Positions 1 through 64,000 of a stretch of 64,000 nucleotides of DNA are shown one piece after another. The stretch's first letter is position 1. Each line of letters opens with the position of its first letter. The notes beneath the pieces were generated by a model. The model was not told where the DNA came from, ran no database searches, and worked only from the letters and a program-made list of their open reading frames with translations. The position numbers were made by a program, and so were the translations under genes. The stretch comes from a virus. Location: IMG/VR virus record IMGVR_UViG_3300045988_183134, positions 1-64,000 of that record; one strand, 5' to 3'.

Positions 1-28
1 AAGAAAACCATTATTGTCGGCCTATCAT

Positions 29-48
29 CCCACGGTTGAAACCGTGGG
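29..48 (+). other. 7-bp hairpin CCCACGG-TTGAAA-CCGTGGG, possible terminator of an upstream unit
   Basis: perfect inverted repeat read directly; only a weak T-tract follows. Confidence 0.3.
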
Positions 49-140
49 CTTTCCCGGCCTTCATTTTGTAAAGACAAAAAGCGTCTTCTCAGAGCAGGCT
101 GACCAAATGCTGTATCAGGTACGGCGCTTCGGGCAAAAAA

Positions 141-485
141 ATGGCCGTTGCCTACAGCATGACCCAGGATAGCAAGACGTCCGGGGAACAAGCCAAGTGC
201 CTAACGTTATTGGAATCCGCAGAACGTATCTTCTATGACCGACTGGATGACGCGATTCGCTCGGCTTCAATGTTTGATGAAACGGAATACAAGGCTTTCT
301 GTCTGGTCGAAGCGGCACGGCCGTCAGCTACCAGTGCCACTCGATGGATGAGGCGGTCGATATGGTCGCCGCCTTGTACAATGGCAGAAAAACAGAAGCA
401 GCGCAAGCATAACCATTCTGCAAAAATATATGCCGTTCACCTTTTTGGGTGGGCGGCTTTTTATTTTGTGAATACAGCAATCTGA
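141..485 (+). CDS. hypothetical protein, 3' end doubtful
   Basis: 114-aa ORF without clear RBS; its tail runs through the terminator at 432-462 and another frame (281-409) looks more protein-like, so a frameshift is possible. Confidence 0.3.
   Translation: MAVAYSMTQDSKTSGEQAKCLTLLESAERIFYDRLDDAIRSASMFDETEYKAFCLVEAARPSATSATRWMRRSIWSPPCTMAEKQKQRKHNHSAKIYAVHLFGWAAFYFVNTAI
432..462 (+). terminator. intrinsic terminator
   Basis: GCCGTTCACC/GGTGGGCGGC stem with two G.U pairs, followed by TTTTTATTTT. Confidence 0.6.
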
Positions 486-562
486 AGGATAAGCAAGCTG
501 ATTTTACCAGCAGTTTGATATTCTGCGGTATGATTTCCAGCAGTTTGATACTCTGTGGGCAG

Positions 563-590
563 TTGCACAGCCGTGCAAATTGCATACAAT
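563..590 (+). promoter_or_regulatory. dyad-box promoter, family copy
   Basis: TTGCAC agcc GTGCAAA ttgca TACAAT; perfect TTGCAC/GTGCAA dyad. Confidence 0.65.
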
Positions 591-933
591 GGGAATTGGA
601 AAACAAAAAGAGCGATGCAAGGCTGTATTTACAAAAAATCCTGTGAGCGTTTTTTAGTATTCATGAAACGACACGAAATTCAACAAAACGCGAAGAGAAT
701 ACAAGAAAAGACGAATGAAATCCGGCTGAGGCGGATAATACTTGTGCCGAGTAGTTTAAAGTCCGGACAATGGGACAGCTAAAGTGGTAAAATAAAACTA
801 GGAATACCTAAAATCAGATTTAACCGAAAAAACAAAAACCATGAATGAATAATTGGTTGCTAAAAAGTAACCGCTCGCTTTTATACCCAAACCAACAAAT
901 GACCCAAATCTGTTTAGGAAGGATAGGCACAAA

Positions 934-3099
934 ATGGCAAGAAGGAAAACAAACGACTTGGAAAATCAGATGTCGCTCATGGACATGATGGCATCGAAAA
1001 GCCCCGAATATACCGAAGAAGGCCCGGAAGAACTCTTGGACCCCGGCGAGGACATGGAGGACAGTGAAGGGCAGACGGATAAGCCCTTCAAACTCGTGGC
1101 GAACAAGACCACGAAGGCAAAGGCGAGCATCTCCACGCAGGCGTTGAGTGTTGTGAAGGCGGTATATGCTGATACGGTCGAAACGAATTGGGAAGAATTG
1201 TTTGACGGGTTCGACAGACTCTATGCTATCACTTTTTCGTCCGGTATCGAGTTCGTGAATAAGGTCATCAACAAGTTCTCGTATGCGGAAGTCGTGTTCG
1301 GATGCGAGAAAATCATCGCCAACGACATTGCTGCCATCATGTCGGTGCAAATCGACAGCGTGCAGCGGCTCGCTAAGTCTAAGTCGGCAGGAAACCTTGC
1401 GAACCGCCTCGATGACGGGTCCTTGCAGCTGTATGTATCGCGGGACACGAAATCGCACGAGAAAATCTTTATCTTGGAGAGCGCTGACCATAAGCGTGTC
1501 CGAGTCATCACCGGCAGTGCGAATATGTCGGCATCGGCGTTTTGCGGCATTCAGCGAGAGAATATCGTCTGCTTCGATGACGAGGCGGCATTTTCGCATT
1601 ACAAGGTTCTGTTCGAGACCTTCAAGGAGACCTGCTCCGACAATGTCTCCTATAAGGCAGTCGTGAACACCATGAACCAGGAAGATTATCTGAAAGAGAA
1701 CATCAAAGAAGTGCCCGTCTTTCAGTCTATTGAAAAGCAGAAGCTTGTCTTTCTGGAACAGGCACAGCCTGAGGATGAGGTCGAATACGAGATAGCTGCC
1801 GATGTCAAGAAAATGCAGGAACTCGTCAAGCCAATCATGCCTAAGATGCCGGTACAGGCGAATCGTATTGTAGTGGCAGCGGAACCGATGCGCGTTTTCG
1901 GGAAACGATATACCGAGGTGCGGCGTGTGGCAGCTGAGGCAGTTAAGCAGCTCCCGAAATTACATATCGACTATGATGCCGGGACCATGACCTTCAACGA
2001 CGAGAATATCGACCTCAATCCGAATCTCAGCGAGGTGGCAAAGAACATCAAGAGCATCCAGAAGTTCTTCTCAGGCATGGACTACTTTTACGGCGATGTC
2101 GAACAGGCCAAGAAGGACTACTTCAAGTACATGACCTGGTATCTGGCTACTCCGTTCATGGCGTATCTGCGGTATTTCGCATCGAGGAACAACTACGATA
2201 CGAAGCTGTTCCCGATGTACGGCGTTATATACGGCGACTCAAACGGCGGCAAGACGACCTTTATAAAATTTCTTGTCAAACTCATGTGCGGTGAGACCGT
2301 TAAGATGAACACGACGGAGGATTTCACAGCCACAAGAATCGACGGCCTCAAACGAGTTTGTGAGGGACTGCCGCTGAACATCGACGACCTCGCCAAGACC
2401 CAGTTTCAGAACCATTCAGAACGGGTAATCAAGAACGATGAATGGGGTATCTCGGACAGGCTCGTGAACTATCCTGCTGTATCTATCACATCGAATAAAA
2501 TTACCTCGCTGACAAAAGACCTCTCGAAACGTGCTATCATCTGTCGAATTGGTGCTAAAATCGACAACGAGCGCGGTGCCAAGAACTCGAAGCGTGTGAA
2601 TGAGAGTATGTCGGAGCTGACAACCGCGTTCTATGGCGAATATGTCCGCCGAATGCTTGTTTGCATCGATGAGATGACGACGGAAATGCGTGAAAATGCG
2701 AATGGCAAGGAATACTTCCCGGATATCTTCCACGCTTCGTCTAGTGTCATTGCAGATATCTTCGAGGCATGCGGAATCGATTTGCCGGACTATGTGCGTA
2801 TCCTGTACTATAACGACTATATGGGTGATGAGAGCATTGGTCGTGCTGCAATTGAGAAAATCGAACTGGCATGGCAGGCTGACCCGAGCAAGTTCCGGGT
2901 CGATAAGAAGCAGAACAGGCTCATTTACTCCTATCCGCCGGATGGACCGTGGTACGAACTGAAATACATTGCAGATGAGCTGCCGAACTCCCTCGAAGCA
3001 GAGATTTCTGGCGGCAACCAGCTTATCATGAACTACGAGCAGGCACAGGAATTGTTCGGCATCAAGTTTCGGCGCTGGCTGGGCATCTTTAACCTCTAA
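934..3099 (+). CDS. PLD-family (HKD) nuclease domain fused to P-loop NTPase (D5/SF3-helicase-like)
   Basis: 721-aa ORF with GGAAGGA RBS; HEKIFIL..GSANMSASAF matches HxK..GSxN; GDSNGGKTT Walker A. Confidence 0.75.
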   Translation: MARRKTNDLENQMSLMDMMASKSPEYTEEGPEELLDPGEDMEDSEGQTDKPFKLVANKTTKAKASISTQALSVVKAVYADTVETNWEELFDGFDRLYAITFSSGIEFVNKVINKFSYAEVVFGCEKIIANDIAAIMSVQIDSVQRLAKSKSAGNLANRLDDGSLQLYVSRDTKSHEKIFILESADHKRVRVITGSANMSASAFCGIQRENIVCFDDEAAFSHYKVLFETFKETCSDNVSYKAVVNTMNQEDYLKENIKEVPVFQSIEKQKLVFLEQAQPEDEVEYEIAADVKKMQELVKPIMPKMPVQANRIVVAAEPMRVFGKRYTEVRRVAAEAVKQLPKLHIDYDAGTMTFNDENIDLNPNLSEVAKNIKSIQKFFSGMDYFYGDVEQAKKDYFKYMTWYLATPFMAYLRYFASRNNYDTKLFPMYGVIYGDSNGGKTTFIKFLVKLMCGETVKMNTTEDFTATRIDGLKRVCEGLPLNIDDLAKTQFQNHSERVIKNDEWGISDRLVNYPAVSITSNKITSLTKDLSKRAIICRIGAKIDNERGAKNSKRVNESMSELTTAFYGEYVRRMLVCIDEMTTEMRENANGKEYFPDIFHASSSVIADIFEACGIDLPDYVRILYYNDYMGDESIGRAAIEKIELAWQADPSKFRVDKKQNRLIYSYPPDGPWYELKYIADELPNSLEAEISGGNQLIMNYEQAQELFGIKFRRWLGIFNL

Positions 3100-3106
3100 T
3101 ATGCAT

Positions 3107-3139
3107 GGCAGGTTCTTTTCGGAGCCTGCCTTCTTATTT
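3107..3139 (+). terminator. intrinsic terminator
   Basis: GGCAGG..CCTGCC hairpin followed by TTCTTATTT, directly after the stop at 3099. Confidence 0.65.
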
Positions 3140-3150
3140 CGCAAAAATAG

Positions 3151-3178
3151 TTGCCCATTTGTGCGAATTGCAGACAAT
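3151..3178 (+). promoter_or_regulatory. dyad-box promoter, family copy
   Basis: TTGCCC attt GTGCGAA ttgca GACAAT. Confidence 0.6.
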
Positions 3179-3261
3179 CAGAAATAAAGCATAAAGCAAA
3201 GGAGCTGAGTACCATCTCAAAATTTGCAAGCAAAAAGTTGATTGAGCGAAATTGGAATATC

Positions 3262-3729
3262 ATGAAAGACTACGGCAACGGCTATTCCATTGAGGAGCTT
3301 GCCGCAAAATACAGGTTGAGCGTCCGTACATGCTATCGAGCGTTAGACGACGCGAAACAGGAGGCCAGAATTCAGTTGGCGCAGGTAGAGGATGCTAGAA
3401 AGGCCGAAATTCTTGCGGCATACAAGAACAGTGTCCCTCTCAAGGAAATGATTGCGAAATTTAACGTGGCAGAAGGATATTGCAGCATGGTTGCCAACGA
3501 TGCGGGCCTGACTGAAAACCGTAGAAATGAGCGCATCAAAATTAGACAAAGACCGCGCAATGAGAATATCTTTCGAGAATATGAGAGTGGCGTACCGGTG
3601 CAGAAACTATCCGAAAAATATCAGCTCTCGGTTCCTGGTATTTACAAGGTTATCCAGCGAGTGAGAAGGCAAAAGGAGGCGATGAGTCTTGCAATGGATT
3701 GTGAAGCAAACCAAATCGAAAGGATATGA
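3262..3729 (+). CDS. tandem-HTH protein (3 HTH repeats), paralog of 36948-38941
   Basis: the track ORF starts inside the promoter, so the first ATG after it (3262) is used; repeats such as YSIEELAAKYRLSVRTCYRAL and VPVQKLSEKYQLSVPGIYKVI. Confidence 0.6.
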   Translation: MKDYGNGYSIEELAAKYRLSVRTCYRALDDAKQEARIQLAQVEDARKAEILAAYKNSVPLKEMIAKFNVAEGYCSMVANDAGLTENRRNERIKIRQRPRNENIFREYESGVPVQKLSEKYQLSVPGIYKVIQRVRRQKEAMSLAMDCEANQIERI

Positions 3730-4327
3730 GTTCACCTTCGATATCGTGAAAGGCAAGGCCGTTATCGGGCAGGCACACTATATCCCGAAATTGCTACGGC
3801 AGGGTTATGGCATCCGGCTGAATGATTCCAAGTTTCTGCTGCAATACATGCCAGCTGCTGACGCAAGGGCGTACATGCGCGGCATCAACACGAAAGATAT
3901 TCTGAGACACCCTTTTGCTATCCGTGAGAACAACTGCACGGTAGGCGAAATTTCCGTCATCCATACAAAAACCGGATTCCTCCAAGGATACAATTCTATC
4001 GCCATGCAGCTGTATGGCGAGGAATACCAGAGCTACAAAATTGGCTTTGGAAAAGAAGGAGTATGCTGCCCTGTATTCCTTTGCGGACAGCAAATCGCCC
4101 AAATCAATAAGAGCGCGGTGGTCAAGGATAATCTGGATGAATACCTGATTTACGCAGTGAATGAAAAGGCACTGATGCCGTCCGTCATGTTCGCCATTTA
4201 TATTGATGGAATATACTACGCAAACCGAGGCATGTATGTGGATGACGCAACGACTATCAACTGCGAATACAGCTTGAACGAGGAAGTCCTGTCCCACTAC
4301 GACCCGAATTTTGTCAAAGGACTATGA
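3689..4327 (+). CDS. hypothetical protein
   Basis: 212-aa ORF, TTG start 10 nt after AAGGAGG, overlaps the end of the preceding gene. Confidence 0.5.
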   Translation: MQWIVKQTKSKGYEFTFDIVKGKAVIGQAHYIPKLLRQGYGIRLNDSKFLLQYMPAADARAYMRGINTKDILRHPFAIRENNCTVGEISVIHTKTGFLQGYNSIAMQLYGEEYQSYKIGFGKEGVCCPVFLCGQQIAQINKSAVVKDNLDEYLIYAVNEKALMPSVMFAIYIDGIYYANRGMYVDDATTINCEYSLNEEVLSHYDPNFVKGL

Positions 4328-4360
4328 CTCCGATAACTGGTATTCACAGACAATATCATG

Positions 4361-4388
4361 TTGCGAAACTGTGCGAATTGCAGACAAT
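4361..4388 (+). promoter_or_regulatory. dyad-box promoter, family copy
   Basis: TTGCGA aact GTGCGAA ttgca GACAAT. Confidence 0.6.
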
Positions 4389-4427
4389 TAAAAGTGAATG
4401 AATTACAAAAGCTACAGAGGATAAACA

Positions 4428-5027
4428 ATGAGCTATGAACCCATTATCACACCGGGCAGGAATTTCTTTCTTGTCTCGACGGAGTACAAAGAGAGCTGCT
4501 CTGCCTGGTGCCGCAAGCAAATTAGAGCGACACTGAGGACCTGTCAGGGACGAGTCATCATCATTGATGCAACGGGCGAGTACGCGGACTTGGCGCTTGA
4601 ACATGACAGATTGATTCGAGAGAAAATCCCGTCCATCATTTATCGGTATAAGCTGGTGGACGGGAAACCGTATATTGCTCATGTCATTGAAGTTGATACG
4701 GAAGCAAATGAAGCACCGCACCTGATTGTATACGATATCAGCCGGACCATAATCACCAGCTGGAAGGTCGGCGTAGAGGCAATTGATAAAATCCTGCAAT
4801 CCTATGCCGTGATGCAGGACAGTGAAATCGCGTGGCTGTATGTTCCGCTGGACTTATATACCAATGTCAAGCCCGAAAGCGAATCCTGGAACATTTTGGA
4901 ACGAACTATCAAGGGTAATGAAGGCAAGCTCATGACAGTACTGACGACTCGCAAATTCACCATTGGGATGGTCCAGCGCTGTTTACATATGGCAAAAATC
5001 AAAAATAATTTGGAGGATAACAAATGA
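4428..5027 (+). CDS. hypothetical protein
   Basis: 199-aa ORF with GAGGA RBS; stop overlaps the next start (ATGA). Confidence 0.65.
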   Translation: MSYEPIITPGRNFFLVSTEYKESCSAWCRKQIRATLRTCQGRVIIIDATGEYADLALEHDRLIREKIPSIIYRYKLVDGKPYIAHVIEVDTEANEAPHLIVYDISRTIITSWKVGVEAIDKILQSYAVMQDSEIAWLYVPLDLYTNVKPESESWNILERTIKGNEGKLMTVLTTRKFTIGMVQRCLHMAKIKNNLEDNK

Positions 5028-5911
5028 CCAATGAACAGCTGAGAATCGCATTGACGGCGAATGCCGTTACCAAACAAACCCGAAACCATTTTGGATTCAG
5101 TGACCCGTGTGGAAAAACGCTGGAAGAATACAACAAGTCCGCGATGCTGTGCTGCATGACAGCGGCGCAGAGAATGAACACGCCGGGTTTTGAGCGTGTT
5201 TTGGCTGCGCAGATTTTTCCCTGCTTTACCATTGGCTGCTGGAATCAGACGAAGACGGTCTATGATTTTGACTACGAGTTTCAGAAAATGCTGATGGATA
5301 CGGATGACGTGGCAATTCATCAGGATATCCTGCAGCGACTCCCGGTTCGTGATTTCTTTATCCCGGTGTATGACAGCTACGACTACAACGGTATGTTCGT
5401 GCATGTGGAATTCGACGAAAAAGAGAAAACCACAGCTTTCGGTATCGTTCTTGTCGGCCCCACTAAGGGCAGCCACGATGATTTCACGTTCCTGACTCTG
5501 CCTGCCTGGGCCAAGGAAAATCAGAGTTTGACGGAAGCAACCCGGAGTACGAAAGAATATCTGGAAAAGGCAGCAGGACAGCGGCAAGTGAACGGTATCA
5601 GTGTTCCGGCCGTAATGGAAGAAGTGCCTTCGGTCTTTGACGACGGAACGCCTTATGTCCGGCTGGCAATCCTGTGCGCCAACTATCTTGCCAGCAAGAA
5701 CCCTGATGTCCGCTTGGAAACTTCCAAAAAGCGTGACCGCCCGGTATTCGTGTTTCAGGGAAAGGCACAGCGCATCAACATTAAACCGTATACCGTTGGT
5801 GAGAATGCGGCCAAAGAATACAAAAAGAATGGGGAAGGCAAACCCCCCCGCTGGCGGCATTACTGGTGCGGCAATGGCCGGGAACGCCGGGAATGCAAGT
5901 TTATTTACTGA
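5024..5911 (+). CDS. hypothetical protein, His/Trp-motif paralog family (copy 1)
   Basis: 295 aa; shares DFF.P..D..Y.GMFVHVEFD, YL.IA...YLASKN and C-terminal RWRHYWCGNGR with 48408-49484. Confidence 0.7.
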   Translation: MTNEQLRIALTANAVTKQTRNHFGFSDPCGKTLEEYNKSAMLCCMTAAQRMNTPGFERVLAAQIFPCFTIGCWNQTKTVYDFDYEFQKMLMDTDDVAIHQDILQRLPVRDFFIPVYDSYDYNGMFVHVEFDEKEKTTAFGIVLVGPTKGSHDDFTFLTLPAWAKENQSLTEATRSTKEYLEKAAGQRQVNGISVPAVMEEVPSVFDDGTPYVRLAILCANYLASKNPDVRLETSKKRDRPVFVFQGKAQRINIKPYTVGENAAKEYKKNGEGKPPRWRHYWCGNGRERRECKFIY

Positions 5912-5929
5912 TGGCGGTGAGGGTGAATC

Positions 5930-6637
5930 ATGGCTCCCCATACTTATCAGGACCCGATTGGGTTCTATGAATGGTTCGATGACCTTCCTTATGCTATCCA
6001 GGATAGTATTCTGAAACACCTGCCGCATATGGAAGGCGAGGAATGGCTCATTGTCATTATCCTTGCAGCTCTTCTTCTGATGATTCTGGTTTCAGCGTAT
6101 CTGGGCTTTGCAAGACATAATGTCAAAAAAACGAGTGAACGACTCAACGCTTTGAAAGAGCTGAACAACACGACTGAATTCATGCCGGTCGAGGCGCAGT
6201 ACCGCTACTATCTACGTTCTGATACGAAGCTGGAATACGAGGAGTTCTCGCTCCCGAAGTTCTTTCGCCGTGAAGTGAGGGAAAACTTCAAGCTGTACAA
6301 TACCCTGCTTGGCAATGCTCGGGCAAACACGGTATTGTATGAAACATACGGCCGCGAAATCCAGGAACTCCCGGATTGGACAGAATCGGATGACGATTGC
6401 GGGCGGCATATCCCGTGCTTTCTCTACCACAACATCGAGAAAGAGTTGTACGATGAAACTGTCCTGGACTGCCCTGTAACGAGCCCTGAGTTTGTCTGTA
6501 CGAAAAGCTATCTGCCCAAAGATGCCAAAGAGCCGATTGAGACGGAAGAAACCTATACGCTGGAAGAGCTCGAAGAGTACATACGCCGCTTGAAGGTTGC
6601 AGCCGATGTCAAGAAGAACAGCCAGAACGCAGGCTGA
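5930..6637 (+). CDS. single-pass membrane protein, HNH-less paralog of 22184-23020
   Basis: GAGGGTG RBS; TM segment WLIVIILAALLLMILVSAYLGF; collinear similarity to the N-terminal 200 aa of the TM-HNH protein. Confidence 0.65.
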   Translation: MAPHTYQDPIGFYEWFDDLPYAIQDSILKHLPHMEGEEWLIVIILAALLLMILVSAYLGFARHNVKKTSERLNALKELNNTTEFMPVEAQYRYYLRSDTKLEYEEFSLPKFFRREVRENFKLYNTLLGNARANTVLYETYGREIQELPDWTESDDDCGRHIPCFLYHNIEKELYDETVLDCPVTSPEFVCTKSYLPKDAKEPIETEETYTLEELEEYIRRLKVAADVKKNSQNAG

Positions 6638-6777
6638 AAAAAAGTCAGCAGCCATAAGCAAGAGGCAGGGCCCTGTGTTTCATGGTTCCAGAACGTCTTC
6701 CCACCTTAATTTTACCAGTACTTTGATATTTTGTGGCCATTGACAAACGGCGCAAAAGGTGCTTGGGTTAAAAGCCC

Positions 6778-6805
6778 TTGCAAAAAAGTGCAATATCCAT
6801 ATAAT
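6778..6805 (+). promoter_or_regulatory. dyad-box promoter, family copy
   Basis: TTGCAA aaaa GTGCAAT atcca TATAAT. Confidence 0.55.
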
Positions 6806-6832
6806 AAGAAATCCAAAAGGGAGATACACATT

Positions 6833-7441
6833 ATGAGTGAACAGAAAGAAAATGCTCAGCTCGAAGCTTATCGGAAGCTCGTTGAAGATTTCAAGCGCTT
6901 CGTCAGTTCTGAAATTCGGGCAGAAGAGAACAGCTACAGGATTGTGGACATGACTTCCGAAGATGCCGAAATCGATGACCCGAGCGTTCCGGTGACTCAA
7001 CTGGAGGACGAAAAAGCAGAGAAGCTTGCCGGTATTTGCATGGACCTGTCCAATGCCACGCTGTGGCTCTACTACAACCGTGACAAATTTGCAAACGTCG
7101 AGTTTATGCCCCTGACTGATGAAACTCTGAAAGAATACCAGAAGCAGGCTCAGAATGCTCTGAATGAACCGAAGAGCCCTCTGTATCTGAAATCCTGGTA
7201 TCAGCTCATTGAAATGTTGAGTCAGGAATGTATCCCGCAGCGCTACGAGGACGACGGTCAGCGATATACAGACGTCTATGTGAACACCTATATGCTCATG
7301 TACCTGACCATGACCCGACTCAAGAACGGCGGAACCTTTACACGCCTTGCAAACGGGCAGGGAAGCGATGCTGTGAAAATCACGACCATCGCAATGTACT
7401 ACTTCTCCAGCCTTTTGACGGTTCTCTGCACTGAATATTAA
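6833..7441 (+). CDS. hypothetical protein
   Basis: start moved to the ATG after the GGGAGA RBS, downstream of the promoter; 202 aa. Confidence 0.65.
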   Translation: MSEQKENAQLEAYRKLVEDFKRFVSSEIRAEENSYRIVDMTSEDAEIDDPSVPVTQLEDEKAEKLAGICMDLSNATLWLYYNRDKFANVEFMPLTDETLKEYQKQAQNALNEPKSPLYLKSWYQLIEMLSQECIPQRYEDDGQRYTDVYVNTYMLMYLTMTRLKNGGTFTRLANGQGSDAVKITTIAMYYFSSLLTVLCTEY

Positions 7442-7450
7442 GAAATTTTT

Positions 7451-7488
7451 TCCCGTGTGAGCAGCGACGCTCATGCGGGAATTTTTTT
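7451..7488 (+). terminator. intrinsic terminator
   Basis: TCCCGTGTGAGC..GCTCATGCGGGA hairpin followed by ATTTTTTT. Confidence 0.65.
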
Positions 7489-7499
7489 GTAATTTTCTA

Positions 7500-7527
7500 T
7501 TGTCAATCTGTGCGAATTGCGTACAAT
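7500..7527 (+). promoter_or_regulatory. dyad-box promoter, family copy
   Basis: TTGTCA atct GTGCGAA ttgcg TACAAT. Confidence 0.65.
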
Positions 7528-7593
7528 GAAAAATATAAGCCAAAAATATATCTTATCGTTGTCCCGCATGAGTTGATTGTGCGGGACTTTTTT
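7528..7593 (+). terminator. promoter-proximal leader ending in an intrinsic terminator (not homologous to the cassette family)
   Basis: GTCCCGCA..TGCGGGAC hairpin at 7561-7587 followed by TTTTTT, between the promoter and the RBS of 7616. Confidence 0.6.
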
Positions 7594-7615
7594 GTTTGCG
7601 GAAAGGAAATGCACT

Positions 7616-7813
7616 ATGTACGGTTTATCAGAAGAAAGCTTAACGATTGTTGGTGTTATTTTGATTGTGGTTGGTGTCGCTATGATTGGTTGGGGATTTG
7701 AATGGAATCAGGACATTACCAATGATAAACGGGTCGGAACCGTTGTCAGAGACATTGGCGTTATGGTTTTGGCAACCGGCATTATATTTGTGATGCAGCG
7801 GGCAATGAACTAA
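7616..7813 (+). CDS. small membrane protein (2 predicted TM segments)
   Basis: ATG after GGAAAGGAAA; IVGVILIVVGVAMIGWGF and VGVMVLATGIIFV hydrophobic stretches. Confidence 0.55.
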   Translation: MYGLSEESLTIVGVILIVVGVAMIGWGFEWNQDITNDKRVGTVVRDIGVMVLATGIIFVMQRAMN

Positions 7814-7827
7814 ATTGAGAAAAAGTA

Positions 7828-7859
7828 AGGCAGGCTCATTTCGGGCCTGCTTGTTTTTT
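7828..7859 (+). terminator. intrinsic terminator
   Basis: AAGGCAGGC..GCCTGCTT hairpin followed by GTTTTTT; same stem type as the cassette terminators. Confidence 0.65.
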
Positions 7860-7868
7860 GGGTGAAAT

Positions 7869-10064
7869 ATGATTACAACAAAGAAGATTGACCCACGGCC
7901 ATATCAGCAGAAAGCTGCTGCGGCGATTCATAGAGAGTGGGATGCCGGGAATAAGAAAACGCTGGTTGTGATGCCGACCGGAACCGGCAAAACTATTGTG
8001 TTTGCAAGCATCGTGAACGACCAGGTGGCAAAGGGTGAACACGTTTTGATTCTTGCGCACCGGGAAGAGCTTTTACAGCAGGCAAGCGACAAGCTCAAGA
8101 TGGTGACGGGGCTAGAGACCGCGTTAGAGAAAGCGCAAAGCTCGGCGCTCGATTCCGATAAGATGGTCGTGGTTGCCAGTGTTCAGACTCTCTCTAAGCA
8201 GAATCGGTTAATGAAGTATCCGCGTGATTATTTCGGGACTATCATCATTGATGAAGCGCATCACACGGCAGCCAAAACTTACAAGGGAATTCTCGAGCAT
8301 TTCATCGATGCCAAAGTGTTGGGCGTGACCGCAACACCCGACCGAAGCGACATGAAATCCCTATCTGATATCTTTGATAGTCTTGCATTTGAATATAAGC
8401 TCCCGGATGCAATTCGGGAAGGATATCTCTGCAAAATTAACACGAAGACAATTCCGGTCGAGGTAGACATCAGCAAGGTTCATATCAATGCCGGTGATTT
8501 CAGTGCTCAGGACCTCGGCAATGTTCTTGACCTGTATCTGGACACGATTGCGGATGCCATTGTGCGAGAATGCCAGAACCGAAAGACTGTCATCTTTACG
8601 CCTCTGGTACGAATCAGCAAAAGACTGTGTAATATCCTCAATAAGCGAAACTTCAAGACCGCAGAAGTCAACGGCGCGTCTGCGGACCGGAAGGACGTTC
8701 TGAAAGGGTTTGACAATGGCGAGTACAAGGCGCTGACGAACGCGATGCTCCTGACGGAAGGCTGGGATTGCCCGACCGTTGACTGTATCATCTGCTTGCG
8801 TCCTACCAAGAGCCGTAGCCTGTATGCGCAGATTGTGGGACGCGGAACACGCCTATGTGAAGGGAAAAAGAATCTTCTCGTGCTGGATTTCCTGTGGCTG
8901 ACAAAGAAACATAGTCTTTGCCATCCTGCTGATATTTTCTGTGAAGACCCGGAAGTGGCACAAAAGACCACCGATATGCTGGCGGATGCGGCACTCACCG
9001 GTTCGAATAGCCAGGAGAATTTCGGGAGTCCCGAATTGGGGCTGATTGAGGCAATCGAGGAAGCACAGACTGAGCTGGACGAGGAAAAGCGGAAAGCACT
9101 GTGTGAACTCGAAAAGCAGGATACGATTCAGCGCAAGCTCAAGGCACAGCGTCAAAAGCCGAGAGGATTGGTTGACCCGCTGCAGTACATTTTCAGCATC
9201 GAAGCGCCGGAACTCAACGATTATCAGCCGATGTTTGAGAGTGAGAGGCAGGAGCCTTCCGATGACATCATCGATAGTATTTCGTGCTACGGCGTAAAAG
9301 GGGATGCCATCAAATCTCAGGGCCTTGCCGCTGCAATTCTCAAACGACTCATTGCTCGCAGAGCCAGCGGAATGGCTACCCCGAAACAGATTCGGTGTCT
9401 TGAAAGTTTTGGGTTCGTCCATGTTGGGCGCTGGACATTGCGCTATGCAAGCAGCTTTTTGGACATCATCAGTTCTCATGACTGGAAACTTCCGAATGGG
9501 TTCGACGCATCCACGCTGGACCCGGAAAAGAATACGGCAGAAGACCTCGCCAAGCTGTATCCAGACTACAAGGAAGATGAGACGAAGAAAGCACCGCGTG
9601 GGGATGCTTTCATCTGCTGCTACTACGATGCAAGCTACAATTTGGCTCGCAAGAAGGTCTGCAACAGTGAAAAAGAAATGTTGAATCTGTATTATTCACT
9701 GTTCAATACTTGCGAAGCAAAGTACTTCTATTATACGAAGGAAGCTGATGCCTGGATGGCAGAAAAGCAGAATCTAATTGCCAGAAAGACTGGAACACCG
9801 ATTCCTGCCGCACAGCCGACTCAGGCAACACCCGCAGTACCTCCTCCCTTTGTCCCGACAGCTCCCGCTAAGAGCCACGAATATTATTGCTGCCTTGCCC
9901 GATGGGATGGGTCCTACATTGGCTATGAGATTTACAAGAGTGAGCAGGCAGCTCAGAATGCCCGAAAGCAGATTGCCCGGCGCGGTGAGACGGCAGTGTA
10001 TGCCACAGTAGAGGAAGCCGAAGCGTGGGTCGAACAACAGAAGGCGGCAAGAACCAGGAGGTAA
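7869..10064 (+). CDS. SF2 DEAD/DEAH-box (ResIII-type) helicase with a C-terminal extension
   Basis: MPTGTGKT Walker A, IIIDEAHH motif II, GVTATPDR motif III, VGRGTR motif VI; 731 aa. Confidence 0.9.
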   Translation: MITTKKIDPRPYQQKAAAAIHREWDAGNKKTLVVMPTGTGKTIVFASIVNDQVAKGEHVLILAHREELLQQASDKLKMVTGLETALEKAQSSALDSDKMVVVASVQTLSKQNRLMKYPRDYFGTIIIDEAHHTAAKTYKGILEHFIDAKVLGVTATPDRSDMKSLSDIFDSLAFEYKLPDAIREGYLCKINTKTIPVEVDISKVHINAGDFSAQDLGNVLDLYLDTIADAIVRECQNRKTVIFTPLVRISKRLCNILNKRNFKTAEVNGASADRKDVLKGFDNGEYKALTNAMLLTEGWDCPTVDCIICLRPTKSRSLYAQIVGRGTRLCEGKKNLLVLDFLWLTKKHSLCHPADIFCEDPEVAQKTTDMLADAALTGSNSQENFGSPELGLIEAIEEAQTELDEEKRKALCELEKQDTIQRKLKAQRQKPRGLVDPLQYIFSIEAPELNDYQPMFESERQEPSDDIIDSISCYGVKGDAIKSQGLAAAILKRLIARRASGMATPKQIRCLESFGFVHVGRWTLRYASSFLDIISSHDWKLPNGFDASTLDPEKNTAEDLAKLYPDYKEDETKKAPRGDAFICCYYDASYNLARKKVCNSEKEMLNLYYSLFNTCEAKYFYYTKEADAWMAEKQNLIARKTGTPIPAAQPTQATPAVPPPFVPTAPAKSHEYYCCLARWDGSYIGYEIYKSEQAAQNARKQIARRGETAVYATVEEAEAWVEQQKAARTRR

Positions 10065-10068
10065 TCAT

Positions 10069-10623
10069 ATGCGTACAGACAAAACAGCAAGCCACATTTG
10101 CTACGAGCTTGACCACGATGTGCAGGAATATGCGAAACGGCTTTTAGCCAAAAAAATGCTGCACGCGGTACGGCAGGACAATACTGCTTCATTGCCTGAC
10201 GAAATGGCAAAAAAACTCTCCGAAACGGCAGTATTTCTGACCGAACGCCTCGCGCTTTTGTATGAACTGAATTCCGGATTCCGAGGCATCCGATTCAGCA
10301 CTTTCGGAGAACAACCTGCTGTTTACACTACCATGGTCCAGCACAATGCTCCGCTGTACGATGAGCTGATGCTTGGACGGGCCTATAACCTTGCCAACTA
10401 CCTTACTGCTGATAATGAGGATATCAAAGAATCTGCTTTGATGAAGCACAAGGTTTTGGCAGCAATTTATAGTGCCGCTGCATACATGAAAGGGCAGACT
10501 CCGGAGCAGGGAAAAATCTCGATTCAGAACCAGCTGTTTGTGTCTACGGCTGTTGAGCTGTTTGATGGTCTTTTGAGTGCAGCGGAAGAGAAAAAGAACG
10601 GCAGCGATAAAAGTGCCGCCTGA
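10069..10623 (+). CDS. hypothetical protein
   Basis: 184-aa ORF with AGGAGG RBS. Confidence 0.65.
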   Translation: MRTDKTASHICYELDHDVQEYAKRLLAKKMLHAVRQDNTASLPDEMAKKLSETAVFLTERLALLYELNSGFRGIRFSTFGEQPAVYTTMVQHNAPLYDELMLGRAYNLANYLTADNEDIKESALMKHKVLAAIYSAAAYMKGQTPEQGKISIQNQLFVSTAVELFDGLLSAAEEKKNGSDKSAA

Positions 10624-10645
10624 GTTAGAAATTAGGAGAATTTGC

Positions 10646-11098
10646 ATGATTCGAGTTAAGAAAGAGAACCACCGTAGTTGGTTCATGAGCAACTATTATC
10701 CTTGCGAATTTGTGATGAATGGGATTCGCTACAAGAACGCTGAAGCAGCGTTTCAGAGTCACAAGGTCCCACTGGAAGAGCGCAGACAGTTTGCGGACAT
10801 GCCACCGGCTTCTGCCAAGCGCTTTGGCCGCAATGTAGCTATCCCCGCAAACTGGGACAAAACTCGGGACGATGTAATGCGCCGCGTGGTGATGGCTAAA
10901 TTCGAACAGAATGAAGACCTCAAGCAGCGTCTCCTCGAAACGGGTACGCAGCCCATCGAGGAAGATACCACCAGCTGGCATGACAATTACTGGGGCGACT
11001 GCCATTGCCCGAAATGCCAGAACATCCCAGGTCAAAACCGGCTTGGAACTATTCTGATGGAAACGAGGGATAAATTGAAAAAGCAAGCTGGCAAATAA
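10646..11098 (+). CDS. NADAR (YbiA/DUF1768) family ADP-ribose-processing protein
   Basis: ATG after AGGAG; SNYYPCEF..YKNAEAAFQ..and E.TSWHDNYWGDC..GQNRLG.ILM motifs typical of NADAR. Confidence 0.8.
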   Translation: MIRVKKENHRSWFMSNYYPCEFVMNGIRYKNAEAAFQSHKVPLEERRQFADMPPASAKRFGRNVAIPANWDKTRDDVMRRVVMAKFEQNEDLKQRLLETGTQPIEEDTTSWHDNYWGDCHCPKCQNIPGQNRLGTILMETRDKLKKQAGK

Positions 11099-11210
11099 TA
11101 CTTGCAATGGCTTGCGAGTCCCATATAATTAGAAACGTAATCAAAAAGAACTATCTTTTGCGAGGACTCCGTTGCCGACGGCGTTCTCGTTTTCTTTTGT
11201 TCAAACGCAA

Positions 11211-11251
11211 AAGGCTGCCGCCCAGTAATGGGTAGCAGCCTTATTTTTTTT
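11211..11251. terminator. bidirectional terminator between convergent genes
   Basis: AAGGCTGC..GCAGCCTT hairpin flanked by an A-run and a T-run. Confidence 0.65.
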
Positions 11252-11302
11252 GTTTGTATCAACCGATAGGGCAGCAAATCATCTTGCCGCATTCAGAATG
11301 AT

Positions 11303-13189
11303 TCATTGCACGATTTCGCCCAGGTCATTTGCGTATTTCGGGTCACACATCATGAAGTAGTTGACGGGGCCGTACTCCAGACCGAGCTCCTGCGCGTATG
11401 CCTTGATAGTTTCCAGAACGTCCTCTTTCTTGAGGCCAAACTTGGAATGCAGACGGGCAAACTCTTTGTCAGAGACAGAAACGCAAGAGCAATTTTCTGC
11501 ATCGGTTTCTTTGCTGCCCAGCATCCCGTCAAAGATGTCCTGCCCTGCACAGAGAATCGTCTCATTGTTCATCGCATAGGCGATAACGGAAGCCTTACAG
11601 TCAAAGTCGCTGTCTTCCACAAGGAAATCCTCAGGGCGGCCGTGACGTTCAACAACGTTTTCATAGATGTCCCGGAGTTCGATAGGAGCAGAAGGAGCGG
11701 TCAGCGCTGCTTTATGAAGGCGCATGAATTCCACAAACTTTTCATCCGAGAGGGTATCGGTATAAAAGCCGATGCCGGAAACGCGAACCTTCACTTCGCT
11801 GGCAAAGTAATCGTCAATTTTGGAGACGATTTTCTGCTGAACCCGCTTGTACGCTTCCTGAACATTGGAAGCCGTGTAAAATACCGGGAACTTCATGATG
11901 TCGATTCCCTCCGGCAGACTCGCGTCATAGGCCGCATCAATGCCGCCTCGCAGCGCCGGAACCGCGTCATGCAGCTCTTTCACAGAAGAAATGTATCCGG
12001 TAATGTACAGCTCATCGTTTTTGCTGTAATGCCCGATAAGTCCTACATAGAGAGTCTGCATCAGCATCCGCTTGAAGCTGAACCAACAAAGACGAATGGG
12101 TAGAATGACATTAGCAGCCGTACCTTCCGCACGATAGGTGCCGGGGGCAGAGACCTTTTCCAGCAGAATCTGGTCGTTCTTGTCACCGTATTTTTCCTTG
12201 AAAAGAGCTTGAAGAATTTCAGTGGACGAAAGAGGAGTGGACATTGGAATCGTTTCATTCAGAAAAGAGAGGAATGCATCCACGTTGTCTTTCTGCCATG
12301 CGTCATCAGACATGCTTGCACGCTGCATAGAGAGCTTGTCTTTCCCGTCGTCAGGCAAGGGCTTATACCCACAGGCGATACGAAGCTCGTTCTCCGTGAC
12401 AGCATCCGTTGCGCTTGCAATTTTCTTGATGGTATTCTCGGTCGGCTGAGCTTTCGCGTTGCCGTTCGCAAGGTTACTGATATATCCACGAGTCAGCCCC
12501 GCTTGAAACGCAAACTTGCCCTGTGTGCGGGTTCCAATGGCTTTTTTGACCAGCGATGCCAGCCTTTGAAAGTCGGGCTCTTTGGGAAAGGTGGCCTCCG
12601 TATCCTTATTGCTGTTCTTTTCAAGTACCGACTTGTCCCAACCGGTGACAAGAGAATACCCAATATCCTTCAAGGATTGATAGGCAACCCCGTTCTGGTC
12701 AAGAGCCGGGGAGTAAATACCGCTGTTATCTTCCAGCTGCTCTACTGCCTCACGCATCATCCTTGCTTCGTTCATCAGGATGACGTCCGGGGCTTCAAGC
12801 CGGGCAAGACTCTTGTACCGATTATTGAGGCGCTCGACTCGTGCGGCCAATGCAGTGATGTTGGCAACTTGGTCTTCCGTTGCATGGGCAGAGATATCTG
12901 CACCAAGTTCAAAATGGTTCAGTGCAGGAATATCCACGCCTTTGCTCTTGGCGAATTCCACAATGGCTTCCGCGCCATAGAAACGCTTCTCATGGGCTGC
13001 GACAACTTTCGTTATCGTGTCGGCCGAGTTGTCCAGCTCAAGCACTTCACCTTTTCCGGCATCCTCGACATAACACCTGGCGTTGGTGAGAAAGCCTTTC
13101 AAAAAATCAGCATCCACATCCAGCTTCTTAGCGATGTCGGGCAGCTGCTTATAGAAAATCACGCGCGTGGCGAGGTTAACAGAAATCAT
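11303..13189 (-). CDS. large protein with a central XRE-type HTH
   Basis: 628 aa, AAAGGAG RBS; HTH KFAFQAGLTRGYISNLANG; one of three minus-strand genes, divergent from the operator region. Confidence 0.8.
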   Translation of the reverse strand: MISVNLATRVIFYKQLPDIAKKLDVDADFLKGFLTNARCYVEDAGKGEVLELDNSADTITKVVAAHEKRFYGAEAIVEFAKSKGVDIPALNHFELGADISAHATEDQVANITALAARVERLNNRYKSLARLEAPDVILMNEARMMREAVEQLEDNSGIYSPALDQNGVAYQSLKDIGYSLVTGWDKSVLEKNSNKDTEATFPKEPDFQRLASLVKKAIGTRTQGKFAFQAGLTRGYISNLANGNAKAQPTENTIKKIASATDAVTENELRIACGYKPLPDDGKDKLSMQRASMSDDAWQKDNVDAFLSFLNETIPMSTPLSSTEILQALFKEKYGDKNDQILLEKVSAPGTYRAEGTAANVILPIRLCWFSFKRMLMQTLYVGLIGHYSKNDELYITGYISSVKELHDAVPALRGGIDAAYDASLPEGIDIMKFPVFYTASNVQEAYKRVQQKIVSKIDDYFASEVKVRVSGIGFYTDTLSDEKFVEFMRLHKAALTAPSAPIELRDIYENVVERHGRPEDFLVEDSDFDCKASVIAYAMNNETILCAGQDIFDGMLGSKETDAENCSCVSVSDKEFARLHSKFGLKKEDVLETIKAYAQELGLEYGPVNYFMMCDPKYANDLGEIVQ

Positions 13190-13201
13190 GGTGTACTCCT
13201 T

Positions 13202-13323
13202 TCAAATATGTCATTTGCTGTATAATAATGTCATCTTCTGTAATTATAATAGCACATCTCGTACTAAAAAGCAAGCATGAATTTACAATAAATGACAATA
13301 AAATACACAAGATGACATATTTG
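13202..13323. promoter_or_regulatory. divergent control region: two ~39-bp inverted repeats carrying four A(A/G)ATGACAT operator-like sites
   Basis: ATGTCAT at 13208 and 13228, ATGACA(A/T) at 13292 and 13312, 20-bp spacing in each pair; minus-strand TTGCTT-17-TATTAT lies between them. Confidence 0.6.
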
Positions 13324-13426
13324 GGCAAAGCGGTTGATTTCCGAGCCTTTGCTACCCCATGACGGAACGTGCCCTGTGCGTCTTGTCTATGCCACAGTTT
13401 TGTCACGGCTTTGCCATATTTTTGCC

Positions 13427-13454
13427 TTGTGCATCCGTGCGAATTGAATATGAT
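13427..13454 (+). promoter_or_regulatory. dyad-box promoter, family copy
   Basis: TTGTGC atcc GTGCGAA ttgaa TATGAT. Confidence 0.55.
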
Positions 13455-13513
13455 GGGAAATATAAAATAAATAAGTGTAAGCCGCAGAGGATAGGTTTCT
13501 GCGGCTTCTTTTT
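13455..13513 (+). terminator. promoter-proximal leader ending in an intrinsic terminator
   Basis: AAGCCGCAG..CTGCGGCTT hairpin at 13479-13507 followed by CTTTTT. Confidence 0.6.
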
Positions 13514-13528
13514 GTGTTTTCTAAATTT

Positions 13529-13708
13529 CATCCGGAACTGTGCGACAACTGGAACCGTAAGCTCAACACCCGCATCGACCCGATGCAGGTAACAGCTTCC
13601 GGCACAAAGGCTGTTTACTGGGTCTGCACCAAGTGCGGGCGCAAATGAAAAGCATCCATCAACGACAGGGTACAGGGGAAAGCAGAATGCCCTACTCTGA
13701 AGTGCCAC
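13529..13708 (+). pseudogene. remnant of a DUF4379-type zinc-ribbon repeat, paralog of 13950-15818
   Basis: HPELCDNWN..YWVCTKCGRK*KASIND..ECP aligns to HPELLKEWD..HWICSKCGHKWEAPING..TCP; no start codon; TGA sits where the paralog has Trp. Confidence 0.6.
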
Positions 13709-13749
13709 TATATATATTCTCTCATTTCATTAAATAAAAGCTATCATAA

Positions 13750-13789
13750 ACGCACGCATGCATTCAAAAAATGTGTGCGTGCGTTTTTT
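13750..13789 (+). terminator. intrinsic terminator
   Basis: ACGCACGCA..TGCGTGCGT hairpin followed by TTTTTT. Confidence 0.65.
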
Positions 13790-13895
13790 GTGCGTTTCCG
13801 CACATTTAACGCTCATTTTTTTGTGGGGACCAGCCCGTGACATAATAGATTCAGACGGAAGAAATAAACAGCCTTATTCAAATAAGTAAAAAGGC

Positions 13896-13930
13896 ATCCT
13901 ATGCAGAGAGATTCTGCATAGGATTTTTTA
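13896..13930 (+). terminator. hairpin plus T-tract directly upstream of 13950
   Basis: ATCCTATGCAGA..TCTGCATAGGAT followed by TTTTTTA. Confidence 0.55.
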
Positions 13931-13949
13931 TTAAAGAGGGAAATTCAAT

Positions 13950-15818
13950 ATGGCAGCGAAAATAAATAGAACAGGCAAAACATACGGAGATTTAACAGTT
14001 CTCGAAACTATCCCCGGCTCTAATTCAAAAGCAGATACCTATTTGGTGAAATGTAACTGCTGCGGAAACACAATGATAATTGGTATCGATGCGCTCTTGA
14101 AAGGGTTAAAGTGTAAAGACTGCCGAGGTAAAGACCGTAAACGTACATACCAGGATTTGGTTGGCGAAGAACACAACGGTATCAAAGTTATTTCTTTGGC
14201 AGAAGATGCGATTGGAAGCACGGGGCATAGAAACATTCGTTATAACTGTATGTGTAGCTGCGGAAAAGAGTTTGTTGCTTATCGCTCTTCTTTGCTGCGG
14301 GGAAAAGTGAAGTCTTGCGGTTGTTGCAAACACATTACCGAAGCTTCGAAAATGCTGGTAGATAATGCAGAAGCTATGCAAGACTATGACTTTGCAAAAA
14401 ATAAGGACGTAGATGTCAGTATGCTGACACAAGGAAGCAATATTGTTGTATGGTGGAAATGCTCTGCTTGTGGCACGGAATGGCAGGCAAGCGTATATCA
14501 TTACATCCAGCGTATCAAGAGTTGCCCGATATGCAGCACTATCGATAAAGGACAGACCTCGTTCCAAGAACAAGCAGTAGCGTATTATGCAAAAAAGTAT
14601 TTTTCAGAGGCTGTTATTGGAAACAAGAAAGTTATTGGAAAAGAGCTGGACATTTACATCCCCTCCATTCGCACTGCAGTAGAATACGATGGTGTTCGAT
14701 ACCATTCTGATGAGAAAAGAGTGAAAAATGACGAAGAAAAGTCCGAAAAATGCAAGCAGAATGGAATTCGGATAATTCGTATTCGCGAGCATGGGCTTCA
14801 GGAAATTCGTAATAGCGAGAATATCATCAGAGAAAACAATAGAGGGCACGCAACGCTCGACGCAGCAATTCGCCAATGCTTAGAGATGCTTGGTGTTTCT
14901 GAACCTAACATTGATACACAAAAGGATTCAAAAGACATCTATCATCAATACAAAGATTACAAAGCTGAACGAAGTATGGGCGGACGGCATCCGGAACTCC
15001 TGAAAGAATGGGACTACGAACTGAATGTAGGCATTGACCCGATGATGGTGTCATCATCTAGCTCAGAAATGGTTCATTGGATTTGCTCTAAGTGCGGGCA
15101 TAAATGGGAAGCACCCATCAATGGCAGAGCAAAAGAAAACGCAACATGTCCTGTTTGTACAACAGGCAAAAGAAGACGGAACGAAAAGAACAACCTTGCT
15201 ACAGAACATCCTGAAATTGTTGCTGAATGGGATTACGAAAAAAACAAGAATTTGAAGCCCGAATATTTCTCATCCGGGTCTGCAGAAAAATGCTGGTGGA
15301 AATGCAAAAACGGTCATTCCTACAAGATGATAATAGCCGATAGAGTATACGGGCATGACTGCCCTCAATGCTATAAACAAAAACACTTCAAGAGTGTGAT
15401 TTGCGTTGAAACAAAAGAGAGATTTTCTACAGCAAAAGAGGCTTCTCTTAAATACGGGATTAGCGGCGGTTCGCCTATCTTGAACTGCTGCAACAAGCTA
15501 CGTACAGTTGCCGGAGGATATCATTGGTTATTTGCCAATGAATACGAAAGCATGACAGAAGAGGAAGCAGATGCCTTTTTGAAAGCAAATCCATCACGCG
15601 ATAAGTTCGTCAAAAAAGGAAGAACTTACGATTTAGCTAATATGCACTTTGGTAAGCTAAAGGTCATTGAGAGAGCAGGAAGCCAAAACGGTCATGCTCG
15701 ATGGAAATGTCAATGTGATTGCGGAAACGAATGCTTTGCGATAACCCAAAGTCTTGTAGAAAACAAGAAAACATCATGCGGTCATTGTAATACGGAAAAT
15801 ACATCCAGTGCTGAGTAA
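13950..15818 (+). CDS. multi-zinc-ribbon protein with Vsr/DUF559-like PD-(D/E)xK core and NUMOD1-like HTH (homing-endonuclease-like mosaic)
   Basis: repeated W.C..CG..W......R....CP.C ribbons; ELDIYIP..AVEYDG..YH..IRIIRIRE core; GISGGSPILNCC..AGGYHW motif. Confidence 0.7.
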   Translation: MAAKINRTGKTYGDLTVLETIPGSNSKADTYLVKCNCCGNTMIIGIDALLKGLKCKDCRGKDRKRTYQDLVGEEHNGIKVISLAEDAIGSTGHRNIRYNCMCSCGKEFVAYRSSLLRGKVKSCGCCKHITEASKMLVDNAEAMQDYDFAKNKDVDVSMLTQGSNIVVWWKCSACGTEWQASVYHYIQRIKSCPICSTIDKGQTSFQEQAVAYYAKKYFSEAVIGNKKVIGKELDIYIPSIRTAVEYDGVRYHSDEKRVKNDEEKSEKCKQNGIRIIRIREHGLQEIRNSENIIRENNRGHATLDAAIRQCLEMLGVSEPNIDTQKDSKDIYHQYKDYKAERSMGGRHPELLKEWDYELNVGIDPMMVSSSSSEMVHWICSKCGHKWEAPINGRAKENATCPVCTTGKRRRNEKNNLATEHPEIVAEWDYEKNKNLKPEYFSSGSAEKCWWKCKNGHSYKMIIADRVYGHDCPQCYKQKHFKSVICVETKERFSTAKEASLKYGISGGSPILNCCNKLRTVAGGYHWLFANEYESMTEEEADAFLKANPSRDKFVKKGRTYDLANMHFGKLKVIERAGSQNGHARWKCQCDCGNECFAITQSLVENKKTSCGHCNTENTSSAE

Positions 15819-15852
15819 TTCGGTGCTGGATTTTTTATTGGGAGATATAGAC

Positions 15853-16905
15853 ATGGCAAAGAACGATAATTTGCATAAGGCGAAGGATGCGAAGAATGAT
15901 GAGTTCTACACCAGAATTGAGGATGTCGCTGAAGAACTGCGGCACTACAAGAAGCATTTCGCAGGCAAGGTTGTATTCTGCAACTGTGACGACCCCACTT
16001 GGTCTGCTTTCTGGCGGTACTTTCACCTGAACTTTGCAGAACTTGGCTTAAAGAAGCTGATTTCCACGCACTATGACCGTACCGAACCAACCTACAAGAT
16101 GGAGTACGAGGGCGGGAATGATAATGATGTGGAAGTCGGTGTAAAAACCCCGCTGGAAGGCAACGGCGATTTCCGGAGCAAGGAATGTCTCGACTTGCTG
16201 GATGAGTGTGATATTGTGGTAACCAATGAGCCGTTCAGCTTATTTCGCGAGTATGTTGGTACACTGATGCAGCACGGCAAAAAGTTCCTGATTATCGGGA
16301 ATAAGAACGCCATTACATACAAAGAGTTTTTTCCACTTCTGAAAGAAAACAAAGTGTGGATTGGCTATAGCTCACCTTCCGAGTTTGATACCCCAAATGG
16401 AATGACCAAGAAAATCAACGGTCTAACAAGATGGTTCACCAACCTCGACATCCAGAAGCGCCACGAGAAACTGATTCTTTGGCAGCGGTACTATGATAAT
16501 GACGGAAATCCTATGCCGGATGCGAAGGAGAGGTATCCGCATTACGATAACTATGATGCTATCAATGTGGGCAAGGTTGCTGATATTCCAATTGATTATC
16601 AAGGTGTAATGGGTGTGCCGATTACGTTCTTGGATAAGTATAATCCTGAACAATTTGAGATTGTTGGACTGTTAAATTCAAGCAGCGAATCATTAGCAGG
16701 TATTAAGGAACTCAGAATTTATGATGAATTCAAAGAAGTAAAACAAGACGGCTCATTTACAAAAGCAACTGGAAAAAAGACGAGAGGAAATCCCGTAATA
16801 AATGGAAAAGCTAAAAGCGGAAATTACTATATAAATCCAAATACTGGAGAATGTGTACATTCTACTTATGCACGCATTCTTATTCACAAAAAGGAAAATG
16901 AATGA
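15853..16905 (+). CDS. EcoRI-methylase-family N6-adenine DNA methyltransferase
   Basis: ATG after GGGAGAT; N-terminal DEFYT box and VVTNEPFSLFREY (NPPF-like catalytic motif). Confidence 0.75.
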   Translation: MAKNDNLHKAKDAKNDEFYTRIEDVAEELRHYKKHFAGKVVFCNCDDPTWSAFWRYFHLNFAELGLKKLISTHYDRTEPTYKMEYEGGNDNDVEVGVKTPLEGNGDFRSKECLDLLDECDIVVTNEPFSLFREYVGTLMQHGKKFLIIGNKNAITYKEFFPLLKENKVWIGYSSPSEFDTPNGMTKKINGLTRWFTNLDIQKRHEKLILWQRYYDNDGNPMPDAKERYPHYDNYDAINVGKVADIPIDYQGVMGVPITFLDKYNPEQFEIVGLLNSSSESLAGIKELRIYDEFKEVKQDGSFTKATGKKTRGNPVINGKAKSGNYYINPNTGECVHSTYARILIHKKENE

Positions 16906-17663
16906 TGGCAGAATATGATGTATTTATTTCCCACGCCAACGCTGATAAAGAACAATTTGTTGAAGAATTGTATAAATCTTTTCAAAAACTTGGAATTAAG
17001 ATTTTTTACGATTCTGATTCAATTGAGTGGGGCGACGATTGGGCATGCAAAATTCAGGATGGATTGGCAAAATGTCGTTACGGCGTTATTGTTATCTCAA
17101 ACAATTTTTATGATAGAGAGTGGACTGAAAAGGAATTAAAATCTCTATTGGTACGTCAAAACGATAATGGTGAAAATGTAATTTTGCCGATTTTATATAA
17201 CACTAACATTGATGAACTCAAGAAACACTGCAAAAGAGGATGTTATAAAGATTTAGCAAAAATTCAATTTATCAATAAGGAAGAGGTCGATGTTAAAGAC
17301 ATCACAATCCTTCTTGCCCGTAAACTACTCAAAGACAGCCGCATTGCAAATTCAACGGTACAAAAGTCCAAAGACAATAAAGCTATGTTTGACAATTTTT
17401 TTGAAAAAAACAATAGTATTGATTTTTATAGATGGCTTGACAGTTTGATTAAAAGCAATAACCAATGGAGCGATGGTTACCCTAATGACTTTATTGGCTG
17501 GCATCTCTTTAAGTATAATGGTAAATCAATTGCATTGATACAGGAGCAAGAGGACGAAAGTAATCCTTATGATAATTATATCAATTGTCAATATCGTATC
17601 AATCCGATATATTATAGCGATTTCTGTAAATACTTTGAAACTTATATTCGTCCACAGATGTAA
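16902..17663 (+). CDS. TIR-domain protein with an uncharacterised C-terminal domain
   Basis: YDVFISHANADKE..GIKIFYDS..W..I..GL..C.YGVIVIS..F..REW.EKEL; start overlaps the methylase stop (ATGA). Confidence 0.8.
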   Translation: MMAEYDVFISHANADKEQFVEELYKSFQKLGIKIFYDSDSIEWGDDWACKIQDGLAKCRYGVIVISNNFYDREWTEKELKSLLVRQNDNGENVILPILYNTNIDELKKHCKRGCYKDLAKIQFINKEEVDVKDITILLARKLLKDSRIANSTVQKSKDNKAMFDNFFEKNNSIDFYRWLDSLIKSNNQWSDGYPNDFIGWHLFKYNGKSIALIQEQEDESNPYDNYINCQYRINPIYYSDFCKYFETYIRPQM

Positions 17664-17677
17664 AGGAGACTACACCT

Positions 17678-18814
17678 ATGAAAATCACAGAAACCAAAAT
17701 CAAGGTATCTGACCTTGTCGAGAACTACAAGGACAATGGTGATGGCGGAGTCTTTGGTTACAATGACCGCCTTACGATTCGCCCGTCCTTCCAGCGTGAG
17801 TTCATTTACGGGGAGAAGCAGCGTGCAGCCGTCATCGATTCCGTGATGAACGGATTTCCGCTGAACGTCATGTACTGGTCTAAGACCGGTTCGGATTCCT
17901 ACGAGGTTCTCGATGGTCAGCAGCGGACAATTTCCATTGCGCAGTATGTCAACAAAGACTACCCCGTCAAAATCAACGGCAATGACAAGTTCTTCCAAAA
18001 CTTGACCAACGAGGAAAAGCAGACAATTTTGGACTATGAATTGACGGTCTACATCTGCGAAGGCACCGAATCCGAGAAATTGGAATGGTTCAAGCGCATC
18101 AATATCGCTGGTGAAGTTCTGACTCCGCAGGAATTGCTGAACGCTACCTATACGGGACCGTGGCTGGCAGATGCAAAGAACTATTTCTCGAAGCGCAACT
18201 GTGTTGCTGCGAAAATGGCCGACGGATACCTGAAAGGCAACCCAATTCGGCAGGAGTTGCTGGAAAAGGCACTGGCGTGGATTGCTGACCGTGATGGTCT
18301 GGCATCCGGGCAGATGTATATGGCGGTTCACCAGCATGACGAGGACGCCAATGACCTCTGGCTTTACTTCCAGTCGGTAATCAACTGGGCTAAAATGCTG
18401 TTCCCGACGAAGCGGAAGGGGATTACTGATGCACAGGCATGGGGACTGCTTTACAACAAGTACCATTCAAGGCAGTACAACAGCAACGCTCTGGAAGCAG
18501 ACATCAAGCAGCTCGTGATGGACGATGATGTGACGAAAAAAGCAGGCATCGTTCCGTACATCCTGTCTGACCGTATATGGCGTGACGAGAAGCACCTGTC
18601 TCTGCGTGCGTTTACTGAATCCCAGAAACTCCGCGCCTATGAGCGGCAGGGTCATAAGTGCCCGCTGTGCGTTGCGAATGGCATCAACACTGAGTATGCC
18701 TTTGAGGACATGGAAGGCGACCACATCATTCCTTGGAGCAAGGGCGGACATACCACTGATGACAATCTGCAGATGCTGTGCAAGAAGTGTAATGCGGCGA
18801 AGTCGGATATGTAA
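17678..18814 (+). CDS. DUF262 (GmrS/ParB-like) domain fused to HNH endonuclease
   Basis: AAAGGAG RBS; FQREF..VLDGQQR N-terminal motifs; C-terminal CPLC..GDHIIPWSKGG..N.Q.LCK.CN..K His-Me finger. Confidence 0.8.
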   Translation: MKITETKIKVSDLVENYKDNGDGGVFGYNDRLTIRPSFQREFIYGEKQRAAVIDSVMNGFPLNVMYWSKTGSDSYEVLDGQQRTISIAQYVNKDYPVKINGNDKFFQNLTNEEKQTILDYELTVYICEGTESEKLEWFKRINIAGEVLTPQELLNATYTGPWLADAKNYFSKRNCVAAKMADGYLKGNPIRQELLEKALAWIADRDGLASGQMYMAVHQHDEDANDLWLYFQSVINWAKMLFPTKRKGITDAQAWGLLYNKYHSRQYNSNALEADIKQLVMDDDVTKKAGIVPYILSDRIWRDEKHLSLRAFTESQKLRAYERQGHKCPLCVANGINTEYAFEDMEGDHIIPWSKGGHTTDDNLQMLCKKCNAAKSDM

Positions 18815-18900
18815 TGGTGGGAGCATATCATGAAAAAATATCGCTATTTCATGTTCGGTATGTTCACCGGCACAGATGGGAATACAAATGTCGCATTTTT

Positions 18901-19305
18901 TCAAAAATCCAATTTATAATCCCCTGTAAGAATCCCATCAACCTCCATTGTTGCGTTCGGGTCTGCTCGAAACCCAGCTTTATGACAAAAGACTTCCATT
19001 TCACGAGTTAGTACAGATTGCATAACGATACGATGCACACCATAGTCTTCGCAAATTTCTTTCAACGCATCGAGCAACAGAGACATTGTACCATGACGCT
19101 TTATAGAAAACCTAACACGTGAAATAACCAAAGCAAAATTACAAAGAAATGAAACCCTAAGTTCATTTTCACCGTCATCAGAAGTAATCCAGACTGTGCG
19201 CATACTATTAGATACGTTGCAAATACAACCTTGCTTATCCTCGATGATATTCACAAGCCGTTGCGTTTGTTCCTTCGTAAGCTCAAGCATACCGGGCAAT
19301 GCCAT
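18901..19305 (-). CDS. GNAT-like acetyltransferase
   Basis: 134 aa, GGAGGA RBS; R.HGTMSLLLDAL..A...G...I core resembles GNAT motif A; convergent with the island operon. Confidence 0.55.
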   Translation of the reverse strand: MALPGMLELTKEQTQRLVNIIEDKQGCICNVSNSMRTVWITSDDGENELRVSFLCNFALVISRVRFSIKRHGTMSLLLDALKEICEDYGVHRIVMQSVLTREMEVFCHKAGFRADPNATMEVDGILTGDYKLDF

Positions 19306-19449
19306 AAAGATTCCTCCGACAGTTATGTAGTATCATTTCATACATATATTATACATGTATTCTATACCGTTGGCCAAGCTGCTAGGTCGTTATTTTACAA
19401 AAAAATTCAAAAACAGGAGCCGTTCATACCACAGGAAAGCCTGCGGGTT

Positions 19450-19797
19450 TTCTAGCTCCCAATTATAACATTGGTGCCCGGTATTTCATCCGCGAGGTAA
19501 CAAAACCCATGTCAAAGAAGGCATGGTCTCAGTGTAAGGCTAAAGTTCCTGACATTGAGCGTAGAACCCAATGCACATTGTACTCCCTTAAACAGTTGCA
19601 TTCACTGTTGAGCCCCCCCGTGGCGACTCAACAACCCAGGCCCATCTGTTGGGATTACACTGTGTTGCGAGAACTTTGCGGGAGACTAACCCCTATGTGG
19701 CGACCAATGCCGTCAGGCATTGTTAGCTAAGTTCGGGTCGTATCTCTACCTTCGGGTTACGCAGAGACTTACCGTGGGGTTACAACCCACGGAGAAG
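19450..19797 (+). ncRNA. ORF-free, GC-rich, hairpin-dense region; candidate structured RNA of unknown class
   Basis: UUCG-loop hairpin ACC-TTCG-GGT, CCGTGGG-GTTACAA-CCCACGG, ATGCC-GTCA-GGCAT; repeated GTGGCGAC; no credible ORF. Confidence 0.35.
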
Positions 19798-19836
19798 CCC
19801 CAACTATAGCCGAAAGGTTTAGGTGGGGAGGTCCAC
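19798..19836 (+). repeat. conserved GNRA-capped 5' UTR hairpin, copy A
   Basis: CCCCaaCTATAGCCGAAAGGTTTAGGTGGGGAGGTCCAC; 34/39 identical to 62319-62357, including a G.U to G-C change. Confidence 0.7.
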
Positions 19837-19870
19837 GATGAAGCATACAAAATTAGCGAGGTAGAAGTTA

Positions 19871-20260
19871 ATGTTTAATACTAAGAAAACCGTCCGCCAG
19901 GACATTCACGAAAACGAAGTAGCTTACTCCGGCACTGTGACTGCCGTCACCCACATGACCATCGTGGTCTTCATCCCGGCACTCGATGTCGAGGTGGATG
20001 TCAAGCGTAACCCCGATGCATCCGTCCAGAACGGTTCTGTCCCCGAAGTAGGGGATATTGCTACTGTGCAAGTAGTGCTTGAAGACGGCGATTATAACGC
20101 TACCGCTGCCACGTTCGTGCCACAGCAGGACATCAAGGAAGACATTCCCGTCACCGATGACGACTTCTTTGATGACGATTTGGATGATGAAAAAGCAGAG
20201 GAGTATGACTGGTACAACGAGCCACCTGCAGAAGATTTTGGCAATTGGGACATTGACTGA
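19871..20260 (+). CDS. acidic hypothetical protein
   Basis: GAGGTA RBS; 129 aa with D/E-rich tail DDDFFDDDLDDEKAEEYDW. Confidence 0.65.
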   Translation: MFNTKKTVRQDIHENEVAYSGTVTAVTHMTIVVFIPALDVEVDVKRNPDASVQNGSVPEVGDIATVQVVLEDGDYNATAATFVPQQDIKEDIPVTDDDFFDDDLDDEKAEEYDWYNEPPAEDFGNWDID

Positions 20261-20276
20261 ATTATTGAGATTGGCC

Positions 20277-20304
20277 TTGAGTAATTCACGAAGCGTGGTA
20301 TAAT
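20277..20304 (+). promoter_or_regulatory. dyad-box promoter, degenerate copy
   Basis: TTGAGT aatt CACGAAG cgtgg TATAAT. Confidence 0.4.
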
Positions 20305-20379
20305 AAGACTATCACAAAAGGTTTAAGCCTCCCATCGTAATCAGTAGCATGCTGACTGCGGTGGGAGGTTGTTTGTTTT
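20305..20379 (+). terminator. promoter-proximal leader ending in an intrinsic terminator
   Basis: AAGCCTCCCA..TGGGAGGTT long hairpin at 20325-20370 followed by GTTTGTTTT. Confidence 0.55.
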
Positions 20380-20393
20380 AAGGAGGATTCTGT

Positions 20394-20750
20394 ATGAAAA
20401 GCGAAAATGACGACAAGAAAATTGTGGCACAGCACATTTATACTTATTACCATAATAAGCGAAAAAAAGCTATTATGAGAAACGAAAACATGACAGTGAC
20501 TACTAAGGACGCGGAAGAATGGTTTTCCAAGATTGGTGGCAAGGAATCTATTACAATATTGAAAAAGGCACTAGAACTCGCAAATGGTCAAGATAGTGTT
20601 CCTATAGCGATTGATAACAACTCTGAATTGCGAATGCTTTTTTATGACGGGAAATGGATACAAAGACCGAGAAAACAACGCAAACCAAAAAGAAGCGACA
20701 AGAAAAGCACGCCTACGTTTCGAAGACTTGAAAAATCGTGGCTATTTTAA
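20394..20750 (+). CDS. hypothetical protein, probably frame-disrupted at a T6 run
   Basis: AAGGAGG RBS; after CTTTTTTA (about 20636-20643) the sequence turns basic and low-complexity while the +1 frame stays protein-like. Confidence 0.45.
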   Translation: MKSENDDKKIVAQHIYTYYHNKRKKAIMRNENMTVTTKDAEEWFSKIGGKESITILKKALELANGQDSVPIAIDNNSELRMLFYDGKWIQRPRKQRKPKRSDKKSTPTFRRLEKSWLF

Positions 20751-20844
20751 TGGTAGTTGTAACAATTTTTGGGTAACACTATACGGCAAAGAATACGTCC
20801 TTTCCGCAACAAACAAGAGCACAGGGAACCTAGAAAATGGTTGA
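20644..20844 (+). CDS. +1-frame continuation or separate small ORF
   Basis: ATG at 20644 without RBS; sequence GNGYKDRENN..GYFNGSCNNFWVTLYGKEYVLSA. Confidence 0.3.
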   Translation: MTGNGYKDRENNANQKEATRKARLRFEDLKNRGYFNGSCNNFWVTLYGKEYVLSATNKSTGNLENG

Positions 20845-20900
20845 TATTGGAGACCAATAGTGAACCGGGCTTTGTTTGCGTACTAACACTTTAAATGGAA

Positions 20901-20929
20901 TTGCTAAAATCATCACAGCATGGTATAAT
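20901..20929 (+). promoter_or_regulatory. sigma-A-type promoter without the dyad box
   Basis: TTGCTA-18-TATAAT with TG extended -10. Confidence 0.5.
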
Positions 20930-21021
20930 ATACTCAATATAAAGACTATAACATCATTCCACACACCATCAAGCAGAATACCAATAACCAAAACCAATCA
21001 CATAACGAAAGGAACCATACC

Positions 21022-21486
21022 ATGTCCACCCTCAAAAACGGCGAGTTCGGCATCGACTTGGACAAGGAGAAAATTCTCTGGACTGACCGAAAACGCCACA
21101 CCATCTTTTCTCTGCCCCTGTCCTTCACGAAGTACACTTTGACCGAGACCAAACTCATCATCCAGCGTGGCTGCTTTAACCTGCGCGAGGATGAAATTCA
21201 ACTGTACCGCGTCCGGGACATCGCATTCAAGCAGAACTTCTATGAGCGTCTGTGCCGTGTCGGCAGCATCCATCTCTGCTCCACGGATGCCATGACACCG
21301 GAAATCGATATCCGTCGTATCAAGAACCCGCGTGATGTCAAGGAAGTGCTTTCTAAGACCATCGAGGCTTGCCGGAAAGCGAACGGTATCCGTACTTCGG
21401 AAATCATCGGGGACCATGGTCACTTCCCAGAGCCTGCCCCGCATGGTATGCCGCCTGAACCTTGCCACGAACATCCCCATGACTAA
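21022..21486 (+). CDS. bacterial PH (bPH_2/YdbT-like) domain protein
   Basis: GAAAGGAA RBS; LTETKLIIQRG.F...EDEI.LYRV.DI...Q.F.ERL..VG.I pattern. Confidence 0.7.
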   Translation: MSTLKNGEFGIDLDKEKILWTDRKRHTIFSLPLSFTKYTLTETKLIIQRGCFNLREDEIQLYRVRDIAFKQNFYERLCRVGSIHLCSTDAMTPEIDIRRIKNPRDVKEVLSKTIEACRKANGIRTSEIIGDHGHFPEPAPHGMPPEPCHEHPHD

Positions 21487-21492
21487 TACCAG

Positions 21493-21529
21493 CCCGTACA
21501 GATTCAGTTCTGTGCGGGTTTCTTTTTTT
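21493..21529 (+). terminator. intrinsic terminator
   Basis: CCCGTACAG..CTGTGCGGG hairpin followed by TTTCTTTTTTT. Confidence 0.7.
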
Positions 21530-21644
21530 GTTTGCAAAAGAAATTTAAAATCCAGTCTGGTCGGATTCATGAGGTATAACGGTTGACCGATTATGCGAAC
21601 CTCATACAAGTCAACTACCCAACCTGAAGGAGGGGTGTACTAAG

Positions 21645-21764
21645 ATTGGCCTTGAATACAAGCAGGTTAGCAGCTTCTCCGACCACATGCAGCGGATGAC
21701 TGTTGAGGAGTTTGGTGAGCGCCTGAAGGAACGGTGGAAGGCTCTAACGAGAAACCTGAAATAG
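21645..21764 (+). CDS. small ORF with unclear start
   Basis: frame is open from 21573; AAGGAGGGG at 21627 but only an ATT/ATG(21687) in frame; a strong terminator follows. Confidence 0.25.
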   Translation: MGLEYKQVSSFSDHMQRMTVEEFGERLKERWKALTRNLK

Positions 21765-21783
21765 AATGCTCAGTATAAGAAAT

Positions 21784-21822
21784 GACCTGCCTGCCACAAG
21801 CGGGTGGGTCTTTTTCTTTTTT
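21784..21822 (+). terminator. intrinsic terminator
   Basis: GACCTGCC..GGGTGGGTC hairpin (G.U pairs) followed by TTTTTCTTTTTT. Confidence 0.65.
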
Positions 21823-21889
21823 GTGCAGGCAGCGGCCTAAAGAAGAGGGAAACAACCCAAATGGAATGCCTATTCCAGAACGTCTTAAA

Positions 21890-21917
21890 TTGACTCGTGG
21901 TGCGATTCGCATAGAAT
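21890..21917 (+). promoter_or_regulatory. dyad-box promoter, family copy
   Basis: TTGACT cgtg GTGCGAT tcgca TAGAAT. Confidence 0.55.
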
Positions 21918-21942
21918 GAAAAGAAATGAAACAGAAAGCGAG

Positions 21943-22152
21943 ATGAGTATAATGTTTGCAATGTGTCGAGATGGCTCAACCGTTCATGCCTTTGGAAACG
22001 CCATCAGTGTCAGCGGCCGGGGCATGAGTGAAACCTATATTTTGTGCGGGAACATGCTCACCGGCCCTCATGGGTTCAGGTCAAGGAACTGCAGGAGCAT
22101 CGACGAGGCGTTTTGCCTGGTGTGCGGTGTACACGGCGGAAAAAAATGGTAA
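21943..22152 (+). CDS. small Cys-rich hypothetical protein
   Basis: the track start (21916) lies inside the -10 box, so the next in-frame ATG is used; weak RBS. Confidence 0.4.
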   Translation: MSIMFAMCRDGSTVHAFGNAISVSGRGMSETYILCGNMLTGPHGFRSRNCRSIDEAFCLVCGVHGGKKW

Positions 22153-22183
22153 AGCAGTAAATAGCAGAAAGGATAGAAGAAAG

Positions 22184-23020
22184 ATGTTTCATTACAATAG
22201 CTTGATATGGTGGATGGAAATGGGAATTATTATACTTCTTCCTGTTACAATCTTTTTGCTTTATCTGTGCTATTTAGAGAAGCTCGTTGCGCGTTCCAGT
22301 AACCGATATTTGGCATATCAACAGCTTGTTAATAAATACGAATTCAATCAGGTAACTGACGTTATCAAATATAATATATCTGTGGACACAAAAGCCAAAT
22401 ATGACCGCTTCAATTTTGATAAGCGCGTTTATACGATGGTTTCGTCAAGGCGAGACAGGTTAGAAGAATTTTTGGCAAAAGTGGGTGAGAACAGAAAGTT
22501 GTATAAAGCATTTATGCGCGAATACAATAAGCTTCCTGCGTATAGCGGTGAGGATAAAGGAAATACCGAAAAGCAGCCAATACTTTATAAAACCGTTGAG
22601 AAGATGATGTTGAAAAGGGCAGAAAATGAGTGGCCGATTCCCACGACAGATATAATTCTTGCGTGTACAAAAACCTACACATCACCTCATGGCCGAAATT
22701 GCTACACAGACACAATGACATATACCATGGATGAAATCGAGTCATATATTCGTCAGTCATATGCAGAAGAAGAGAAAAAGACAAGCAAAGAATATCAGCG
22801 GCAACTCTTAACTCTTTCTTTGAGATATGACATTATGAAGCGCGATGGATTTCGATGCGTACTTTGTGGGAGAACATCAAAAGATGGCATTGCTTTGCAT
22901 GTTGACCACATTTTACCTGTATCAAAAGGCGGGCAAACCATACCATCAAATCTTCGCACTCTCTGCGACGTCTGCAATTTGGGCAAAAGTGATAAATATG
23001 ACAATGATGGATTAAACTGA
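22184..23020 (+). CDS. membrane-anchored HNH endonuclease
   Basis: N-terminal TM GIIILLPVTIFLLYLCYL; C-terminal RDGFRCVLCG..HVDHILPVSKGG..N.RTLC..CN.GK. Confidence 0.8.
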   Translation: MFHYNSLIWWMEMGIIILLPVTIFLLYLCYLEKLVARSSNRYLAYQQLVNKYEFNQVTDVIKYNISVDTKAKYDRFNFDKRVYTMVSSRRDRLEEFLAKVGENRKLYKAFMREYNKLPAYSGEDKGNTEKQPILYKTVEKMMLKRAENEWPIPTTDIILACTKTYTSPHGRNCYTDTMTYTMDEIESYIRQSYAEEEKKTSKEYQRQLLTLSLRYDIMKRDGFRCVLCGRTSKDGIALHVDHILPVSKGGQTIPSNLRTLCDVCNLGKSDKYDNDGLN

Positions 23021-23157
23021 AATCCTTGATTTGTGTTGTTTTTGGGGTGTGTTAAGGTCTTGATTTGTGTAGGATTTTACCCTTTCATAGGTCTTGATTT
23101 GTGTTAAGTCCTGAGACAAATACAAGAAATCGCGAACCCGATATAAGAAATTTTGTA

Positions 23158-23185
23158 TTGCTACAGCGTGCGAATTGCATACAAT
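23158..23185 (+). promoter_or_regulatory. dyad-box promoter, family copy
   Basis: TTGCTA cagc GTGCGAA ttgca TACAAT; a second degenerate box (TCGCGAAcccgaTATAAG) lies at 23130-23147. Confidence 0.65.
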
Positions 23186-23233
23186 AAAAGATGTCGAAAG
23201 ATAAACCACAACACACAAAAAGGAGATTTTAAC

Positions 23234-23434
23234 ATGAGCACTAGCATTCTGAAACTTGAAGCCACTGTAATCCGTCCCAAAGATTTTGACGAACTCGACG
23301 GCCTCGCCGCTTCCATCAGCTTCCCTGTCGAATACGATGATGAAGCAATTGGTGAGGCCCTGGGCGACCAGGACCTGATGGCCTATGTCGTCGGAGAGCT
23401 GCACGACCTCGTTGTCCGTATGCGTCCCGAATAG
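23234..23434 (+). CDS. small acidic protein ending at a TAG with an open in-frame extension
   Basis: AAGGAG RBS; 66 aa; 39 further sense codons run to the TAA at 23552-23554. Confidence 0.6.
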   Translation: MSTSILKLEATVIRPKDFDELDGLAASISFPVEYDDEAIGEALGDQDLMAYVVGELHDLVVRMRPE

Positions 23435-23678
23435 CTGGATAACGAGGATACCAGCCTGACCATCAAGGCATTCCTGGACGACGCCGAGTGCCAGACGTTT
23501 AAGGGCCTTGTTGCAATGAAAGAGGGCAGCTACACCTTCGACCTTGAAGGCTAAACACAACAGTGCAAAAGCAAACCCTGCTCGCAGCAAAATGCGGGTA
23601 GGACTTTTTTGTTTGCGTAGCTGCATCCTTTTGCCCGCAGAAACCGTAGGTGCCAGGATGCGTAGCTGCCGACATGGC

Positions 23679-23706
23679 TTGACCTGATGTGCGAGGCTCG
23701 TACAAT
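23679..23706 (+). promoter_or_regulatory. dyad-box promoter driving a stand-alone RNA cassette
   Basis: TTGACC tgat GTGCGAG gctcg TACAAT. Confidence 0.6.
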
Positions 23707-23794
23707 CAGATTTGTACGACAGATATCAAACACAAAATAGGGTTTACATTGAGCTGCTCAGTGGCCTTATGGCTGTTGGGTAGCTTTTTCTTTT
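23707..23794 (+). ncRNA. structured RNA cassette, family member (stand-alone)
   Basis: TTGTACGACAGATATCA box, TTTACATTG box, 14-bp stem GCTGCTCAGTGGCC/GGCTGTTGGGTAGC with five G.U pairs, then TTTTTCTTTT. Confidence 0.6.
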
Positions 23795-23812
23795 GTGCGA
23801 GTTGCGTACAAT
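23795..23812 (+). promoter_or_regulatory. dyad-box promoter copy lacking a -35 hexamer
   Basis: GTGCGAG ttgcg TACAAT immediately after the preceding T-tract. Confidence 0.5.
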
Positions 23813-23836
23813 AAAAACCAAGCGGAGGAAACGACG

Positions 23837-24244
23837 ATGAAAAAATTTATTGGAATTGTTTTAGTGTTGTGCTGCCTGGCTCTACCTTTGGCTGGCTGTG
23901 AGGACGCAATCAGCACTGTGACAAGTACCACAATGTCTGAACTCGAAGATATTCCGAGTCAGATATTGTCTACACCAGAAAGTGCTGAGACAGTACCGGA
24001 ATACAATTACATTCATTTTCGCTACGACAATATTTGGACCGTATCCGCTCTCGTAAGCTACGAAATCGTGGACAACGGGCAAAACATCAAGTTTGAAATC
24101 AACGATAGCCGTTATCGTGATAAAGTCTTTTATACCAGCATGTCCAATGTCGAGCTCGTATACCGCGACGATAGCGTTGATTATCGCACGGACTATGCTG
24201 TTTATCCTGGTAACACCTCGAAGTTTGACAGGAAGGGAAAATGA
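23837..24244 (+). CDS. lipoprotein
   Basis: GGAGGAAA RBS; signal peptide MKKFIGIVLVLCCLALPLAGC with an LAGC lipobox. Confidence 0.7.
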   Translation: MKKFIGIVLVLCCLALPLAGCEDAISTVTSTTMSELEDIPSQILSTPESAETVPEYNYIHFRYDNIWTVSALVSYEIVDNGQNIKFEINDSRYRDKVFYTSMSNVELVYRDDSVDYRTDYAVYPGNTSKFDRKGK

Positions 24245-24245
24245 C

Positions 24246-24716
24246 ATGAGTATTAAATTTATCGACGGCAATATTTTTTCACGACTTTCTGCGAGTAAGC
24301 CAACTTACATTTGCCAGCAAGTAAATTGCAAAGGCGTGATGGGAGCTGGACTTGCCATGCAAATTTGCATCCAATGGCCGGTGGTATATCAGCGCTATCT
24401 GGAGTTTTGCTATGGAAACAACGGCAACAAGCTCGGTACTTACCAGGAGGTTCTGGTAGAACCGAAACTGTATGTCGTGAATCTGTTCGGGCAAAATGGT
24501 TATGGCCGTGGTGAAAGGCAGACGAATTATGCTGCATTGGCGACTGCGCTGTTCTCGTTTTTTAGAGACTGCGCTCAAAAGAATCAGGACGTAACTATCC
24601 GGCTGCCATATGGCTTAGGCTGTGGCCTTGCCGGAGGCGATTGGAACACGGTTCTGGACATCATCAGCGATGCGGCTAAAGCCTGGAATGTAAATGTCGA
24701 GATTTGGAAGCTGTAA
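24246..24716 (+). CDS. Macro-domain (ADP-ribose binding/hydrolase) protein
   Basis: I.QQVNC.GVMGAGLA and LPYGLGCGLAGGDW motifs; start 2 nt after the previous stop. Confidence 0.85.
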   Translation: MSIKFIDGNIFSRLSASKPTYICQQVNCKGVMGAGLAMQICIQWPVVYQRYLEFCYGNNGNKLGTYQEVLVEPKLYVVNLFGQNGYGRGERQTNYAALATALFSFFRDCAQKNQDVTIRLPYGLGCGLAGGDWNTVLDIISDAAKAWNVNVEIWKL

Positions 24717-24774
24717 ATTGCTGGTGGGCGTTCTTTTTTGCCCAGAAGCAAGATGAAACATAGTAAAATAAAGC

Positions 24775-24802
24775 TTGCACATCTGTGCGAATCAGATATA
24801 AT
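24775..24802 (+). promoter_or_regulatory. dyad-box promoter, family copy
   Basis: TTGCAC atct GTGCGAA tcaga TATAAT. Confidence 0.65.
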
Positions 24803-24888
24803 AACCCTAATAAGATAAGAATTGTGCCCTGGCGGCTTCTGAATTGGATGCTGCCGGGGCATTTTTGTTTGTTAAGGAGAATTTGGCT

Positions 24889-27609
24889 ATGACACTGAAC
24901 GACTTGTCAAGCGAACAGCAGGAATTCGTACATTTGGCATTGTCGGGCAAAAACGTATTATGTGATGCCTGCATTGGCAGCGGAAAAACATCGACCATCA
25001 ACGTGCTCTGTGATGCGTACCCTCCAGAACGGCGTATCCTGTACTTGACCTATAACCGATTACTCAAACTTGACGCCAAAGACAAAATCAAAAATCATAA
25101 TGTCTTGGTTCAGAACTATCATGGATTTGCAAGCCTGCTGCTGAACAAAAAGGGAATCCGGAATTGCGGGCAGGGTGAACAGCTCGCCATGGTATTGGAA
25201 AAGAAAATTCCGATTCCGCCAATTGATACTCTTATCATTGACGAGTACCAGGATATCAATGACGAGATTGCAGAACTACTCAAATATATCCGCTCTCAGA
25301 ATCCCGGTCTACAAATCGTCGCTGTGGGCGATATGAAGCAGAAAATCTACGATGATACAGCGTTGGATGTCTGGACATTCATGCAGGATTTCCTCGGCCG
25401 CCATGAACAAGTGATTTTCACGAAGTGTTTCCGTATTTCCCATGACTTGGCAGAACGGCTTGGCAATATCTGGGGTAAGACCATCAACGGCGTAAATAGC
25501 TCCTGTATCGTGGAACAGATGTCGGTCGATGAAGTGACAGAGTTCATGAATAAGCAGAACCCAAAAAATGTCCTTTGCCTGGGTGCTCGAATTGGAGCCA
25601 TGACGAAGGTGCTCAATGACTTAGAGAATCGACCGGGGAACCTCTATGACAAGCATCATGTCTATGCAAGTATCGCAGACAATGATGGGAATAAGGCAGT
25701 AGCACCCTCCTCGGATGTTGGTATCTTCACAACTTTTGACGGCAGCAAAGGTATGGAGCGGCCTATCTGCGTTGTGTTTGATTTCACGGAAGAATACTGG
25801 TCGTCTCGTACAAGCAAACCGATGGCACGATATGAGATTCTTCGAAATTTGTTTTGTGTCGCAGCAAGCCGTGGAAAGCAACGAATCATTTTCGTAAACT
25901 CAGACCATCCGTTGAGCGATAAATCTCTGATGACCCCAACTGAAACTCTTCGCGGATTTCCGCATCCGTTCGCATTCTCTGAGATGTTTGACCATAAATT
26001 CATCGAGGATGTAGATGCCTGCTATAAGCTGTTGGAAGTCGCACCGATTGAACGTAATGATACCACGACCATTGATATCCAGACGGCAGATGCAATGATT
26101 GATTTGTCTCCCTGCATCAGCATCTACATGCAGGCAGGATTCTTTAATTCCTACGATATAGATGACGCACTTGCGTATTACATGGACCTGCATAAAGACA
26201 TGCAGTATTTGAAAATCAAGAAAGGCGCAACGGTCGAGGATAAGGTTCTGCTGCTCACGGCGCTTGAAACGAATCAGTGCCGGTATGTAAAACAGGTCAA
26301 GCCTCCTTTTGTGAGCGCAAAAGCCAAAATGTCGCTCAGTATGCGGCTTGGCACCGTGTTCACTCCCGATGAGTATGTTCAGGCACGCGGAGATATCGAC
26401 ATCCATACTAATGACCATAAAGTGATTTATGCCTCGGGCCTTGCGGATGTCGTAAAGAACAACACCGTCTACTGCATCAAGTTCATCAGCAGTCTGGCAC
26501 ACAAGCATTTTCTGCAGTGTGCGTGTTCTATGATTACGCTGGGGCTTCCATATGGCGTTGTCTGGAACGTGAAAAGTAACCTGATGTACAGCGTAAAAAT
26601 CAAGGATAAGGACGCTCTGATTGACGCAATCCTCAAGTGCATCACGAAACGAGCTTACAACGGCGCGGATTATTACACCTGCCGAAAAGGCTTTGTACAG
26701 GATACGGCATCGATTATCGACCGCTGGACTGACGACGGATATGCGGAAGAGCCCACCACTATCACTTCCGGAGATGGTATTGCCATCATCAAGCAAGGAA
26801 GCCGTTATTTCGTGATGGATGGAGCACGCCGAAACACTCTGAACGATAATTTTGGGCTTGGTTTTGCCGATGTGAAAGACGCTTGTCTTGCTTATGCGAA
26901 GAGTTGCGAACTTCAAAAAAACGTGGACCATGATTCTCCTTATTCCGAAGTCGAGTTCTGGCTCGACCAGAACAAGGCGTTTGAGGAATACATGACTCAG
27001 GTAAGCCATGAAATCGAGCAGCACGAAGAAGGACCGTATGCAAAATACAAGTCTTTCGCTACGCCTGCTGTCCGAAAGATGCTGGCGGAAAAGGGACTGA
27101 CCATCACGTTCCCGGAAAAAGTCCTCATCAAGGTTTGGAAGATGCGCCGCGCCGAAGATGCCATGTATCAGAAAATCGAAGAAGCAAAGAAGCAGAACAG
27201 CCCCAACGTACCTCTTGATGAGGCGTTCTTTGACTCTGAACTGGTGGATTCCGTTGAGGGAAGCATCGAAAGCGCCAAGGCAAAATCCAAGCCCAAAAAG
27301 GAATCCGCATTACCGTTTTCCAAGTACGGCGCAGATGAGAAGAAGAGCTATCGTGTCGTGAAAAGCGATGAACTCTCAAAGCCCAACCAGCCCCGTTATG
27401 TTGTGGTCGAGGCCGCAACTGATAAGGTCTTGGACAACGCTAACGGATACGGATACCTCTCCTATCAGGCTGCCTGGAAAGGGTATTCGTACAAGAGCAA
27501 GCATCATCTGGATGGGGCAAAGAAGCCTATGAGCAAGAGCGCAAAAGAACGGGCTAAGAAAAAGGCAGCTTTCTTCTCGACCGATTCGGAACAGCTCAGT
27601 TTCGGCTGA
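24889..27609 (+). CDS. UvrD/Rep-like SF1 helicase with a long C-terminal extension
   Basis: AAGGAG RBS; CIGSGKTS Walker A, IIDEYQD, VGDMKQKIY, FDGSKGMERP, VAASRGKQRI motifs. Confidence 0.85.
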   Translation: MTLNDLSSEQQEFVHLALSGKNVLCDACIGSGKTSTINVLCDAYPPERRILYLTYNRLLKLDAKDKIKNHNVLVQNYHGFASLLLNKKGIRNCGQGEQLAMVLEKKIPIPPIDTLIIDEYQDINDEIAELLKYIRSQNPGLQIVAVGDMKQKIYDDTALDVWTFMQDFLGRHEQVIFTKCFRISHDLAERLGNIWGKTINGVNSSCIVEQMSVDEVTEFMNKQNPKNVLCLGARIGAMTKVLNDLENRPGNLYDKHHVYASIADNDGNKAVAPSSDVGIFTTFDGSKGMERPICVVFDFTEEYWSSRTSKPMARYEILRNLFCVAASRGKQRIIFVNSDHPLSDKSLMTPTETLRGFPHPFAFSEMFDHKFIEDVDACYKLLEVAPIERNDTTTIDIQTADAMIDLSPCISIYMQAGFFNSYDIDDALAYYMDLHKDMQYLKIKKGATVEDKVLLLTALETNQCRYVKQVKPPFVSAKAKMSLSMRLGTVFTPDEYVQARGDIDIHTNDHKVIYASGLADVVKNNTVYCIKFISSLAHKHFLQCACSMITLGLPYGVVWNVKSNLMYSVKIKDKDALIDAILKCITKRAYNGADYYTCRKGFVQDTASIIDRWTDDGYAEEPTTITSGDGIAIIKQGSRYFVMDGARRNTLNDNFGLGFADVKDACLAYAKSCELQKNVDHDSPYSEVEFWLDQNKAFEEYMTQVSHEIEQHEEGPYAKYKSFATPAVRKMLAEKGLTITFPEKVLIKVWKMRRAEDAMYQKIEEAKKQNSPNVPLDEAFFDSELVDSVEGSIESAKAKSKPKKESALPFSKYGADEKKSYRVVKSDELSKPNQPRYVVVEAATDKVLDNANGYGYLSYQAAWKGYSYKSKHHLDGAKKPMSKSAKERAKKKAAFFSTDSEQLSFG

Positions 27610-27827
27610 TTCAGACGACAGAGCTAGGACTCATAACCTCAGCGGCAGGGATACCTTATCGCCGCTGGTGAGAGGAGGTGTTATGCACAGACTCAGAACG
27701 CTGCGCATTGTTTCGATGCAGCTACGCCAACTCGACCAACACGAATATAATCACAAATCAGGGAATTTTTCTGAATATCAATAACAAATATCAAACACAC
27801 GCCTACTTGGGCAGAAAGGAATCACAA

Positions 27828-28694
27828 ATGGGACGCTATAATTTCAATCAGAGAACGCGGGATGGCTACGAAATCTCGCCCGAACAGGCAGCAAAATGGC
27901 TTGAGAGGAATGATAACAATCGGAACGTGAACGTCGCCAAAGTCAAAAAGATGGCGAAGGACATGAGAGAAGGACATTGGGATACTACGCATCAGGGTAT
28001 TGCCATCGCCTCCGATGGCACGCTGGTTGACGGACAGCATCGGCTGCTCGCTATCGTCGAGTCCGGTGTGACCGTGCGTATGAACGTGACCTTTAATGCC
28101 GCCAAGTCTCAGCACATCGATTCCGGAAACATCCGCTCCATGGCGAACCGTGTGCAGATGTCCGAGTACGATATGAGCTGGACGAACAATACGATTCTCT
28201 CCGCAGCAAACCTCATCGGCCGCGTGTTCGCAGGCTCGAACCTCAGTCACGAGGAAGCTTTGAGCGAATGGCTGATGAAATACCGCACGCAAATCGAATC
28301 CGCCACCAAGTGCATCAAGAAGGCTACGCTGCCGGGACTCAATTCCGCAGGTACAACAGCGGCCATCATTGTGGCTGCCATGAACGATGTTCCCGCTATT
28401 TATATCGAGAAGTTCATGGACGTGTTCTATTCGGGGTTCACCAACAATGAAGCCGAACATTATGCTATCGCGCTGCGGGACGAACTGCTGCGCGAAAACC
28501 GTGTCAAGCGCGGCACACAGTATGCAAGGTTTGCCTTTTTCCGTACTGCAAACCGACTGAACCAGTATTATAAGACTGCCACCGGGCAGCGCGTTGCTAA
28601 GCGCGTCAATAACGGTGACTTCCCATACAATGTCTACGATGCCAACGGCGGTATCGTAAAGCCCGAAACCAAGAAGACCAAGAAAGCTGGGTAA
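27828..28694 (+). CDS. ParB/sulfiredoxin-like nuclease domain protein
   Basis: GAAAGGAA RBS; NR.V....V..MA.DM..G.W......I....DG.LVDGQHRL. Confidence 0.75.
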   Translation: MGRYNFNQRTRDGYEISPEQAAKWLERNDNNRNVNVAKVKKMAKDMREGHWDTTHQGIAIASDGTLVDGQHRLLAIVESGVTVRMNVTFNAAKSQHIDSGNIRSMANRVQMSEYDMSWTNNTILSAANLIGRVFAGSNLSHEEALSEWLMKYRTQIESATKCIKKATLPGLNSAGTTAAIIVAAMNDVPAIYIEKFMDVFYSGFTNNEAEHYAIALRDELLRENRVKRGTQYARFAFFRTANRLNQYYKTATGQRVAKRVNNGDFPYNVYDANGGIVKPETKKTKKAG

Positions 28695-28802
28695 TGCCAT
28701 CAACTTGAGTCTTTGTGGCTGTATGGATGTTGCAAAACTAAGATATAGCCCCAAAAATTCCGTTAAATCGCATAAAAGATTGTTGCAAGGAGGACGAAAA
28801 CT

Positions 28803-29078
28803 ATGAATGAATTCAAAGCAAGGAGCACGCTGGGAAGCGAGGCTGTCCCGGTTTTCGACGATGACGGTGAGCTCACGGAATGGCTGCACCGGGACAACTA
28901 TACTGTCGAGGAATTGGAACTGATGAACTTTGTCGGCGATGAAAAGCCCGTCATCAAAAAGGACGGCGTGAAAATCATCCGGGATGGCACGGTCATTCGG
29001 AGGACCAACACTGAAACAAGAAAAACTGAATTTCTATTCATCCCGCGCATTGTCACCAGCGAACAGAAAACGGTGTGA
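28803..29078 (+). CDS. hypothetical protein
   Basis: 91-aa ORF with AAGGAGG RBS. Confidence 0.6.
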   Translation: MNEFKARSTLGSEAVPVFDDDGELTEWLHRDNYTVEELELMNFVGDEKPVIKKDGVKIIRDGTVIRRTNTETRKTEFLFIPRIVTSEQKTV

Positions 29079-29368
29079 GGTGCAACGTGTTAAAAATTTA
29101 TGGGTCCAGTGACGACCTTGTCTGCCTGGATAATTCCAACTATGGGGTCGATGAAATTGGTTGCTTCGATGTCAAGGGAGTCCGGCTGTTCTTGGATGAT
29201 GACACGATTTTGGTAGTGCGCTATACGAACGGTATCTGGCGCATTGAAATTAAACGCAAGGGTACGGCACCATATCAGCATGAGGTCTGTGCGGGCAATG
29301 ATGAGGCCGATTACAGCGATATCTTTTGTACGGAATCCGACGTTATTGCGCACGAAATCATTCGATGA
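29075..29368 (+). CDS. hypothetical protein
   Basis: GTG start overlapping the previous stop; alternative GTG at 29087 after GAGGTG. Confidence 0.55.
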   Translation: MRCNVLKIYGSSDDLVCLDNSNYGVDEIGCFDVKGVRLFLDDDTILVVRYTNGIWRIEIKRKGTAPYQHEVCAGNDEADYSDIFCTESDVIAHEIIR

Positions 29369-29382
29369 GGATTGGAGCAGCC

Positions 29383-30048
29383 ATGGCAAAAACTCTTCTG
29401 ACTCAAAAAATCGAATCAGCGCTAAAGGTTTGGCATCCTGCCAACTATGGTGGATACCGGGTTGATTCGTTCCGTCAAGGCTTCGACGCTCTGGAAGTAC
29501 CTGTCGAGTGTGGCTCGATAAAATCCGGCCTTGTTGACTTCGTTCGGGTTCAAGAGTGCTTCACATCAGAAACAAAATGTGGGACCTGCAAACTCTCAAT
29601 GTACAGGGATGAGGACAGAGACTTAGTTATGCCGTCCGTCCGGCAGTGGACGCAGGAAGTATCATGCCCTAAAGATATCGCCAACTGGAGTTTTCGTAAT
29701 GAACCGTGTACGGAACGGTTCTGCAGGCTATATAAGACGAAACATACATACACCATCGACACCGTCATCACCTGCGTGGAAATTAAGGTTTCCGTGAGTG
29801 ACTTTCACTCTGACCATGGCCACAACTTTGTGGGGCACTGTAACTACTATGCGATGCCGTTAGCGCTATACAAGAAGGTCAAAGATGAGATTCCTGATGG
29901 TATAGGAGTTCTGCTATATTACAACGGCGAAAATACCTGCGGGATTCGCAAGAAAATCGAATGCAAGCCCCGCCAACTCTCGGAGAAAACCCAGAAATGG
30001 CTCATCATGTCAGTTGCTAAGCGACTGACAAAAATGAGCAAAGCATAA
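29383..30048 (+). CDS. PD-(D/E)xK-like nuclease (MmcB-like)
   Basis: GGAG RBS; GLVDFV ... ITCVEIKVS arrangement resembles D..ExK; Cys-rich insert. Confidence 0.55.
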   Translation: MAKTLLTQKIESALKVWHPANYGGYRVDSFRQGFDALEVPVECGSIKSGLVDFVRVQECFTSETKCGTCKLSMYRDEDRDLVMPSVRQWTQEVSCPKDIANWSFRNEPCTERFCRLYKTKHTYTIDTVITCVEIKVSVSDFHSDHGHNFVGHCNYYAMPLALYKKVKDEIPDGIGVLLYYNGENTCGIRKKIECKPRQLSEKTQKWLIMSVAKRLTKMSKA

Positions 30049-30084
30049 ACAATGAGAGATATTAAGAATTGGGATATATCGGCC

Positions 30085-30102
30085 GTGACAAGTCGGTATA
30101 AA
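30085..30102 (+). promoter_or_regulatory. dyad-box promoter, degenerate copy
   Basis: GTGACAA gtcgg TATAAA upstream of two small membrane-protein genes. Confidence 0.4.
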
Positions 30103-30161
30103 ATGTTTTATAATTGCCCTTGCGGTGACATTTTTGCATCCGCAGCATAAAGGAGAACGAA

Positions 30162-30278
30162 ATGAAAAGGCTTTTGAAAATTATCATTTTTGCCATCCTG
30201 GCCGGACTTAGTATTTTCTGGTATACAGAAAGCCGGAAGCGCCAGGCCATGATTCCGCTCGAATTTCGAGGCGAGTGA
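30162..30278 (+). CDS. 38-aa membrane peptide (not in the ORF track)
   Basis: AAAGGAG RBS 6 nt upstream; MKRLLKIIIFAILAGLSIFWY.. Confidence 0.4.
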   Translation: MKRLLKIIIFAILAGLSIFWYTESRKRQAMIPLEFRGE

Positions 30279-30279
30279 A

Positions 30280-30492
30280 ATGCGAAAAGACATCAAAATT
30301 GTGCTGGAAAGCATCTGGTATCTAATTCTGCCGGTGTTTATTTTTGTACTTAACATTAGATATTGGCATGGGTATCTAGCGAATCCTGGCTGGTCCTTGA
30401 CCCATCCGTCATATGTTGTTCTTGGATTTGTCTTGAGCGCTGCGTTGTGCTTTGAGATTGTATATATCGACATCAAGTTTGGGGAAAAATAG
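30280..30492 (+). CDS. small membrane protein
   Basis: 70 aa with two hydrophobic segments; starts 1 nt after the previous stop. Confidence 0.5.
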   Translation: MRKDIKIVLESIWYLILPVFIFVLNIRYWHGYLANPGWSLTHPSYVVLGFVLSAALCFEIVYIDIKFGEK

Positions 30493-30495
30493 CGC

Positions 30496-30523
30496 TTGCC
30501 AAAATATACGAACGCCGTACAAT
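30496..30523 (+). promoter_or_regulatory. dyad-box promoter, family copy
   Basis: TTGCCA aaat ATACGAA cgccg TACAAT. Confidence 0.55.
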
Positions 30524-30616
30524 GTAAAGTGTGAACAGATACTAAGCAATCAGTAGGATTCACAATCTGTATTTTAAGCGGACTTATCCCATAGCGGGGT
30601 AGGTCCGCTTTTTTTG
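30524..30616 (+). ncRNA. structured RNA cassette, family member
   Basis: GTGAACAGATACTA box, TGTGAA/TTCACA helix, ATTCACAATCTG box, terminator AAGCGGACTT..AGGTCCGCTT followed by T7. Confidence 0.6.
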
Positions 30617-30634
30617 TTGAAAGGAGAAGAATTC

Positions 30635-31795
30635 ATGAAAATCAAAAACAAGCTTTTACGGAGTACAGCGGCAATCATCGCTGCGCTCTTTGCACTCAGC
30701 TTCACCGGCTGCGGTCAGAATCCGATAATATCGGAAAGTCCATCCAGTATCGGGGTCGTCTCAGAAAGCACTGTGAGCAGTGACCAGACGGCTGGCGGTT
30801 CGGTGGACGGCAGCTTTACCATTCATTTTATAGACGTAGGGCAGGCGGATTCCGCTCTTGTTACCTGCGACGGCCACTCAATGCTCATTGATGGCGGCAA
30901 TGTCGATGATTCTAACCTCTTATATTCTGTTATGCAGCGTGAAACCGATGGGCACCTGGATTATGTCGTTGGGACTCACGCGCACGAAGACCACATCGGC
31001 GGCTTGTCCGGTGCTTTTGAGGCCGTCACTGCGAACATGACTCTATGCCCTGTGACAGAATACGACAGCAAAGCATTTCGGGACTTTGCAAGCTACGCGG
31101 AGCAAAAAGGCGGAGGCATCACGATACCGGATGTGGGTGAAACCTACACTCTGGGGGAAGCGGAATTCACGATAGTTGGTGTTAATTCTGTTCCCAATGA
31201 CACGAACAATACTTCGATTGTTTTGCGTATTGTCTATGGAGACACCTCGTTCCTCTTTACCGGAGATGCGGAACAGGAAGCGGAAAACGTGATACTTGCA
31301 TCGGGACAAGACATTCAGTCAACAGTTCTGAAAGTAGGGCATCATGGCTCAAGTACATCTACCTCAGAGGCTTTTCTGGATGCGGTAAATCCAACATATG
31401 CTGTGATTTCTTGTGGCACAGGGAACAGTTACGGTCATCCACATCAGGAAACACTCGACAAGTTGCAAAACAAAGGTGTCGAGGTTTATCGCACAGACCT
31501 GCTGGGTGATATTTACTGCACCTCGGATGGCAAAGAGGTAAGTTTCACTTCCGGTGAATATCATGATGAAAATCGGATTGAAGCCGGTAGTGCTGCAGAT
31601 TCCAAGGATGAACAGGACAAAGCTTCACTTGTCATAGACGAGACATACGTTCTGAACACGAGCACTATGAAGTTTCACAAACCCGATTGCTCTGCAGTCG
31701 AATCGATGAGTCAAAAGAATCGAATCGACTATATGGGGCCCCGCGATGAGCTCATCCAGGAAGGGTATTCGGCGTGTGGGATTTGCAAACCATAA
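30635..31795 (+). CDS. MBL-fold (ComEC/Rec2 C-terminal-like) hydrolase lipoprotein with a Cys-rich tail
   Basis: lipobox LSFTGC; HFIDVGQADS, DGG, GTHAHEDHIGG, TGD, VGHHGS motifs; C-terminal HKPDC..C.IC. Confidence 0.85.
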   Translation: MKIKNKLLRSTAAIIAALFALSFTGCGQNPIISESPSSIGVVSESTVSSDQTAGGSVDGSFTIHFIDVGQADSALVTCDGHSMLIDGGNVDDSNLLYSVMQRETDGHLDYVVGTHAHEDHIGGLSGAFEAVTANMTLCPVTEYDSKAFRDFASYAEQKGGGITIPDVGETYTLGEAEFTIVGVNSVPNDTNNTSIVLRIVYGDTSFLFTGDAEQEAENVILASGQDIQSTVLKVGHHGSSTSTSEAFLDAVNPTYAVISCGTGNSYGHPHQETLDKLQNKGVEVYRTDLLGDIYCTSDGKEVSFTSGEYHDENRIEAGSAADSKDEQDKASLVIDETYVLNTSTMKFHKPDCSAVESMSQKNRIDYMGPRDELIQEGYSACGICKP

Positions 31796-31813
31796 AAATT
31801 GCACCTGATTTAC

Positions 31814-31841
31814 TCGACAAGCTGTGCGAACCGACTACAAT
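31814..31841 (+). promoter_or_regulatory. dyad-box promoter, family copy
   Basis: TCGACA agct GTGCGAA ccgac TACAAT. Confidence 0.6.
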
Positions 31842-31952
31842 AAAAATTGTACGATAGATAACATTCCATATCGAAAGGGTTTTATGCCTTTCGTACATTC
31901 ACAATTTCGCTTAAAGGGCGGACTTCCTGTTTTTAGGGAGCCCGCCCTTTTT
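31842..31952 (+). ncRNA. structured RNA cassette, family member
   Basis: TTGTACGATAGATAACA box, GTACGA/TCGTAC helix, ATTCACAATTTCG box, terminator GGGCGGACTTCC..GGGAGCCCGCCC followed by T5. Confidence 0.65.
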
Positions 31953-31978
31953 GTATGAACAAGAAGGAGCGTAATGCA

Positions 31979-32719
31979 ATGTTCAAAATTCACGATGACA
32001 AAGTCTATTTCGTCGCCGAAACCCCCGATATCAACAAAGTTATCGAAATCTTCCTACCTAAGGATGACCGCGGCACCATTATGGATTCACACGAAATCCG
32101 TGTGGACCTGTGCCGTGCCGTCATTCACATGGAGAAGAAGGGTGTCCGTGTCTTGAAGGTCCGCAACATTGAGGATACCAACAAGGCAAGCATCGACATC
32201 TGGCACATGCCGGAATATCAGGAGGCTGCAGAGTCTCCCGTAAGCGATGTGGTCAATGCCTGCATTGAGTCCTGCTTTGATTCCGGTGCAATGTTCAATC
32301 TGCCATGCAAAGCCAACCGCAAAACCCATGAAGTTTTTGCTGTCGAATGCTGCGCAAGCCCCGATGATGATGACTCGTTCAGTTATGCAGAAGTGAAAAT
32401 CAACGGCAAGGATTATCCTATCAATTTTATTGACGATATTCTTCTCGAAAACAATGTTGATGATGCGCTGGATGAGTTTTATAGAATTCAGCAGACAGGC
32501 GAGTATTGGCAGCCTGATGGCAACAAAACGCTGGATGATGCCATTCACGAATGTCGTTGGGCTATCCTGAAGGATGCCATCCAGAAGCGCGGACATGAGG
32601 CTGTTGCTGATTTTGTCGGGACCGACATTTCCAGCGATACTTACGACCGCGTGATGGATGAAACCGAAGCCCAAATGCCGGACGAAGAGTTCGAGCGCTT
32701 CTGGGAAAAGTACATCTAA
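31979..32719 (+). CDS. hypothetical protein
   Basis: ATG 9 nt after AAGGAG (the track start at 31955 abuts the terminator); 246 aa. Confidence 0.65.
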   Translation: MFKIHDDKVYFVAETPDINKVIEIFLPKDDRGTIMDSHEIRVDLCRAVIHMEKKGVRVLKVRNIEDTNKASIDIWHMPEYQEAAESPVSDVVNACIESCFDSGAMFNLPCKANRKTHEVFAVECCASPDDDDSFSYAEVKINGKDYPINFIDDILLENNVDDALDEFYRIQQTGEYWQPDGNKTLDDAIHECRWAILKDAIQKRGHEAVADFVGTDISSDTYDRVMDETEAQMPDEEFERFWEKYI

Positions 32720-32754
32720 GAAACATCTCACACACAGAAAGGGAGCATATTACT

Positions 32755-33081
32755 ATGGCTATTTTCAATACCAACGAATTTCTCCACAAAACCTTCAGCA
32801 AGACCATCTTTGGTACTGCTGCACTTCGTCCGGAAGCAGTTTGTGCAGACGGCTTCACCCTGTCGATTCAGGCAAGCGGCATGCACTACTGCATACCGAA
32901 CGAAGACCTGTCGGACGGCAATTACTCTAAGGTCGAACTCAGCTACTTGTCTGAGGAGGTCGAAGAGTTTCTGCCGTTTGCTGAAGACGACGAGGCACCG
33001 CTGGCTACGGTCTACGGGTATGTGCCCGTAGAAACCGTAGAAGCGGTTCTGGCCAAGCATGGCGGCATCGTCAACGTTTAG
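32755..33081 (+). CDS. hypothetical protein
   Basis: 108-aa ORF with AAGGGAG RBS. Confidence 0.65.
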   Translation: MAIFNTNEFLHKTFSKTIFGTAALRPEAVCADGFTLSIQASGMHYCIPNEDLSDGNYSKVELSYLSEEVEEFLPFAEDDEAPLATVYGYVPVETVEAVLAKHGGIVNV

Positions 33082-33096
33082 GAAGGAGGAATACCA

Positions 33097-33426
33097 ATGC
33101 TAAAGACTTTCACTATCGTCGCCAATGAGGTCATTGGCTTATCCGCAACGGAATGCACACTGATTCAGTTTAGCTACAATCCGGAGCAAATCCGTGACCC
33201 CGAAACGGTCCTGCGCAGTGCTGTCATGGACTATCTCAAGACGGATGAAGGCAAACGACAGCTGGAAATCAACTGTGGTTGCTGGAACTGGGGCGATGTC
33301 GATGACATTCCCGGCTCGTTCTTCTTGAACTATGGTCTGACTAAAATCGCTCCGCCGGATGTGAATGTTGTCGTCGACCGCAACGAGAACTTCATGGACG
33401 ACTACGAGGATTGCGAGGAAGAATAA
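33097..33426 (+). CDS. hypothetical acidic protein
   Basis: 109-aa ORF with GGAAGGAGG RBS. Confidence 0.65.
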   Translation: MLKTFTIVANEVIGLSATECTLIQFSYNPEQIRDPETVLRSAVMDYLKTDEGKRQLEINCGCWNWGDVDDIPGSFFLNYGLTKIAPPDVNVVVDRNENFMDDYEDCEEE

Positions 33427-33444
33427 CAGAAAGGGCATGGAAAA

Positions 33445-34185
33445 ATGCGTATTTATAGCGCAAACAACGTATTCATAGAAGTTACGCGCCGGTGCAATAT
33501 GTGCTGTGCGCACTGCCTGCGCGGAGATGCCGAAAGCATCGATATTCAGGAGAAGTACATCGATGCTTTTCTCGACAGCTTTGAGAAGGGAGCTTATATC
33601 AGCTCTCTTACCTTTACCGGTGGGGAAATCTCTCTGAATATACCGGCAATTCGATACACCTTGAAAGCTGTCAAAGAGCGCGGTATCGCCGTTGGAAGCT
33701 TTTACATGGTCACTAACGGAAAAGCTGTCGATAAGATGGCTGACCTTGCTATGGCGAGTCTGGAGTGGTGGGCCTACTGCGATGAAAAAGATGACTATAT
33801 GTGCGGTCTTTGCATCAGCAGTGATAACTTCCACGAAGTAATCCCATATGAAAGTAAAAGTATCCTTAGTGGCTTGAAATATAACCGTAACGATAAGGTA
33901 ACGGACTTTCATCTGGCTTATTTACTGAACGAAGGGCGTGCTAAGAATCTCGATTCGAATATCTATAAGAAGCGTGAACCTCATGTAGACAAGCTCGAAT
34001 ACGAATTCAACAAAACCGGCGATATCGACTTTTACAGCGGCGAGCTGTACTTGAACGCCATCGGTGATGTCGTTTCCGGCTGCGATTGGTCCTACAAGTC
34101 GCAGAAGAAATATCGTTTTGGTAATGTAATGAACAAAAACTGGCTGGAGAACATTTCCAACAGCGAGTTGTACATTGCAAGCTAA
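33445..34185 (+). CDS. small radical SAM enzyme with a truncated SPASM/twitch-like tail
   Basis: CNMCCAHC fits CX3CX2C; FTGGE SAM motif; C-terminal GDVVSGCDWSY..FGNV. Confidence 0.8.
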   Translation: MRIYSANNVFIEVTRRCNMCCAHCLRGDAESIDIQEKYIDAFLDSFEKGAYISSLTFTGGEISLNIPAIRYTLKAVKERGIAVGSFYMVTNGKAVDKMADLAMASLEWWAYCDEKDDYMCGLCISSDNFHEVIPYESKSILSGLKYNRNDKVTDFHLAYLLNEGRAKNLDSNIYKKREPHVDKLEYEFNKTGDIDFYSGELYLNAIGDVVSGCDWSYKSQKKYRFGNVMNKNWLENISNSELYIAS

Positions 34186-34255
34186 ACCATATCACTTATA
34201 CATTGCCACTGTTTTCCTACAGAAACGGTGGCTTTTTTAGAAAAGGAGACCACAA

Positions 34256-35689
34256 ATGACTGAAACAAAAGACATGTTTGAACAAATCAGCGCCATCTTA
34301 ACCGATAAGAAAGATAAGCCGTTTTCCTATGAGGAGCTTGCAGCAATGCTCAAAACTGACCCTGATGCCCTCAAAACCTTTGATGAGGTCTATAAGACAC
34401 AGGTTCTTGAAAGCGGAGAGCTGCATGAAAATATGCTCCAGTGGGATACAGCTACAGTCAAAGCAATTCTCGACAAAAAGGTCTACTTCCCACCGGAACT
34501 CAATTCGCTCATTGACCGCATCGTCACAGAACTGGTGCTTGAAACGCGTCTGTACATCTACAACGCGGAACGCGGTGGCTATTATGTGACATACTCTGCC
34601 AACCGCGACTTTATGACAGAGGTTACAAACGAGGAGTTGAAACGCTACCCCGAAGAACTCCGTCCGCAGCTCACCGGAAAGTTGATGAAGATTGACATTT
34701 CTGAGCCGTCGTACAAGGAACTGCTTCAAAACTACGCAGGCTACAAGAATGCAAAGAACGACAGCACAAAAATGTTCTACTACAACATGTTCCGTCAAGG
34801 TCTTGACATCCTCGACCTTGATGACTTCACTTATCAGATGCTTGAGATGAACCCCAACTCTATGGGCTTCTGGTTTCCTCCTCTGGTAGAGGGATTGTAC
34901 GGCAGCGCATTTTTCAAGGTTCCGGACACAAAAATTCTTCGCGTACCTATCACCATGCTGCAGCTTACCCGCCTTGGTTTCGAGACGTTGAATCCCGTTA
35001 CAAAGGAAATCGTGAACCGTTATTGCCAGAAAGTCTTCCATCTTGATGGATACGAAGACTATTTTATCAAAACGGGCACGTATTCTTCCAAATACGAATT
35101 CCGCAACGCTCATATCCATAACCCGAAGGAAATCAATGAGATGGGCGAGTATTTCTTGTTTTTGAATCATCTGACATGCTCGATGGCATCCCCTCTGAAC
35201 AATCGCTGCTTCTACGGCGCGAACACCACGAACGAGTGGGTCGTCAGAGAATACATCAAGGACAAAGAAAATAACCCCACCATCTACAACGGTTTGCCGC
35301 TGCACACTGAATATCGCGTGTTTGTGAATTTTGATACAAAGGAAATCCTTGGCGCAAGTCCTTATTGGCGCAGCGATGTTATGAAGAACGAATTCAAAAA
35401 AGTCAGCAGCCCACAGGAACGCCATGATTATGTTGTCTACAAGATGCATGAAGACATTCTGAACCAGCGTTACCACGAAAGCGTTCAAACTGTTCTGGCT
35501 GAGCTGAAGAAGGTTATTCCTCGCATTGAGTTGACAGGGCAGTGGAGCGTCGATGTAATGCGCAACGGCAATGATTACTACATCATTGATATGGCTCTTG
35601 CTGAGAATTCCGCTCTGAATGACTGCGTACCGAAAAATCTGCTTCGCGCTTATCCTCAGCAGTGGCTGCCGGGTGAATCGAACAGCTGA
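34256..35689 (+). CDS. ATP-grasp-fold protein (phage R2K-like) with an N-terminal extension
   Basis: AAGGAG RBS; FIKTGTYSSKYEF, VVREYI, EYRVFV, WSVDVM..G.DYYIIDMA..ENS pattern. Confidence 0.65.
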   Translation: MTETKDMFEQISAILTDKKDKPFSYEELAAMLKTDPDALKTFDEVYKTQVLESGELHENMLQWDTATVKAILDKKVYFPPELNSLIDRIVTELVLETRLYIYNAERGGYYVTYSANRDFMTEVTNEELKRYPEELRPQLTGKLMKIDISEPSYKELLQNYAGYKNAKNDSTKMFYYNMFRQGLDILDLDDFTYQMLEMNPNSMGFWFPPLVEGLYGSAFFKVPDTKILRVPITMLQLTRLGFETLNPVTKEIVNRYCQKVFHLDGYEDYFIKTGTYSSKYEFRNAHIHNPKEINEMGEYFLFLNHLTCSMASPLNNRCFYGANTTNEWVVREYIKDKENNPTIYNGLPLHTEYRVFVNFDTKEILGASPYWRSDVMKNEFKKVSSPQERHDYVVYKMHEDILNQRYHESVQTVLAELKKVIPRIELTGQWSVDVMRNGNDYYIIDMALAENSALNDCVPKNLLRAYPQQWLPGESNS

Positions 35690-35810
35690 TACTCCTAGAA
35701 CGAAACTTTGATTCGGGTTCTTTCAGCAAAAAGCGTAGGAACCAAAATCATACGAAATGATTGTGTTGACACATAAAAACAAGTATAATATATGCAAGGA
35801 AGTGATAATA

Positions 35811-36263
35811 ATGGTTCTGTATCATGGCAGCGATGTAATAGTCCGCAACCCTGAGGTCAGAAAAACAAGGTACGCCAAAGATTTTTCATGGGGATTCTAT
35901 TGCACTAGCAACTACGAACAAGCCGCTCGCTGGTCAAAAAAAGGCAGGTCTCGTGGTATTGTCAACGTGTTTGAATATACAGAATCTCCCATGCTAAATA
36001 TTAAGAAATTCCCCGAAATGAGTGATGAGTGGCTTGATTTTATTGCTATATGTCGCTCGGGCAAACATCATGACTATGATATTGTGGAAGGACCCATGGC
36101 GGATGACACCATTTGGAACTACGTCAACGACTTTCTAAGCGGTGATATTAGCCGTGAAGCTTTTTGGGCGTTGGCAAAATTCAAGCATCCCACGCATCAA
36201 ATCAGCTTTCACACGGAAGTCGCTTTGAAATGTCTCTCTTTTAAGGAGGCGATTGAAGTATGA
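35811..36263 (+). CDS. DUF3990-like protein (ADP-ribosyltransferase-fold candidate)
   Basis: LYHGS..V..P.......DFSWGFY.T....A..W .. DIVEGPMADD pattern recalled for DUF3990. Confidence 0.65.
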   Translation: MVLYHGSDVIVRNPEVRKTRYAKDFSWGFYCTSNYEQAARWSKKGRSRGIVNVFEYTESPMLNIKKFPEMSDEWLDFIAICRSGKHHDYDIVEGPMADDTIWNYVNDFLSGDISREAFWALAKFKHPTHQISFHTEVALKCLSFKEAIEV

Positions 36264-36709
36264 CTGAAACTGCAACCTACAGCAAAAACGATGTCTTTTA
36301 TACCTGCAGCCTGATTGAATATATCGGCCGCGTTACGAGGAATCATCGCAAGGATGTGGTTTCTGCTCTTGGCACAAACGGAGTCAAGGCAATTCTCGAC
36401 TCAGCGGATGTGTTTCACTGCCAGAGCTTTGAGCAATCTGCCGATGAAATTTGTGAGCTTTTTCCTGTGCCGGAAGGAACGTATGATACGGTGTCTAACT
36501 GCCACTACAAGGTTCCATCTTATACAGATATCGGAAAAGTGTACCAGCGCATCATCTTTGACTGTACTAGCACTCCTGGTGTCCAGGATGTAATTGATGT
36601 ATTTTCCTCGTTCATTAGCGATGACATCTCAGATTTTAATACTGCAACTTACTATTGTAATCCGAGCTATTTGTACCACTCATACAAGGCCGGAAAACTA
36701 CTGGATTGA
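36260..36709 (+). CDS. hypothetical protein, translationally coupled partner (DUF3791-like?)
   Basis: ATGA start/stop overlap with 35811-36263; 149 aa. Confidence 0.55.
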   Translation: MTETATYSKNDVFYTCSLIEYIGRVTRNHRKDVVSALGTNGVKAILDSADVFHCQSFEQSADEICELFPVPEGTYDTVSNCHYKVPSYTDIGKVYQRIIFDCTSTPGVQDVIDVFSSFISDDISDFNTATYYCNPSYLYHSYKAGKLLD

Positions 36710-36730
36710 TTTTCAAAAGCAATAGCAATC

Positions 36731-36770
36731 AAGACCACTGCCCCAAAAAGGGTGGTGGTCTTATTTTTTT
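36731..36770 (+). terminator. intrinsic terminator
   Basis: AAGACCAC..GTGGTCTT hairpin followed by ATTTTTTT. Confidence 0.7.
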
Positions 36771-36807
36771 GCACAATACTTACCATAAATTACCAGAAAG
36801 AAAAACA

Positions 36808-36835
36808 TTGTGCATCTGTGCGAATTGCATATAAT
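36808..36835 (+). promoter_or_regulatory. dyad-box promoter, family copy
   Basis: TTGTGC atct GTGCGAA ttgca TATAAT. Confidence 0.65.
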
Positions 36836-36947
36836 ACAAAATATAGAACGAAAGGCATCAAAAAACATCGTTGGTCGGGCAAAATCCGACCGAAAGGCTA
36901 GGGCGGGCTCAGTTTTGAACCTGCTCTTTCTTTTTATCGGAGGCTTT

Positions 36948-37475
36948 ATGTCAAACAAAGAAGAACGCATGAACCGCAATAAAAGCATCATCGAAGATTA
37001 CAAAAATAGAAAGCCGATTTTAGAAATCGCGAGGGAATATAATCTTTCAGAAACGATGTGCTACAAGATTCTAAAAGGTACGCAGGAGCCGCCTCGTTAT
37101 TTTGAAAAAAAGAGGAAGAGACTTACCACTCGAAATGAGCAAATTGTTAAACAGTATAAAGGCGGTATGACGGCCAGAGAATTGGGCAAGATGTACGGCA
37201 TTTCCATGCAGCGTATTTATGCAATCTTGCATTCGAGCGGAGAGTACGAAAGCCAAAAATACAATCATATTGAAACGGCTCTCAAAAAAGAGAAAAAGAT
37301 GCGGAACCAAACTTTTCTTGATGCTTACAAGAAAAATCCTCGAAAATCGATTATCGAGTTGAGCAGGGAGGTAAATATCAGCCCTTCACTAGGTTACCTT
37401 ATCCTTCATCAAAATGGGATTTACCAGTATAACGTAAAAGCCAGAGCTAAGGAGAATAGCGAAAATGCCGATTAA
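36948..37475 (+). CDS. tandem-HTH protein (3 repeats)
   Basis: GGAGG RBS; repeats ILEIAREYNLSETMCYKIL, ARELGKMYGISMQRIYAIL, IIELSREVNISPSLGYLIL. Confidence 0.7.
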   Translation: MSNKEERMNRNKSIIEDYKNRKPILEIAREYNLSETMCYKILKGTQEPPRYFEKKRKRLTTRNEQIVKQYKGGMTARELGKMYGISMQRIYAILHSSGEYESQKYNHIETALKKEKKMRNQTFLDAYKKNPRKSIIELSREVNISPSLGYLILHQNGIYQYNVKARAKENSENAD

Positions 37476-37983
37476 CAAGATTACCCACGTGTGTCTAACT
37501 CATGACAAAGTCAGGGCACGAAATGAAAAGATGCTGGAGGATGCCAAGAACGGTATGTCCCAGGAACAGCTGGCCGAAAAGTATCAAATCTGTGTTTCTA
37601 CTGTCCGATATAGTCTGAAGGACTTTTACGAAGAACAGGCCCGGCAGAGAAAAGCAAAGAAGAAAGCCTGGCAAACCCAGATGATTCATGAATATGAGAT
37701 GGGCGCAAAATCTCCGGAGCTTCAGGAAAAATACGGCATCAGTGGAACGCTCTTTTATCGGATTCTTCATGCGCACGGAAAGAATGGCCGACAAATCCAC
37801 AGCCAAAACCGTATCGAGACCGGCAAGAAAAGAAACGCCGAGATGGTCAGGAAATACAAGAACGGCGTTTCTGTCAAAGAGCTTGCGGAAGAATACGGGC
37901 TCAAAAAGGGAAGCGTATATCGCGCCATGAAGCGGTATAGTCCAGGCCCAGGGGAAAGTAAAAGTTGTCAAAGTGAGGAATAA
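37465..37983 (+). CDS. tandem-HTH protein (3 repeats)
   Basis: AAGGAG RBS; repeats QEQLAEKYQICVSTVRYSL, SPELQEKYGISGTLFYRIL, VKELAEEYGLKKGSVYRAM. Confidence 0.7.
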   Translation: MPINKITHVCLTHDKVRARNEKMLEDAKNGMSQEQLAEKYQICVSTVRYSLKDFYEEQARQRKAKKKAWQTQMIHEYEMGAKSPELQEKYGISGTLFYRILHAHGKNGRQIHSQNRIETGKKRNAEMVRKYKNGVSVKELAEEYGLKKGSVYRAMKRYSPGPGESKSCQSEE

Positions 37984-37987
37984 TTGC

Positions 37988-38941
37988 ATGGCTGCATCAA
38001 AGAAAGATGTTGCGAAGCAGCAGGTCAAAGAAGACCGCGAAAAGGTTCGGGAAATGTATCTTTCTGGCAAAACTGTCAAGGAAATCGCCAAGGAAACGTA
38101 TTTTTCAAGCTCTTATTGCTATGCCATGGTGAGAGACCTAGCAAAAGAAAAGAATCTTGCAAAGAAAGCAAAAAGAGCACCTCTCAACGAAGCTATGATT
38201 CAAGATGCGAAAGCCGGGATGACGGTTGCTGAAATCGCAAAGAAGCATGGCGTGACTTATCAGCAGTGCTACTATACTGTTTCTGAATACGCTCAAGCTA
38301 CGATTAAGAAGAACAAGAAAAAGCAGTCTGCTGCCACGAAAGTTCGCAATGCGGCTATGTTGGAAGATGCGAAAGCCGGAATGACTGATAAGGAAATCGC
38401 CAAAAAATACTTTTTGTCTCGAAGCAGTGTCCGTACCGTCCTTGCAGGGCATTTACATACAAATTCCAAAAAGTTGGATGAAAGGCGCAAGGCGATTCTT
38501 GCGGATTATGAGGCAGGAACGTCCTCAAAAGACATCTGTGAGAAATACGGTATTTCAAAATCCACTCTTTACAAGGACATGCGCCAAGTTGAAAAAACCT
38601 GTCAGGAATACTATCACAAGGCGCTGAAAGACAAGACCAATCAAAGGAATTCCGATATTCGAAGCAAAATCGAAAGAGGGGTCTCGGTCAGCACTATTGC
38701 CAAGGAATACGGAATCTCTAAAACGGCGATTTATGAAACGTTTCATCAGGAAAATGTCAGAGCTGGAATTTTACAGAAACGCGGCCGTCCGCGAAAAAAC
38801 ACGGAACGTAATGCACTGATTGCTAAACGCCACAGGGAAGGCGAGAAGGTGCAGGCGCTTGCCACTGAATATAATCTCTCTGTTTCGACGGTAAACACTA
38901 TTTGCAGTAGAAACAAAAATCAGAATATAACCTCATATTAA
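37988..38941 (+). CDS. tandem-HTH protein (6 repeats)
   Basis: GAGGAA RBS; six units of about 50 aa, e.g. VKEIAKETYFSSSYCYAMV and VSTIAKEYGISKTAIYETF. Confidence 0.7.
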   Translation: MAASKKDVAKQQVKEDREKVREMYLSGKTVKEIAKETYFSSSYCYAMVRDLAKEKNLAKKAKRAPLNEAMIQDAKAGMTVAEIAKKHGVTYQQCYYTVSEYAQATIKKNKKKQSAATKVRNAAMLEDAKAGMTDKEIAKKYFLSRSSVRTVLAGHLHTNSKKLDERRKAILADYEAGTSSKDICEKYGISKSTLYKDMRQVEKTCQEYYHKALKDKTNQRNSDIRSKIERGVSVSTIAKEYGISKTAIYETFHQENVRAGILQKRGRPRKNTERNALIAKRHREGEKVQALATEYNLSVSTVNTICSRNKNQNITSY

Positions 38942-38942
38942 C

Positions 38943-38973
38943 AGGCTGCCATTTGGCGGCCTATTTCTTTTTT
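38943..38973 (+). terminator. intrinsic terminator directly upstream of the next RBS
   Basis: AGGCTGCC-ATTT-GGCGGCCT followed by ATTTCTTTTTT. Confidence 0.6.
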
Positions 38974-38986
38974 AGGAGGAAATGAA

Positions 38987-39901
38987 ATGACAGACGACGT
39001 ACGTAATTTAATTCGATTTGTGGTGGATGGCGATATTCGTAACGCGCAGACTCAGTGCCGAATCATGCTTGAAAAGAATGTACCCGAAAAGGACGCCAGG
39101 TTCAAAGAAAACGAACTCAGAAAGTTGAATCTTCTGAAACCGGAACTGATTCAGCTGCCCGCCAACCTGGAAAACCTCTTGATTGCGGAGGATGCCACGA
39201 ATTTCCCTGAGAGCCGGTTCCTGCTCCGCGAGGAGGAAGAAACAGTCATCAACAAGCTCTTGGCCACCAGAAAAGCAGCTTTAGCCATCAAGGAGCTTGG
39301 CATCCACTATACTTGCTCTTTGCTTTTGACGGGCCTTCCTGGTGTTGGTAAGACTGAATTGGCCCGCTACATTGCACACAAGGCAAATTTACCGTTTGTT
39401 TTCCTGAAATTTTCTGGCCTTGTCAATTCTGCTCTTGGCCGGACACAGCAGAACATCGGCAGAGTGTTCGATTACGCAAAGCGCACGCCCTGCGTTCTTT
39501 GTGTTGATGAAATTGATGCTATCGGAATGTGCCGTGGCGGCCGTGATGACGTCGCTGAAATGAGCCGCGTCACCATCGCATTGATGCAGGAACTTGACCG
39601 GCTCCCGAATGACGTCATTCTCATTGGCACTACAAACCGCGTCGATAACCTTGACGAAGCCCTCATTCGCCGATTCACTTTCAAACACCGCGTCAAGCCT
39701 TTAGGCGACGATGACATGAAAGAACTGTGCAAAAAGTTCCTTGCTTCGGCAGACTATCCCTTCACGGAATCCGAACTCGACGAACTCTGCCATTCGCTGC
39801 GTGAACAGCGGACGGCCAGCGCCGTTGTCAATGCCTGTACAGAACGTATCGTTGCACATATCGTATCGCAGCTGCCTGAAAATTCGACAGATGCCGTGTA
39901 A
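38987..39901 (+). CDS. classical AAA+ ATPase
   Basis: GLPGVGKTELA Walker A, VLCVDEIDA Walker B, GTTNR sensor-1, EALIRRF arginine-finger region. Confidence 0.85.
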   Translation: MTDDVRNLIRFVVDGDIRNAQTQCRIMLEKNVPEKDARFKENELRKLNLLKPELIQLPANLENLLIAEDATNFPESRFLLREEEETVINKLLATRKAALAIKELGIHYTCSLLLTGLPGVGKTELARYIAHKANLPFVFLKFSGLVNSALGRTQQNIGRVFDYAKRTPCVLCVDEIDAIGMCRGGRDDVAEMSRVTIALMQELDRLPNDVILIGTTNRVDNLDEALIRRFTFKHRVKPLGDDDMKELCKKFLASADYPFTESELDELCHSLREQRTASAVVNACTERIVAHIVSQLPENSTDAV

Positions 39902-39905
39902 AAGT

Positions 39906-40604
39906 ATGATAGCCTGGGAAGAAAGCCCTCGTCAGTTTAAGATGTCAAAGCAACTCGATGAGGGAAAATTCGGAGAAGACTTGGCTCGCAAATTCCTTAA
40001 CGACCCGATTATCAAAGTGAATCATGGCATTAGCCATTACGATGACGTGACTCAGGATAAATCATATCAAGACAAAGATACCGATTTCATTGTCTGGAAG
40101 AAGAATGGTAAGACCTTTGGCCTGGAAGCGAAAGTGGACAGTCACAATACCGGAAATTTCTACCTGGAAACCTCGGTAGACTACTTCTCCATGGTGCCTG
40201 ACGCTCTGTACGAACAACGGGTGGCGCGGCGGTATCGGGATGGCATCGACCCTTTATGGCACACCCCGGGCTGGGTATACAGGAGTGGTGCGGACCAGAT
40301 TCTCTATTATTTCAGAACCACGCAGCTGCTTTACATTTTCTCCCGCGTTGATGTCTGGTTCTATGCTGAAAAGCTGATGCGCGGTGGAATCCATCTCGAC
40401 CCCGGAATCAGAAAGCCAAAAATGTATTCTGCCGAAAATATAAGTGAACGCAATGGTTCCACTCTCTTCTTTGCCAACGGCTTATGCGTGAACGCCGAGC
40501 AGACATACAAGGCTTTAGGAGCTCAAAAAAGAGTCATCAAATACCAGGTTGAAAACCCTGATTCAGACGTTCCAACGTTCAGCTTTTGCCCTTTCAAATT
40601 ATGA
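39906..40604 (+). CDS. PD-(D/E)xK-like nuclease candidate
   Basis: DKDTDFIVW...FGLEAKVD resembles D..ExK; start uncertain (39906 or 39942, no clear RBS). Confidence 0.5.
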   Translation: MIAWEESPRQFKMSKQLDEGKFGEDLARKFLNDPIIKVNHGISHYDDVTQDKSYQDKDTDFIVWKKNGKTFGLEAKVDSHNTGNFYLETSVDYFSMVPDALYEQRVARRYRDGIDPLWHTPGWVYRSGADQILYYFRTTQLLYIFSRVDVWFYAEKLMRGGIHLDPGIRKPKMYSAENISERNGSTLFFANGLCVNAEQTYKALGAQKRVIKYQVENPDSDVPTFSFCPFKL

Positions 40605-40684
40605 ATTTTTCGCTAACAATCGTCAAGAAATCACATTTCAGTTTATCGGAAGAGTATAATTGTAGTAGAAAGAGAGAAAAAAGC

Positions 40685-40894
40685 ATGAACCAAATCAACG
40701 TTGTCACGATTGGGAAACTCATTGAAGCGCATCGTGAAGGTGACGAGCAGAAGTTCAAAACTTACGTCGATTTTATTGTAAAAGCCTACGAAGAGCAGGA
40801 GAACGGCCGTGCCGCACGAATCATCCGAAGCAGCTATACGGGTGACTACGGTGAGCAGGGGAAAGTTGTTCTGGATGAAGCAAACGGACTCTGA
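40685..40894 (+). CDS. hypothetical protein
   Basis: 69-aa ORF from the ATG at 40685. Confidence 0.5.
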   Translation: MNQINVVTIGKLIEAHREGDEQKFKTYVDFIVKAYEEQENGRAARIIRSSYTGDYGEQGKVVLDEANGL

Positions 40895-41030
40895 GGAAGA
40901 GGCCCTGCAACAGCTGCAAAAGCACGCAGCAAACTATGCACAACGTATCACGATATATAAGATAGACGGTAGAACCGTGAAACGGGAAGTTGCCGAATAC
41001 GACCAGTGGGAAAAGAAGTGGATGAGTTAA
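40875..41030 (+). CDS. small hypothetical protein
   Basis: 51 aa, overlaps the previous gene end, GGGGAAAG upstream. Confidence 0.4.
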   Translation: MKQTDSEEEALQQLQKHAANYAQRITIYKIDGRTVKREVAEYDQWEKKWMS

Positions 41031-41032
41031 TC

Positions 41033-41509
41033 ATGAAGCACAAAATCTCGGAAACCGGCGCTCGGATGCTTAAATATCAAGAGCAGCTTGCCCGCGAATA
41101 CAAATACAAGCCTATTCCGCGTACCTTTTTCAAGGATGTGCGAGCAGAGTTCAAAGAAGCTCTGCCAGAATGGTGCAACGTATCCGGTGGTACGACCAAA
41201 CTCGAAACCAGTAACGGCACAGTCATTACCAGCGGGTACAACCGTATCGTGATTGGCGACTACGGCGCATTCGTTGAGTTTTCGCGTGCCCAAGCAAATG
41301 CACGTCATTTGAAAATCAAAGAGGGGCAGAGCTATCGTATCGAAGACCCGCGCTATGCTGAGCACGTCAAGTATCTTTGGCTCACGGCGGACGATGACTC
41401 AGACGTGAAAGTATACGACCAAAAGCGCTCGGTTGAGTACGCTGACTACAAGCCGGGGATGCTGTATGTCAGCGTGTACGAGGTGTTTCCGGCAGAAGAA
41501 GGTCACTGA
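41033..41509 (+). CDS. hypothetical protein
   Basis: 158-aa ORF from the ATG at 41033. Confidence 0.6.
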   Translation: MKHKISETGARMLKYQEQLAREYKYKPIPRTFFKDVRAEFKEALPEWCNVSGGTTKLETSNGTVITSGYNRIVIGDYGAFVEFSRAQANARHLKIKEGQSYRIEDPRYAEHVKYLWLTADDDSDVKVYDQKRSVEYADYKPGMLYVSVYEVFPAEEGH

Positions 41510-41657
41510 AAAGAAAGCCGAACCACGGGACGAATGGGGACAGGGTGATTCCATTGCCGACCTGTACGCGAAAAGTGGCGCTGTGGTTTCCATGGTAGGT
41601 TCGGCTAAAGATTTGCTGACTTCCCTGCAATCTGCCGGAACCACAAGACATTTGTGA
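41466..41657 (+). CDS. +1-frame overlapping small ORF
   Basis: 63 aa, GGGGA 8 nt upstream; the tail EWGQGDSIADLYAKSGAVVSMVGSAKDLL looks protein-like. Confidence 0.35.
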   Translation: MSACTRCFRQKKVTEKKAEPRDEWGQGDSIADLYAKSGAVVSMVGSAKDLLTSLQSAGTTRHL

Positions 41658-41736
41658 TGCGCTTGCCTCAACCACAAGATATAGTGGTATCTTAATGTTT
41701 GTTTACAATTTAGACACTATATATTGTGTCTTTTCA

Positions 41737-41765
41737 TTGACCGGATACCACATATATGGTATAAT
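41737..41765 (+). promoter_or_regulatory. strong sigma-A consensus promoter of the tRNA array
   Basis: TTGACC-17 nt-TATAAT with TGn extended -10; no GTGCGAA box. Confidence 0.7.
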
Positions 41766-42011
41766 ACAATTGTTCTCAGGAAGAGGAACGGCTCCTGAGA
41801 CATCAAGGTTTTCCTTTCCCCAATCTTGGTCGCATGGCTTCATTTGAGCTGACACAGGTGAAGCGTGAAAATCATCCGTTTCATAGTAATATCCTTCCTT
41901 TCTTTGGCGTGGGTAACTCCGCGCCAGCCGTCCAAGTAAACAGCCTCCACGCGGCGGACGGTGGACAACAGATGTTTCCGTGTTCCGGGCATCTGGCTAA
42001 TGTTTGTATTT
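41766..42011 (+). ncRNA. structured leader of the tRNA operon
   Basis: hairpins CTCAGGA..TCCTGAG, GCTTCA..TGAAGC and CCGTCC..GGACGG; no ORF. Confidence 0.35.
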
Positions 42012-42087
42012 GCTGGTTTAGCTCAGCTGGTAGAGCAACTGATTTGTAATCAGTCGGTCATCGGTTCAAGTCCGATTTCCAGCTCCA
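42012..42087 (+). tRNA. tRNA-Thr(TGT)
   Basis: hand-folded cloverleaf, loop TTTGTAA, CCA encoded; U.U mismatches at 6-67 and 7-66. Confidence 0.75.
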
Positions 42088-42560
42088 GACGCTATCCGTT
42101 GGATGTATCGAAATCACATGATACGATGCTATACACAACATCTGGCGGACAGCATGCCACCCATTAAGGCGGCCTCCTCGTGGCGGGTGGCGGACAGCGG
42201 CTCTTGCGGCTGCTGACGAATGTCTTAGAAGCATGCAAACGTACGAGCATCCCCGTCAAGTCGGGGCGCATCCAGACGCGACACAGCCGTAAAGGCGAGA
42301 TTGCTGCACGGCAACTGGTAAGTTTCGCCGCAGTCTCACACACAGCCCAACGACAACCGTTAACCCGATTTGACAGGGAATCAACGACAGGGCTCAAAAT
42401 TTGAAGTTGACCAACACCCAAGCGCTTTCTTGGATTCTCGCGTATCGTCAACGATGAGGTTCGCAAGATTGTCAGGTGGTGTGAAGATGACATCCGGGGA
42501 TGACGACCTACTAAACGGATGTCATGGCGGGGCTAAGTGAGGGTTCACCCGCAATCTTAT
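42088..42560 (+). ncRNA. 473-nt ORF-free structured spacer; candidate large ncRNA
   Basis: 10-bp stem ATGACATCCG..CGGATGTCAT, CCCCG-TCAAGT-CGGGG, several GNRA-type loops; only short, unsupported ORF-track entries (42164-42493 on the - strand, 42180-42404 on +). Confidence 0.35.
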
Positions 42561-42635
42561 GCAGGTATCGTATAACGGCTAATACTCCGCCCCTCCAAGG
42601 CGGAGACGCGGGTTCGACCCCCGCTACTTGCTCCA
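42561..42635 (+). tRNA. tRNA-Gly(TCC) with C33
   Basis: perfect CCGCC/GGCGG anticodon stem, loop CCTCCAA; D-arm TCGTATAACGGCTAATAC resembles Gly-UCC; discriminator U; CCA encoded. Confidence 0.75.
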
Positions 42636-42907
42636 CACGTCGCAGTCACCGTACGCCACGACGTTAAACTTGGTGAGCATGGTCCACTTGTGGTCCGCTG
42701 TCCGAATGTCGATGAGACAGCCTCAAAAATAATAGACAAACAGGTGCTGTGCCTGAAAGTATTCGAAAGTCCCGGTGTTAGTCGCGAATAAGACCGGAAA
42801 ACGGTGAATAGGGTACAATACAGAATCTATCGGCGTGGCTGCCGAATGGTGCTGGATGCGAGTTGGCTTCTCGCTCAAGGGGTGACCAGCATAAAACACC
42901 CTATCGT
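42636..42907 (+). ncRNA. 272-nt ORF-free spacer
   Basis: no credible ORF; GC-rich inverted repeats. Confidence 0.25.
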
Positions 42908-42983
42908 GCTCGATTAGCTCAGTTGGTAGAGCAGCGCATTCGTAACGCGCAGGTCGGCAGTTCGAACCTGCCATCAAGCCCCA
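42908..42983 (+). tRNA. tRNA-Thr(CGT)
   Basis: cloverleaf, loop TTCGTAA, anticodon arm GCGCATTCGTAACGCGC; one C.A acceptor mismatch; CCA encoded. Confidence 0.8.
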
Positions 42984-43021
42984 TTACCCAATGAAGCGAC
43001 AATAGAAAGGAGATGAAACTT

Positions 43022-43405
43022 ATGGAACAGGCAATTATCAATGTTGAAGGTACGACTACCATTGAAACCGCTGCAGCGGCAAAAAAGCTGATTGAAATGT
43101 TTGGCAATCAGAACGTCCGCGCCATCGCTGTCAACCGTGTAAACGACAAGAGCGACGAGGTCATTGTTGAACTCGATTTCGTTCCCGGTTTGGCACCGCA
43201 TCTGCACGGCTTCACGCTTCAGGTTAATGGCTTGACCTGTGGTTATGCTGGTACTGGTCCTTCCAATCTGTATGAAGTCCTGCAGGCGGCTGGCGTGAGT
43301 GAAGCTCAGGTAGCACGCGAGGACATCACTCAGAAGAGCACAAAAACCATTCCTCTGCGCCTGGAACGCGCCGTGACTCAGTACGGCGACTTCCAGTTTG
43401 CGTAA
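43022..43405 (+). CDS. hypothetical protein embedded in the tRNA array
   Basis: ATG 10 nt after GGAG (the track start at 43013 is too close to the RBS); 127 aa. Confidence 0.6.
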   Translation: MEQAIINVEGTTTIETAAAAKKLIEMFGNQNVRAIAVNRVNDKSDEVIVELDFVPGLAPHLHGFTLQVNGLTCGYAGTGPSNLYEVLQAAGVSEAQVAREDITQKSTKTIPLRLERAVTQYGDFQFA

Positions 43406-43435
43406 CGCTATTTGGCGGGCTTGACCCGCCATCAT

Positions 43436-43511
43436 GGAGGGATAGCTTAGCTGGATAAAGCACCTGCCGCAAAGCAGGGTATCGATGGTTCGAGGCCATC
43501 TCCCTTCTCCA
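43436..43511 (+). tRNA. tRNA-Cys(GCA)-like with a 6-nt anticodon loop
   Basis: good acceptor, D and T arms; CCTGC/GCAGG stem encloses CGCAAA (no U33); CCA encoded. Confidence 0.55.
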
Positions 43512-43870
43512 TCCAGACACCCTTTCGCTTCCTTTCGCCAAAGGTATCTGGGGTATTGTACTGCATTGCGTGTAGTACGGCCAATCAGGCGCGGAACTCC
43601 GAAACCATACCACGAAGAATTTTATCCTCTCCGCGCAGCATGGACATGCGATTTTACGGGGATAAATTCAAACCGAAATTGTGTCGAGTGGCGAAGACGG
43701 TTGCGACACTGGCGAAGCACATATCTGCTTCGTCAACCATCCATGAGAAAGCCTCCACGTGGCAGATGGTGGGCAACGCAGCAAAGCTGCGGCTGATTTC
43801 TTTCAAACCGGTATCTGAATAAATGCAGATAAATAGACGAAAAAATCAAAAAAGCAAAGGAGTACACAGC
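43512..43870 (+). ncRNA. 359-nt ORF-poor spacer
   Basis: no RBS-supported ORF between the tRNA and 43871. Confidence 0.25.
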
Positions 43871-45004
43871 ATGAGTAATCAGAAAATCATCAAAGCAATC
43901 GCAGGGATTGCAGCAGCCGGTATGATGGCAACTTGTCTGCCTGTCGCAGCATTCGCAGCCACCGGCGACACCTATCATTTCTCTTTCAGCAACGGTTCTT
44001 CCCAGGACCTGGCTCCGGGCGGCTCTATGACGTTCCCGGCAAGCCAGTATGACTACGGTTACTGGATTACCCTGCAGGGCCACGGCGGCTACACCTACAA
44101 CTACTATCCCGGCGACACTCTGCCGTACGATGCAGTTGACCAGTGGTTCACCGCTGACGGCATCACTTCCTGCTATGCGGCCGAAGGTAATCCGCGTTCC
44201 ATCACCATCAACTATCAGATTGACGGCAACACTGTGCTGACCGAAACTGACACCGCCACTTTCCCCGGCAGCGTTGATGGTCAGAGCGTTGAAGCCTGGA
44301 CCACGGATTCCGGTGATACTTACACCGCATCCAGCAAGAGCCTGAACCATGACCGCCTGTTCTACTACCTGGGCGACGACATCCACGACAATGTCCTGAC
44401 CCTGAAAGCCACTTCTGCATCCACTCCCGATGACGGCAAGGATGACAACAAGGGCGATGACAAGGGCGATGTCACCAACCCCGACGATAAGGGCGACAAC
44501 AAGGGCGACAATACCGGCGACAGCGGCACCACCACTCCCGATGACAAGGGCGACGTAGTGGCCCCCGATAAGGACAACACCGGTAAGGACAACACTTCTA
44601 CCGGCTCCAACAAGGGCAACGGTACTACCACCACTACTCCGACCGCTCCTCGCAAGAACGTTGAAGTCTCTGAGCACGGTGAAATTGCCGCCGCTATTGC
44701 CAATGGCACCTGGGGCAATGAGTACACCGTCTGCACCAGCTGTGGCTATCACAACTGGACCCGCAAGGGTAACGTTTACGTCTGTGACCATTGTGGTCAT
44801 GAAGTTCTGACTGTTAAGGGCGCTGATGGCGTCAAGGGCTATGCTGGCACTCTGGCTGGCAACGAGCCCCAGTACGCTTCTACCTCTGAAGCTCAGGCTG
44901 CTGCTGAAAAGCGTGAAGCCGCTTATGCCGCTTCCATCGCTGCTTTGCAGGCACAGGTTGCCGCTCGTGAAGCTGCTTATGCTGCTTCCCTGGGCATCCA
45001 CTAA
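43871..45004 (+). CDS. secreted GC-rich protein with (D/N)KGD repeats and a C-terminal Cys4 motif
   Basis: AAAGGAG RBS; signal peptide ..ATCLPVAAFAATG; DDKGDNKGDNTGD repeats; CTSCG..VCDHCGH; the antisense ORF 43733-45001 is a shadow. Confidence 0.8.
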   Translation: MSNQKIIKAIAGIAAAGMMATCLPVAAFAATGDTYHFSFSNGSSQDLAPGGSMTFPASQYDYGYWITLQGHGGYTYNYYPGDTLPYDAVDQWFTADGITSCYAAEGNPRSITINYQIDGNTVLTETDTATFPGSVDGQSVEAWTTDSGDTYTASSKSLNHDRLFYYLGDDIHDNVLTLKATSASTPDDGKDDNKGDDKGDVTNPDDKGDNKGDNTGDSGTTTPDDKGDVVAPDKDNTGKDNTSTGSNKGNGTTTTTPTAPRKNVEVSEHGEIAAAIANGTWGNEYTVCTSCGYHNWTRKGNVYVCDHCGHEVLTVKGADGVKGYAGTLAGNEPQYASTSEAQAAAEKREAAYAASIAALQAQVAAREAAYAASLGIH

Positions 45005-45041
45005 TTTGCCATCCTCTAACTAACGGTAATCGATAGTTATT

Positions 45042-45115
45042 CGAGGATTCGCCAAACGGTAAGGCATCAGGCTTTGACCCTGACAACGGTTGTTCGACTC
45101 GACCATTCTCGGCCA
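45042..45115 (+). tRNA. tRNA-Gln(TTG)
   Basis: cloverleaf, loop CTTTGAC, D-arm GCCAAACGGTAAGGC; CCA encoded. Confidence 0.8.
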
Positions 45116-45195
45116 ACGCTCACTTTCATGCGCATCGGAAGTGAGATTCCTCAAAGCTGTGTTCCCATAAGCAAGGCACGGAAGATGCGCGACAA

Positions 45196-45271
45196 GTGCT
45201 CGTAACTCAATCGGTAGAGTACCCGACTTTTAATCGGGGTGTTCGGGATTCGATTTCCCGCGAGCGCACCA
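45196..45271 (+). tRNA. tRNA-Lys(TTT)
   Basis: cloverleaf, loop CTTTTAA; CCA encoded. Confidence 0.85.
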
Positions 45272-45302
45272 TGCCCGGCAGAGCATTATCTGCCACTTTT
45301 GT

Positions 45303-45378
45303 GGGTGTATAGCTCAGTAGGCAGAGCGGCGGACCGTTAATCCGTTTGTCGCAGGTTCAAATCCTGCTACGCCCGCCA
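45303..45378 (+). tRNA. tRNA-Asn(GTT) with C33
   Basis: cloverleaf, loop CCGTTAA; CCA encoded. Confidence 0.8.
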
Positions 45379-45381
45379 TAA

Positions 45382-45459
45382 GCTCCTCTGGTGAAATTGG
45401 CAGACACAGTGCGCTCAAACCGCACCGTTTTGAGGGTTCGAATCCCTCGGGGAGTACCA
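45382..45459 (+). tRNA. tRNA with CAA (Leu) anticodon and Leu-type D-arm but no long variable arm
   Basis: perfect GTGCG/CGCAC stem, loop CTCAAAC; D-arm TGGTGAAATTGGCAGACAC; 6-nt variable region; A73; CCA encoded. Confidence 0.6.
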
Positions 45460-45488
45460 TGTCCGGCAGTACAACAACTGCCATTTAT

Positions 45489-45564
45489 GGGTTGTTAGCT
45501 CAGCTGGTAGAGCAACGGACCGTTAATCCGTGGGCCGCAGGTTCAAACCCTGTACAACCCGCCA
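45489..45564 (+). tRNA. tRNA-Asn(GTT) with C33, second copy
   Basis: cloverleaf, loop CCGTTAA; CCA encoded. Confidence 0.8.
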
Positions 45565-45567
45565 TAT

Positions 45568-45642
45568 GCTCCAGTGGCGAAACTGGCAAACGCGGCGGCT
45601 TTATGTCCCGTTTTACTCTGGGTTCGACTCCCAGCTGGAGTA
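45568..45642 (+). tRNA. tRNA with TAT (Ile, AUA) anticodon on the same Leu-like scaffold
   Basis: loop TTTATGT, stem has a C.C at 31-39; D-arm TGGCGAAACTGGCAAACGC; A73; no encoded CCA. Confidence 0.5.
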
Positions 45643-45649
45643 TCTATAT

Positions 45650-45725
45650 AGGGGTGTAGCTCAAGTGGTAGAGCAGCGGTCTCCAAAACCGCTTGTTGCA
45701 TGTTCGAGTCGTGTTACCCCTGCCA
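45650..45725 (+). tRNA. tRNA-Trp(CCA)
   Basis: AGGGG 5' end, loop CTCCAAA; CCA encoded. Confidence 0.85.
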
Positions 45726-45735
45726 CAATAAGAAA

Positions 45736-45764
45736 AGCCGTCCTCACATAAGAGGCGGCTTTTT
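45736..45764 (+). terminator. intrinsic terminator after the first tRNA block
   Basis: AGCCGTCCTC..GAGGCGGCT hairpin followed by TTTTT. Confidence 0.65.
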
Positions 45765-45807
45765 GTTTTGGAGAGTATACAGACCAAAAAACTAAACCAC
45801 AAGTTGA

Positions 45808-45835
45808 TTGCAGATGTGCAAAAACATGGTATAAT
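45808..45835 (+). promoter_or_regulatory. promoter related to the dyad-box family (shifted box)
   Basis: TTGCAG at GTGCAAA aacatgg TATAAT. Confidence 0.45.
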
Positions 45836-45869
45836 AATATCAGAACGAAACGAAAGGAGATACCCCAAA

Positions 45870-46010
45870 ATGCTGTGCAACACTGTTAATGTCATGTCGT
45901 ATGAGTATAGTTACGAATATTCTGAGTTCATGTCCTTTGAACGCAGTTTTATTTCTCATACTCCTCGACAGGCAAAAACAGACCATGTACAGATGCGGTG
46001 CGTCTTCTAA
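45870..46010 (+). CDS. 46-aa hypothetical peptide
   Basis: AAAGGAG RBS 8 nt upstream of the ATG at 45870. Confidence 0.4.
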   Translation: MLCNTVNVMSYEYSYEYSEFMSFERSFISHTPRQAKTDHVQMRCVF

Positions 46011-46028
46011 GCGATAACTGCATGTCAT

Positions 46029-46064
46029 AGCTGCTTGTCGAGATTTCGGCAGGCAGCTTTTTTG
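46029..46064 (+). terminator. intrinsic terminator
   Basis: AGCTGC..GCAGCT hairpin followed by TTTTTT. Confidence 0.6.
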
Positions 46065-46095
46065 TTGCCTGCAATACAGAAAGGCAGCAAGAAAA

Positions 46096-46317
46096 ATGAA
46101 CGTTCCTACTATTGATATCCAGCAGACAGGTGCCAATATCAAGGCCCTGCGAAAGGCAGCAGGCATCAAGGTGAAGGATGTGGCAGACATGCTCGGTGTA
46201 TCTCCGCAGGCGGTTGCTAAATGGCAAGCCGGAACAGCGCTTCCCACCATCGATAACCTTGTGATATTAGCAGCAATGCTCGATACGAAAATTGATGACA
46301 TCCTTGTCATCGCATAA
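46096..46317 (+). CDS. XRE/Cro-type HTH regulator
   Basis: 73 aa; IKALRKAAGIKVKDVADMLGVSPQAVAKWQAG..P.....ILA.ML. Confidence 0.8.
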   Translation: MNVPTIDIQQTGANIKALRKAAGIKVKDVADMLGVSPQAVAKWQAGTALPTIDNLVILAAMLDTKIDDILVIA

Positions 46318-46346
46318 ACCCTCGCCGCAGGATTGCGGCTATATAT

Positions 46347-46426
46347 GGCCCGTTGGACGAATTGGTAGAGTTGCCGCCCTTTCACGGCGGAGGTTATTGT
46401 GGGTTCGAAACCCACACGGGTCACCA
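46347..46426 (+). tRNA. tRNA-Glu(TTC), atypical D-arm and 8-nt variable loop
   Basis: acceptor GGCCCGT/ACGGGTC-A and arm CCGCCCTTTCACGGCGG match bacterial tRNA-Glu; CCA encoded. Confidence 0.7.
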
Positions 46427-46427
46427 T

Positions 46428-46503
46428 GCTTCTGTAGCTCAACAGGTAGAGCAGTGGTCTGAAGAGCCACGTGCAGCTGGTTCGAATCCAGCCGGAAGCA
46501 CCA
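46428..46503 (+). tRNA. tRNA-Phe(GAA)
   Basis: cloverleaf, loop CTGAAGA; CCA encoded. Confidence 0.85.
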
Positions 46504-46527
46504 TCGAGGTTTTATACCTCATTCTAT

Positions 46528-46612
46528 GTGTCGGTATGCAAGTGGTTAAAGCAAACGGTCTGTAAAACCGCTCCGTTACGGTTCACTGGTTCGAATCCAG
46601 TCCGACACACCA
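46528..46612 (+). tRNA. tRNA-Tyr(GTA), class II
   Basis: loop CTGTAAA, variable arm CCG-TTA-CGG; CCA encoded. Confidence 0.85.
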
Positions 46613-46615
46613 TAA

Positions 46616-46689
46616 GGCCCCTTCGACAAGTTGGTCTAAGTCGCCAGCCTCTCAAGCTGGAGTCGGCAGTTCGAGTCTGCCAGGGGTCA
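46616..46689 (+). tRNA. tRNA-Glu(CTC)
   Basis: perfect CCAGC/GCTGG stem, loop CTCTCAA; Glu-like acceptor GGCCCCT/AGGGGTC-A; no encoded CCA. Confidence 0.7.
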
Positions 46690-46725
46690 TACAAGCACCT
46701 ATGTTATGTCAAAAAGGTGCATTAT

Positions 46726-46815
46726 GCAGAGGTCGCCTAACGGTAGGGCAGCAGCTTGCTAAGCTGCCGTCGCGGAAATCGCGGCATGTGAGTTCGAATC
46801 TCACCCTCTGCGCCA
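46726..46815 (+). tRNA. tRNA-Ser(GCT), class II
   Basis: loop TTGCTAA, long variable arm CGCGG-AAAT-CGCGG, G73; CCA encoded. Confidence 0.8.
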
Positions 46816-46818
46816 TCT

Positions 46819-46906
46819 GCTTGCTTGTTCGAGTGGTTGATGAAATCGGTCCAGAAAACCGACGATGGGAGACTGTCCGAAGGTTCGAATCCTTCAGCAA
46901 GCGCCA
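46819..46906 (+). tRNA. class II Ser-like tRNA with loop CCAGAAA (anticodon AGA, C33)
   Basis: perfect acceptor GCTTGCT/AGCAAGC, TCGGT/ACCGA stem, long variable arm, G73; CCA encoded. Confidence 0.55.
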
Positions 46907-47265
46907 CTGCCCTCATTCTGTGCGGTATCCGTGCAGGTGAGGGCTTTTTCTTTTGCTTTTCGCTTCGAATTTCGGACTCGAATGGCGTTAATGGTCGGAT
47001 ATTCTTGATTATACATGCCTTTGCTGTATGGCAAATAGCTCCAAACAGTATTGGTTTTTACACCCAATTCTTCTGCAATTTCAGGAACTGACATACCGTT
47101 CGCACGCAGCTTCCCGATTTTTTCTGATGTTTCATCTGACCATGCCCCGGCTGTAATCAGTATTTTGCGCACTTTCTGCAATGAGATGCCTGCACGTTTG
47201 GCAATGGTTCTTCTAGGTATACCTTGCTCATGGAGCCGGAGAACCGTCTGCATTGTCGCGTCCAT
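46894..47265 (-). CDS. tandem-HTH protein (2 repeats), minus strand
   Basis: IPRRTIAKRAGISLQKVRKIL and SVPEIAEELGVKTNTVWSYL; the C-terminal tail runs through the terminator and 13 nt of the tRNA. Confidence 0.65.
   Translation of the reverse strand: MDATMQTVLRLHEQGIPRRTIAKRAGISLQKVRKILITAGAWSDETSEKIGKLRANGMSVPEIAEELGVKTNTVWSYLPYSKGMYNQEYPTINAIRVRNSKRKAKEKALTCTDTAQNEGSGAC
46909..46949. terminator. terminator at the end of the tRNA array, shared with the convergent gene
   Basis: GCCCTCA..TGAGGGC hairpin followed by TTTTT. Confidence 0.65.
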
Positions 47266-47430
47266 TTGTCAGTACCTCGCCGTTATCGATTTTTGTATTG
47301 CCCTAATTGTTGTACTTTAATCATACAGCAAAGCAACAAAATTGTCCAGGAAGCAAAAGTGCCTTCATTTGCCACTGATTCATCTATTGCAAAAGAATGT
47401 GTATAAACTGTTACCATTTAACGCTTTCCG

Positions 47431-47459
47431 TTGTGAGAAATTGCGAATCGCGGTATAAT
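47431..47459 (+). promoter_or_regulatory. dyad-box promoter, family copy (17-nt spacer)
   Basis: TTGTGA gaaa TTGCGAA tcgcgg TATAAT. Confidence 0.55.
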
Positions 47460-47491
47460 TAAAGTGTAGAAAATGAAAGGATTTTTGCCGT

Positions 47492-48163
47492 ATGTACATT
47501 GATTTCACGAGCAAGCAGTACTCTTTCATCCTGCACGCTCTTGCCATCATGATAACGTTTTATAGCAACGATTTTTCCTCTATCTGCAAAGAGGTTGGAG
47601 AGGCTTATGGAGCAAGCGAGGCAGACATTGCAAGTGCTTGCGCTACTCTGACGGCTATCAACGTAACGGCTCCTGTTAAAAGCTATTCCGACAAGTGCAG
47701 CGAAATACTGGAAGATATGCTGCATCATGCACGGGAACTGCCGGAAAAGGATGCTCCGTATAAATACAGTATCGGCTTAGATACTCCTTCCTGGAAAGTC
47801 GTTGCCAATGCGTTGGATACATACTCTCGCATTCTAATGGGTCAATTTGGTGTCATTTATGAAGCCCTCGATATTTCTGGTAACGATGAACAGCACTTTC
47901 AGGCGTATCATGATGCACGCTGGAACGGAACAGGCGTCATCGAAGCCCGTGACCTTCTAATTCCGCAGCTCAAAAGGATGGGAATTGGCTGGAACGGAAA
48001 CTTCGGTATTTCCAACGCAGGGCTTGCCTACAACAGCAAGCTGGCATACGAGATTCTTAAAACCATTCGATATACGACAGAGAAACGAGATAGCTCCGTT
48101 CTGAAAGTGACAAACGAGCCGCTGCCGCATGTCGAGGGCTCTTTCCAAATCAAAGCACTGTGA
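47492..48163 (+). CDS. hypothetical protein
   Basis: 223-aa ORF with GAAAGGA RBS. Confidence 0.65.
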   Translation: MYIDFTSKQYSFILHALAIMITFYSNDFSSICKEVGEAYGASEADIASACATLTAINVTAPVKSYSDKCSEILEDMLHHARELPEKDAPYKYSIGLDTPSWKVVANALDTYSRILMGQFGVIYEALDISGNDEQHFQAYHDARWNGTGVIEARDLLIPQLKRMGIGWNGNFGISNAGLAYNSKLAYEILKTIRYTTEKRDSSVLKVTNEPLPHVEGSFQIKAL

Positions 48164-48185
48164 ACAAGATTGGAGGTTTTCCAGG

Positions 48186-48398
48186 GTGGGCGACCACATT
48201 ATTTCTTTTCTCGACATCTGCGCCATGCGCGGTCAGCTGGTTTTGGCAAAAGCACCGTCCATCCCGGCTATCAATAACAAAACTGTGTATTGTACCGGCG
48301 CTCACAAACACGGAGAGGACCGCTGCATCGTTCTTGACGGTGAGAAGTACAGCCAGATTCTCTTTGTTGACGGAACAATAAAATTATGCTGGCAGTGA
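48186..48398 (+). CDS. small Cys-containing hypothetical protein
   Basis: GTG 9 nt after GGAGG; competes with the alternative-frame ORF 48160-48381. Confidence 0.45.
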   Translation: MGDHIISFLDICAMRGQLVLAKAPSIPAINNKTVYCTGAHKHGEDRCIVLDGEKYSQILFVDGTIKLCWQ

Positions 48399-48407
48399 GG
48401 TGGCATT

Positions 48408-49484
48408 GTGGATAATATCATTGTGAACAGTGCTCTCTGGTATGCCGAGCAGAGCAGTCAATTTCTTGCGAATTCTGGGGCCAACAAGCTGCTGGATAAA
48501 GGCTATGACTACTATGTAAGTGAATTTATTCCGCTTGGGCACCGCCTTATCCAAAATGGTCAAATTGCTGCCAATGCGATGGATGGAGAGCTTGCCGCAC
48601 AGTTCTCGATGGCATACGTTGCAAACTATTGGCGTGCAGCAAAAACCGTATATAATTTTGCGCCGGAGTTTCTCAGAACATTGGCTGAGACTGAGGACGC
48701 ACCTATTTATTCTGACATTATGATGCGGTTGCCATACAGAGATTTTGTCATGAATCTGCCCACTGGCTCTCATCATGATGCGATGTTCGTACACATTGAA
48801 TTCGATGCTTCCCACGGGCCAAATGATGTGGATACGCTCTTCCTGATTGTTCCTTTTAAGGCGAACCCGAATGTCGATAACATCGAACTTTGCCAGTGCA
48901 TGCAGTGGTGTCTCAACGGCAAAAAGCTGATTGAATCTTATCGGCGCAACAATGATGCTCGCGAGCAGGCATTTCAGAACGGAACTGATTCTGCAACTGT
49001 CAATGACGCCACGGTTTCAAACGTACCAGGTGCCGTTCTCAGCGAGGAAGAGCTGCAAAAGCAGCGAGAATTCAACGCCGGTATTGAGCCGTATCTTCGT
49101 ATCGCGGTCTCTGCCGCTTATTATCTTGCATCAAAAAACGCAGAAATCAAAGAGGTAAAAATCCCGAAAGAGAAGCGGCCCGTCCTTGTTTCCAAACCCG
49201 GTGCTACTCCTAAAAAAGTAAATGTCAAAACTTACAATGTGGGCTTTGTAATCGGCAAGAGCTTTGAAATGCAGCTGGTTTCCGGTGCAGAATATCAGAA
49301 ATCCACAGCAACTGGCACAGGCCGTACGGTCAGACCACATGTCCGCCGTGCTCATTGGCACCACTACTGGGTTGGAGAAGGTCGAACTCGCTTAGAAGTC
49401 CGCTGGATTGAGCCAACTTTTGTGCTGCCGGAAGGGAAACGTGAGATAAAAATTGCAACAGTAAGACGCGTCATGGGCACTTAA
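48408..49484 (+). CDS. hypothetical protein, His/Trp-motif paralog family (copy 2)
   Basis: GTG after GAGGTGG; RPHVRRAHWHHYWVGEGRTRLEVRWIEP near the C-terminus. Confidence 0.7.
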   Translation: MDNIIVNSALWYAEQSSQFLANSGANKLLDKGYDYYVSEFIPLGHRLIQNGQIAANAMDGELAAQFSMAYVANYWRAAKTVYNFAPEFLRTLAETEDAPIYSDIMMRLPYRDFVMNLPTGSHHDAMFVHIEFDASHGPNDVDTLFLIVPFKANPNVDNIELCQCMQWCLNGKKLIESYRRNNDAREQAFQNGTDSATVNDATVSNVPGAVLSEEELQKQREFNAGIEPYLRIAVSAAYYLASKNAEIKEVKIPKEKRPVLVSKPGATPKKVNVKTYNVGFVIGKSFEMQLVSGAEYQKSTATGTGRTVRPHVRRAHWHHYWVGEGRTRLEVRWIEPTFVLPEGKREIKIATVRRVMGT

Positions 49485-49495
49485 AGGAGATTCAT

Positions 49496-50032
49496 ATGAA
49501 AGCAAACTACAAAGTAATCGCAAACAAGCAGAAAATTCTTGAAAAAGAAATTGAAAATTTCGAGCCAACATCAACAATGTCAGTGCTTCTGATGCGCTAC
49601 AGCATCATACAAGGGCTACTCCAGGTTAAACTGAACGAAAAAGACGCGAATGGTAGCCCTAACATCAGCCCTTCCGATATGGCATACGATATGACTACAT
49701 TTTTTAGCGATGCCGTCAATACTGCGGCCGATGATTTCACAGATGATGATGACGACCGCACAATAAAATTTGATGGCACCGTTGATGAATTCCGGCAAGA
49801 ACTGGCTAATCGGGTTCTGATAACACTCAGCCTGGCGTTTGAACATGAATTCATAAATTTTACAGAACAAACCGGGATTACCCGCGCCCAGTATGAGATT
49901 CTTGCCGCTGAATACATCGCCCACGCTGAAGATGATGGCAGCAAAGTATCCGAAATGTTCAAAGGTGACGATTCTGAAAAAACCAAGCCCAAAGGTTGGA
50001 CCAGCGCCACACCACAAAACAGACGAAGCTAA
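49496..50032 (+). CDS. acidic hypothetical protein
   Basis: AAAGGAG RBS; 178 aa including DDFTDDDDDR. Confidence 0.65.
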   Translation: MKANYKVIANKQKILEKEIENFEPTSTMSVLLMRYSIIQGLLQVKLNEKDANGSPNISPSDMAYDMTTFFSDAVNTAADDFTDDDDDRTIKFDGTVDEFRQELANRVLITLSLAFEHEFINFTEQTGITRAQYEILAAEYIAHAEDDGSKVSEMFKGDDSEKTKPKGWTSATPQNRRS

Positions 50033-50041
50033 AAAAGCCAC

Positions 50042-50069
50042 TTGCACGAATGTGCGAACCGCCTAAAAT
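50042..50069 (+). promoter_or_regulatory. dyad-box promoter, family copy
   Basis: TTGCAC gaat GTGCGAA ccgcc TAAAAT. Confidence 0.6.
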
Positions 50070-50170
50070 AATAATTGCATAACAGATACCATCACTTACC
50101 TCCTAACTGAACATTAACAATCTGTCATGCTTGTAAGCAGACTCTCTTTTGAGGGCCTGCTTCTTTTTTT
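50070..50170 (+). ncRNA. structured RNA cassette, family member
   Basis: GCATAACAGATACCA box pairing with ATCTGTCATGC, ATTAACAATCTG box, terminator AAGCAGACTCTC..GAGGGCCTGCTT followed by T7. Confidence 0.6.
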
Positions 50171-50216
50171 GTATGTATTGATTAGAAACAAAATTATTTT
50201 AGAAAGGATGAATACC

Positions 50217-50456
50217 ATGACGAATACCAAAAACAGCTTCACCAGGTTCGCAGCTGCCGCAAAAGATTGCTTCTATGTGAACTCTTTTCGAGCAGACTTA
50301 GTTCAGTGCGACAGGGCCTTGAAAATGGACGGTGAAATGCGCGTCGAAGCGGAATGCTGGATGAACATTTTGGATGCCCTGGACGATAACGACATCAAGA
50401 TGTATGTCGATAACGAATACCGTCCCGGACTTTTGAACCCGTTCCATAAATGGTAA
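50217..50456 (+). CDS. hypothetical protein
   Basis: second ATG, 9 nt after AGAAAGG; 79 aa. Confidence 0.55.
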   Translation: MTNTKNSFTRFAAAAKDCFYVNSFRADLVQCDRALKMDGEMRVEAECWMNILDALDDNDIKMYVDNEYRPGLLNPFHKW

Positions 50457-50496
50457 CGTTCCCAAAAAAACAAATGAATCACAACCCATTACTCAT

Positions 50497-50532
50497 GCGG
50501 TAGGGCAGCATTGCTGTTCTGCCGCTATTTTT
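50497..50532 (+). terminator. intrinsic terminator
   Basis: GCGGTAGGGCAGC..GCTGTTCTGCCGC stem (three G.U pairs) followed by TATTTTT. Confidence 0.65.
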
Positions 50533-50538
50533 GTTTTT

Positions 50539-50793
50539 GATGTCGGTTACGTTATCGGGAAAAGCTTTGAGCAGCAAATGCGTTCTGCTAATGCAACCTG
50601 TGCCGAAAGCTTTTCCCATTGTGGCAGCAGTCACAGCGTTCGCCCTTATGTGCGCCGCGCTCACTGGCATCATTACTGGGTCGGGGAAGGCCGCACAAGA
50701 CTCGGAGTCCGTTGGATTGAACCGGCCTTGGTTCTTACCAACAGCAAAAACGAAGCCGATGCGGCTATTGTAAGAAACGTGAAAGGAGCATGA
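50539..50793 (+). pseudogene. 3' remnant of a third His/Trp-motif paralog
   Basis: DVGYVIGKSFEQQ..VRPYVRRAHWHHYWVGEGRTRLGVRWIEP aligns to the last ~85 aa of 48408-49484; begins right after a terminator with no RBS. Confidence 0.65.
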
Positions 50794-50795
50794 CA

Positions 50796-51278
50796 ATGCT
50801 TAATCCAAATATCAATAATGCTCTCGAAACCAATTCAAGCAAAGCGGTGCTTCTCAGCATCAAAAAGCAATGGCTTGAAAAGATTCTGAGCGGAGAAAAG
50901 ACCATTGAGGTCCGAAAAACCATGCCGTGGGAAATCAGCTATCCTTTTGTGGTGTTTTGCTACGAGACAAAAGCTGATGGTGGTGCCGGAAAAGTAACTG
51001 CTGCATTTGTTTGCCGAGACATCGATACGCTCGACTGTCTGCGTGAACTCCCGGCATATGCTATTGGCACAAAAGTAACCGAAAAGACCGCTCGATTCGT
51101 CAAGGATAGCTGCCTTACCGCAAACGAGCTGATTGCATACGGCAATAAGTCTGGCACTCTATATGGTTGGAACGTCTCTGACATCCAATCTATGGATATG
51201 TCACTGCGAGAGCTTGGCGTTAAGCGAGCACCACAGTCCTGGATGTATCTGCAAGTTCCCAACGACAAGACGTTCTGA
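50796..51278 (+). CDS. ASCH (PUA-like) domain protein
   Basis: LLSIKKQWLEKILSGEKTIEVRK typical N-terminal ASCH strand pair; alternative start at 50790. Confidence 0.7.
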   Translation: MLNPNINNALETNSSKAVLLSIKKQWLEKILSGEKTIEVRKTMPWEISYPFVVFCYETKADGGAGKVTAAFVCRDIDTLDCLRELPAYAIGTKVTEKTARFVKDSCLTANELIAYGNKSGTLYGWNVSDIQSMDMSLRELGVKRAPQSWMYLQVPNDKTF

Positions 51279-51324
51279 ACGATGCCTGTTGGGGCTGGCT
51301 GCATGTGCGGACCAAGCAAAACAT

Positions 51325-51392
51325 CTACTGCACGATAGAATAAATCGTGCAAACAAAGCAGACTCTCAATTCTTGAGGGCCTGCTATTTTTT
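51325..51392 (+). ncRNA. structured RNA cassette, short family member without a convincing own promoter
   Basis: GCACGATAGAATAAATCGTGC hairpin, terminator AAGCAGACTCTC..GAGGGCCTGCT followed by ATTTTTT; the upstream GTGCGGA box has a poor -10. Confidence 0.5.
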
Positions 51393-51411
51393 ATTTCAGG
51401 AGGAAATAACC

Positions 51412-51951
51412 GTGATTCTTTATCATATCATGGCAGACACCGGATGCCTGCCGGACGATGTCATTCCACAGATACCTACGAATCGGATGAAAGGGGAGGA
51501 CCAGGAAATCCCAAGAATTTGTCTTGGGCATACCCTTGACGACTGCCTGACCAGCATCGGCATTGCGCATTTTGTCTCAAAATTCCTGCTCGCTGAGCTG
51601 CGTCAGAACAAAAAATACTCCAAGGACATGCCGTTACCGTTCATTGTCCGAATGTACAACATCAAGGACGAAGACCCGAATCTCTTGACCGAGGAAGAAA
51701 CACAGAAATATGTGGCGGATTCTGTCGTGACCAGTGAATGCTGGCTCACAAGATACGAGAAACCCGTCAAAATCCAGAAACTTTGGCTTGTGGGCGGCGA
51801 AGTGGTGCTTTGGCCCTATATCGTTGACGGCGTTGTATACAATTACCCAATCGTCCGTAACTCAATTTGGGCAGACAGCAAAACCTTGCCGGACCCGGAA
51901 TTTCAGAATCAAATCATGGATATCACTCAGAAATGGCTTAACGAAGCCTGA
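51412..51951 (+). CDS. hypothetical protein
   Basis: GTG 7 nt after AGGAGGAAA, downstream of the cassette terminator; 179 aa. Confidence 0.6.
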   Translation: MILYHIMADTGCLPDDVIPQIPTNRMKGEDQEIPRICLGHTLDDCLTSIGIAHFVSKFLLAELRQNKKYSKDMPLPFIVRMYNIKDEDPNLLTEEETQKYVADSVVTSECWLTRYEKPVKIQKLWLVGGEVVLWPYIVDGVVYNYPIVRNSIWADSKTLPDPEFQNQIMDITQKWLNEA

Positions 51952-51973
51952 AAAAGAAGCACATCAAAAGCTC

Positions 51974-52001
51974 TTGCACATCCTTGCGAATTCCATAGTA
52001 T
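51974..52001 (+). promoter_or_regulatory. dyad-box promoter, family copy
   Basis: TTGCAC atcc TTGCGAA ttcca TAGTAT. Confidence 0.55.
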
Positions 52002-52110
52002 TAAAGTTGTACGACAGATAACATCTACTTGGCACGCCGCGTGCTCGTACAATTCATAATTCTGTTCTCATTCAAGGCAGACTCATCTTCATGATGGGCC
52101 TGCCTTTTTT
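52002..52110 (+). ncRNA. structured RNA cassette, family member
   Basis: TTGTACGACAGATAACA box, GTACG/CGTAC helix around GCACG-CCG-CGTGC, ATTCATAATTCTG box, terminator AAGGCAGACTC..GGGCCTGCCTT followed by T6. Confidence 0.65.
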
Positions 52111-52202
52111 GTTTACAGAAAAAGGAGGAATTAAAAACAAACCACAAATCTCAAATCACAATCTTCCGCTACAAGGAAAAGACACAAAAAAGGAGTCACA
52201 AA

Positions 52203-53030
52203 ATGAAAGTCGAAAAGAATAATAACAGCATTTTTCGGAACAAGCATGTCCTGGTTGTCGTCGCGGTGATGTGTATTTTTACCATCATCGCCTGCATGGG
52301 TTTTATGCTTTCTGTTCCTGCACACGCAGAGGAAAACATAGCTCCCAAAACCGAACCTATCGCTTTTTCCACTCCCATTGAAACGGTGAATGAGCTCGAT
52401 AAAGCGTTCCCGATAACGGAAACTTCCGAAGAAGCACAGGAGGAAATTACAACTGCTGAGGTCGAATCTTCCGATGCTGCAGAACCGGAACCACGGATTG
52501 AGACCGCAGAAGCAGCCATCGAAGAAGCCAAACCGAAACCCGAGACAATCCCAGATAATCTCAACGACAATGAGCTTGAAATCTACACAGCTCTGCGGTC
52601 CGCTGGCCTTTCCAAGGCCGGTACTGCCGCAGTGATGGGCTGCATGTCGATGGAGAGTGGTCTTAACGCTTCAGCCGAAAACCCTTCGGATGGCGGCTAT
52701 GGACTCCTGCAATGGACTTATAGCCGAAAGACAGACCTTTTCAACTGGTGTTATGGCAATGGCTATGACACCAACACCGTTACGGGACAGGTGATGTTCT
52801 TCGTGTATGAGCTCAATAGCACATACAGCAAGGCCGCCAAATACTCATATCCGGTGTACGAAACTCTTACTACAAGCGACAGCCTGGAAGATTGCCTTTC
52901 GATGTTCTTCTCCCATATGGAAGCAGGAACCAACGTGATAATCTCTTCCCGCAAAGTCTATGCAGGAGGGCTGACCACGTTAGACCTGTACCGCAAACGC
53001 TTAACTGCCGCTTACAAATACTTCATTTGA
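52203..53030 (+). CDS. phage tail-lysozyme-like peptidoglycan hydrolase with an N-terminal signal anchor
   Basis: AAGGAG RBS; TM VLVVVAVMCIFTIIACMGFML; GCMSMESGLNASAEN..GGYGLLQWT matches the tail-lysozyme signature as I recall it. Confidence 0.7.
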   Translation: MKVEKNNNSIFRNKHVLVVVAVMCIFTIIACMGFMLSVPAHAEENIAPKTEPIAFSTPIETVNELDKAFPITETSEEAQEEITTAEVESSDAAEPEPRIETAEAAIEEAKPKPETIPDNLNDNELEIYTALRSAGLSKAGTAAVMGCMSMESGLNASAENPSDGGYGLLQWTYSRKTDLFNWCYGNGYDTNTVTGQVMFFVYELNSTYSKAAKYSYPVYETLTTSDSLEDCLSMFFSHMEAGTNVIISSRKVYAGGLTTLDLYRKRLTAAYKYFI

Positions 53031-53047
53031 ATTAGGAGGAAATCACA

Positions 53048-53383
53048 ATGAAAACAACCGTTTATCTGTCCCGAAAACTCTTGAACCAGTTAAAGGTAAA
53101 AGAAACCGAAAGCAAAGACCTTATGCTAACCCATAACCTACACAACATCATCATCAACGGTAAGCGTGTTGGCTGCTCAGGCCACATTCAGAACGTTCTC
53201 AACAATAAGTGCGTTTACGTCAGCACCGAAAAGAGTTGCTATCAGCCCTTGTCTGACAAGAACCTGGTTCGCTATGCCGCCAGTATGAAAGATTACTCCT
53301 CTGTATCGCTCGGTGCAAAAGGACGTAATCAGTTCGTGACCAATGATGAGTTGGTTGGAAAAATCATTGATATGCTCCGATAA
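53048..53383 (+). CDS. hypothetical protein
   Basis: 111-aa ORF with AGGAGGAAA RBS. Confidence 0.6.
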   Translation: MKTTVYLSRKLLNQLKVKETESKDLMLTHNLHNIIINGKRVGCSGHIQNVLNNKCVYVSTEKSCYQPLSDKNLVRYAASMKDYSSVSLGAKGRNQFVTNDELVGKIIDMLR

Positions 53384-53410
53384 GGGCATAAACAGAAAGA
53401 GAAAAAGCTC

Positions 53411-53581
53411 ATGAAAACCGGCATCAAGAGTCAGATAGTAATAGTATCTGCTGTGGCAGCTGTTCTGCTCATTGTTATGAGTGGCTGTGCAATTGCGGAG
53501 AGCATTACCTTTGAGAAGGTTGCTGTTCTCGCTGCAAGCGTACTTGCCTTGAACAAATGCTGCGGCATCCTGTTAAACTAA
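53411..53581 (+). CDS. 56-aa membrane or lipoprotein-like peptide (not in the ORF track)
   Basis: hydrophobic IVIVSAVAAVLLIVMSGC followed by a second hydrophobic stretch; weak RBS. Confidence 0.35.
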   Translation: MKTGIKSQIVIVSAVAAVLLIVMSGCAIAESITFEKVAVLAASVLALNKCCGILLN

Positions 53582-53593
53582 GGAGAAAAAATC

Positions 53594-54178
53594 ATGAAGA
53601 ATAAATACAAAGTTGTTGCCTTAGTTCCTTTGGAGTTCTCTGTTGAGGGAAGCTCCGATTCCAAAGAGGCAATCGAATCCATCAAAAACATTTTCGAAGC
53701 GTGTCGGGATGATAAAGACTACGCGGACATCGTTTTTGATGGTATCGAAGAGTCACTTCGTCACAACAGTATCGAGTACAAAGTTGAAGCCGTCCAGCAT
53801 GAACCTGAGGTGAAGGTAAATTCCGATATCCGTTCTGTTGCCTTCGATATCTGCGACTTCTTCGAGAACTATCTCGACGAAAACGGTATTTGCATCGTTT
53901 GCGATGATGCAGATGAGGAGCGGGAACGGAAAGACAATGAAAGCGGCGCGATGCTGTACGGCATGGAATATTGGCATCTCGTTGAGGATGTCGAGTTCTG
54001 GCTGAGTCACATGAGTGCGCAGGGAAAGCCGGTCATTACTTCTAAAATTTTGAAGGCGTTCGACGAACTTCTCGTATCCAAAAACCTCGGTAACTCCGTG
54101 CCAAGCGGCGATAATCGCTATCAACTGCACTCAAAGATTCTGAGTTGCTTGCGTTCTCGTGAGGAGGGGTTGGAATGA
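53594..54178 (+). CDS. acidic hypothetical protein
   Basis: 194-aa ORF with AAGGAG RBS. Confidence 0.65.
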   Translation: MKNKYKVVALVPLEFSVEGSSDSKEAIESIKNIFEACRDDKDYADIVFDGIEESLRHNSIEYKVEAVQHEPEVKVNSDIRSVAFDICDFFENYLDENGICIVCDDADEERERKDNESGAMLYGMEYWHLVEDVEFWLSHMSAQGKPVITSKILKAFDELLVSKNLGNSVPSGDNRYQLHSKILSCLRSREEGLE

Positions 54179-54705
54179 GCGCGAAAGGCTGGAACAGTCT
54201 GAAACCTATTACGACCCCTGACCAGATGTCCGCACCAATTCATTGGAACCCAATGAACGAGGATTGGAAAATGCGGCTTACCAAAAGCCAGATTTACAAC
54301 ACCTCTTCTGGTTTCGATACTCAAACGCTCGATGCTATGAAGAAGCTGCATGACAAAATCCTCACATTTGGCGGGGATGAAGTCTGCATGACGGAATTTG
54401 ACGAAGACGCCCCAAAAATCCTCAAACGCGGCCAATTCTTTTATGGCAGCAGCTATATGAGGAAAGGCCAGGATTGCCAGTGCCATTACAATTCTGCACG
54501 GCTTTGGTATAAAAACAAAGACCGGTGCTTTATTGCAACGGGCTATGCTCTTTCCGAAGACGGGCTCTGGCGCTGTCATTCCTGGGTCGTTCAGCCAATG
54601 GCACGCACCGTTCGCGTGTGGGAAACCACCGTCAAGCGTGTTGCCTATTTTGGCGTGGTTTTGACCAGCGAGGAATGCGAAGACTTTGTCGAGAACAACA
54701 CATAA
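54175..54705 (+). CDS. hypothetical protein
   Basis: 176 aa, ATGA start/stop overlap. Confidence 0.6.
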   Translation: MSAKGWNSLKPITTPDQMSAPIHWNPMNEDWKMRLTKSQIYNTSSGFDTQTLDAMKKLHDKILTFGGDEVCMTEFDEDAPKILKRGQFFYGSSYMRKGQDCQCHYNSARLWYKNKDRCFIATGYALSEDGLWRCHSWVVQPMARTVRVWETTVKRVAYFGVVLTSEECEDFVENNT

Positions 54706-54726
54706 CAATTGGGGAGGTTACCCAAC

Positions 54727-55728
54727 ATGGGTGAACAACTACATTTCAGTATGGATGGTGAGTTCCTCACCGCCATTGCACGTGACTGGTTCTGGAAGAT
54801 GGACAAGCCGTATAAAAAGTGTGAGGAGCTGCTGCTCTCCTGCATGATGGGTGGCAACGAGGAAGAAAAAAGGCATGTTTGCCAGGACATTATCGAAGGC
54901 CGGAAAAAACTTGTTGGTGTCAATGAGTTTGAACTTGTCGATGACAATGTTCATGTTCGTCCCCTCGGGCAGAAGGTTGAGGAGCTTCAACACAAGATGC
55001 TGGTCAATCAAATTCGTGAGGATATGATTGCACATCCGCTCAATTATGTTGACCGCTTTGCTATGACTGATAGCTATGAAACGCTCTGCACCAATGCAAA
55101 ACATCATTATATCGATTGCAGCTATGACGGTATCAAGTGCTTCCTCTATGGGAAAACGGGTTATTCTGATGCATTCAACAACGGTGCATGGCTTTTTACC
55201 CACCCAGACCTTGTTGCAGAATTCAATGGCGAACCGCTTCCTGAGCAGGAATCCAACCCGGAATTCTACAAAACCGATTTTTGGACCAAGCTTGCCTCTT
55301 GGATTGAAGCAAACATGAAAGGCACATCCGTTGAACGCCGTCAGCGACTGTACAACAGCTATATCAGTGATAGACCCATTCAGCATCAGCTGACCGAATA
55401 TGGTCTGATTGCTCCCGATGGCACCTGGTATGCCTGCGAGTTTGGCGAGCACGCTGCCCTGGCTGGCCGCATCATCATGCGCAATCGAGAAGCGTTTGGT
55501 CTTTCTGACCATGAAGTTCTCAATATGGCGTATGACTGGAGCGGCAAGGGTCTCGATTTCCTATATAAACGCGGTTGGATTGCCATTCGTAATCCTTCGA
55601 TGGGCAATACATTCCTCGATATGGATGAGACCAAAACCGCAACAAAAGCTCAAGTAAATACCATTTTTGACTATATTTCTAAATTCAACCGCTATGACAT
55701 GAATATTTCTAAAGTTATGGTTGACTAA
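54727..55728 (+). CDS. hypothetical protein
   Basis: ATG after GGGGAGG; 333 aa. Confidence 0.65.
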   Translation: MGEQLHFSMDGEFLTAIARDWFWKMDKPYKKCEELLLSCMMGGNEEEKRHVCQDIIEGRKKLVGVNEFELVDDNVHVRPLGQKVEELQHKMLVNQIREDMIAHPLNYVDRFAMTDSYETLCTNAKHHYIDCSYDGIKCFLYGKTGYSDAFNNGAWLFTHPDLVAEFNGEPLPEQESNPEFYKTDFWTKLASWIEANMKGTSVERRQRLYNSYISDRPIQHQLTEYGLIAPDGTWYACEFGEHAALAGRIIMRNREAFGLSDHEVLNMAYDWSGKGLDFLYKRGWIAIRNPSMGNTFLDMDETKTATKAQVNTIFDYISKFNRYDMNISKVMVD

Positions 55729-55743
55729 GAAGGAGATTTTATT

Positions 55744-56319
55744 ATGACTTCCAATATGACTATGACCGCTATTTCCATCTGTAATTTTCTGAAACTCATC
55801 GTGAAAAGCACGGTTGAGCATTACACCGAGGATTTCAAGCTGGACATAAAGATTTTTAAGCGCTATGCAAAAGAAGCGCAGGAAACTGGAAAGCCCGTAT
55901 CGATGCTCTGGTTCTGCCGCTCTTGTGGAACGTATCTCTGCCCTGAGGAAGATGCGTACAAGAAAGATACTCCCATGTTCATCACGTTCAAATACTATGA
56001 TGAGCAGGAAGAGGAAGAAGCCCGGACCATTAAGGCTTTTCTGGTCACTGTGACAGGGATGGAAGGACAAAAGCCAGTTGGCTATATCACTCCCATCAAC
56101 TATGCGGATGAATGTGACCGCATTCGCCGTTACGCAGTACCTGCCGAAAAGGTCGAGCTTGTCTATGATAAAGGTTCCCTTGTCCAGAACAATGGCAACT
56201 ATACGATTCTGAAGCATCCCAAGCTTGGTACACTTCAGAAAACGAAATTCTTGGCCGATGACCCTGACGCGCTTGATTATGCGCTGCATATGGCTCGCAA
56301 TGAGAGAAAGGCAGGGTAA
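55744..56319 (+). CDS. hypothetical protein
   Basis: 191-aa ORF with GAAGGAG RBS. Confidence 0.65.
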   Translation: MTSNMTMTAISICNFLKLIVKSTVEHYTEDFKLDIKIFKRYAKEAQETGKPVSMLWFCRSCGTYLCPEEDAYKKDTPMFITFKYYDEQEEEEARTIKAFLVTVTGMEGQKPVGYITPINYADECDRIRRYAVPAEKVELVYDKGSLVQNNGNYTILKHPKLGTLQKTKFLADDPDALDYALHMARNERKAG

Positions 56320-56324
56320 CAGCC

Positions 56325-56600
56325 ATGAAAACGATGGTTACATTGACTCACGAAGAAGCCCAAAGCTATTTGGCGTACGCTCTGATTTGCGAAACGATGG
56401 AAGGAGCCTTTTGGAATTCCGGACGCCGTCGCAGACTATACAGCAAGACGTTTACCGAAGCCGAACAGAGGCAGATTCCCCGCATCAAAGCCATTGCTCA
56501 CAAATGGTGTTTGGTTACTGGTGTTCCTGAAAAGGTACGCATGAGATACAGCACCTATTTGCTGTGGCAGAAACTCGCGATGTTCTGCGCTGAAATTTAA
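56325..56600 (+). CDS. hypothetical protein
   Basis: 91-aa ORF followed by the terminator at 56610. Confidence 0.55.
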   Translation: MKTMVTLTHEEAQSYLAYALICETMEGAFWNSGRRRRLYSKTFTEAEQRQIPRIKAIAHKWCLVTGVPEKVRMRYSTYLLWQKLAMFCAEI

Positions 56601-56609
56601 TTTTTCATT

Positions 56610-56638
56610 ACCGCTGCCCATTTGGGTGGCGGTTTTTT
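56610..56638 (+). terminator. intrinsic terminator
   Basis: ACCGCTGCCCA-TT-TGGGTGGCGGT followed by TTTTT. Confidence 0.7.
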
Positions 56639-56639
56639 G

Positions 56640-56667
56640 TTGCGGATTTATGCGAACGGCCTATAAT
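56640..56667 (+). promoter_or_regulatory. dyad-box promoter, family copy
   Basis: TTGCGG attt ATGCGAA cggcc TATAAT. Confidence 0.55.
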
Positions 56668-56770
56668 CAAAAATGTACGATAGATAACAGATATCGAAAA
56701 GGCATCCTGCCCTTCGCACACTTAACAATGCGCTTTAGGCGAACTTCCCATTTGGGCGGTTCGCCTTTTT
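56668..56770 (+). ncRNA. structured RNA cassette, family member
   Basis: ATGTACGATAGATAACA box, GAAAAGGCA/TGCCCTTC hairpin, CTTAACAATGCG box, terminator AGGCGAACTTCCC..GGGCGGTTCGCCT followed by T5. Confidence 0.65.
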
Positions 56771-56802
56771 GCGTATAATATAAAAGAAAGGACGTAATCC
56801 AA

Positions 56803-57042
56803 ATGAATGAGTACGAAGCAACAATACAAATCAACCCAACCGACGATATCAAGTTCATACTTGAGGAGTCCGGCTGCTATGAGTCTGAAATTGAAATGAT
56901 GAAGGCCGGTGGCACCTATGATGCGTTTGTCAAGCGTGTCTATGATGCCATCGACTGGTCTCATCTGTTTGAGCGTATTGCTCAGATGGAAAACGAAGCC
57001 ATCACGACAGCTATCGACAAATTGTCTGATAGCATAATTTGA
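56803..57042 (+). CDS. hypothetical protein
   Basis: 79-aa ORF with GAAAGGA RBS. Confidence 0.6.
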   Translation: MNEYEATIQINPTDDIKFILEESGCYESEIEMMKAGGTYDAFVKRVYDAIDWSHLFERIAQMENEAITTAIDKLSDSII

Positions 57043-57061
57043 TTGTTAGGAGGTAAATACT

Positions 57062-57634
57062 ATGTACATTCTCATTAAAAACCAGGAAGGCGAAAGCATG
57101 AACTTGCTTTCCCAGAATACCGATTTCAACGCTCTACTGACAGCCATGAAAACTGACATTGAGGCAGAGTACGAAAAGGCAACAGGTTATGCGATTGACC
57201 TTGACGAGGATTCCGGCAGCGATTATGAAGTCGGTATCAACGTTGAGGACAGTGCAGCAGACGGTTTCTGCCTTGCGTCCGGGTATATGTACGGCGCAGA
57301 CAGCAACTTTGACTGGGGCATTTTCAAAGTAAAGTCTCAGAAAAACAATGTCGCAGCGAAACCCTACATTAGCTTGGATATGAACAAGTTCTTTCGGCAG
57401 AAAATGCTGCTGATTGACCTCTCGGCAAAAGTAAAGGACCTCGGCTATGACCATCTGGCCGATGAGCTTTGGGGCGCAATCGGTGTCTTCGACGCTGTAC
57501 AGGATTCAGCTGAAGGAGACGGTGTTTTCACTGCTCCGGAAGCGGATGAAGAAACCGGTCTGTTCCTTGACGATTTTTATAACGACGTTCTGGAAAAGAT
57601 TCTGAACGCCGACAAGAAAAAGGAGGAAAAGTAA
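57062..57634 (+). CDS. acidic hypothetical protein
   Basis: 190-aa ORF with AGGAGG RBS. Confidence 0.65.
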   Translation: MYILIKNQEGESMNLLSQNTDFNALLTAMKTDIEAEYEKATGYAIDLDEDSGSDYEVGINVEDSAADGFCLASGYMYGADSNFDWGIFKVKSQKNNVAAKPYISLDMNKFFRQKMLLIDLSAKVKDLGYDHLADELWGAIGVFDAVQDSAEGDGVFTAPEADEETGLFLDDFYNDVLEKILNADKKKEEK

Positions 57635-57637
57635 GCC

Positions 57638-58123
57638 ATGAGACTCTACATCCAAGGCGAACACGGTAAGCTCCTAACTTTCACCCCGGAAGAAATCAAG
57701 GAAAAGCTCGGTATTCCATTCGATATCGCTGCTCTTGGCATCGAGGTAGATGATGGCGACACCACCATCAGGGCTCAGTCATACCCCAAATGGGATTATC
57801 AGAACGGGAACCCGCCCATTGACCTCTGTGTCAATGAAATGCAGGTTGGCTCACTGGCTATTCCGACGCCCAACATTCCGGCTCCCGTCATTTATCTTTA
57901 TGATGAACAGGGGCAGGATGAATTGGATTGGTTTGCATGTACCAGCTTTGCACCCCGTGCATCTGGTGACGAAAGTTCTCACGTCGTCTTCTGTGACATG
58001 AGTTTTGGCAATGCGTTTGCTACCACAGACGTTTTTGTGAATCCGCGCAAGGGAATTCCTTTCGTGCAGTGTTCCACTGAGAATCAACTTTCTGATTTCA
58101 GGAAAGCTGATTCCCATGAATAA
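57638..58123 (+). CDS. hypothetical protein
   Basis: 161-aa ORF with AAGGAGGAAA RBS. Confidence 0.65.
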   Translation: MRLYIQGEHGKLLTFTPEEIKEKLGIPFDIAALGIEVDDGDTTIRAQSYPKWDYQNGNPPIDLCVNEMQVGSLAIPTPNIPAPVIYLYDEQGQDELDWFACTSFAPRASGDESSHVVFCDMSFGNAFATTDVFVNPRKGIPFVQCSTENQLSDFRKADSHE

Positions 58124-58141
58124 TATCTGACTCGTATCTTT

Positions 58142-58173
58142 GCGGTCGTTCCTTTTGGAGCGACCGCTTTTTT
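58142..58173 (+). terminator. intrinsic terminator
   Basis: GCGGTCG..CGACCGC hairpin followed by TTTTTT. Confidence 0.75.
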
Positions 58174-58187
58174 GTTTTTTAGTTTTG

Positions 58188-58215
58188 TTGCACAAATGTG
58201 CGACTCTCTTAAAAT
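58188..58215 (+). promoter_or_regulatory. dyad-box promoter, family copy
   Basis: TTGCAC aaat GTGCGAC tctct TAAAAT. Confidence 0.6.
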
Positions 58216-58236
58216 AGAAATTAGGGAGGTGCTGTT

Positions 58237-58533
58237 TTGAAAATTCAGAGAATCGTGCCTGCAACTGCTCATTCTATGAAGGATGCTTTGCCACTTGGCA
58301 CTATCCTGACGGTGAAAAATGTTGCAGACCAGAAATATATTGTAGTGGGTTACGATACCAGTGCTGTTCCACACAACTACTACGCGGTTCCCTGGCCGCA
58401 GGGGTACATGGGCGAAGAAAACATGTACCTGGTAGGATTTGATGATATTGCGAAAGTTCTGTGTCGCGGCGGAATCAATGAGGAATCCAGAGTTTTCTTG
58501 CAGGCACTGGATGATGTGTTGAACGGGAGGTGA
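58237..58533 (+). CDS. hypothetical protein
   Basis: TTG start after GGGAGG; 98 aa. Confidence 0.55.
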   Translation: MKIQRIVPATAHSMKDALPLGTILTVKNVADQKYIVVGYDTSAVPHNYYAVPWPQGYMGEENMYLVGFDDIAKVLCRGGINEESRVFLQALDDVLNGR

Positions 58534-58537
58534 CACG

Positions 58538-58753
58538 GTGACGGTAAAAGAGCTGAAGCATATGCTTGAGAACGCGGACGACAATGCTATCGTCGTTGTG
58601 CGAAATAACTGGGCTCCGGCGGAATTCCTGAATACCTCTGCTCGGAAGATGGTGCTTGTGAAAGCAAATGGCAAGCTCATGACGCCGAAACGGGCCGAGG
58701 CGAGCGGGTATATCTGCGAAGGCCCTGCTATGTCGGCAATTTTATTCGATTGA
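58538..58753 (+). CDS. hypothetical protein
   Basis: GTG start after GGGAGGTG; 71 aa. Confidence 0.5.
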   Translation: MTVKELKHMLENADDNAIVVVRNNWAPAEFLNTSARKMVLVKANGKLMTPKRAEASGYICEGPAMSAILFD

Positions 58754-58766
58754 GGTGAGAAAAATC

Positions 58767-59096
58767 ATGCCCGATAAAAAAGTGGCCACGCAGGCATCTG
58801 ATGGACCCTGGGAACGCGAAACCATCATCACATTCAATGATGCAGAGAAGAAAGCATCCTACTACACCTGCAACAAAGCTCGTATGGAACAGCTAAAAGA
58901 GCTTGCCAAAGAATACCCTGATGCTGTTAAAATCACGCGGGATGAGGACTGGTGTATGGAGGCAGATATGCCCAAGAAATGGGTCAAAATCAAGCCGCCT
59001 CGCAAGCTGACCGAAGAGCAATATGCGGAACTGGTCAGACGCGGCAAAGAACTTGCAGAGCGGCAGCGACAGGCAAAGAACTTAGTGAAGGAATAA
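58767..59096 (+). CDS. hypothetical protein
   Basis: ATG after GAGGTGAG; 109 aa. Confidence 0.6.
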   Translation: MPDKKVATQASDGPWERETIITFNDAEKKASYYTCNKARMEQLKELAKEYPDAVKITRDEDWCMEADMPKKWVKIKPPRKLTEEQYAELVRRGKELAERQRQAKNLVKE

Positions 59097-59130
59097 TCCG
59101 GCTTCATATGCCGGAAGAGGAGGATATAAA

Positions 59131-59748
59131 ATGTATAATTCTTACAGCGCATTGAATCTTTTGGGCGGTATGCTCTACACGGTGATTCTTTTGGTAGTGG
59201 CGTATTTTGTGCTCAAAATCGTCGCCAATTGGAAAATTTTTGAGAAGGCCGGGCAGCCTGGCTGGGCATCCATCGTCCCGTTCTACAGCAACTACATCGA
59301 ATTCAACATTTACTGGGGGAACGGCTGGTTGTTTCTGATTCCGGTCGTGCTGAGCCTTTTGTCTGGCATCCCGCTGCTCGGCAATCTGTTCCTGGTTGTT
59401 GCTCTCATCATCGGTGCTATTACCAACTACAAGAAAGCTGTTGCGTTCGGTGAAGGTATTGGTTTCACGATTGGTCTTTGCCTTCTGAATCCGGTGTTCA
59501 ACATGATTCTTGCTTTCGGCCATTATGAGTATCACGGTATCCCGCAGGATGGCTATTCCTATTCTCAGCTCAAGACCAAATATGAGGAAAAGAAAGCCGA
59601 ACAGCAGAACAACCCCAGTACTGTTCAGTACCAGGCCCCCGAAACTCCCAAAGAGCCGAGCCAAAATGTTCAGTATCAGACTCCGAATGCTCCTGCTGAA
59701 GTCAAGACCCAGCCGACTCAGCAAAATCAAAATCAGGACAATGGCTGA
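59131..59748 (+). CDS. DUF5684-like multi-pass membrane protein
   Basis: AGGAGG RBS; WKIFEKAGQPGWASIVPFY motif plus 3-4 TM segments; Q/P-rich tail. Confidence 0.65.
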   Translation: MYNSYSALNLLGGMLYTVILLVVAYFVLKIVANWKIFEKAGQPGWASIVPFYSNYIEFNIYWGNGWLFLIPVVLSLLSGIPLLGNLFLVVALIIGAITNYKKAVAFGEGIGFTIGLCLLNPVFNMILAFGHYEYHGIPQDGYSYSQLKTKYEEKKAEQQNNPSTVQYQAPETPKEPSQNVQYQTPNAPAEVKTQPTQQNQNQDNG

Positions 59749-59941
59749 TATTATTTGGGTCGTTGTGTTTCTCTGCGTTCTCATCGCGTCCTGCTTTGGA
59801 ATGTACTATTTCCAGGGTGAGAACAAACAAAAATTTGTGTTTTGCTTTTTGCTGGTAGCATTATCTTTTGGAGTTCTTGCGTTTCGACTCCTGGATATTG
59901 CCTACACAATGATAAACGCAGCTGTCAAAGCCGCACAATGA
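59741..59941 (+). CDS. small membrane protein
   Basis: 66 aa, ATG overlaps the previous stop; two TM segments. Confidence 0.5.
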   Translation: MADIIWVVVFLCVLIASCFGMYYFQGENKQKFVFCFLLVALSFGVLAFRLLDIAYTMINAAVKAAQ

Positions 59942-59943
59942 CC

Positions 59944-60004
59944 TTTTTGCAATTCTCAAACTGTTTTTTTGGCAGACCTTCCAACCGAGGGCCTGCCCTT
60001 TTTA
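59944..60004 (+). ncRNA. partial cassette (3' half only) acting as an inter-gene terminator
   Basis: AATTCTCAAACTG box, then GGCAGACCTTCC..GAGGGCCTGCC followed by CTTTTTA; no promoter or 5' box. Confidence 0.5.
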
Positions 60005-60025
60005 TTGTTGCCAGGAGGAAAATCT

Positions 60026-60907
60026 ATGAAAATCCGATTCTATACAACCAACAAGGAAGCTATTGTATTCGACCTTGAGGATATTTTGAAGCAGCTCAAC
60101 ATTGAAGAGCAGGTAGCCACTGTCGGTCTTGTCATTGAAAAAGACGAGGCCGAGGTTGAGGCAATCGCTCAGACAATACAAGACGATTATCCGAACATGT
60201 ATCTCCAGGCAAAAGAATACGGACGGAATCTGACCTTGGCTTGTGCGGAGCTTCCGAACCCTACTAACCCAGATATTGTAACCTACCTCTATGCGGGCGA
60301 TGATGCTACGGAAACTGACAGTTGGATTGCGAAAGTGAACAACACAATTCGTGCGCAAGGGGATAACAGTGAACGGCTCATCCATATTGACTCGAATCTC
60401 GCTGCCGTGGTAGAAGCAAACGAAACGGAACAAGGATACTATGCTTCCACCGTGTCGCAGCATGACAAGGCCACAAACGAAATGCTGAGTTTTCGACAGA
60501 TTGCAGAGTCGTTGGAAGCTGTTGGGGATAACTACAAGTACCAGAGCGCAAGCAACATTCTGACTGCAAGAACCAAAGCAGAGCGGAACTATATTGTCCG
60601 GCTTATCAAGATGTATTGCGACGATACTAAATACCTTGCTGGTTCTATGCCGCAAAGTGAGAACCCGTTCTGTGTCCAGAACGTTGACGCTCTGAACCAG
60701 CGCGATGCGCAGTGGTCCGAAATCAAAGAGTATCTTGCACAGGACGAGAATCGCAACAAGCTGGATGTGATTCTTGGCTTCGTGCCGGATGAGGAGAGCG
60801 ACAAGACTCTAATTCTGCGCAGCATTGAAGAAAAAGGGAAGGCCATGTCTGATTCTGAAATCGAAAAAGCATATAATTTGCTGTTTGGTGACTGTAGCAA
60901 TGGATGA
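60026..60907 (+). CDS. hypothetical protein
   Basis: ATG after AGGAGGAAA; 293 aa. Confidence 0.65.
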   Translation: MKIRFYTTNKEAIVFDLEDILKQLNIEEQVATVGLVIEKDEAEVEAIAQTIQDDYPNMYLQAKEYGRNLTLACAELPNPTNPDIVTYLYAGDDATETDSWIAKVNNTIRAQGDNSERLIHIDSNLAAVVEANETEQGYYASTVSQHDKATNEMLSFRQIAESLEAVGDNYKYQSASNILTARTKAERNYIVRLIKMYCDDTKYLAGSMPQSENPFCVQNVDALNQRDAQWSEIKEYLAQDENRNKLDVILGFVPDEESDKTLILRSIEEKGKAMSDSEIEKAYNLLFGDCSNG

Positions 60908-60913
60908 ATAATC

Positions 60914-60941
60914 TTGCGCTTTCGTGCGAGACCCGTATAAT
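60914..60941 (+). promoter_or_regulatory. dyad-box promoter, family copy
   Basis: TTGCGC tttc GTGCGAG acccg TATAAT. Confidence 0.6.
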
Positions 60942-61043
60942 TTAGCTTGTACGATAGATACCATCTACTAAGCACACTGTGTGCTCGTACAATTCACACT
61001 TCGCTTTAAGGCGGACTTCCCACACCGGGAGGTTCGCCTTTTT
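60942..61043 (+). ncRNA. structured RNA cassette, family member
   Basis: TTGTACGATAGATACCA box, AGCACAC/GTGTGCT hairpin closed by GTACG/CGTAC, ATTCACACTTCG box, terminator AAGGCGGACTTCCC..GGGAGGTTCGCCTT followed by T5. Confidence 0.65.
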
Positions 61044-61067
61044 GCGTACAAAAAAAGGAGTGTTATA

Positions 61068-61472
61068 ATGGGTAGTATATGGACGGCTCTTGGCAACCGA
61101 CTTGAAACCGCTTGGAAGAGACCTACTAAGCCCAACTCTAAACGCCCGAAAGACGGTGAAATCATCGACGAAGAGAAATCGGTGCGCTGGAACAGGGAAG
61201 AGGTCGTTCGCCGACAGAAAGCCTGGGATGCGGAATGCTCTCGGCTGAAGAAGGCGCAGAATGCAGAAATCGAACACATCTCGGAAGCTATCGAACTTCA
61301 AATTCAGGAAGACATCAAAGCCAAAACGAAACGCAGCATTTCCAAAAAGGCTGCAACCATCCTCTGGCAAAAAGCCTACGACCGTGGCCACGCCTATGGT
61401 TTCGCTGACATCTACTGTGCCATCGAGGACTACGAGGAGCTGGTTGTTGCCGTACTCACAAACGCTCGTTGA
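61068..61472 (+). CDS. hypothetical protein
   Basis: ATG after AAAGGAG, downstream of the cassette; 134 aa. Confidence 0.6.
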   Translation: MGSIWTALGNRLETAWKRPTKPNSKRPKDGEIIDEEKSVRWNREEVVRRQKAWDAECSRLKKAQNAEIEHISEAIELQIQEDIKAKTKRSISKKAATILWQKAYDRGHAYGFADIYCAIEDYEELVVAVLTNAR

Positions 61473-61488
61473 AAGAAAGGAAAATACC

Positions 61489-62298
61489 ATGAAGCTGAAT
61501 GAATACCTCGCTAAAAATGCCGTCAAGCTGATGATTAAGGGCTCTGGAGAAAAGAATCCTACGCGCCAGACCAATGACCTCGGCATGTACGATTATGTTG
61601 AGAACCTTGAAAGCGTCCTCGGCAAAATGGTCTGGATTTGCGATTATCGCGCAAATGCGGACCCGACCAAAAAGCCGATTCGTAACATCAAACCTACCCC
61701 GGTTGTTGTAACGGACGCAAAAGAAACGAGCAAAACCATCTATTATTCTCCGGTCTATTTTCGGCCGGTAAATCGGGGTAAGATTTCTTCAACCGTCATT
61801 GCCCCATTGGACAACACCGGGTATCGCTGCTGCTCCGGCACTTCCGTCAACATCTTCTACACGAAAGAAGAGTGCGTGAAGTGCTATCGGGAGCAGGTTC
61901 GACAGGCAGACGAGATTTATGAGAAAGAGAAGGCTCGCATCATCAAAGAGTTCGACGCTCGCATGCAGATTCTCAATGATTCTCTCACGCCGTTCAACGA
62001 TGTCCCGCAGAGCGATTACACCGTTGTTGCAAAAATGGATGTTACGAACGATTCTCTCGGATACAATGAGAAAAATCGGCATTTTTATCTCGAGACGACC
62101 CGAACCATGATTCCGACTCGCTATACCATCGAAATGCTCAAGATGCAGGCACTGATTGGCCTGGTGGATGAACTCCGTGCAAACACCACCTGGCAAAAGG
62201 GCGTTCCTTTCCGTATCCTTATCAGAACAACAGTTTTCGTGGATGGTATTGAAGATGTCAGCCAGGCCACAACGGAATCTCAAACCATTACCCTTTGA
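61489..62298 (+). CDS. hypothetical protein
   Basis: ATG after AAAGGAAAA; 269 aa. Confidence 0.65.
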   Translation: MKLNEYLAKNAVKLMIKGSGEKNPTRQTNDLGMYDYVENLESVLGKMVWICDYRANADPTKKPIRNIKPTPVVVTDAKETSKTIYYSPVYFRPVNRGKISSTVIAPLDNTGYRCCSGTSVNIFYTKEECVKCYREQVRQADEIYEKEKARIIKEFDARMQILNDSLTPFNDVPQSDYTVVAKMDVTNDSLGYNEKNRHFYLETTRTMIPTRYTIEMLKMQALIGLVDELRANTTWQKGVPFRILIRTTVFVDGIEDVSQATTESQTITL

Positions 62299-62318
62299 TG
62301 AACTATGAAGAGCGCACG

Positions 62319-62357
62319 CCCCGTCTATAGCCGTAAGGCTTAGGTGGGGAGGTTCAC
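62319..62357 (+). repeat. conserved GNRA-capped 5' UTR hairpin, copy B
   Basis: CCCCgtCTATAGCCGTAAGGCTTAGGTGGGGAGGTTCAC; twin of 19798-19836, same distance to a GAGGTA RBS. Confidence 0.7.
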
Positions 62358-62393
62358 AAAAAACAAAACAATACATATGTGAGGTAAAATGTT

Positions 62394-64000
62394 ATGTCTA
62401 ACAACATGTCTATTTCTTCCATCAAGGAACATTATAATAATCTCTGCACCAAAGCCAAAGAATGGAGTGCCGCCTACTATGAGCAGGATGCTCCGGTTGT
62501 AACGGATGAGGAATACGATTCCGTGATGCACGAGATTCGTGATATCGAAGCGGCACATCCTGAGTTCGTGACCGCTGACAGTCCTACGCAGGTTGTTGGC
62601 GGCAAGCGTGTTCTCGGTATTCCGGTTGAACACCGTGTACCGATGCTTTCTCTGCTTGATGTGTTTTCCGATGATGAGGTCCGCAGCTTTGTGGATTCGG
62701 TGAAAGCTGAATACTCCGATGTGACCTTCTCTGTGGAGCGCAAAATCGACGGTCTGAGCTTGTCTCTTGTCTACGAACGTTCTGACGATGGTCTTGCCTA
62801 TCTGACCCAGGCTTCGACGCGCGGTGACGGCCATGTCGGTGAGGATGTGACCGCCAATGTCGCAGCCCTCACTTGCCTGCCTCGCAGCATCGAGCTGCCC
62901 AAGGGTATCGGCAAAATCGAACTCCGTGGCGAGTGCTATATGTCGGAAAAGGACTTTGAAGCAGCCAATGCAAAGCAGGCGGAAGCAGGGAAGAAGCTCT
63001 TTGCGAATCCCCGCAACTGCGCTGCTGGCTCTCTGCGTCAGGCTGACCCGTCTATTGCACGGGAACGCAATCTGCAGGTGTTCGTTTTCAATGTTCAGAG
63101 CGTCAACAATGGTGATGCAGCACAGTTCAGCCCGTATCATTGTGACCAGCTGAACTATCTGCGTGACATCTGCGGTTTTAAGACCACCTATTACGCTCAT
63201 TGCAATGACATTGATAGCATCTTGGCAGCCATTCACGACATTGAGGAAAAACGCTATGATATCGATTACCCGATTGACGGCGCAGTCATCAAAGTCGATG
63301 AACTGAGCATTCGCCAGAATATGGGCGAGCGCACCAAAGCCCCGAAATGGGCTATTGCATACAAGTATCCCGCAGAGGAAAAGGGAACTGTCTTGCGCAA
63401 CATCCAGCTGCAGACGGGTCGTACCGGCCGCGTTACTCCTGTTGCTGTCTTTGACCCTATCCAGCTTGCCGGAACCCGTGTGGAGCGTGCAACGCTCAAC
63501 AACGCCAACTTCATCAAGACTTTGGATATCCGTATCGGTGACACGATTGTCCTGCACAAATCCGGTGACATCATCCCGAAAATCACGATGGTGGAGCTGG
63601 AAAAGCGTCCTGCAGACGCTGTACCTTATGACATGGCAAAACAGGTCTGCCCCGTTTGCGGTGCGCCTATCGCGCCCGTCAATGGTTCTGTGGACCTGTA
63701 CTGCACGAACGACACCTGCCCTGCAAAGACCGTGAATCGTGTCATTCACTTTGCCTCGAAACCCTGCATGGACATCAAGGGACTTGGTCCTCAGATGATT
63801 CAGGACTTGGTTGACAGCCGGTTCATTGAGAACCCCGTTGACCTGTACTGGCTCTATGAGGAGGAAGGTGAACTGACCAACATGTATGGCGCGAAGATTG
63901 CCAAGAAGGTTCTTGCTGCCATCGAAAAGTCCAAGGAGCAGAATGCCGACCGCGTCCTCAAGGGCCTTGGCTACCGTCTCATCGGCGGTCATGTTGCTCG
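62394..64000 (+). CDS. ligA: NAD-dependent DNA ligase, 3'-partial at the window edge
   Basis: GAGGTA RBS; YY..D.P.V.D.EYD..M..I; adenylation motif ERKIDGLS; frame open to the window end, so absent from the ORF track. Confidence 0.9.
   Translation, partial: MSNNMSISSIKEHYNNLCTKAKEWSAAYYEQDAPVVTDEEYDSVMHEIRDIEAAHPEFVTADSPTQVVGGKRVLGIPVEHRVPMLSLLDVFSDDEVRSFVDSVKAEYSDVTFSVERKIDGLSLSLVYERSDDGLAYLTQASTRGDGHVGEDVTANVAALTCLPRSIELPKGIGKIELRGECYMSEKDFEAANAKQAEAGKKLFANPRNCAAGSLRQADPSIARERNLQVFVFNVQSVNNGDAAQFSPYHCDQLNYLRDICGFKTTYYAHCNDIDSILAAIHDIEEKRYDIDYPIDGAVIKVDELSIRQNMGERTKAPKWAIAYKYPAEEKGTVLRNIQLQTGRTGRVTPVAVFDPIQLAGTRVERATLNNANFIKTLDIRIGDTIVLHKSGDIIPKITMVELEKRPADAVPYDMAKQVCPVCGAPIAPVNGSVDLYCTNDTCPAKTVNRVIHFASKPCMDIKGLGPQMIQDLVDSRFIENPVDLYWLYEEEGELTNMYGAKIAKKVLAAIEKSKEQNADRVLKGLGYRLIGGHVA

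Follow-up and report, generated by a model that had tools for sequence, protein, structure and literature searches.

In phage lambda, the pR'-qut-6S RNA-tR' region joins a constitutive promoter to a conserved initially transcribed box with a -10-like hexamer and, strictly promoter-proximally, to a short RNA that ends at a terminator before the regulated genes. In the RAT/CAT systems (BglG, SacY, LicT) and other protein-stabilised antiterminators, a weak factor-dependent hairpin overlaps the 5' arm of a strong terminator. Structured leader RNAs upstream of terminators are also found in lambda N/nut, HK022 put, EAR, the LoaP leader hairpins and conAn2, the last with a size of 260-600 bp (PMC8191782). 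T4-type phages carry promoter-early stem-loops (PeSLs), a composite promoter/terminator motif between small variable early genes (PMC2839356, PMC4122927), and catalogues of structured-RNA candidates from IMG/VR phages hold many terminator-containing motifs upstream of genes (PMC10690425).

The cassettes characterised here, in a window of 64,000 nt from one IMG/VR virus record, share the lambda layout but are present in many copies per genome, against a single one in lambda, and place the terminator about 100 nt downstream of the start compared with 194 there. As in RAT/CAT, the weak hairpin would need a bound factor, and conserved sequence lies in and beside it; however, this sequence differs from the RAT consensus, there is an extra invariant promoter-fused 5'-terminal domain, and the elements are viral and multi-copy. 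A hairpin plus a single-stranded box recalls boxB and boxA of the processive antitermination RNAs, and the leader could likewise act on the transcribing polymerase, yet it lacks boxA and boxB consensus sequences, and the loops of its hairpin P3 are not GNRA-like. Whereas put and EAR occur once per operon and do not require the +1 position, every element here has a terminator within about 40 nt after it. PeSLs are similar in being a repeated conserved motif with mosaic junctions (PMC2839356, PMC4122927), but in them the stem-loop precedes the promoter and terminates the unit before it, and they have no conserved transcribed leader; the cassette has one, and its terminator separates the promoter from the gene that this promoter serves. 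The IMG/VR catalogue draws on the same data source and may include the cassette, for which it gives no description, name or function (PMC10690425).

The module proposed in a first-pass annotation is present on the + strand where that annotation had placed it, and its recurrence is real, with far more than nine copies among relatives. The nine window members are unequal (Table 1): four are canonical, two divergent but full, two promoter-less remnants (annotated at 51325 and 59944) and one, at 23707, retains the promoter and 5' box only. A covariance model built from relatives recovered the canonical cassettes (31849, 52009, 56675, 60949), the divergent ones (30531, 50077) and the remnants (51305, 59933), all eight matches on the + strand, and missed the cassette at 23707 at E<10. 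The + strand of the window holds five exact matches to the 12-mer GTACGAYAGATA (23714, 31849, 52009, 56675, 60949); allowing up to two mismatches it gives 12 matches against a shuffle mean of 4.6, with 0/100 shuffles reaching 12. In the proposed search of related phages the module gave 188 matches in 832 kb of related IMG/VR phage DNA, and the module-bearing contigs belong to one clade of large phages (17-389 kb) with many copies per genome. In a bacterial genome collection true copies lay on one 224-kb contig only, which resembles a binned phage, and none was found on bacterial chromosomes. The source phage is large, uncultivated and from the gut. In agreement with the earlier statement that no described RNA family has these boxes, none of 4227 Rfam families matched, whether judged by gathering score or with E allowed to reach 5, and we classify the cassette as a new RNA family.

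Table 1. Coordinates of the nine cassettes in the window (all on the + strand), with covariance-model scores (match position in brackets) and folding z-scores.
Cassette	Type	Span	Promoter (-35; spacer box; -10)	5' box or leader start	P3 or other hairpin	P1 3' strand or partner	Box 2	X	Terminator	Y	Gene from	Score (bits)	Fold z
1	degenerate	23679..23794	TTGACC; TGCGAG; TACAAT 23679-23706	GTACGACAGATATCA 23714-23728		absent	weak, box-2-like TTTACATT 23743-23750		unrelated, 16-bp, 23751-23786; T-rich tail to 23794		23837	missed	-2.8 (terminator alone folds)
2	divergent	30496..30616	TTGCCA; TACGAA; TACAAT 30496-30523	GTGAACAGATACTA 30531-30544			ATTCACAAT 30558-30566		30576-30610; T-run to 30615		30635	36 (30539)	-6.0
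3	canonical	31814..31952	TCGACA 31814-31819; TGCGAA 31825-31830; TACAAT 31836-31841	31849-31863	31872-31893	31891-31896	ATTCACAAT 31897-31905	TTCGC 31906-31910	31913-31950; T-run to 31952		31979	75 (31849)	-6.2
4	divergent	50042..50170	TTGCAC; TGCGAA; TAAAAT 50042-50069	GCATAACAGATACCA 50077-50091		ATCTGTCATGC 50120-50130	ATTAACAAT 50113-50121		50135-50162; T-run to 50170		50208 or 50217	27 (50083)	-3.95
5	remnant	51306..51392	decayed; TGCGGA 51306-51311; no usable -10		GCACGATAGAATAAATCGTGC 51330-51350, bears 5'-box relic				family-type AAAGCAGACTC..GGGCCTGCT 51355-51385; T-run to 51392		51412	32 (51305)	
6	canonical	51974..52120	TTGCAC 51974-51979; TGCGAA 51985-51990; TAGTAT 51996-52001	52009-52023	52032-52044	52045-52050	AATTCATAAT 52051-52060	TTCTGT 52060-52065	52074-52106; T-run to 52110	ACAGAA 52115-52120		93 (52009)	-4.6
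7	canonical sub-type, P1 weakened	56640..56776	TTGCGG 56640-56645; TGCGAA 56651-56656; TATAAT 56662-56667	56675-56689	56701-56711	TCGCAC 56714-56719	CTTAACAAT 56721-56729	ATGCGC 56728-56733	56737-56766; T-run to 56770	GCGTAT 56771-56776	56803	58 (56675)	-3.7
8	canonical, best copy	60914..61049 (promoter through Y)	TTGCGC 60914-60919; TGCGAG 60925-60930; TATAAT 60936-60941	GTACGATAGATACCA 60949-60963	60972-60984	TCGTAC 60985-60990	AATTCACACT 60991-61000	TTCGC 61000-61004	stem-loop 61008-61040; T-run to 61043	GCG 61044-61046	61068	106, E 1e-22 (60949)	-6.7
9	remnant	59951..60003	absent	absent			box-2-like AATTCTCAAACTG 59951-59963		family-type GGCAGACC..GGGCCTGCC 59971-59997 and T-run		60026	24 (59933)	

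The cassette runs in the order sigma-A-type promoter, 7 nt, 5' box, P3, AAUUCACAAU (box 2), terminator, Shine-Dalgarno site and gene. The 5' box is an invariant 15-nt element (GUACGAYAGAUAMCA) at +1/+2, and the predicted transcript start is its first nucleotide or the one before. It lies exactly 7 nt after the -10, not about 8 as first described, in 7/7 promoter-bearing window copies and 104/114 relatives. A search with only the 5' box recovered 115 unique copies. All but one of them (114) carry a TGCGA spacer box and, 6-7 nt ahead of the 5' box, a -10 hexamer, and 103 are followed on the same strand by a Shine-Dalgarno site and start codon no more than 60 nt after the T-run. The Shine-Dalgarno site lies about 14 nt beyond the terminator U-tract. 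No 5' box was found inside an operon, each being joined to a promoter. The terminators have 12-16 bp, at least 5 U and a mean hairpin energy of -21.7 kcal/mol, and the median RNA, measured through the T-run, is 100 nt long. The genes downstream are mutually unrelated, that of cassette 2 encoding a lipoprotein-like metallo-beta-lactamase-fold protein. The leaders are promoter-proximal, and the strong terminators at their ends directly precede ribosome-binding sites. They are most economically read as elements of conditional read-through (antitermination), in line with the distributed switch suggested at first pass. We regard the cassettes, with a probability of roughly 0.45, as distributed, factor-dependent conditional-termination leaders, that is, an antitermination regulon. 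Termination, read-through and the timing of both are what we infer from sequence, and the same picture would be equally expected from a constitutive attenuator or stabiliser.

A DNA-level mechanism similar to that of lambda Q/qut would also account for the promoter fusion. The invariant boxes (TACGAT at +2 to +7, TACAAT/CACAAT in the P1 3' strand and box 2) would act as non-template-strand signals that keep sigma bound and make the early elongation complex pause; there a phage factor would engage and render the polymerase terminator-resistant, the RNA hairpins being secondary. The fixed position of the 5' box fits the need, as at lambda pR', for an event at or near the start site, the boxes are invariant and not covarying, the hexamers TACGAT and CACAAT/TACAAT/CATAAT match a -10 element at A2 and T6, and the terminator is close behind. 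However, the weight that the first-pass annotation gave to the -10-like TACGAT is not borne out: the best-conserved core across divergent copies is AGATAC, which, unlike the lambda box, is not -10-like, and these copies swap the hexamer for TGCGAT, TTCGAT, GAACAG or CATAAC, several losing the A at position 2. Nor does its putative promoter factor site hold, since TGCGAA (5 nt ahead of the -10) occurs in about 17 window promoters, 10 of them without a cassette, and is a general trait of this phage's promoter class. The lambda parallel is therefore supported only in part, and the leader adds constraints at the RNA level.

The cassette RNAs fold much better than shuffled sequences (z-scores of -3.7 to -6.7), and for cassette 8 (MFE -36.6 kcal/mol) a three-way junction and a 14-bp terminator are predicted. 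Both the 5'-terminal helix P1 and the small hairpin P2 of the predicted junction arise from the 5' box; P3 is a sequence-variable hairpin, followed by the invariant single-stranded box 2. Across 114 distinct relatives, 4/4 P3 pairs and 9/13 terminator pairs show changes on both sides, and 93.7% of the cells in the alignment are paired versus 84.5% when shuffled and at most 50% when the 3' partners are slid. P3 and the terminator thus covary, but not P1 and P2, which show no two-sided change and are sequence-invariant, an apparent invariance inflated by the recruitment of most sequences through exact matches to the conserved boxes; both helices are predicted ones that covariation cannot confirm. 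When box 2 and the terminator served as anchor instead, the same 5' box was recovered. The P1/P2 5' strands stay fixed, in contrast to the free divergence of P3 and the loops. The closing helices previously described as covarying occupy three non-homologous positions: in cassette 2 the 3' strand is box 2 itself (5'-end GUGAA with UUCAC), and in cassette 4 it follows box 2, giving a 10-bp helix with one interior mismatch. The 5' end of the leader is always base-paired, by differing, non-homologous partners. The cassette 2 sub-type also occurs in six unique relatives, and a GCATGATAGATACCA sub-type related to cassette 4 was seen as well.

Terminator U.G pairs, present in 79/114 sequences at one pair, are compatible with + strand RNA only, as had been observed. 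Conservation of the terminator 5' arm (GCRGACU) exceeds pairing needs: the A of GGACU persists in about 111/114, although it faces U in 61 but a mismatched C in 52, and the U of GACU in 110/114, though C would pair better with the opposite G. This asymmetric constraint, the P3 covariation and the non-homologous 5'-end pairing are RNA-level features that speak against the DNA-level mechanism, as does a weak antiterminator hairpin that the Q/qut model does not require. The host is of Firmicutes type, unlike that of lambda, and no Q-family protein was seen in the window and about 10 kb on each side. We consider this mechanism quite unlikely. The aptamer-like junction followed by alternative antiterminator and terminator hairpins also recalls a riboswitch-like or tRNA-sensing leader, in which the junction would bind a small molecule or RNA and control the terminator. 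But the junction strands vary (CUAAG, CAAAG, CUUGG, CUUUU), and conservation falls on helix strands and on a tail that lies beyond the junction. Minimal copies (e.g. L012:5022) can do without P3, and the aptamer-like domain and the expression platform occupy separate stretches of the leader. With unrelated downstream genes and no Rfam match as well, such sensing is extremely improbable.

The weak hairpin involves segment X, the 5-7 nt before the terminator, which is predicted to pair with the 5' arm (GCRGAC) in nascent RNA. In RNA truncated before the 3' arm this pairing is present in 89/96 unique copies, with a mean of -4.7 kcal/mol versus -1.5 for shuffled X and greater stability than shuffles in 58/59, and it is very weak beside the terminator. 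Its variable pair is U:A in 23, C:G in 21, U:G in 6 and C:A in 2, a covariation that rests on two main sub-families and that common descent could mimic. Past the U-tract, segment Y could pair with X after read-through, locking the terminator in a long helix. The complementarity is partner-specific (own pairs -4.43, swapped pairs -3.39 kcal/mol; 0/5000 permutations as low), which indicates that read-through RNA is a selected product. Y perfectly complements X in cassette 6, where the helix is predicted to enclose the terminator in read-through RNA, and cassette 7 has a 6-bp helix (AUGCGC/GCGUAU); a clear Y was not found in cassette 3.

Selection past the U-tract argues against the other function raised at first pass, in which the product would be the terminated RNA itself, about 100 nt long, as one of a family of abundant trans-acting small RNAs that work as base-pairing regulators or as decoys (sponges) for a host protein. 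Near-consensus promoters and efficient-looking terminators would yield such RNAs in abundance, box 2 could be a seed or protein-binding site, and at cassette 1 the short RNA would be the sole product, given that a second, leaderless promoter (23796-23812) directly after it serves the gene. Complements of box 2 or the 5' box are, however, not enriched in the window, and the position of 103/115 copies directly before a Shine-Dalgarno site and start codon makes this function highly improbable.

Stabilisers with a helix from +1 onwards are known from Firmicutes, in favour of a constitutive module without a dedicated switch. Here the junction would guard the mRNA from 5' decay, the terminator would be a fixed attenuator or insulator and so set the level of expression, the X:Y-extended helix would be a processing site (e.g. 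for RNase III) or stabilising structure, and cassette identity would be kept by use as recombination joints that shuffle early genes. X:Y, the A/U-tract and the terminator indeed make a near-continuous duplex of more than 20 bp in read-through RNA only. Mosaicism is seen among relatives, with L039 and L052 sharing upstream flank and leader but carrying different genes past the T-run and L006 and L039 sharing flanks around differing leader interiors, and the promoter-less remnants (51306, 59951) survive as plain terminators. Because a stabiliser requires pairing alone, it leaves the invariant 15 + 10 nt and GACU unexplained while adjacent helices drift; an unrelieved terminator of -21.7 kcal/mol before nearly every gene of a region is equally unexplained, and the leaderless promoters of the same class imply that the leader is not required for expression as such. 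We hold a constitutive module to be unlikely.

Under conditional termination, the cassette would be a cis-acting 5' leader on a host-type (sigma-A-like) promoter, and downstream expression would need read-through about 100 nt from the start. A trans-acting factor would recognise the invariant RNA (5' box/P2, box 2 and GACU of the 5' arm) and stabilise the X:5'-arm antiterminator or modify the polymerase, suppressing termination; with the factor absent, the promoters would give just RNAs of about 100 nt. Since the leader is always at the very 5' end, recognition of the free, base-paired 5' terminus or of the early elongation complex is suggested, and this position probably stabilises the read-through mRNA too. 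Pfam matches in the window and about 10 kb on each side, about one quarter of the 224-247-kb genome, include no Q, N-like, NusG/LoaP (KOW), CAT/PRD, ANTAR or other antiterminator. The factor would most likely be a phage protein expressed from a leaderless promoter; these promoters, a possible source, serve three tandem multi-HTH regulator genes and other genes. Because one leader type precedes many transcription units, these would be activated jointly, as a delayed-early regulon. If this reading is true, whole gene groups of the phage would depend on one factor that permits polymerase read-through.

Seven sites in the window, all on the + strand, share one rigid frame, in which a TTGCAC-like -35 hexamer, 5 nt, the box TGCGAA, 5 nt, a TAnAAT -10 hexamer and 7 nt lead into the leader, past which lie a GC-rich hairpin with a T-run, a Shine-Dalgarno site and a start codon. 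The 12-mer GTACGAYAGATA occurs exactly five times in the window, exclusively on the + strand, and allowing up to two mismatches gives 12 matches vs 4.6 in shuffles. A covariance model built from related sequences was run unfiltered on both window strands; its matches are listed in the table below, and those ranking lower (36664, 58110 and others) are ordinary terminators. The copy at 23707 was not recovered by this run over the window. It has the promoter and the conserved box at the start of the transcript (5' box), is without the partner of the 5'-end helix (P1) or the tail AAUUCACAAU (box 2), carries an unrelated terminator, and has a second, leaderless promoter 3' of it. The first-pass annotation had described a nine-copy module; the sites were read and their elements located to the base, but only four canonical and two divergent full cassettes are present, together with two promoter-less remnants and one degenerate copy. 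The cassettes are grouped in one part of the genome, the model giving none in 1-23 kb of the window and a single weak match in the 10 kb beyond it.

Promoters with a TGCGAA spacer box number about 17 on the window + strand, and only seven are followed by the leader. Given that about ten are leaderless, the box is a feature of the promoter and not of the cassette. A conserved box halfway through a 17-nt spacer is unusual, and it suggests a factor or polymerase contact that may be common to the phage's promoters. Among the genes driven by leaderless promoters are a helicase and three tandem multi-HTH/Mor-like regulator genes, the latter having Mor, HTH_23/28, HTH_7 and sigma-70 region 4 matches and lying behind the promoter at 36819; these three proteins and another Mor-family protein are candidates for regulating either the promoter class or the cassettes. 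The cassette-driven genes are mutually unrelated, mostly of unknown function, and include a tail-lysozyme-domain protein, a lipoprotein-like metallo-beta-lactamase-fold protein and small ORFs. The lipoprotein-like protein, encoded behind cassette 2, has a signal peptide ending in Cys and a faint precomputed match to the anti-Pycsar Apyc1 family, and PHROGs class the region as 'tail protein'.

Coordinates of cassette matches, promoter boxes and other features of the window
Feature	Position	Strand	Remarks
Covariance-model match	60949	+	106 bits
Covariance-model match	52009	+	93 bits
Covariance-model match	31849	+	75 bits
Covariance-model match	56675	+	58 bits
Covariance-model match	30539	+	36 bits
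Covariance-model match	51305	+	32 bits
Covariance-model match	50083	+	27 bits
Covariance-model match	59933	+	24 bits
Leaderless promoter 3' of the 23707 copy	23796-23812
TGCGA boxes	7511, 11113, 13438, 21901, 23169, 23690, 23796, 24786, 30507, 31825, 36819, 47442, 50053, 51985, 56651, 58199, 60925	+	shared promoter frame
Promoter-like TTGGGC, 16 nt, TATAAT	56752-56779	+	inside and just past cassette 7 terminator
Repeated-HTH protein gene	36948-37475	+	~2 units
Repeated-HTH protein gene, adjacent	37465-37983	+	2 units
Repeated-HTH protein gene, adjacent	37988-38941	+	~6 units
Another Mor-family protein	3376-3729
Lipoprotein-like protein	30635-31795	+	behind cassette 2
HDV-like ribozyme of F. 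prausnitzii (RF02682)	41927-42007	+	47.9 bits vs gathering score 44
tRNA-Thr	42012-42087
17-tRNA array	42012-46906	+	incl. two tRNA-Asn(GTT), two tRNA-Thr, two tRNA-Ser
ARAGORN call 'tRNA-???', anticodon 'ca'	43436-43511		abnormal anticodon loop; no Rfam match
Left part, many defence/counter-defence-type genes	934-19305
PLD/NgoFVII-like nuclease	934-3099
AcrVA2-like protein	5024-5911		precomputed Pfam
ResIII/DEAD helicase	7869-10064
Triple treble-clef zinc-finger protein	13950-15818
EcoRI-type adenine methylase	15853-16905
TIR-domain protein	16902-17663
GmrSD-N + HNH nuclease	17678-18814

Scanned for the exact pattern of the 16-nt 5' box, IMG/VR gave at least 116 stretches, in contigs of 17-389 kb. 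Among the matches listed are 171 instances of the box, including 126 unique sequences, 115 of which have a run of at least five Ts ending 78-108 nt after the box start; four others are real cassettes with weaker T-runs and seven are chance coding matches. The 115 unique cassettes among the matches listed have a -10 hexamer 6-7 nt upstream of the 5' box in 114 cases, and in 103 the T-run is followed within 60 nt by a Shine-Dalgarno site and a start codon; no 5' box away from a promoter was seen among these matches. Applied to 832 kb of the IMG/VR loci, the covariance model gave 188 matches at E<1e-4, and additional loci hold more copies. When the scan was anchored on box 2 instead, the 5' box was exact in 85 of 100 sequences and near-exact in 12 more; with box 2 plus the terminator as anchor, a recognisable promoter preceded 96 of 99, all with ..AGATAC...

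Among bacterial genomes, nearly all of the 5'-box matches listed for the collection are single chance matches in unrelated taxa, and genuine cassettes were seen among them only in one 223,830-bp contig labelled a Clostridiales MAG, most likely a binned phage; host chromosomal copies were not evident among these matches. Promoters, Shine-Dalgarno sites and the MAG label suggest a probable Firmicutes-type host. The phage is common and large, because one window protein is identical in 136-247-kb contigs from several human-gut studies and is indexed in 212 metagenome-collection blocks. It has no studied relative, since a megablast search of 50,697 phage records with 49-62 kb of the window matched none of them and tblastn of the helicase against isolate phages gave only a 7% stretch, in Staphylococcus jumbo phages. 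Searching Rfam 15 over the whole window at the gathering score returned only tRNAs and one HDV-like ribozyme, and over 49900-61200 with E up to 5 only two chance-level matches, mir-965 and IsrM (the latter at 16 bits vs a gathering score of 376), in agreement with the earlier view that no described RNA family has these boxes; a full-text literature search for the box sequences gave nothing relevant. The ribozyme match ends 4 nt upstream of a tRNA-Thr, a pair that resembles ribozyme-tRNA fusions reported from gut phages.

Folds predicted for about 80 distinct copies, each taken as a single sequence, converge on a three-way junction. Its P1 helix pairs the 5'-end GUACG(A) with (U)CGUAC, and the 5'-box hairpin (P2) occurs as UAGAU-ACC-AUCUA, UAGA-UAACAU-UCUA or GAUAA-CAG-UUAUC. 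A GC-rich, sequence-variable hairpin (P3), absent from minimal copies, stacks on the 3' strand of P1, and box 2 forms a single-stranded tail after the junction in the predicted folds. RNAalifold on a plain MAFFT alignment detected the terminator alone, because the variable region was misaligned, and a hand-annotated model took its place. With 114 distinct sequences aligned to this model, 93.7% of cells were paired, vs 84.5% in column shuffles and at most 50% with the partners slid, and two-sided changes were found at all four P3 pairs and at nine of the 13 terminator pairs. P1 and P2 showed zero double changes in this set because their 5' strands are invariant, which is partly a recruitment effect, yet real, since the box-2-anchored sets show it too. 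A clean swap of A-U for G-C is seen at one P2 pair in two related loci (L018:7611, L059). Divergent copies differ in their first 4-5 bases (GUGCG, GUUCG, GAACG, GCAUG, GUGAA, GCAUAA), and each such 5' end finds a new partner, namely CGUGC via two wobble pairs or, in the 30531 type, box 2 itself, or else, in the 50077 and GCAUG types, a stretch past box 2. What is conserved is a base-paired 5' terminus and the sequence RAYAGAUAMYA. The 'covarying closing helix' reported earlier holds in so far as different 5' ends each have a matching partner, but these are not homologous columns, and the proposed ACAGAT/ATCTGT pairing applies to the 50077 sub-type only, TCTGY in canonical copies being part of the segment just past box 2 (X).

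The terminators have 12-16-bp stems with a mean of -21.7 kcal/mol, followed by at least five U; GC-rich hairpin, U-tract and compensatory changes are those of intrinsic terminators, and the predicted terminated RNA measures 84-108 nt (median 100). As proposed before, the U.G pairs at fixed positions fit + strand RNA alone. The 5' arm GC(G/A)GACU is near-invariant in the 114 sequences: its A is kept in about 111, opposite U in 61 and a mismatched C in 52, and its U in 110, opposite G in 83. The 3' arm thus accepts changes and the 5' arm does not, a constraint beyond pairing and an asymmetry that a symmetric DNA site would not give. In the predicted fold of RNA truncated before the 3' arm, 89 of 96 copies have X (UUCGC, UCUGC or UCUGU) paired to the 5' arm. 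This alternative hairpin has a mean of -4.7 kcal/mol vs -1.5 for shuffled X, is more stable in 58 of 59 cases and keeps its variable pair compatible with pairing in 50 of 52 (U:A 23, C:G 21, U:G 6, C:A 2), values inflated by shared descent. X also matches a segment past the U-tract (Y), own X:Y duplexes having -4.43 kcal/mol vs -3.39 when swapped (0 of 5000 permutations as low); shared descent inflates this figure as well, and the variety of complementary pairs (UUCUGCA/UGCAGAA, UUCUGU/ACAGAA, AUGCGC/GCGUAU, CUGGC/GCCGG and UCGCAC/GUGCGG, for example) argues that it is not the whole story. Because Y can act in read-through RNA only, that RNA is a selected product. At cassette 7 a promoter-like TATAAT overlaps Y (GCGTATAAT), and relatives of the same sub-type carry GCGTATAAA; the hexamer pair there may be a second start site or a chance match.

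These features are best explained by a cis-acting leader that would impose conditional termination, because a strong terminator sits between a near-consensus promoter and its own gene, because invariant RNA elements and a weak alternative hairpin, unable to win unaided, precede it, and because the read-through RNA nonetheless shows selection. From these sequence facts we infer a trans-acting factor that would read the invariant leader parts, suppress termination and switch many transcription units on together. Its mode might be local, stabilising the X:5'-arm hairpin in a RAT-like manner, or polymerase-modifying (N-, Q-, put- or LoaP-like); the strict +1 position favours a mechanism needing the 5' terminus or the early elongation complex. 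We searched for the factor with Pfam and PHROG on about 90 window proteins and with precomputed Pfam matches over some 10 kb of either flank, in a genome of about 224-247 kb. Antiterminator families (Q, NusG/KOW, CAT/PRD or other) were absent from these results for the window and both flanks, and small basic or arginine-rich proteins, sought across the window, included no convincing candidate. An unlikely alternative is that the leaders work as small trans-acting RNAs, as a search of the window for trans targets showed no excess of sequences complementary to box 2 or the 5' box.

The likeness to lambda pR'-qut-6S RNA-tR' drawn in the first-pass annotation fits the strict +1 position, which keeps alive a Q-like, sigma-pause-based variant of the gate. 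Against this variant, the spacer box is unspecific, TGCGAA also standing in about ten leaderless window promoters and no promoter-specific Q-binding element being found; the conserved core is not -10-like, TACGAT occupying +2 to +7 in canonical copies and giving way to non -10-like hexamers in several divergent copies whose box is otherwise retained; and the constraints act at the RNA level. Lambda N/nut is marked by a boxA consensus, a boxB hairpin with a GNRA-like pentaloop and an arginine-rich N protein, whereas the cassette has P2 loops of ACC or UAACAU, variable P3 loops and a box 2 unlike boxA, and the window showed no small protein whose N-terminus is rich in arginine. The RAT/CAT systems (BglG/LicT-type) resemble the cassette in the predicted antiterminator hairpin overlapping the terminator 5' arm, but its sequence has no resemblance to the RAT consensus, GGAUUGUUACUG.... 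The cassette would act most like these three gates and departs from each in sequence or protein.

Other known elements were compared as well. Riboswitches have conserved ligand-pocket nucleotides at the junction and an aptamer helix overlapping the expression platform; here the junction strands are variable, P3 is dispensable and 20-35 nt separate P1 from the terminator, which makes a riboswitch unlikely. Type III toxin-antitoxin loci combine ToxI-like tandem RNA repeats, a terminator and a conserved endoribonuclease gene downstream, and we found a single leader per locus and unrelated downstream genes, mostly of unknown function. PeSL cassettes have no conserved transcribed leader. In the T4-type PeSL the stem-loop lies directly upstream of an early promoter (PMC4122927), whereas that of the cassette lies downstream of promoter and leader, and conAn2, at 260-600 bp, differs from the leader in size (PMC8191782). 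The element is not described in the bulk catalogue of IMG/VR structured RNAs, and may be hidden in it (PMC10690425). We would class the cassette as a new RNA family, unusual for being fused to the start of transcription and for recurring throughout a phage genome.

The main rival to conditional termination is a constitutive module serving as a 5' stabiliser, fixed attenuator, processing helix or recombination joint. It gains from the mosaic junctions found at cassettes: two related loci, L039 (- strand, offset 4455) and L052 (offset 2145), have upstream flank and leader in common and different downstream genes, and L006 (offset 10670) and L039 share both flanks around a different leader interior. 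Such a module would, however, leave the invariance of 25 leader positions and of GACU unexplained. Mosaic junctions at cassettes were also seen in L275, L283 and L315. At some junctions related phages have the same upstream flank and leader and diverge in gene content from the end of the T-run, and at others they differ only in the leader interior between identical flanks, a pattern that recalls gene shuffling at the T4 PeSL cassettes. RRXRR-HNH endonuclease genes occur in two relatives of window 57-63 kb (L237 6450-7847 and 12585-13847; L240 6778-8040); the window and other relatives lack them at the corresponding intergenic positions, and they resemble mobile homing-type insertions. Even as attenuator, stabiliser and recombination joint, the cassette would be a Firmicutes-phage counterpart of the T4 PeSL shuffling cassettes.

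Our most far-reaching reading, held tentatively at a probability of roughly 0.35, is that large human-gut phages of one widespread clade, probably of Clostridia, run a genome-wide antitermination regulon. Dozens of units would carry the same 5'-terminal leader and terminator, opened by a putative factor reading the 5' box/P2, AAUUCACAAU and GACU, and this would be a new antiterminator/RNA pair in a layout not described for N, Q, put, LoaP or RAT. The cassette is compact (about 170 bp with promoter, leader and terminator) and could serve as a regulated part for Firmicutes. If the leaders are conditional terminators, they offer a simple, testable handle on the temporal programme of abundant uncultivated gut phages. 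Were the regulon real, one RNA signature would mark every gene of a temporal class, so that mapping it would assign many functionally uncharacterised genes to expression classes; a short list would grow by one RNA family and probably one antitermination factor, and phages would be seen to spread a lambda-like gate over dozens of promoters.

Follow-up and report, generated by a model that had tools for sequence, protein, structure and literature searches.

Predicted HDV-like ribozymes and tRNAs bracket three conserved structured RNAs in an uncultivated human-gut phage lineage

We find that one block of a 64,000-nucleotide stretch of viral DNA (positions 1 to 64,000 of IMG/VR record IMGVR_UViG_3300045988_183134; hereafter the window) interleaves four tRNAs with three predicted HDV-like self-cleaving ribozymes, Rz1 to Rz3, and three conserved structured RNAs, E2 to E4. 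We think it probable that the block gives rise to one precursor, which RNase P, tRNA 3' processing and ribozyme self-cleavage together cut into tRNAs, three noncoding RNAs and mRNAs. An earlier note on this DNA had described the spacers between the tRNAs as structured and noncoding, and this description is borne out by conserved folds with covariation support that lie, together with tRNAs, behind a strong promoter. The parts of the block are:

41737–41765, + strand: sigma-70-type promoter, TTGACC-17-TATAAT with an extended -10 TG, 11 of 12 positions matched; predicted start ~41772
41772–41926, + strand: 5' leader, ~155 nt, kept in close relatives only
41927–42007, + strand: Rz1, predicted HDV-like ribozyme; RF02682 47.9 bits (gathering score 44), model R1 71.2 bits
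42012–42087, + strand: tRNA-Thr(UGU), CCA encoded
42088–42155, + strand: trailer of tRNA-Thr(UGU), 68 nt, removable by the predicted Rz2 cut
42156–42227, + strand: Rz2, predicted HDV-like ribozyme; RF02682 34.1 bits, E 5e-4, under the gathering score of 44
42228–42560, + strand: E2, whole; conserved, structured
42228–42343, + strand: E2 5' module, 86–90% conserved in divergent relatives, missing or replaced in a few
42344–42560, + strand: E2 core, 217 nt (alignment A2), including a 10-bp stem
42561–42635, + strand: tRNA-Gly(UCC), CCA encoded
42636–42907, + strand: E3, 272 nt, spanning the entire gap from tRNA-Gly to tRNA-Thr(CGU)
42908–42983, + strand: tRNA-Thr(CGU), CCA encoded
43013–43405, + strand: conserved 130-aa ORF (127 aa if the second Met is used), ribosome-binding site present, no known family
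43436–43511, + strand: aberrant tRNA, 6-nt anticodon loop CGCAAA, no G3:U70, CCA encoded
43512–43735, + strand: E4, 224 nt, between the aberrant tRNA and Rz3
43736–43803, + strand: Rz3, predicted HDV-like ribozyme; RF02682 40.7 bits, E 1.5e-5, under the gathering score of 44
43804–45004, + strand: 5' UTR (43804–43870, GGAG ahead of ATG) and 377-aa ORF

The near-consensus promoter that had been placed ahead of four of the spacers is present and is the best-scoring site within 41400–47400. A terminator-like hairpin (41712–41731) lies immediately 5' of it, and downstream of the promoter we found no strong intrinsic terminator before 46029–46058. From the single strong promoter and the lack of a strong terminator until 46029, we infer that the sequence from 41737 onward is transcribed as one long precursor. 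The 3' end of the leader is a hairpin, GGCGTGGGTAACTCCGCGCC, plus one A, right at the predicted Rz1 cleavage site, and leader and E4 alike finish in a hairpin that stops 1 nt short of a predicted ribozyme cleavage site. The four tRNAs lie exactly where the limits drawn earlier for the spacers implied; the slot of the aberrant one holds a canonical tRNA-Ala(UGC) in divergent relatives, and the trailer after tRNA-Thr(UGU) measures 68 nt in most relatives and 188–190 nt in some. Searches of Pfam and PHROGs returned no match for the 130-aa, 377-aa and 167-aa ORFs, nor did NCBIfam for the first two, and the AlphaFold model of the 130-aa protein (pLDDT 44.6) was too low in confidence for a fold search. 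A metallo-beta-lactamase-fold protein encoded at 30614–31795, considered as a candidate phage RNase Z, proved to be ComEC-like instead.

Their sequences and predicted folds place the three + strand ribozymes in a known family as new members. Each possesses P1, P1.1, P2, P3, P4 and the J4/2 cytosine in a nested double pseudoknot, in which a 7-bp P1 encloses P3, J1/2 pairs with the 3' tail as P2, two base pairs between the CC of L3 and the GG after P1 make up P1.1, and P4 forms a stem of 5–6 bp (L4 reaching ~14 nt in Rz1). Rz1 has a predicted cut at 41926/41927, a P1 of GCCGTCC/GGACGGT with a G:U pair at its base, and a 3' end 4 nt from tRNA-Thr(UGU). Its P1 is the CCGTCC/GGACGG stem (CCGTCC at 41928, GGACGG at 41956) that the earlier note had singled out while overlooking the ribozymes themselves. 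Rz2, with a predicted cut at 42155/42156, a P1 of GCCACCC/GGGTGGC and ACGAA as J4/2, retains all helices and the catalytic cytosine, and Rz3, with a predicted cut at 43735/43736 and a P1 of ACCATCC/AGATGGT, carries in the window a C:A mismatch at the top of P1 where relatives have C-G or U-A; the next ORF starts ~67 nt downstream of it. Three exact copies of the ribozyme core, GCCTCCNCGNGGC, are present in the 64-kb window, all on the + strand within the block, compared with a chance expectation of ~0.03 by our own arithmetic.

Relatives reinforce this assignment. Model R1 found 314 ribozyme copies in 100 related loci, with up to 5–6 copies per locus, and among 47 distinct relative sequences the pairing of P1.1 is an invariant C-G and the column of the catalytic cytosine that opens J4/2 (GGCUAA, GGCUGA or ACGAA) is likewise invariant. 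Compensatory changes were found in the same 47 sequences at 6 of 7 pairs of P1, 1 of 3 of P3 and all 3 of P4, as well as at all 7 pairs of P2, a helix that was not included in the ribozyme search model yet covaries throughout.

The same comparative approach carries the case for E2, E3 and E4, none of which has a match in Rfam. Across aligned related phage loci all three are conserved, with 19 compensatory pairs among 51 in the E2 core (alignment A2), 17 among 65 in E3 (A4) and 17 among 53 in E4 (A5; 0/500 shuffles in each case, slid controls 3–7, 0–3 and 0–3, respectively), a covariation signal that rests on few independent events because the relatives comprise only ~4–7 sequence types of one lineage. 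Their conservation is equal to or greater than that of the neighbouring 130-aa gene, and they are kept in relatives in which that gene is just 69–84% identical, E4 varying only from 224 to 231 nt among sequence types. G:U pairs exceed A:C pairs by 79:5, 122:15 and 56:4 in E2, E3 and E4, an excess that fits a + strand RNA in a test somewhat biased by the prediction of the structures on that strand. Taken alone, the MFE z-scores (-0.7 to -2.7) are modest, and the real support for structure in these sequences is comparative. Within E2, the 10-bp stem reported earlier forms between ATGACATCCG (42487–42496) and CGGATGTCAT (42516–42525), is conserved and covaries as helix 5, its former coordinates of 42488–42535 being approximate; the CCCCG/CGGGG stem was also correctly recognized and is a hairpin inside E2 (CCCCG at 42251, CGGGG at 42262). 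E3 probably ends in an H-type pseudoknot, with S1 pairing 42848–42854 with 42887–42893 and S2 pairing 42880–42885 with 42898–42903. E2, E3 and E4 each occur once in the window, and we rejected paralogy among them and the leader, finding chance matches of 7–13 nt only. Because the 3' domain of E2 has a stem with GG after it, together with a CCUCC loop and GGCUAA, we also considered it as a degenerate HDV fold; on inspection we rejected this, since its topology is another one.

The block belongs to an abundant, uncultivated human-gut phage lineage, whose contigs reach 389 kb and whose metagenomic copies number in the hundreds, and every sequence type preserves the order ribozyme, E2, tRNA-Gly, E3, tRNA-Thr, ORF, tRNA (tRNA-Ala), E4, ribozyme. 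Loci L096 and L103 lack the whole block, which is therefore dispensable. Individual parts vary as well: L048 has lost 42228–42775 and still carries the 3' half of E3, pseudoknot included, joined to tRNA-Thr, and L114, L180 and L138 have a different 5' part of E2. The 50,697 GenBank phage records searched for cultured relatives contained no near match, and a distant search of them gave tRNAs only. A metagenome scan for more divergent E4 homologues yielded 120 matches, of which 96 were real, all within the same four types. A 20-mer of E3 found at 11 places in unrelated high-GC genomes, where ~25–45 nt aligned, was dismissed as chance and not as prophage or bacterial copies.

These observations lead us to propose the following scheme. 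The block would be the promoter-proximal part of a phage operon transcribed from 41737–41765. RNase P would cut the 5' end of each tRNA (at 42011/12, 42560/61, 42907/08 and 43435/36), host nucleases are assumed to trim the tRNA 3' ends, and each ribozyme would cleave at its own 5' edge, so that the upstream product ends in a 2',3'-cyclic phosphate and the downstream one begins with a 5'-OH. The products would be four tRNAs, three noncoding RNAs released in stable form (Rz2-E2 of ~405 nt, E3 of ~272 nt and E4 of ~224 nt) and two mRNAs, the second of which, encoding the 377-aa ORF, would by virtue of Rz3 cleavage begin with a ribozyme fold and a 5'-OH. As to what the noncoding RNAs do, our guess, drawn by analogy with other phage RNAs associated with tRNA islands, is that E2 to E4 act in trans during infection. 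We tentatively extend this to a broader possibility, on which we would not yet insist: that E2 to E4, lacking any Rfam match, are three previously undescribed classes whose exact ends are set by the dual punctuation of tRNAs and HDV-like ribozymes and which act in trans, perhaps by forming RNA-only assemblies, sponging up proteins or decoying defences that target tRNAs or translation, the tRNAs and ribozymes of the block, such as the degenerate tRNA at 43436–43511, serving in part as processing signals.

Several other explanations deserve weighing. It is unlikely, if worth serious attention, that E2 and E3, perhaps together with E4, act in cis as leaders or trailers that influence how tRNA-Gly(UCC) and tRNA-Thr(CGU) fold and become accessible to RNase P, how stable they are or when they mature, and are then degraded. 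Such a role would suit the fixed spacing, as in every type the E2 core lies 8–10 nt before tRNA-Gly(UCC) and E3 lies 5–7 nt before tRNA-Thr(CGU), and it would suit the retention of the 3' half of E3 and its pseudoknot on tRNA-Thr in the deletion variant L048. However, elaborate folds of 220–330 nt far exceed the needs of known bacterial tRNA leaders, E4 in the window, flanked by the 3' end of a tRNA and by a ribozyme, is not upstream of a tRNA, and the other 13 of the window's 17 tRNAs are separated by short spacers. The position of E2 and E3, which end a few nt before tRNA 5' ends and occupy the slot that HDV-like ribozymes fill upstream of other tRNAs in relatives, together with their pseudoknots and invariant blocks, also invites the idea that one of them is a new ribozyme that cuts on its own 3' side and, with the HDV-like ribozymes, frees tRNA excision from host nucleases; this we consider improbable, as neither matches a known self-cleaving class at E<=10 and RNase P is universal, leaving no evident need for such an activity.

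We regard it as very improbable that the spacers encode small proteins or owe their conservation to a role of the DNA itself, for example in an origin, a recombination site or a binding array. Stop-free frames do run for 74 codons across E4 and for 101 on the minus strand of E2, and the earlier description of the spacers as ORF-free is too strong in that mechanical ORFs exist (42164–42493, minus strand, 109 aa; 43485–43796, plus strand, 103 aa), but none is conserved: 84–97% of the alignment indels in the spacers have lengths not divisible by three, and in E4 the stop-free frame shifts phase among sequence types, on which grounds we rejected coding potential. Substitutions are moreover pairwise compensatory, with G:U tolerated on the + strand only, and inspection by eye revealed no direct-repeat arrays. 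The spacers had also been called GC-rich, which is weakly true, as they contain 48–54% GC compared with 47% for the window, but neighbouring ORFs reach 50–56%. Least probable of all in our estimation is the suggestion that 42088–42907 constitutes a single giant GOLLD- or ROOL-class ornate RNA that harbours a tRNA. The context does resemble that of GOLLD and ROOL beside phage tRNA islands, and the GOLLD linker can carry tRNAs (PMC12286853), but neither family matches the block in Rfam at the gathering score or at E<=10, nor does either in six related loci, and the supposed 820-nt unit is in fact an HDV-like ribozyme, E2, tRNA-Gly and E3, parts that natural variants lose or swap separately. The same type of Rfam comparison (cmscan) gave no match even at E<=10 to HEARO, raiA, tmRNA or group I and II introns, and ARAGORN likewise detected no tmRNA.

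The processing scheme that we favour would put the HDV-like family to a different use, with ribozymes predicted before tRNAs, in mid-spacer and before an mRNA, bracketing three conserved pseudoknotted RNAs of 220–330 nt that have no Rfam family. If the scheme is true, the block represents a natural design for obtaining several exact RNAs from one transcript without dedicated nucleases, and three candidates join the few large bacterial and phage RNAs whose function is unknown. The size of E2 to E4 puts them within reach of chemical probing or cryo-EM, and their predicted ends can be checked in existing gut metatranscriptomes.

To our knowledge, HDV-like ribozymes have few known biological roles, and the sole described link between them and phage tRNAs is 3' trailer trimming by theta ribozymes. 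The founding HDV-like ribozyme of F. prausnitzii lies upstream of the chromosomal gene glmM. Rz1 to Rz3 resemble this family (drz, RF02682, 'HDV ribozyme from F. prausnitzii') in the nested double pseudoknot of P1, P1.1, P2, P3 and P4, the L3 motif UCCNCG, the J4/2 cytosine and the predicted cut at the 5' edge of P1, and differ from it in that 1.9 kb of a phage tRNA operon contains three of them. Theta ribozymes, an HDV-like group from gut Caudoviricetes, occur in association with phage tRNAs, and a part in the processing of tRNA transcripts has been proposed for them (Kienbeck et al. 2024, PMC10879173); they were described as 'minimal' drz with a short L4 and J1/2, were termed tRNA-associated when the cleavage site fell within 5 nt on either side of a tRNA 3' end, and had CCA encoded in 4.5% of adjacent tRNAs (PMC10879173). 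The association of HDV-like ribozymes with gut-phage tRNAs is thus shared, and a few copies in relatives (L107:6986 and L138:1267) start 1–2 nt past the end of a tRNA-Gly and so lie within that distance, whereas in the window no tRNA precedes Rz1, and Rz2 is predicted to cut 68 nt past tRNA-Thr and Rz3 224 nt past the aberrant tRNA. In contrast to the theta arrangement, ribozymes near tRNAs in this lineage most often have the reverse layout, ending 0–20 nt upstream of the tRNA in 37 unique contexts and following it in 9; P4 stems are full, every adjacent tRNA encodes CCA and no suppressor tRNA is present. The sequences of Rz1 to Rz3 were not found in those supplementary files of PMC10879173 that were searched.

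E2 to E4 also invite comparison with larger phage RNAs. ROOL is roughly 580 nt long. GOLLD and ROOL, whose functions are unknown, are large, structured RNAs that phages encode beside tRNA islands, and many GOLLD members exceed 800 nt (PMC12286853). Like them, E2 to E4 are structured and lie near a phage tRNA island (17 tRNAs and phage genes in the window); unlike them, they are three distinct RNAs of 224–333 nt, each bounded by tRNAs or ribozymes, and they match neither GOLLD nor ROOL in sequence or structure. The closest precedents for such punctuation involve tRNAs themselves: the tRNA cluster of phage T4 yields the stable RNAs 'species 1 and 2', and there, as in mitochondrial tRNA punctuation and in MALAT1-mascRNA, tRNA-processing enzymes set the ends of co-transcribed RNAs that are not tRNAs. 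Compared with these systems, the RNAs of the present block are larger and pseudoknotted, and its self-cleaving ribozymes would supply a second, enzyme-free form of punctuation.

An Rfam search of the 2.2-kb region, at gathering scores and at E<=10, returned three plus-strand matches to the HDV-like ribozyme family RF02682, of which Rz1 alone exceeds the gathering score, and no match to GOLLD, ROOL, HEARO, raiA, tmRNA or introns. An earlier note had proposed the spacers as candidate large structured RNAs, with a layout like that of GOLLD or ROOL; what it observed is confirmed and its general sense, of structured RNAs among phage tRNAs, is upheld, but the GOLLD/ROOL identity is not. HEARO has no match in the window; in two divergent relatives (L140 and L148, 2423-2736) a sub-threshold match to this IscB omega-RNA family (51.7 bits, E 1.2e-7; gathering score 83) lies upstream of a 167-aa gene.

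Predicted RNA features of the region (window positions; RF02682 gathering score 44)
41927-42007, plus strand, Rz1, predicted HDV-like ribozyme (RF02682, 47.9 bits, E 3.2e-7)
42012-42087, tRNA-Thr(UGU)
42156-42227, plus strand, Rz2, predicted HDV-like ribozyme (RF02682, 34.1 bits, E 5e-4)
42228-42560, E2, structured element starting right after Rz2 and ending 8 nt before tRNA-Gly
42561-42635, tRNA-Gly(UCC)
42636-42907, E3, structured element, whole interval from tRNA-Gly to tRNA-Thr(CGU)
42908-42983, tRNA-Thr(CGU)
43436-43511, aberrant tRNA
43512-43735, E4, structured element between the aberrant tRNA and Rz3
43736-43803, plus strand, Rz3, predicted HDV-like ribozyme (RF02682, 40.7 bits, E 1.5e-5)

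The window is phage DNA, with genes for helicases, an HNH endonuclease and a tail lysozyme. We retrieved >150 IMG/VR loci via the two flanking proteins and further relatives by DNA pattern from viral and metagenome contigs; the relatives lie on contigs of up to 389 kb, many of them with a human gut label. There is no close relative among cultured phages and no bacterial genome carrying the elements. Identity is 94-99% in most relatives and only 60-85% in several types.

The RF02682 alignments include a 7-bp P1, P3 (GCC/GGC), L3 (UCCNCGN), the GG of P1.1, a P4 hairpin and the J4/2 cytosine, and P2 (J1/2 with the 3' tail) is readable from the ribozyme sequences; the 64 kb window has three exact instances of the core GCCTCCNCGNGGC, all at Rz1-Rz3. 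Related loci hold many additional copies, and a covariance model (R1) built from 11 copies (alignment A1) detected three and no more in the window, and 314 across 100 related loci. Among 47 distinct sequences from the best 150, compensatory changes affect 6/7 pairs of P1, 3/3 of P4 and 7/7 of the P2 pseudoknot helix, an independent check because P2 is absent from the model; P1.1 and the catalytic C do not vary. These counts were reached by 0/500 shuffles and slid controls collapse; since all relatives belong to one lineage of about 4-7 sequence types, covariation counts here and below rest on a small number of independent events, and shuffling takes no account of relatedness. In the window, the top pair of P1 in Rz3 is a mismatched C:A; relatives carry C-G or U-A at this pair. 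By sequence and covariation, Rz1-Rz3 are genuine members of the HDV-like family, predicted to self-cleave.

A weak minus-strand R1 match at 7529-7602 (13.9 bits, E 0.08), with several pairs broken, is probably due to chance. One related ribozyme directly 3' of tRNA-Gly (L107, 6986-7056) has two P1 mismatches (ATCCCTA/AAGGAAT) and AG in place of GG in P1.1, and is possibly decaying; its counterpart in L138 has one P1 mismatch (G:A, top pair) and keeps the GG.

The remaining spacer sequence is conserved to a degree equal to or above that of the 130-aa gene in divergent relatives (50-nt bins, up to 0.86-0.91 versus 0.69-0.84). The earlier note saw no RBS-supported ORF in these spacers, and a coding reading of E2-E4 was rejected: 84-97% of indels have lengths that three does not divide, and in E4 the frame free of stops shifts phase between sequence types. 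The conservation and covariation in related phages that the note had proposed as a check are found in all three elements. RNAalifold gives E2 51 pairs, 19 with compensatory change (slid controls 3-7); E3 has 65 predicted pairs and E4 53, each with 17 compensatory (slid controls 0-3), and none of these counts was reached by any of 500 shuffles. The E2 block GGGGCU...AGGGUUCACCC is invariant by construction because it was the search pattern used to retrieve sequences. The 3' end of E3 probably forms an H-type pseudoknot, with predicted stems S1 (GUGCUGG/CCAGCAU) and S2 (GGGGUG/CACCCU) showing two and one compensatory variants, respectively, among 66 sequences. G:U pairs far exceed A:C pairs in E2-E4, which fits plus-strand RNA, with the reservation that the predictions were made on this strand. 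The stems singled out earlier are all present, CCGTCC/GGACGG as P1 of Rz1 and the 10-bp stem as helix 5 of the predicted E2 fold. E2-E4 have no Rfam match and are candidate new RNA classes as judged against that database. Each is single-copy in the window, and mutual paralogy was rejected.

A conserved 19-nt hairpin loop of E2 (42497-42515) reads ...GACUACCUCCUAAA in several types and ACCUAC in the window type; ACCUCCU there is suggestive of the anti-Shine-Dalgarno end of 16S rRNA, and the nearby GGGGAUGACG and CAUCAUGGC may likewise resemble a 16S segment.

The promoter postulated ahead of the spacers is present at 41737-41765 (TTGACC-17-TATAAT, TG-extended, 11/12 positions matched), with a terminator-like hairpin directly 5' and no strong terminator downstream before 46029-46058. 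The spacers, described as GC-rich, are slightly so relative to the window (48-54% versus 47%) but not above neighbouring genes. Every type keeps the order ribozyme, E2, tRNA-Gly, E3, tRNA-Thr, ORF, tRNA (Ala or aberrant), E4, ribozyme, with lengths of 333-462 nt (E2), 272-729 nt (E3) and 224-231 nt (E4), and the leader and E4 each have a terminal hairpin 1 nt before a predicted cleavage site. In the simplest reading, a single precursor would span the block and be cut at tRNA ends and ribozyme sites, yielding tRNAs, Rz2-E2, E3, E4 and mRNAs. Chief among the alternatives is a cis role for E2 and E3, each acting on its own tRNA; the 217-nt E2 core (42344-42560) occurs in every type, always adjoining tRNA-Gly(UCC). 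Folds, covariation, part order and absence of ORFs are established; for the single-precursor reading we infer transcription, cleavage and product stability.

The block is accessory, because natural variants without it exist. In L103 (5960-6075; window 41969/43731) Rz1 and Rz3 have crossed over within their conserved cores, with loss of all of E2-E4, and the chimeric ribozyme left behind has lost P2 pairing; L096 (5880-5960; window 41868/43527) is another deletion variant, and L048 (1560-1640; window 42228/42775) joins the end of Rz2 to mid-E3 at TTAG microhomology. Ribozyme copies appear to serve as recombination substrates.

The region spans the first four of the window's 17 tRNA genes. In the aberrant tRNA the anticodon loop is 6 nt long (CGCAAA), ARAGORN giving a 2-base 'anticodon' for it, and the acceptor stem lacks G3:U70; this form is fixed in >100 close relatives, divergent relatives have a canonical tRNA-Ala(UGC) at the site, and it may be retained mainly as a processing signal. 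A second cluster (45042-46906; 13 tRNAs, short spacers, no ribozymes) is broken at 45726-46346 by an 80-aa ORF, the strong terminator at 46029-46058 and a 73-aa Cro/CI-type HTH gene. Upstream of the tRNA operon lie a ComEC-like metallo-beta-lactamase-fold nuclease (30614-31795), a small radical-SAM protein (33445-34185) and a DUF3990 protein (35757-36263), none an evident RNA-processing enzyme, and at 36810-38941 three consecutive genes for proteins of repeated helix-turn-helix modules (Mor/HTH_23/HTH_28-like), followed by an AAA ATPase gene (38987-39901). In most relatives, L001 among them, an additional ~1.3 kb with a tRNA-Ser(UGA) separates the 377-aa ORF from tRNA-Gln, a segment missing from the window at about 45005-45041; in divergent types another HDV-like ribozyme lies 7-9 nt upstream of that tRNA-Ser.

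The published theta ribozymes, found in gut phages, are of a minimal HDV-like type; their cleavage sites fall no more than 5 nt to either side of a tRNA 3' end, and a role in trailer trimming has been proposed for them (PMC10879173). None of the three window ribozymes (0/3) has this layout: Rz1 lacks an upstream tRNA and ends 4 nt 5' of tRNA-Thr, the predicted Rz2 cut lies 68 nt 3' of tRNA-Thr, and that of Rz3 lies 224 nt 3' of a tRNA, with an ORF 67 nt downstream. Across all loci, our own descriptor scan gave 166 unique ribozyme-plus-context cases, 9 with the theta layout and 37 in which 0-20 nt separate the ribozyme's end from a downstream tRNA, the remainder being mid-spacer; the family is therefore known and its usage here different, and Rz1-Rz3 are new members whose layout has not been described among theta ribozymes.
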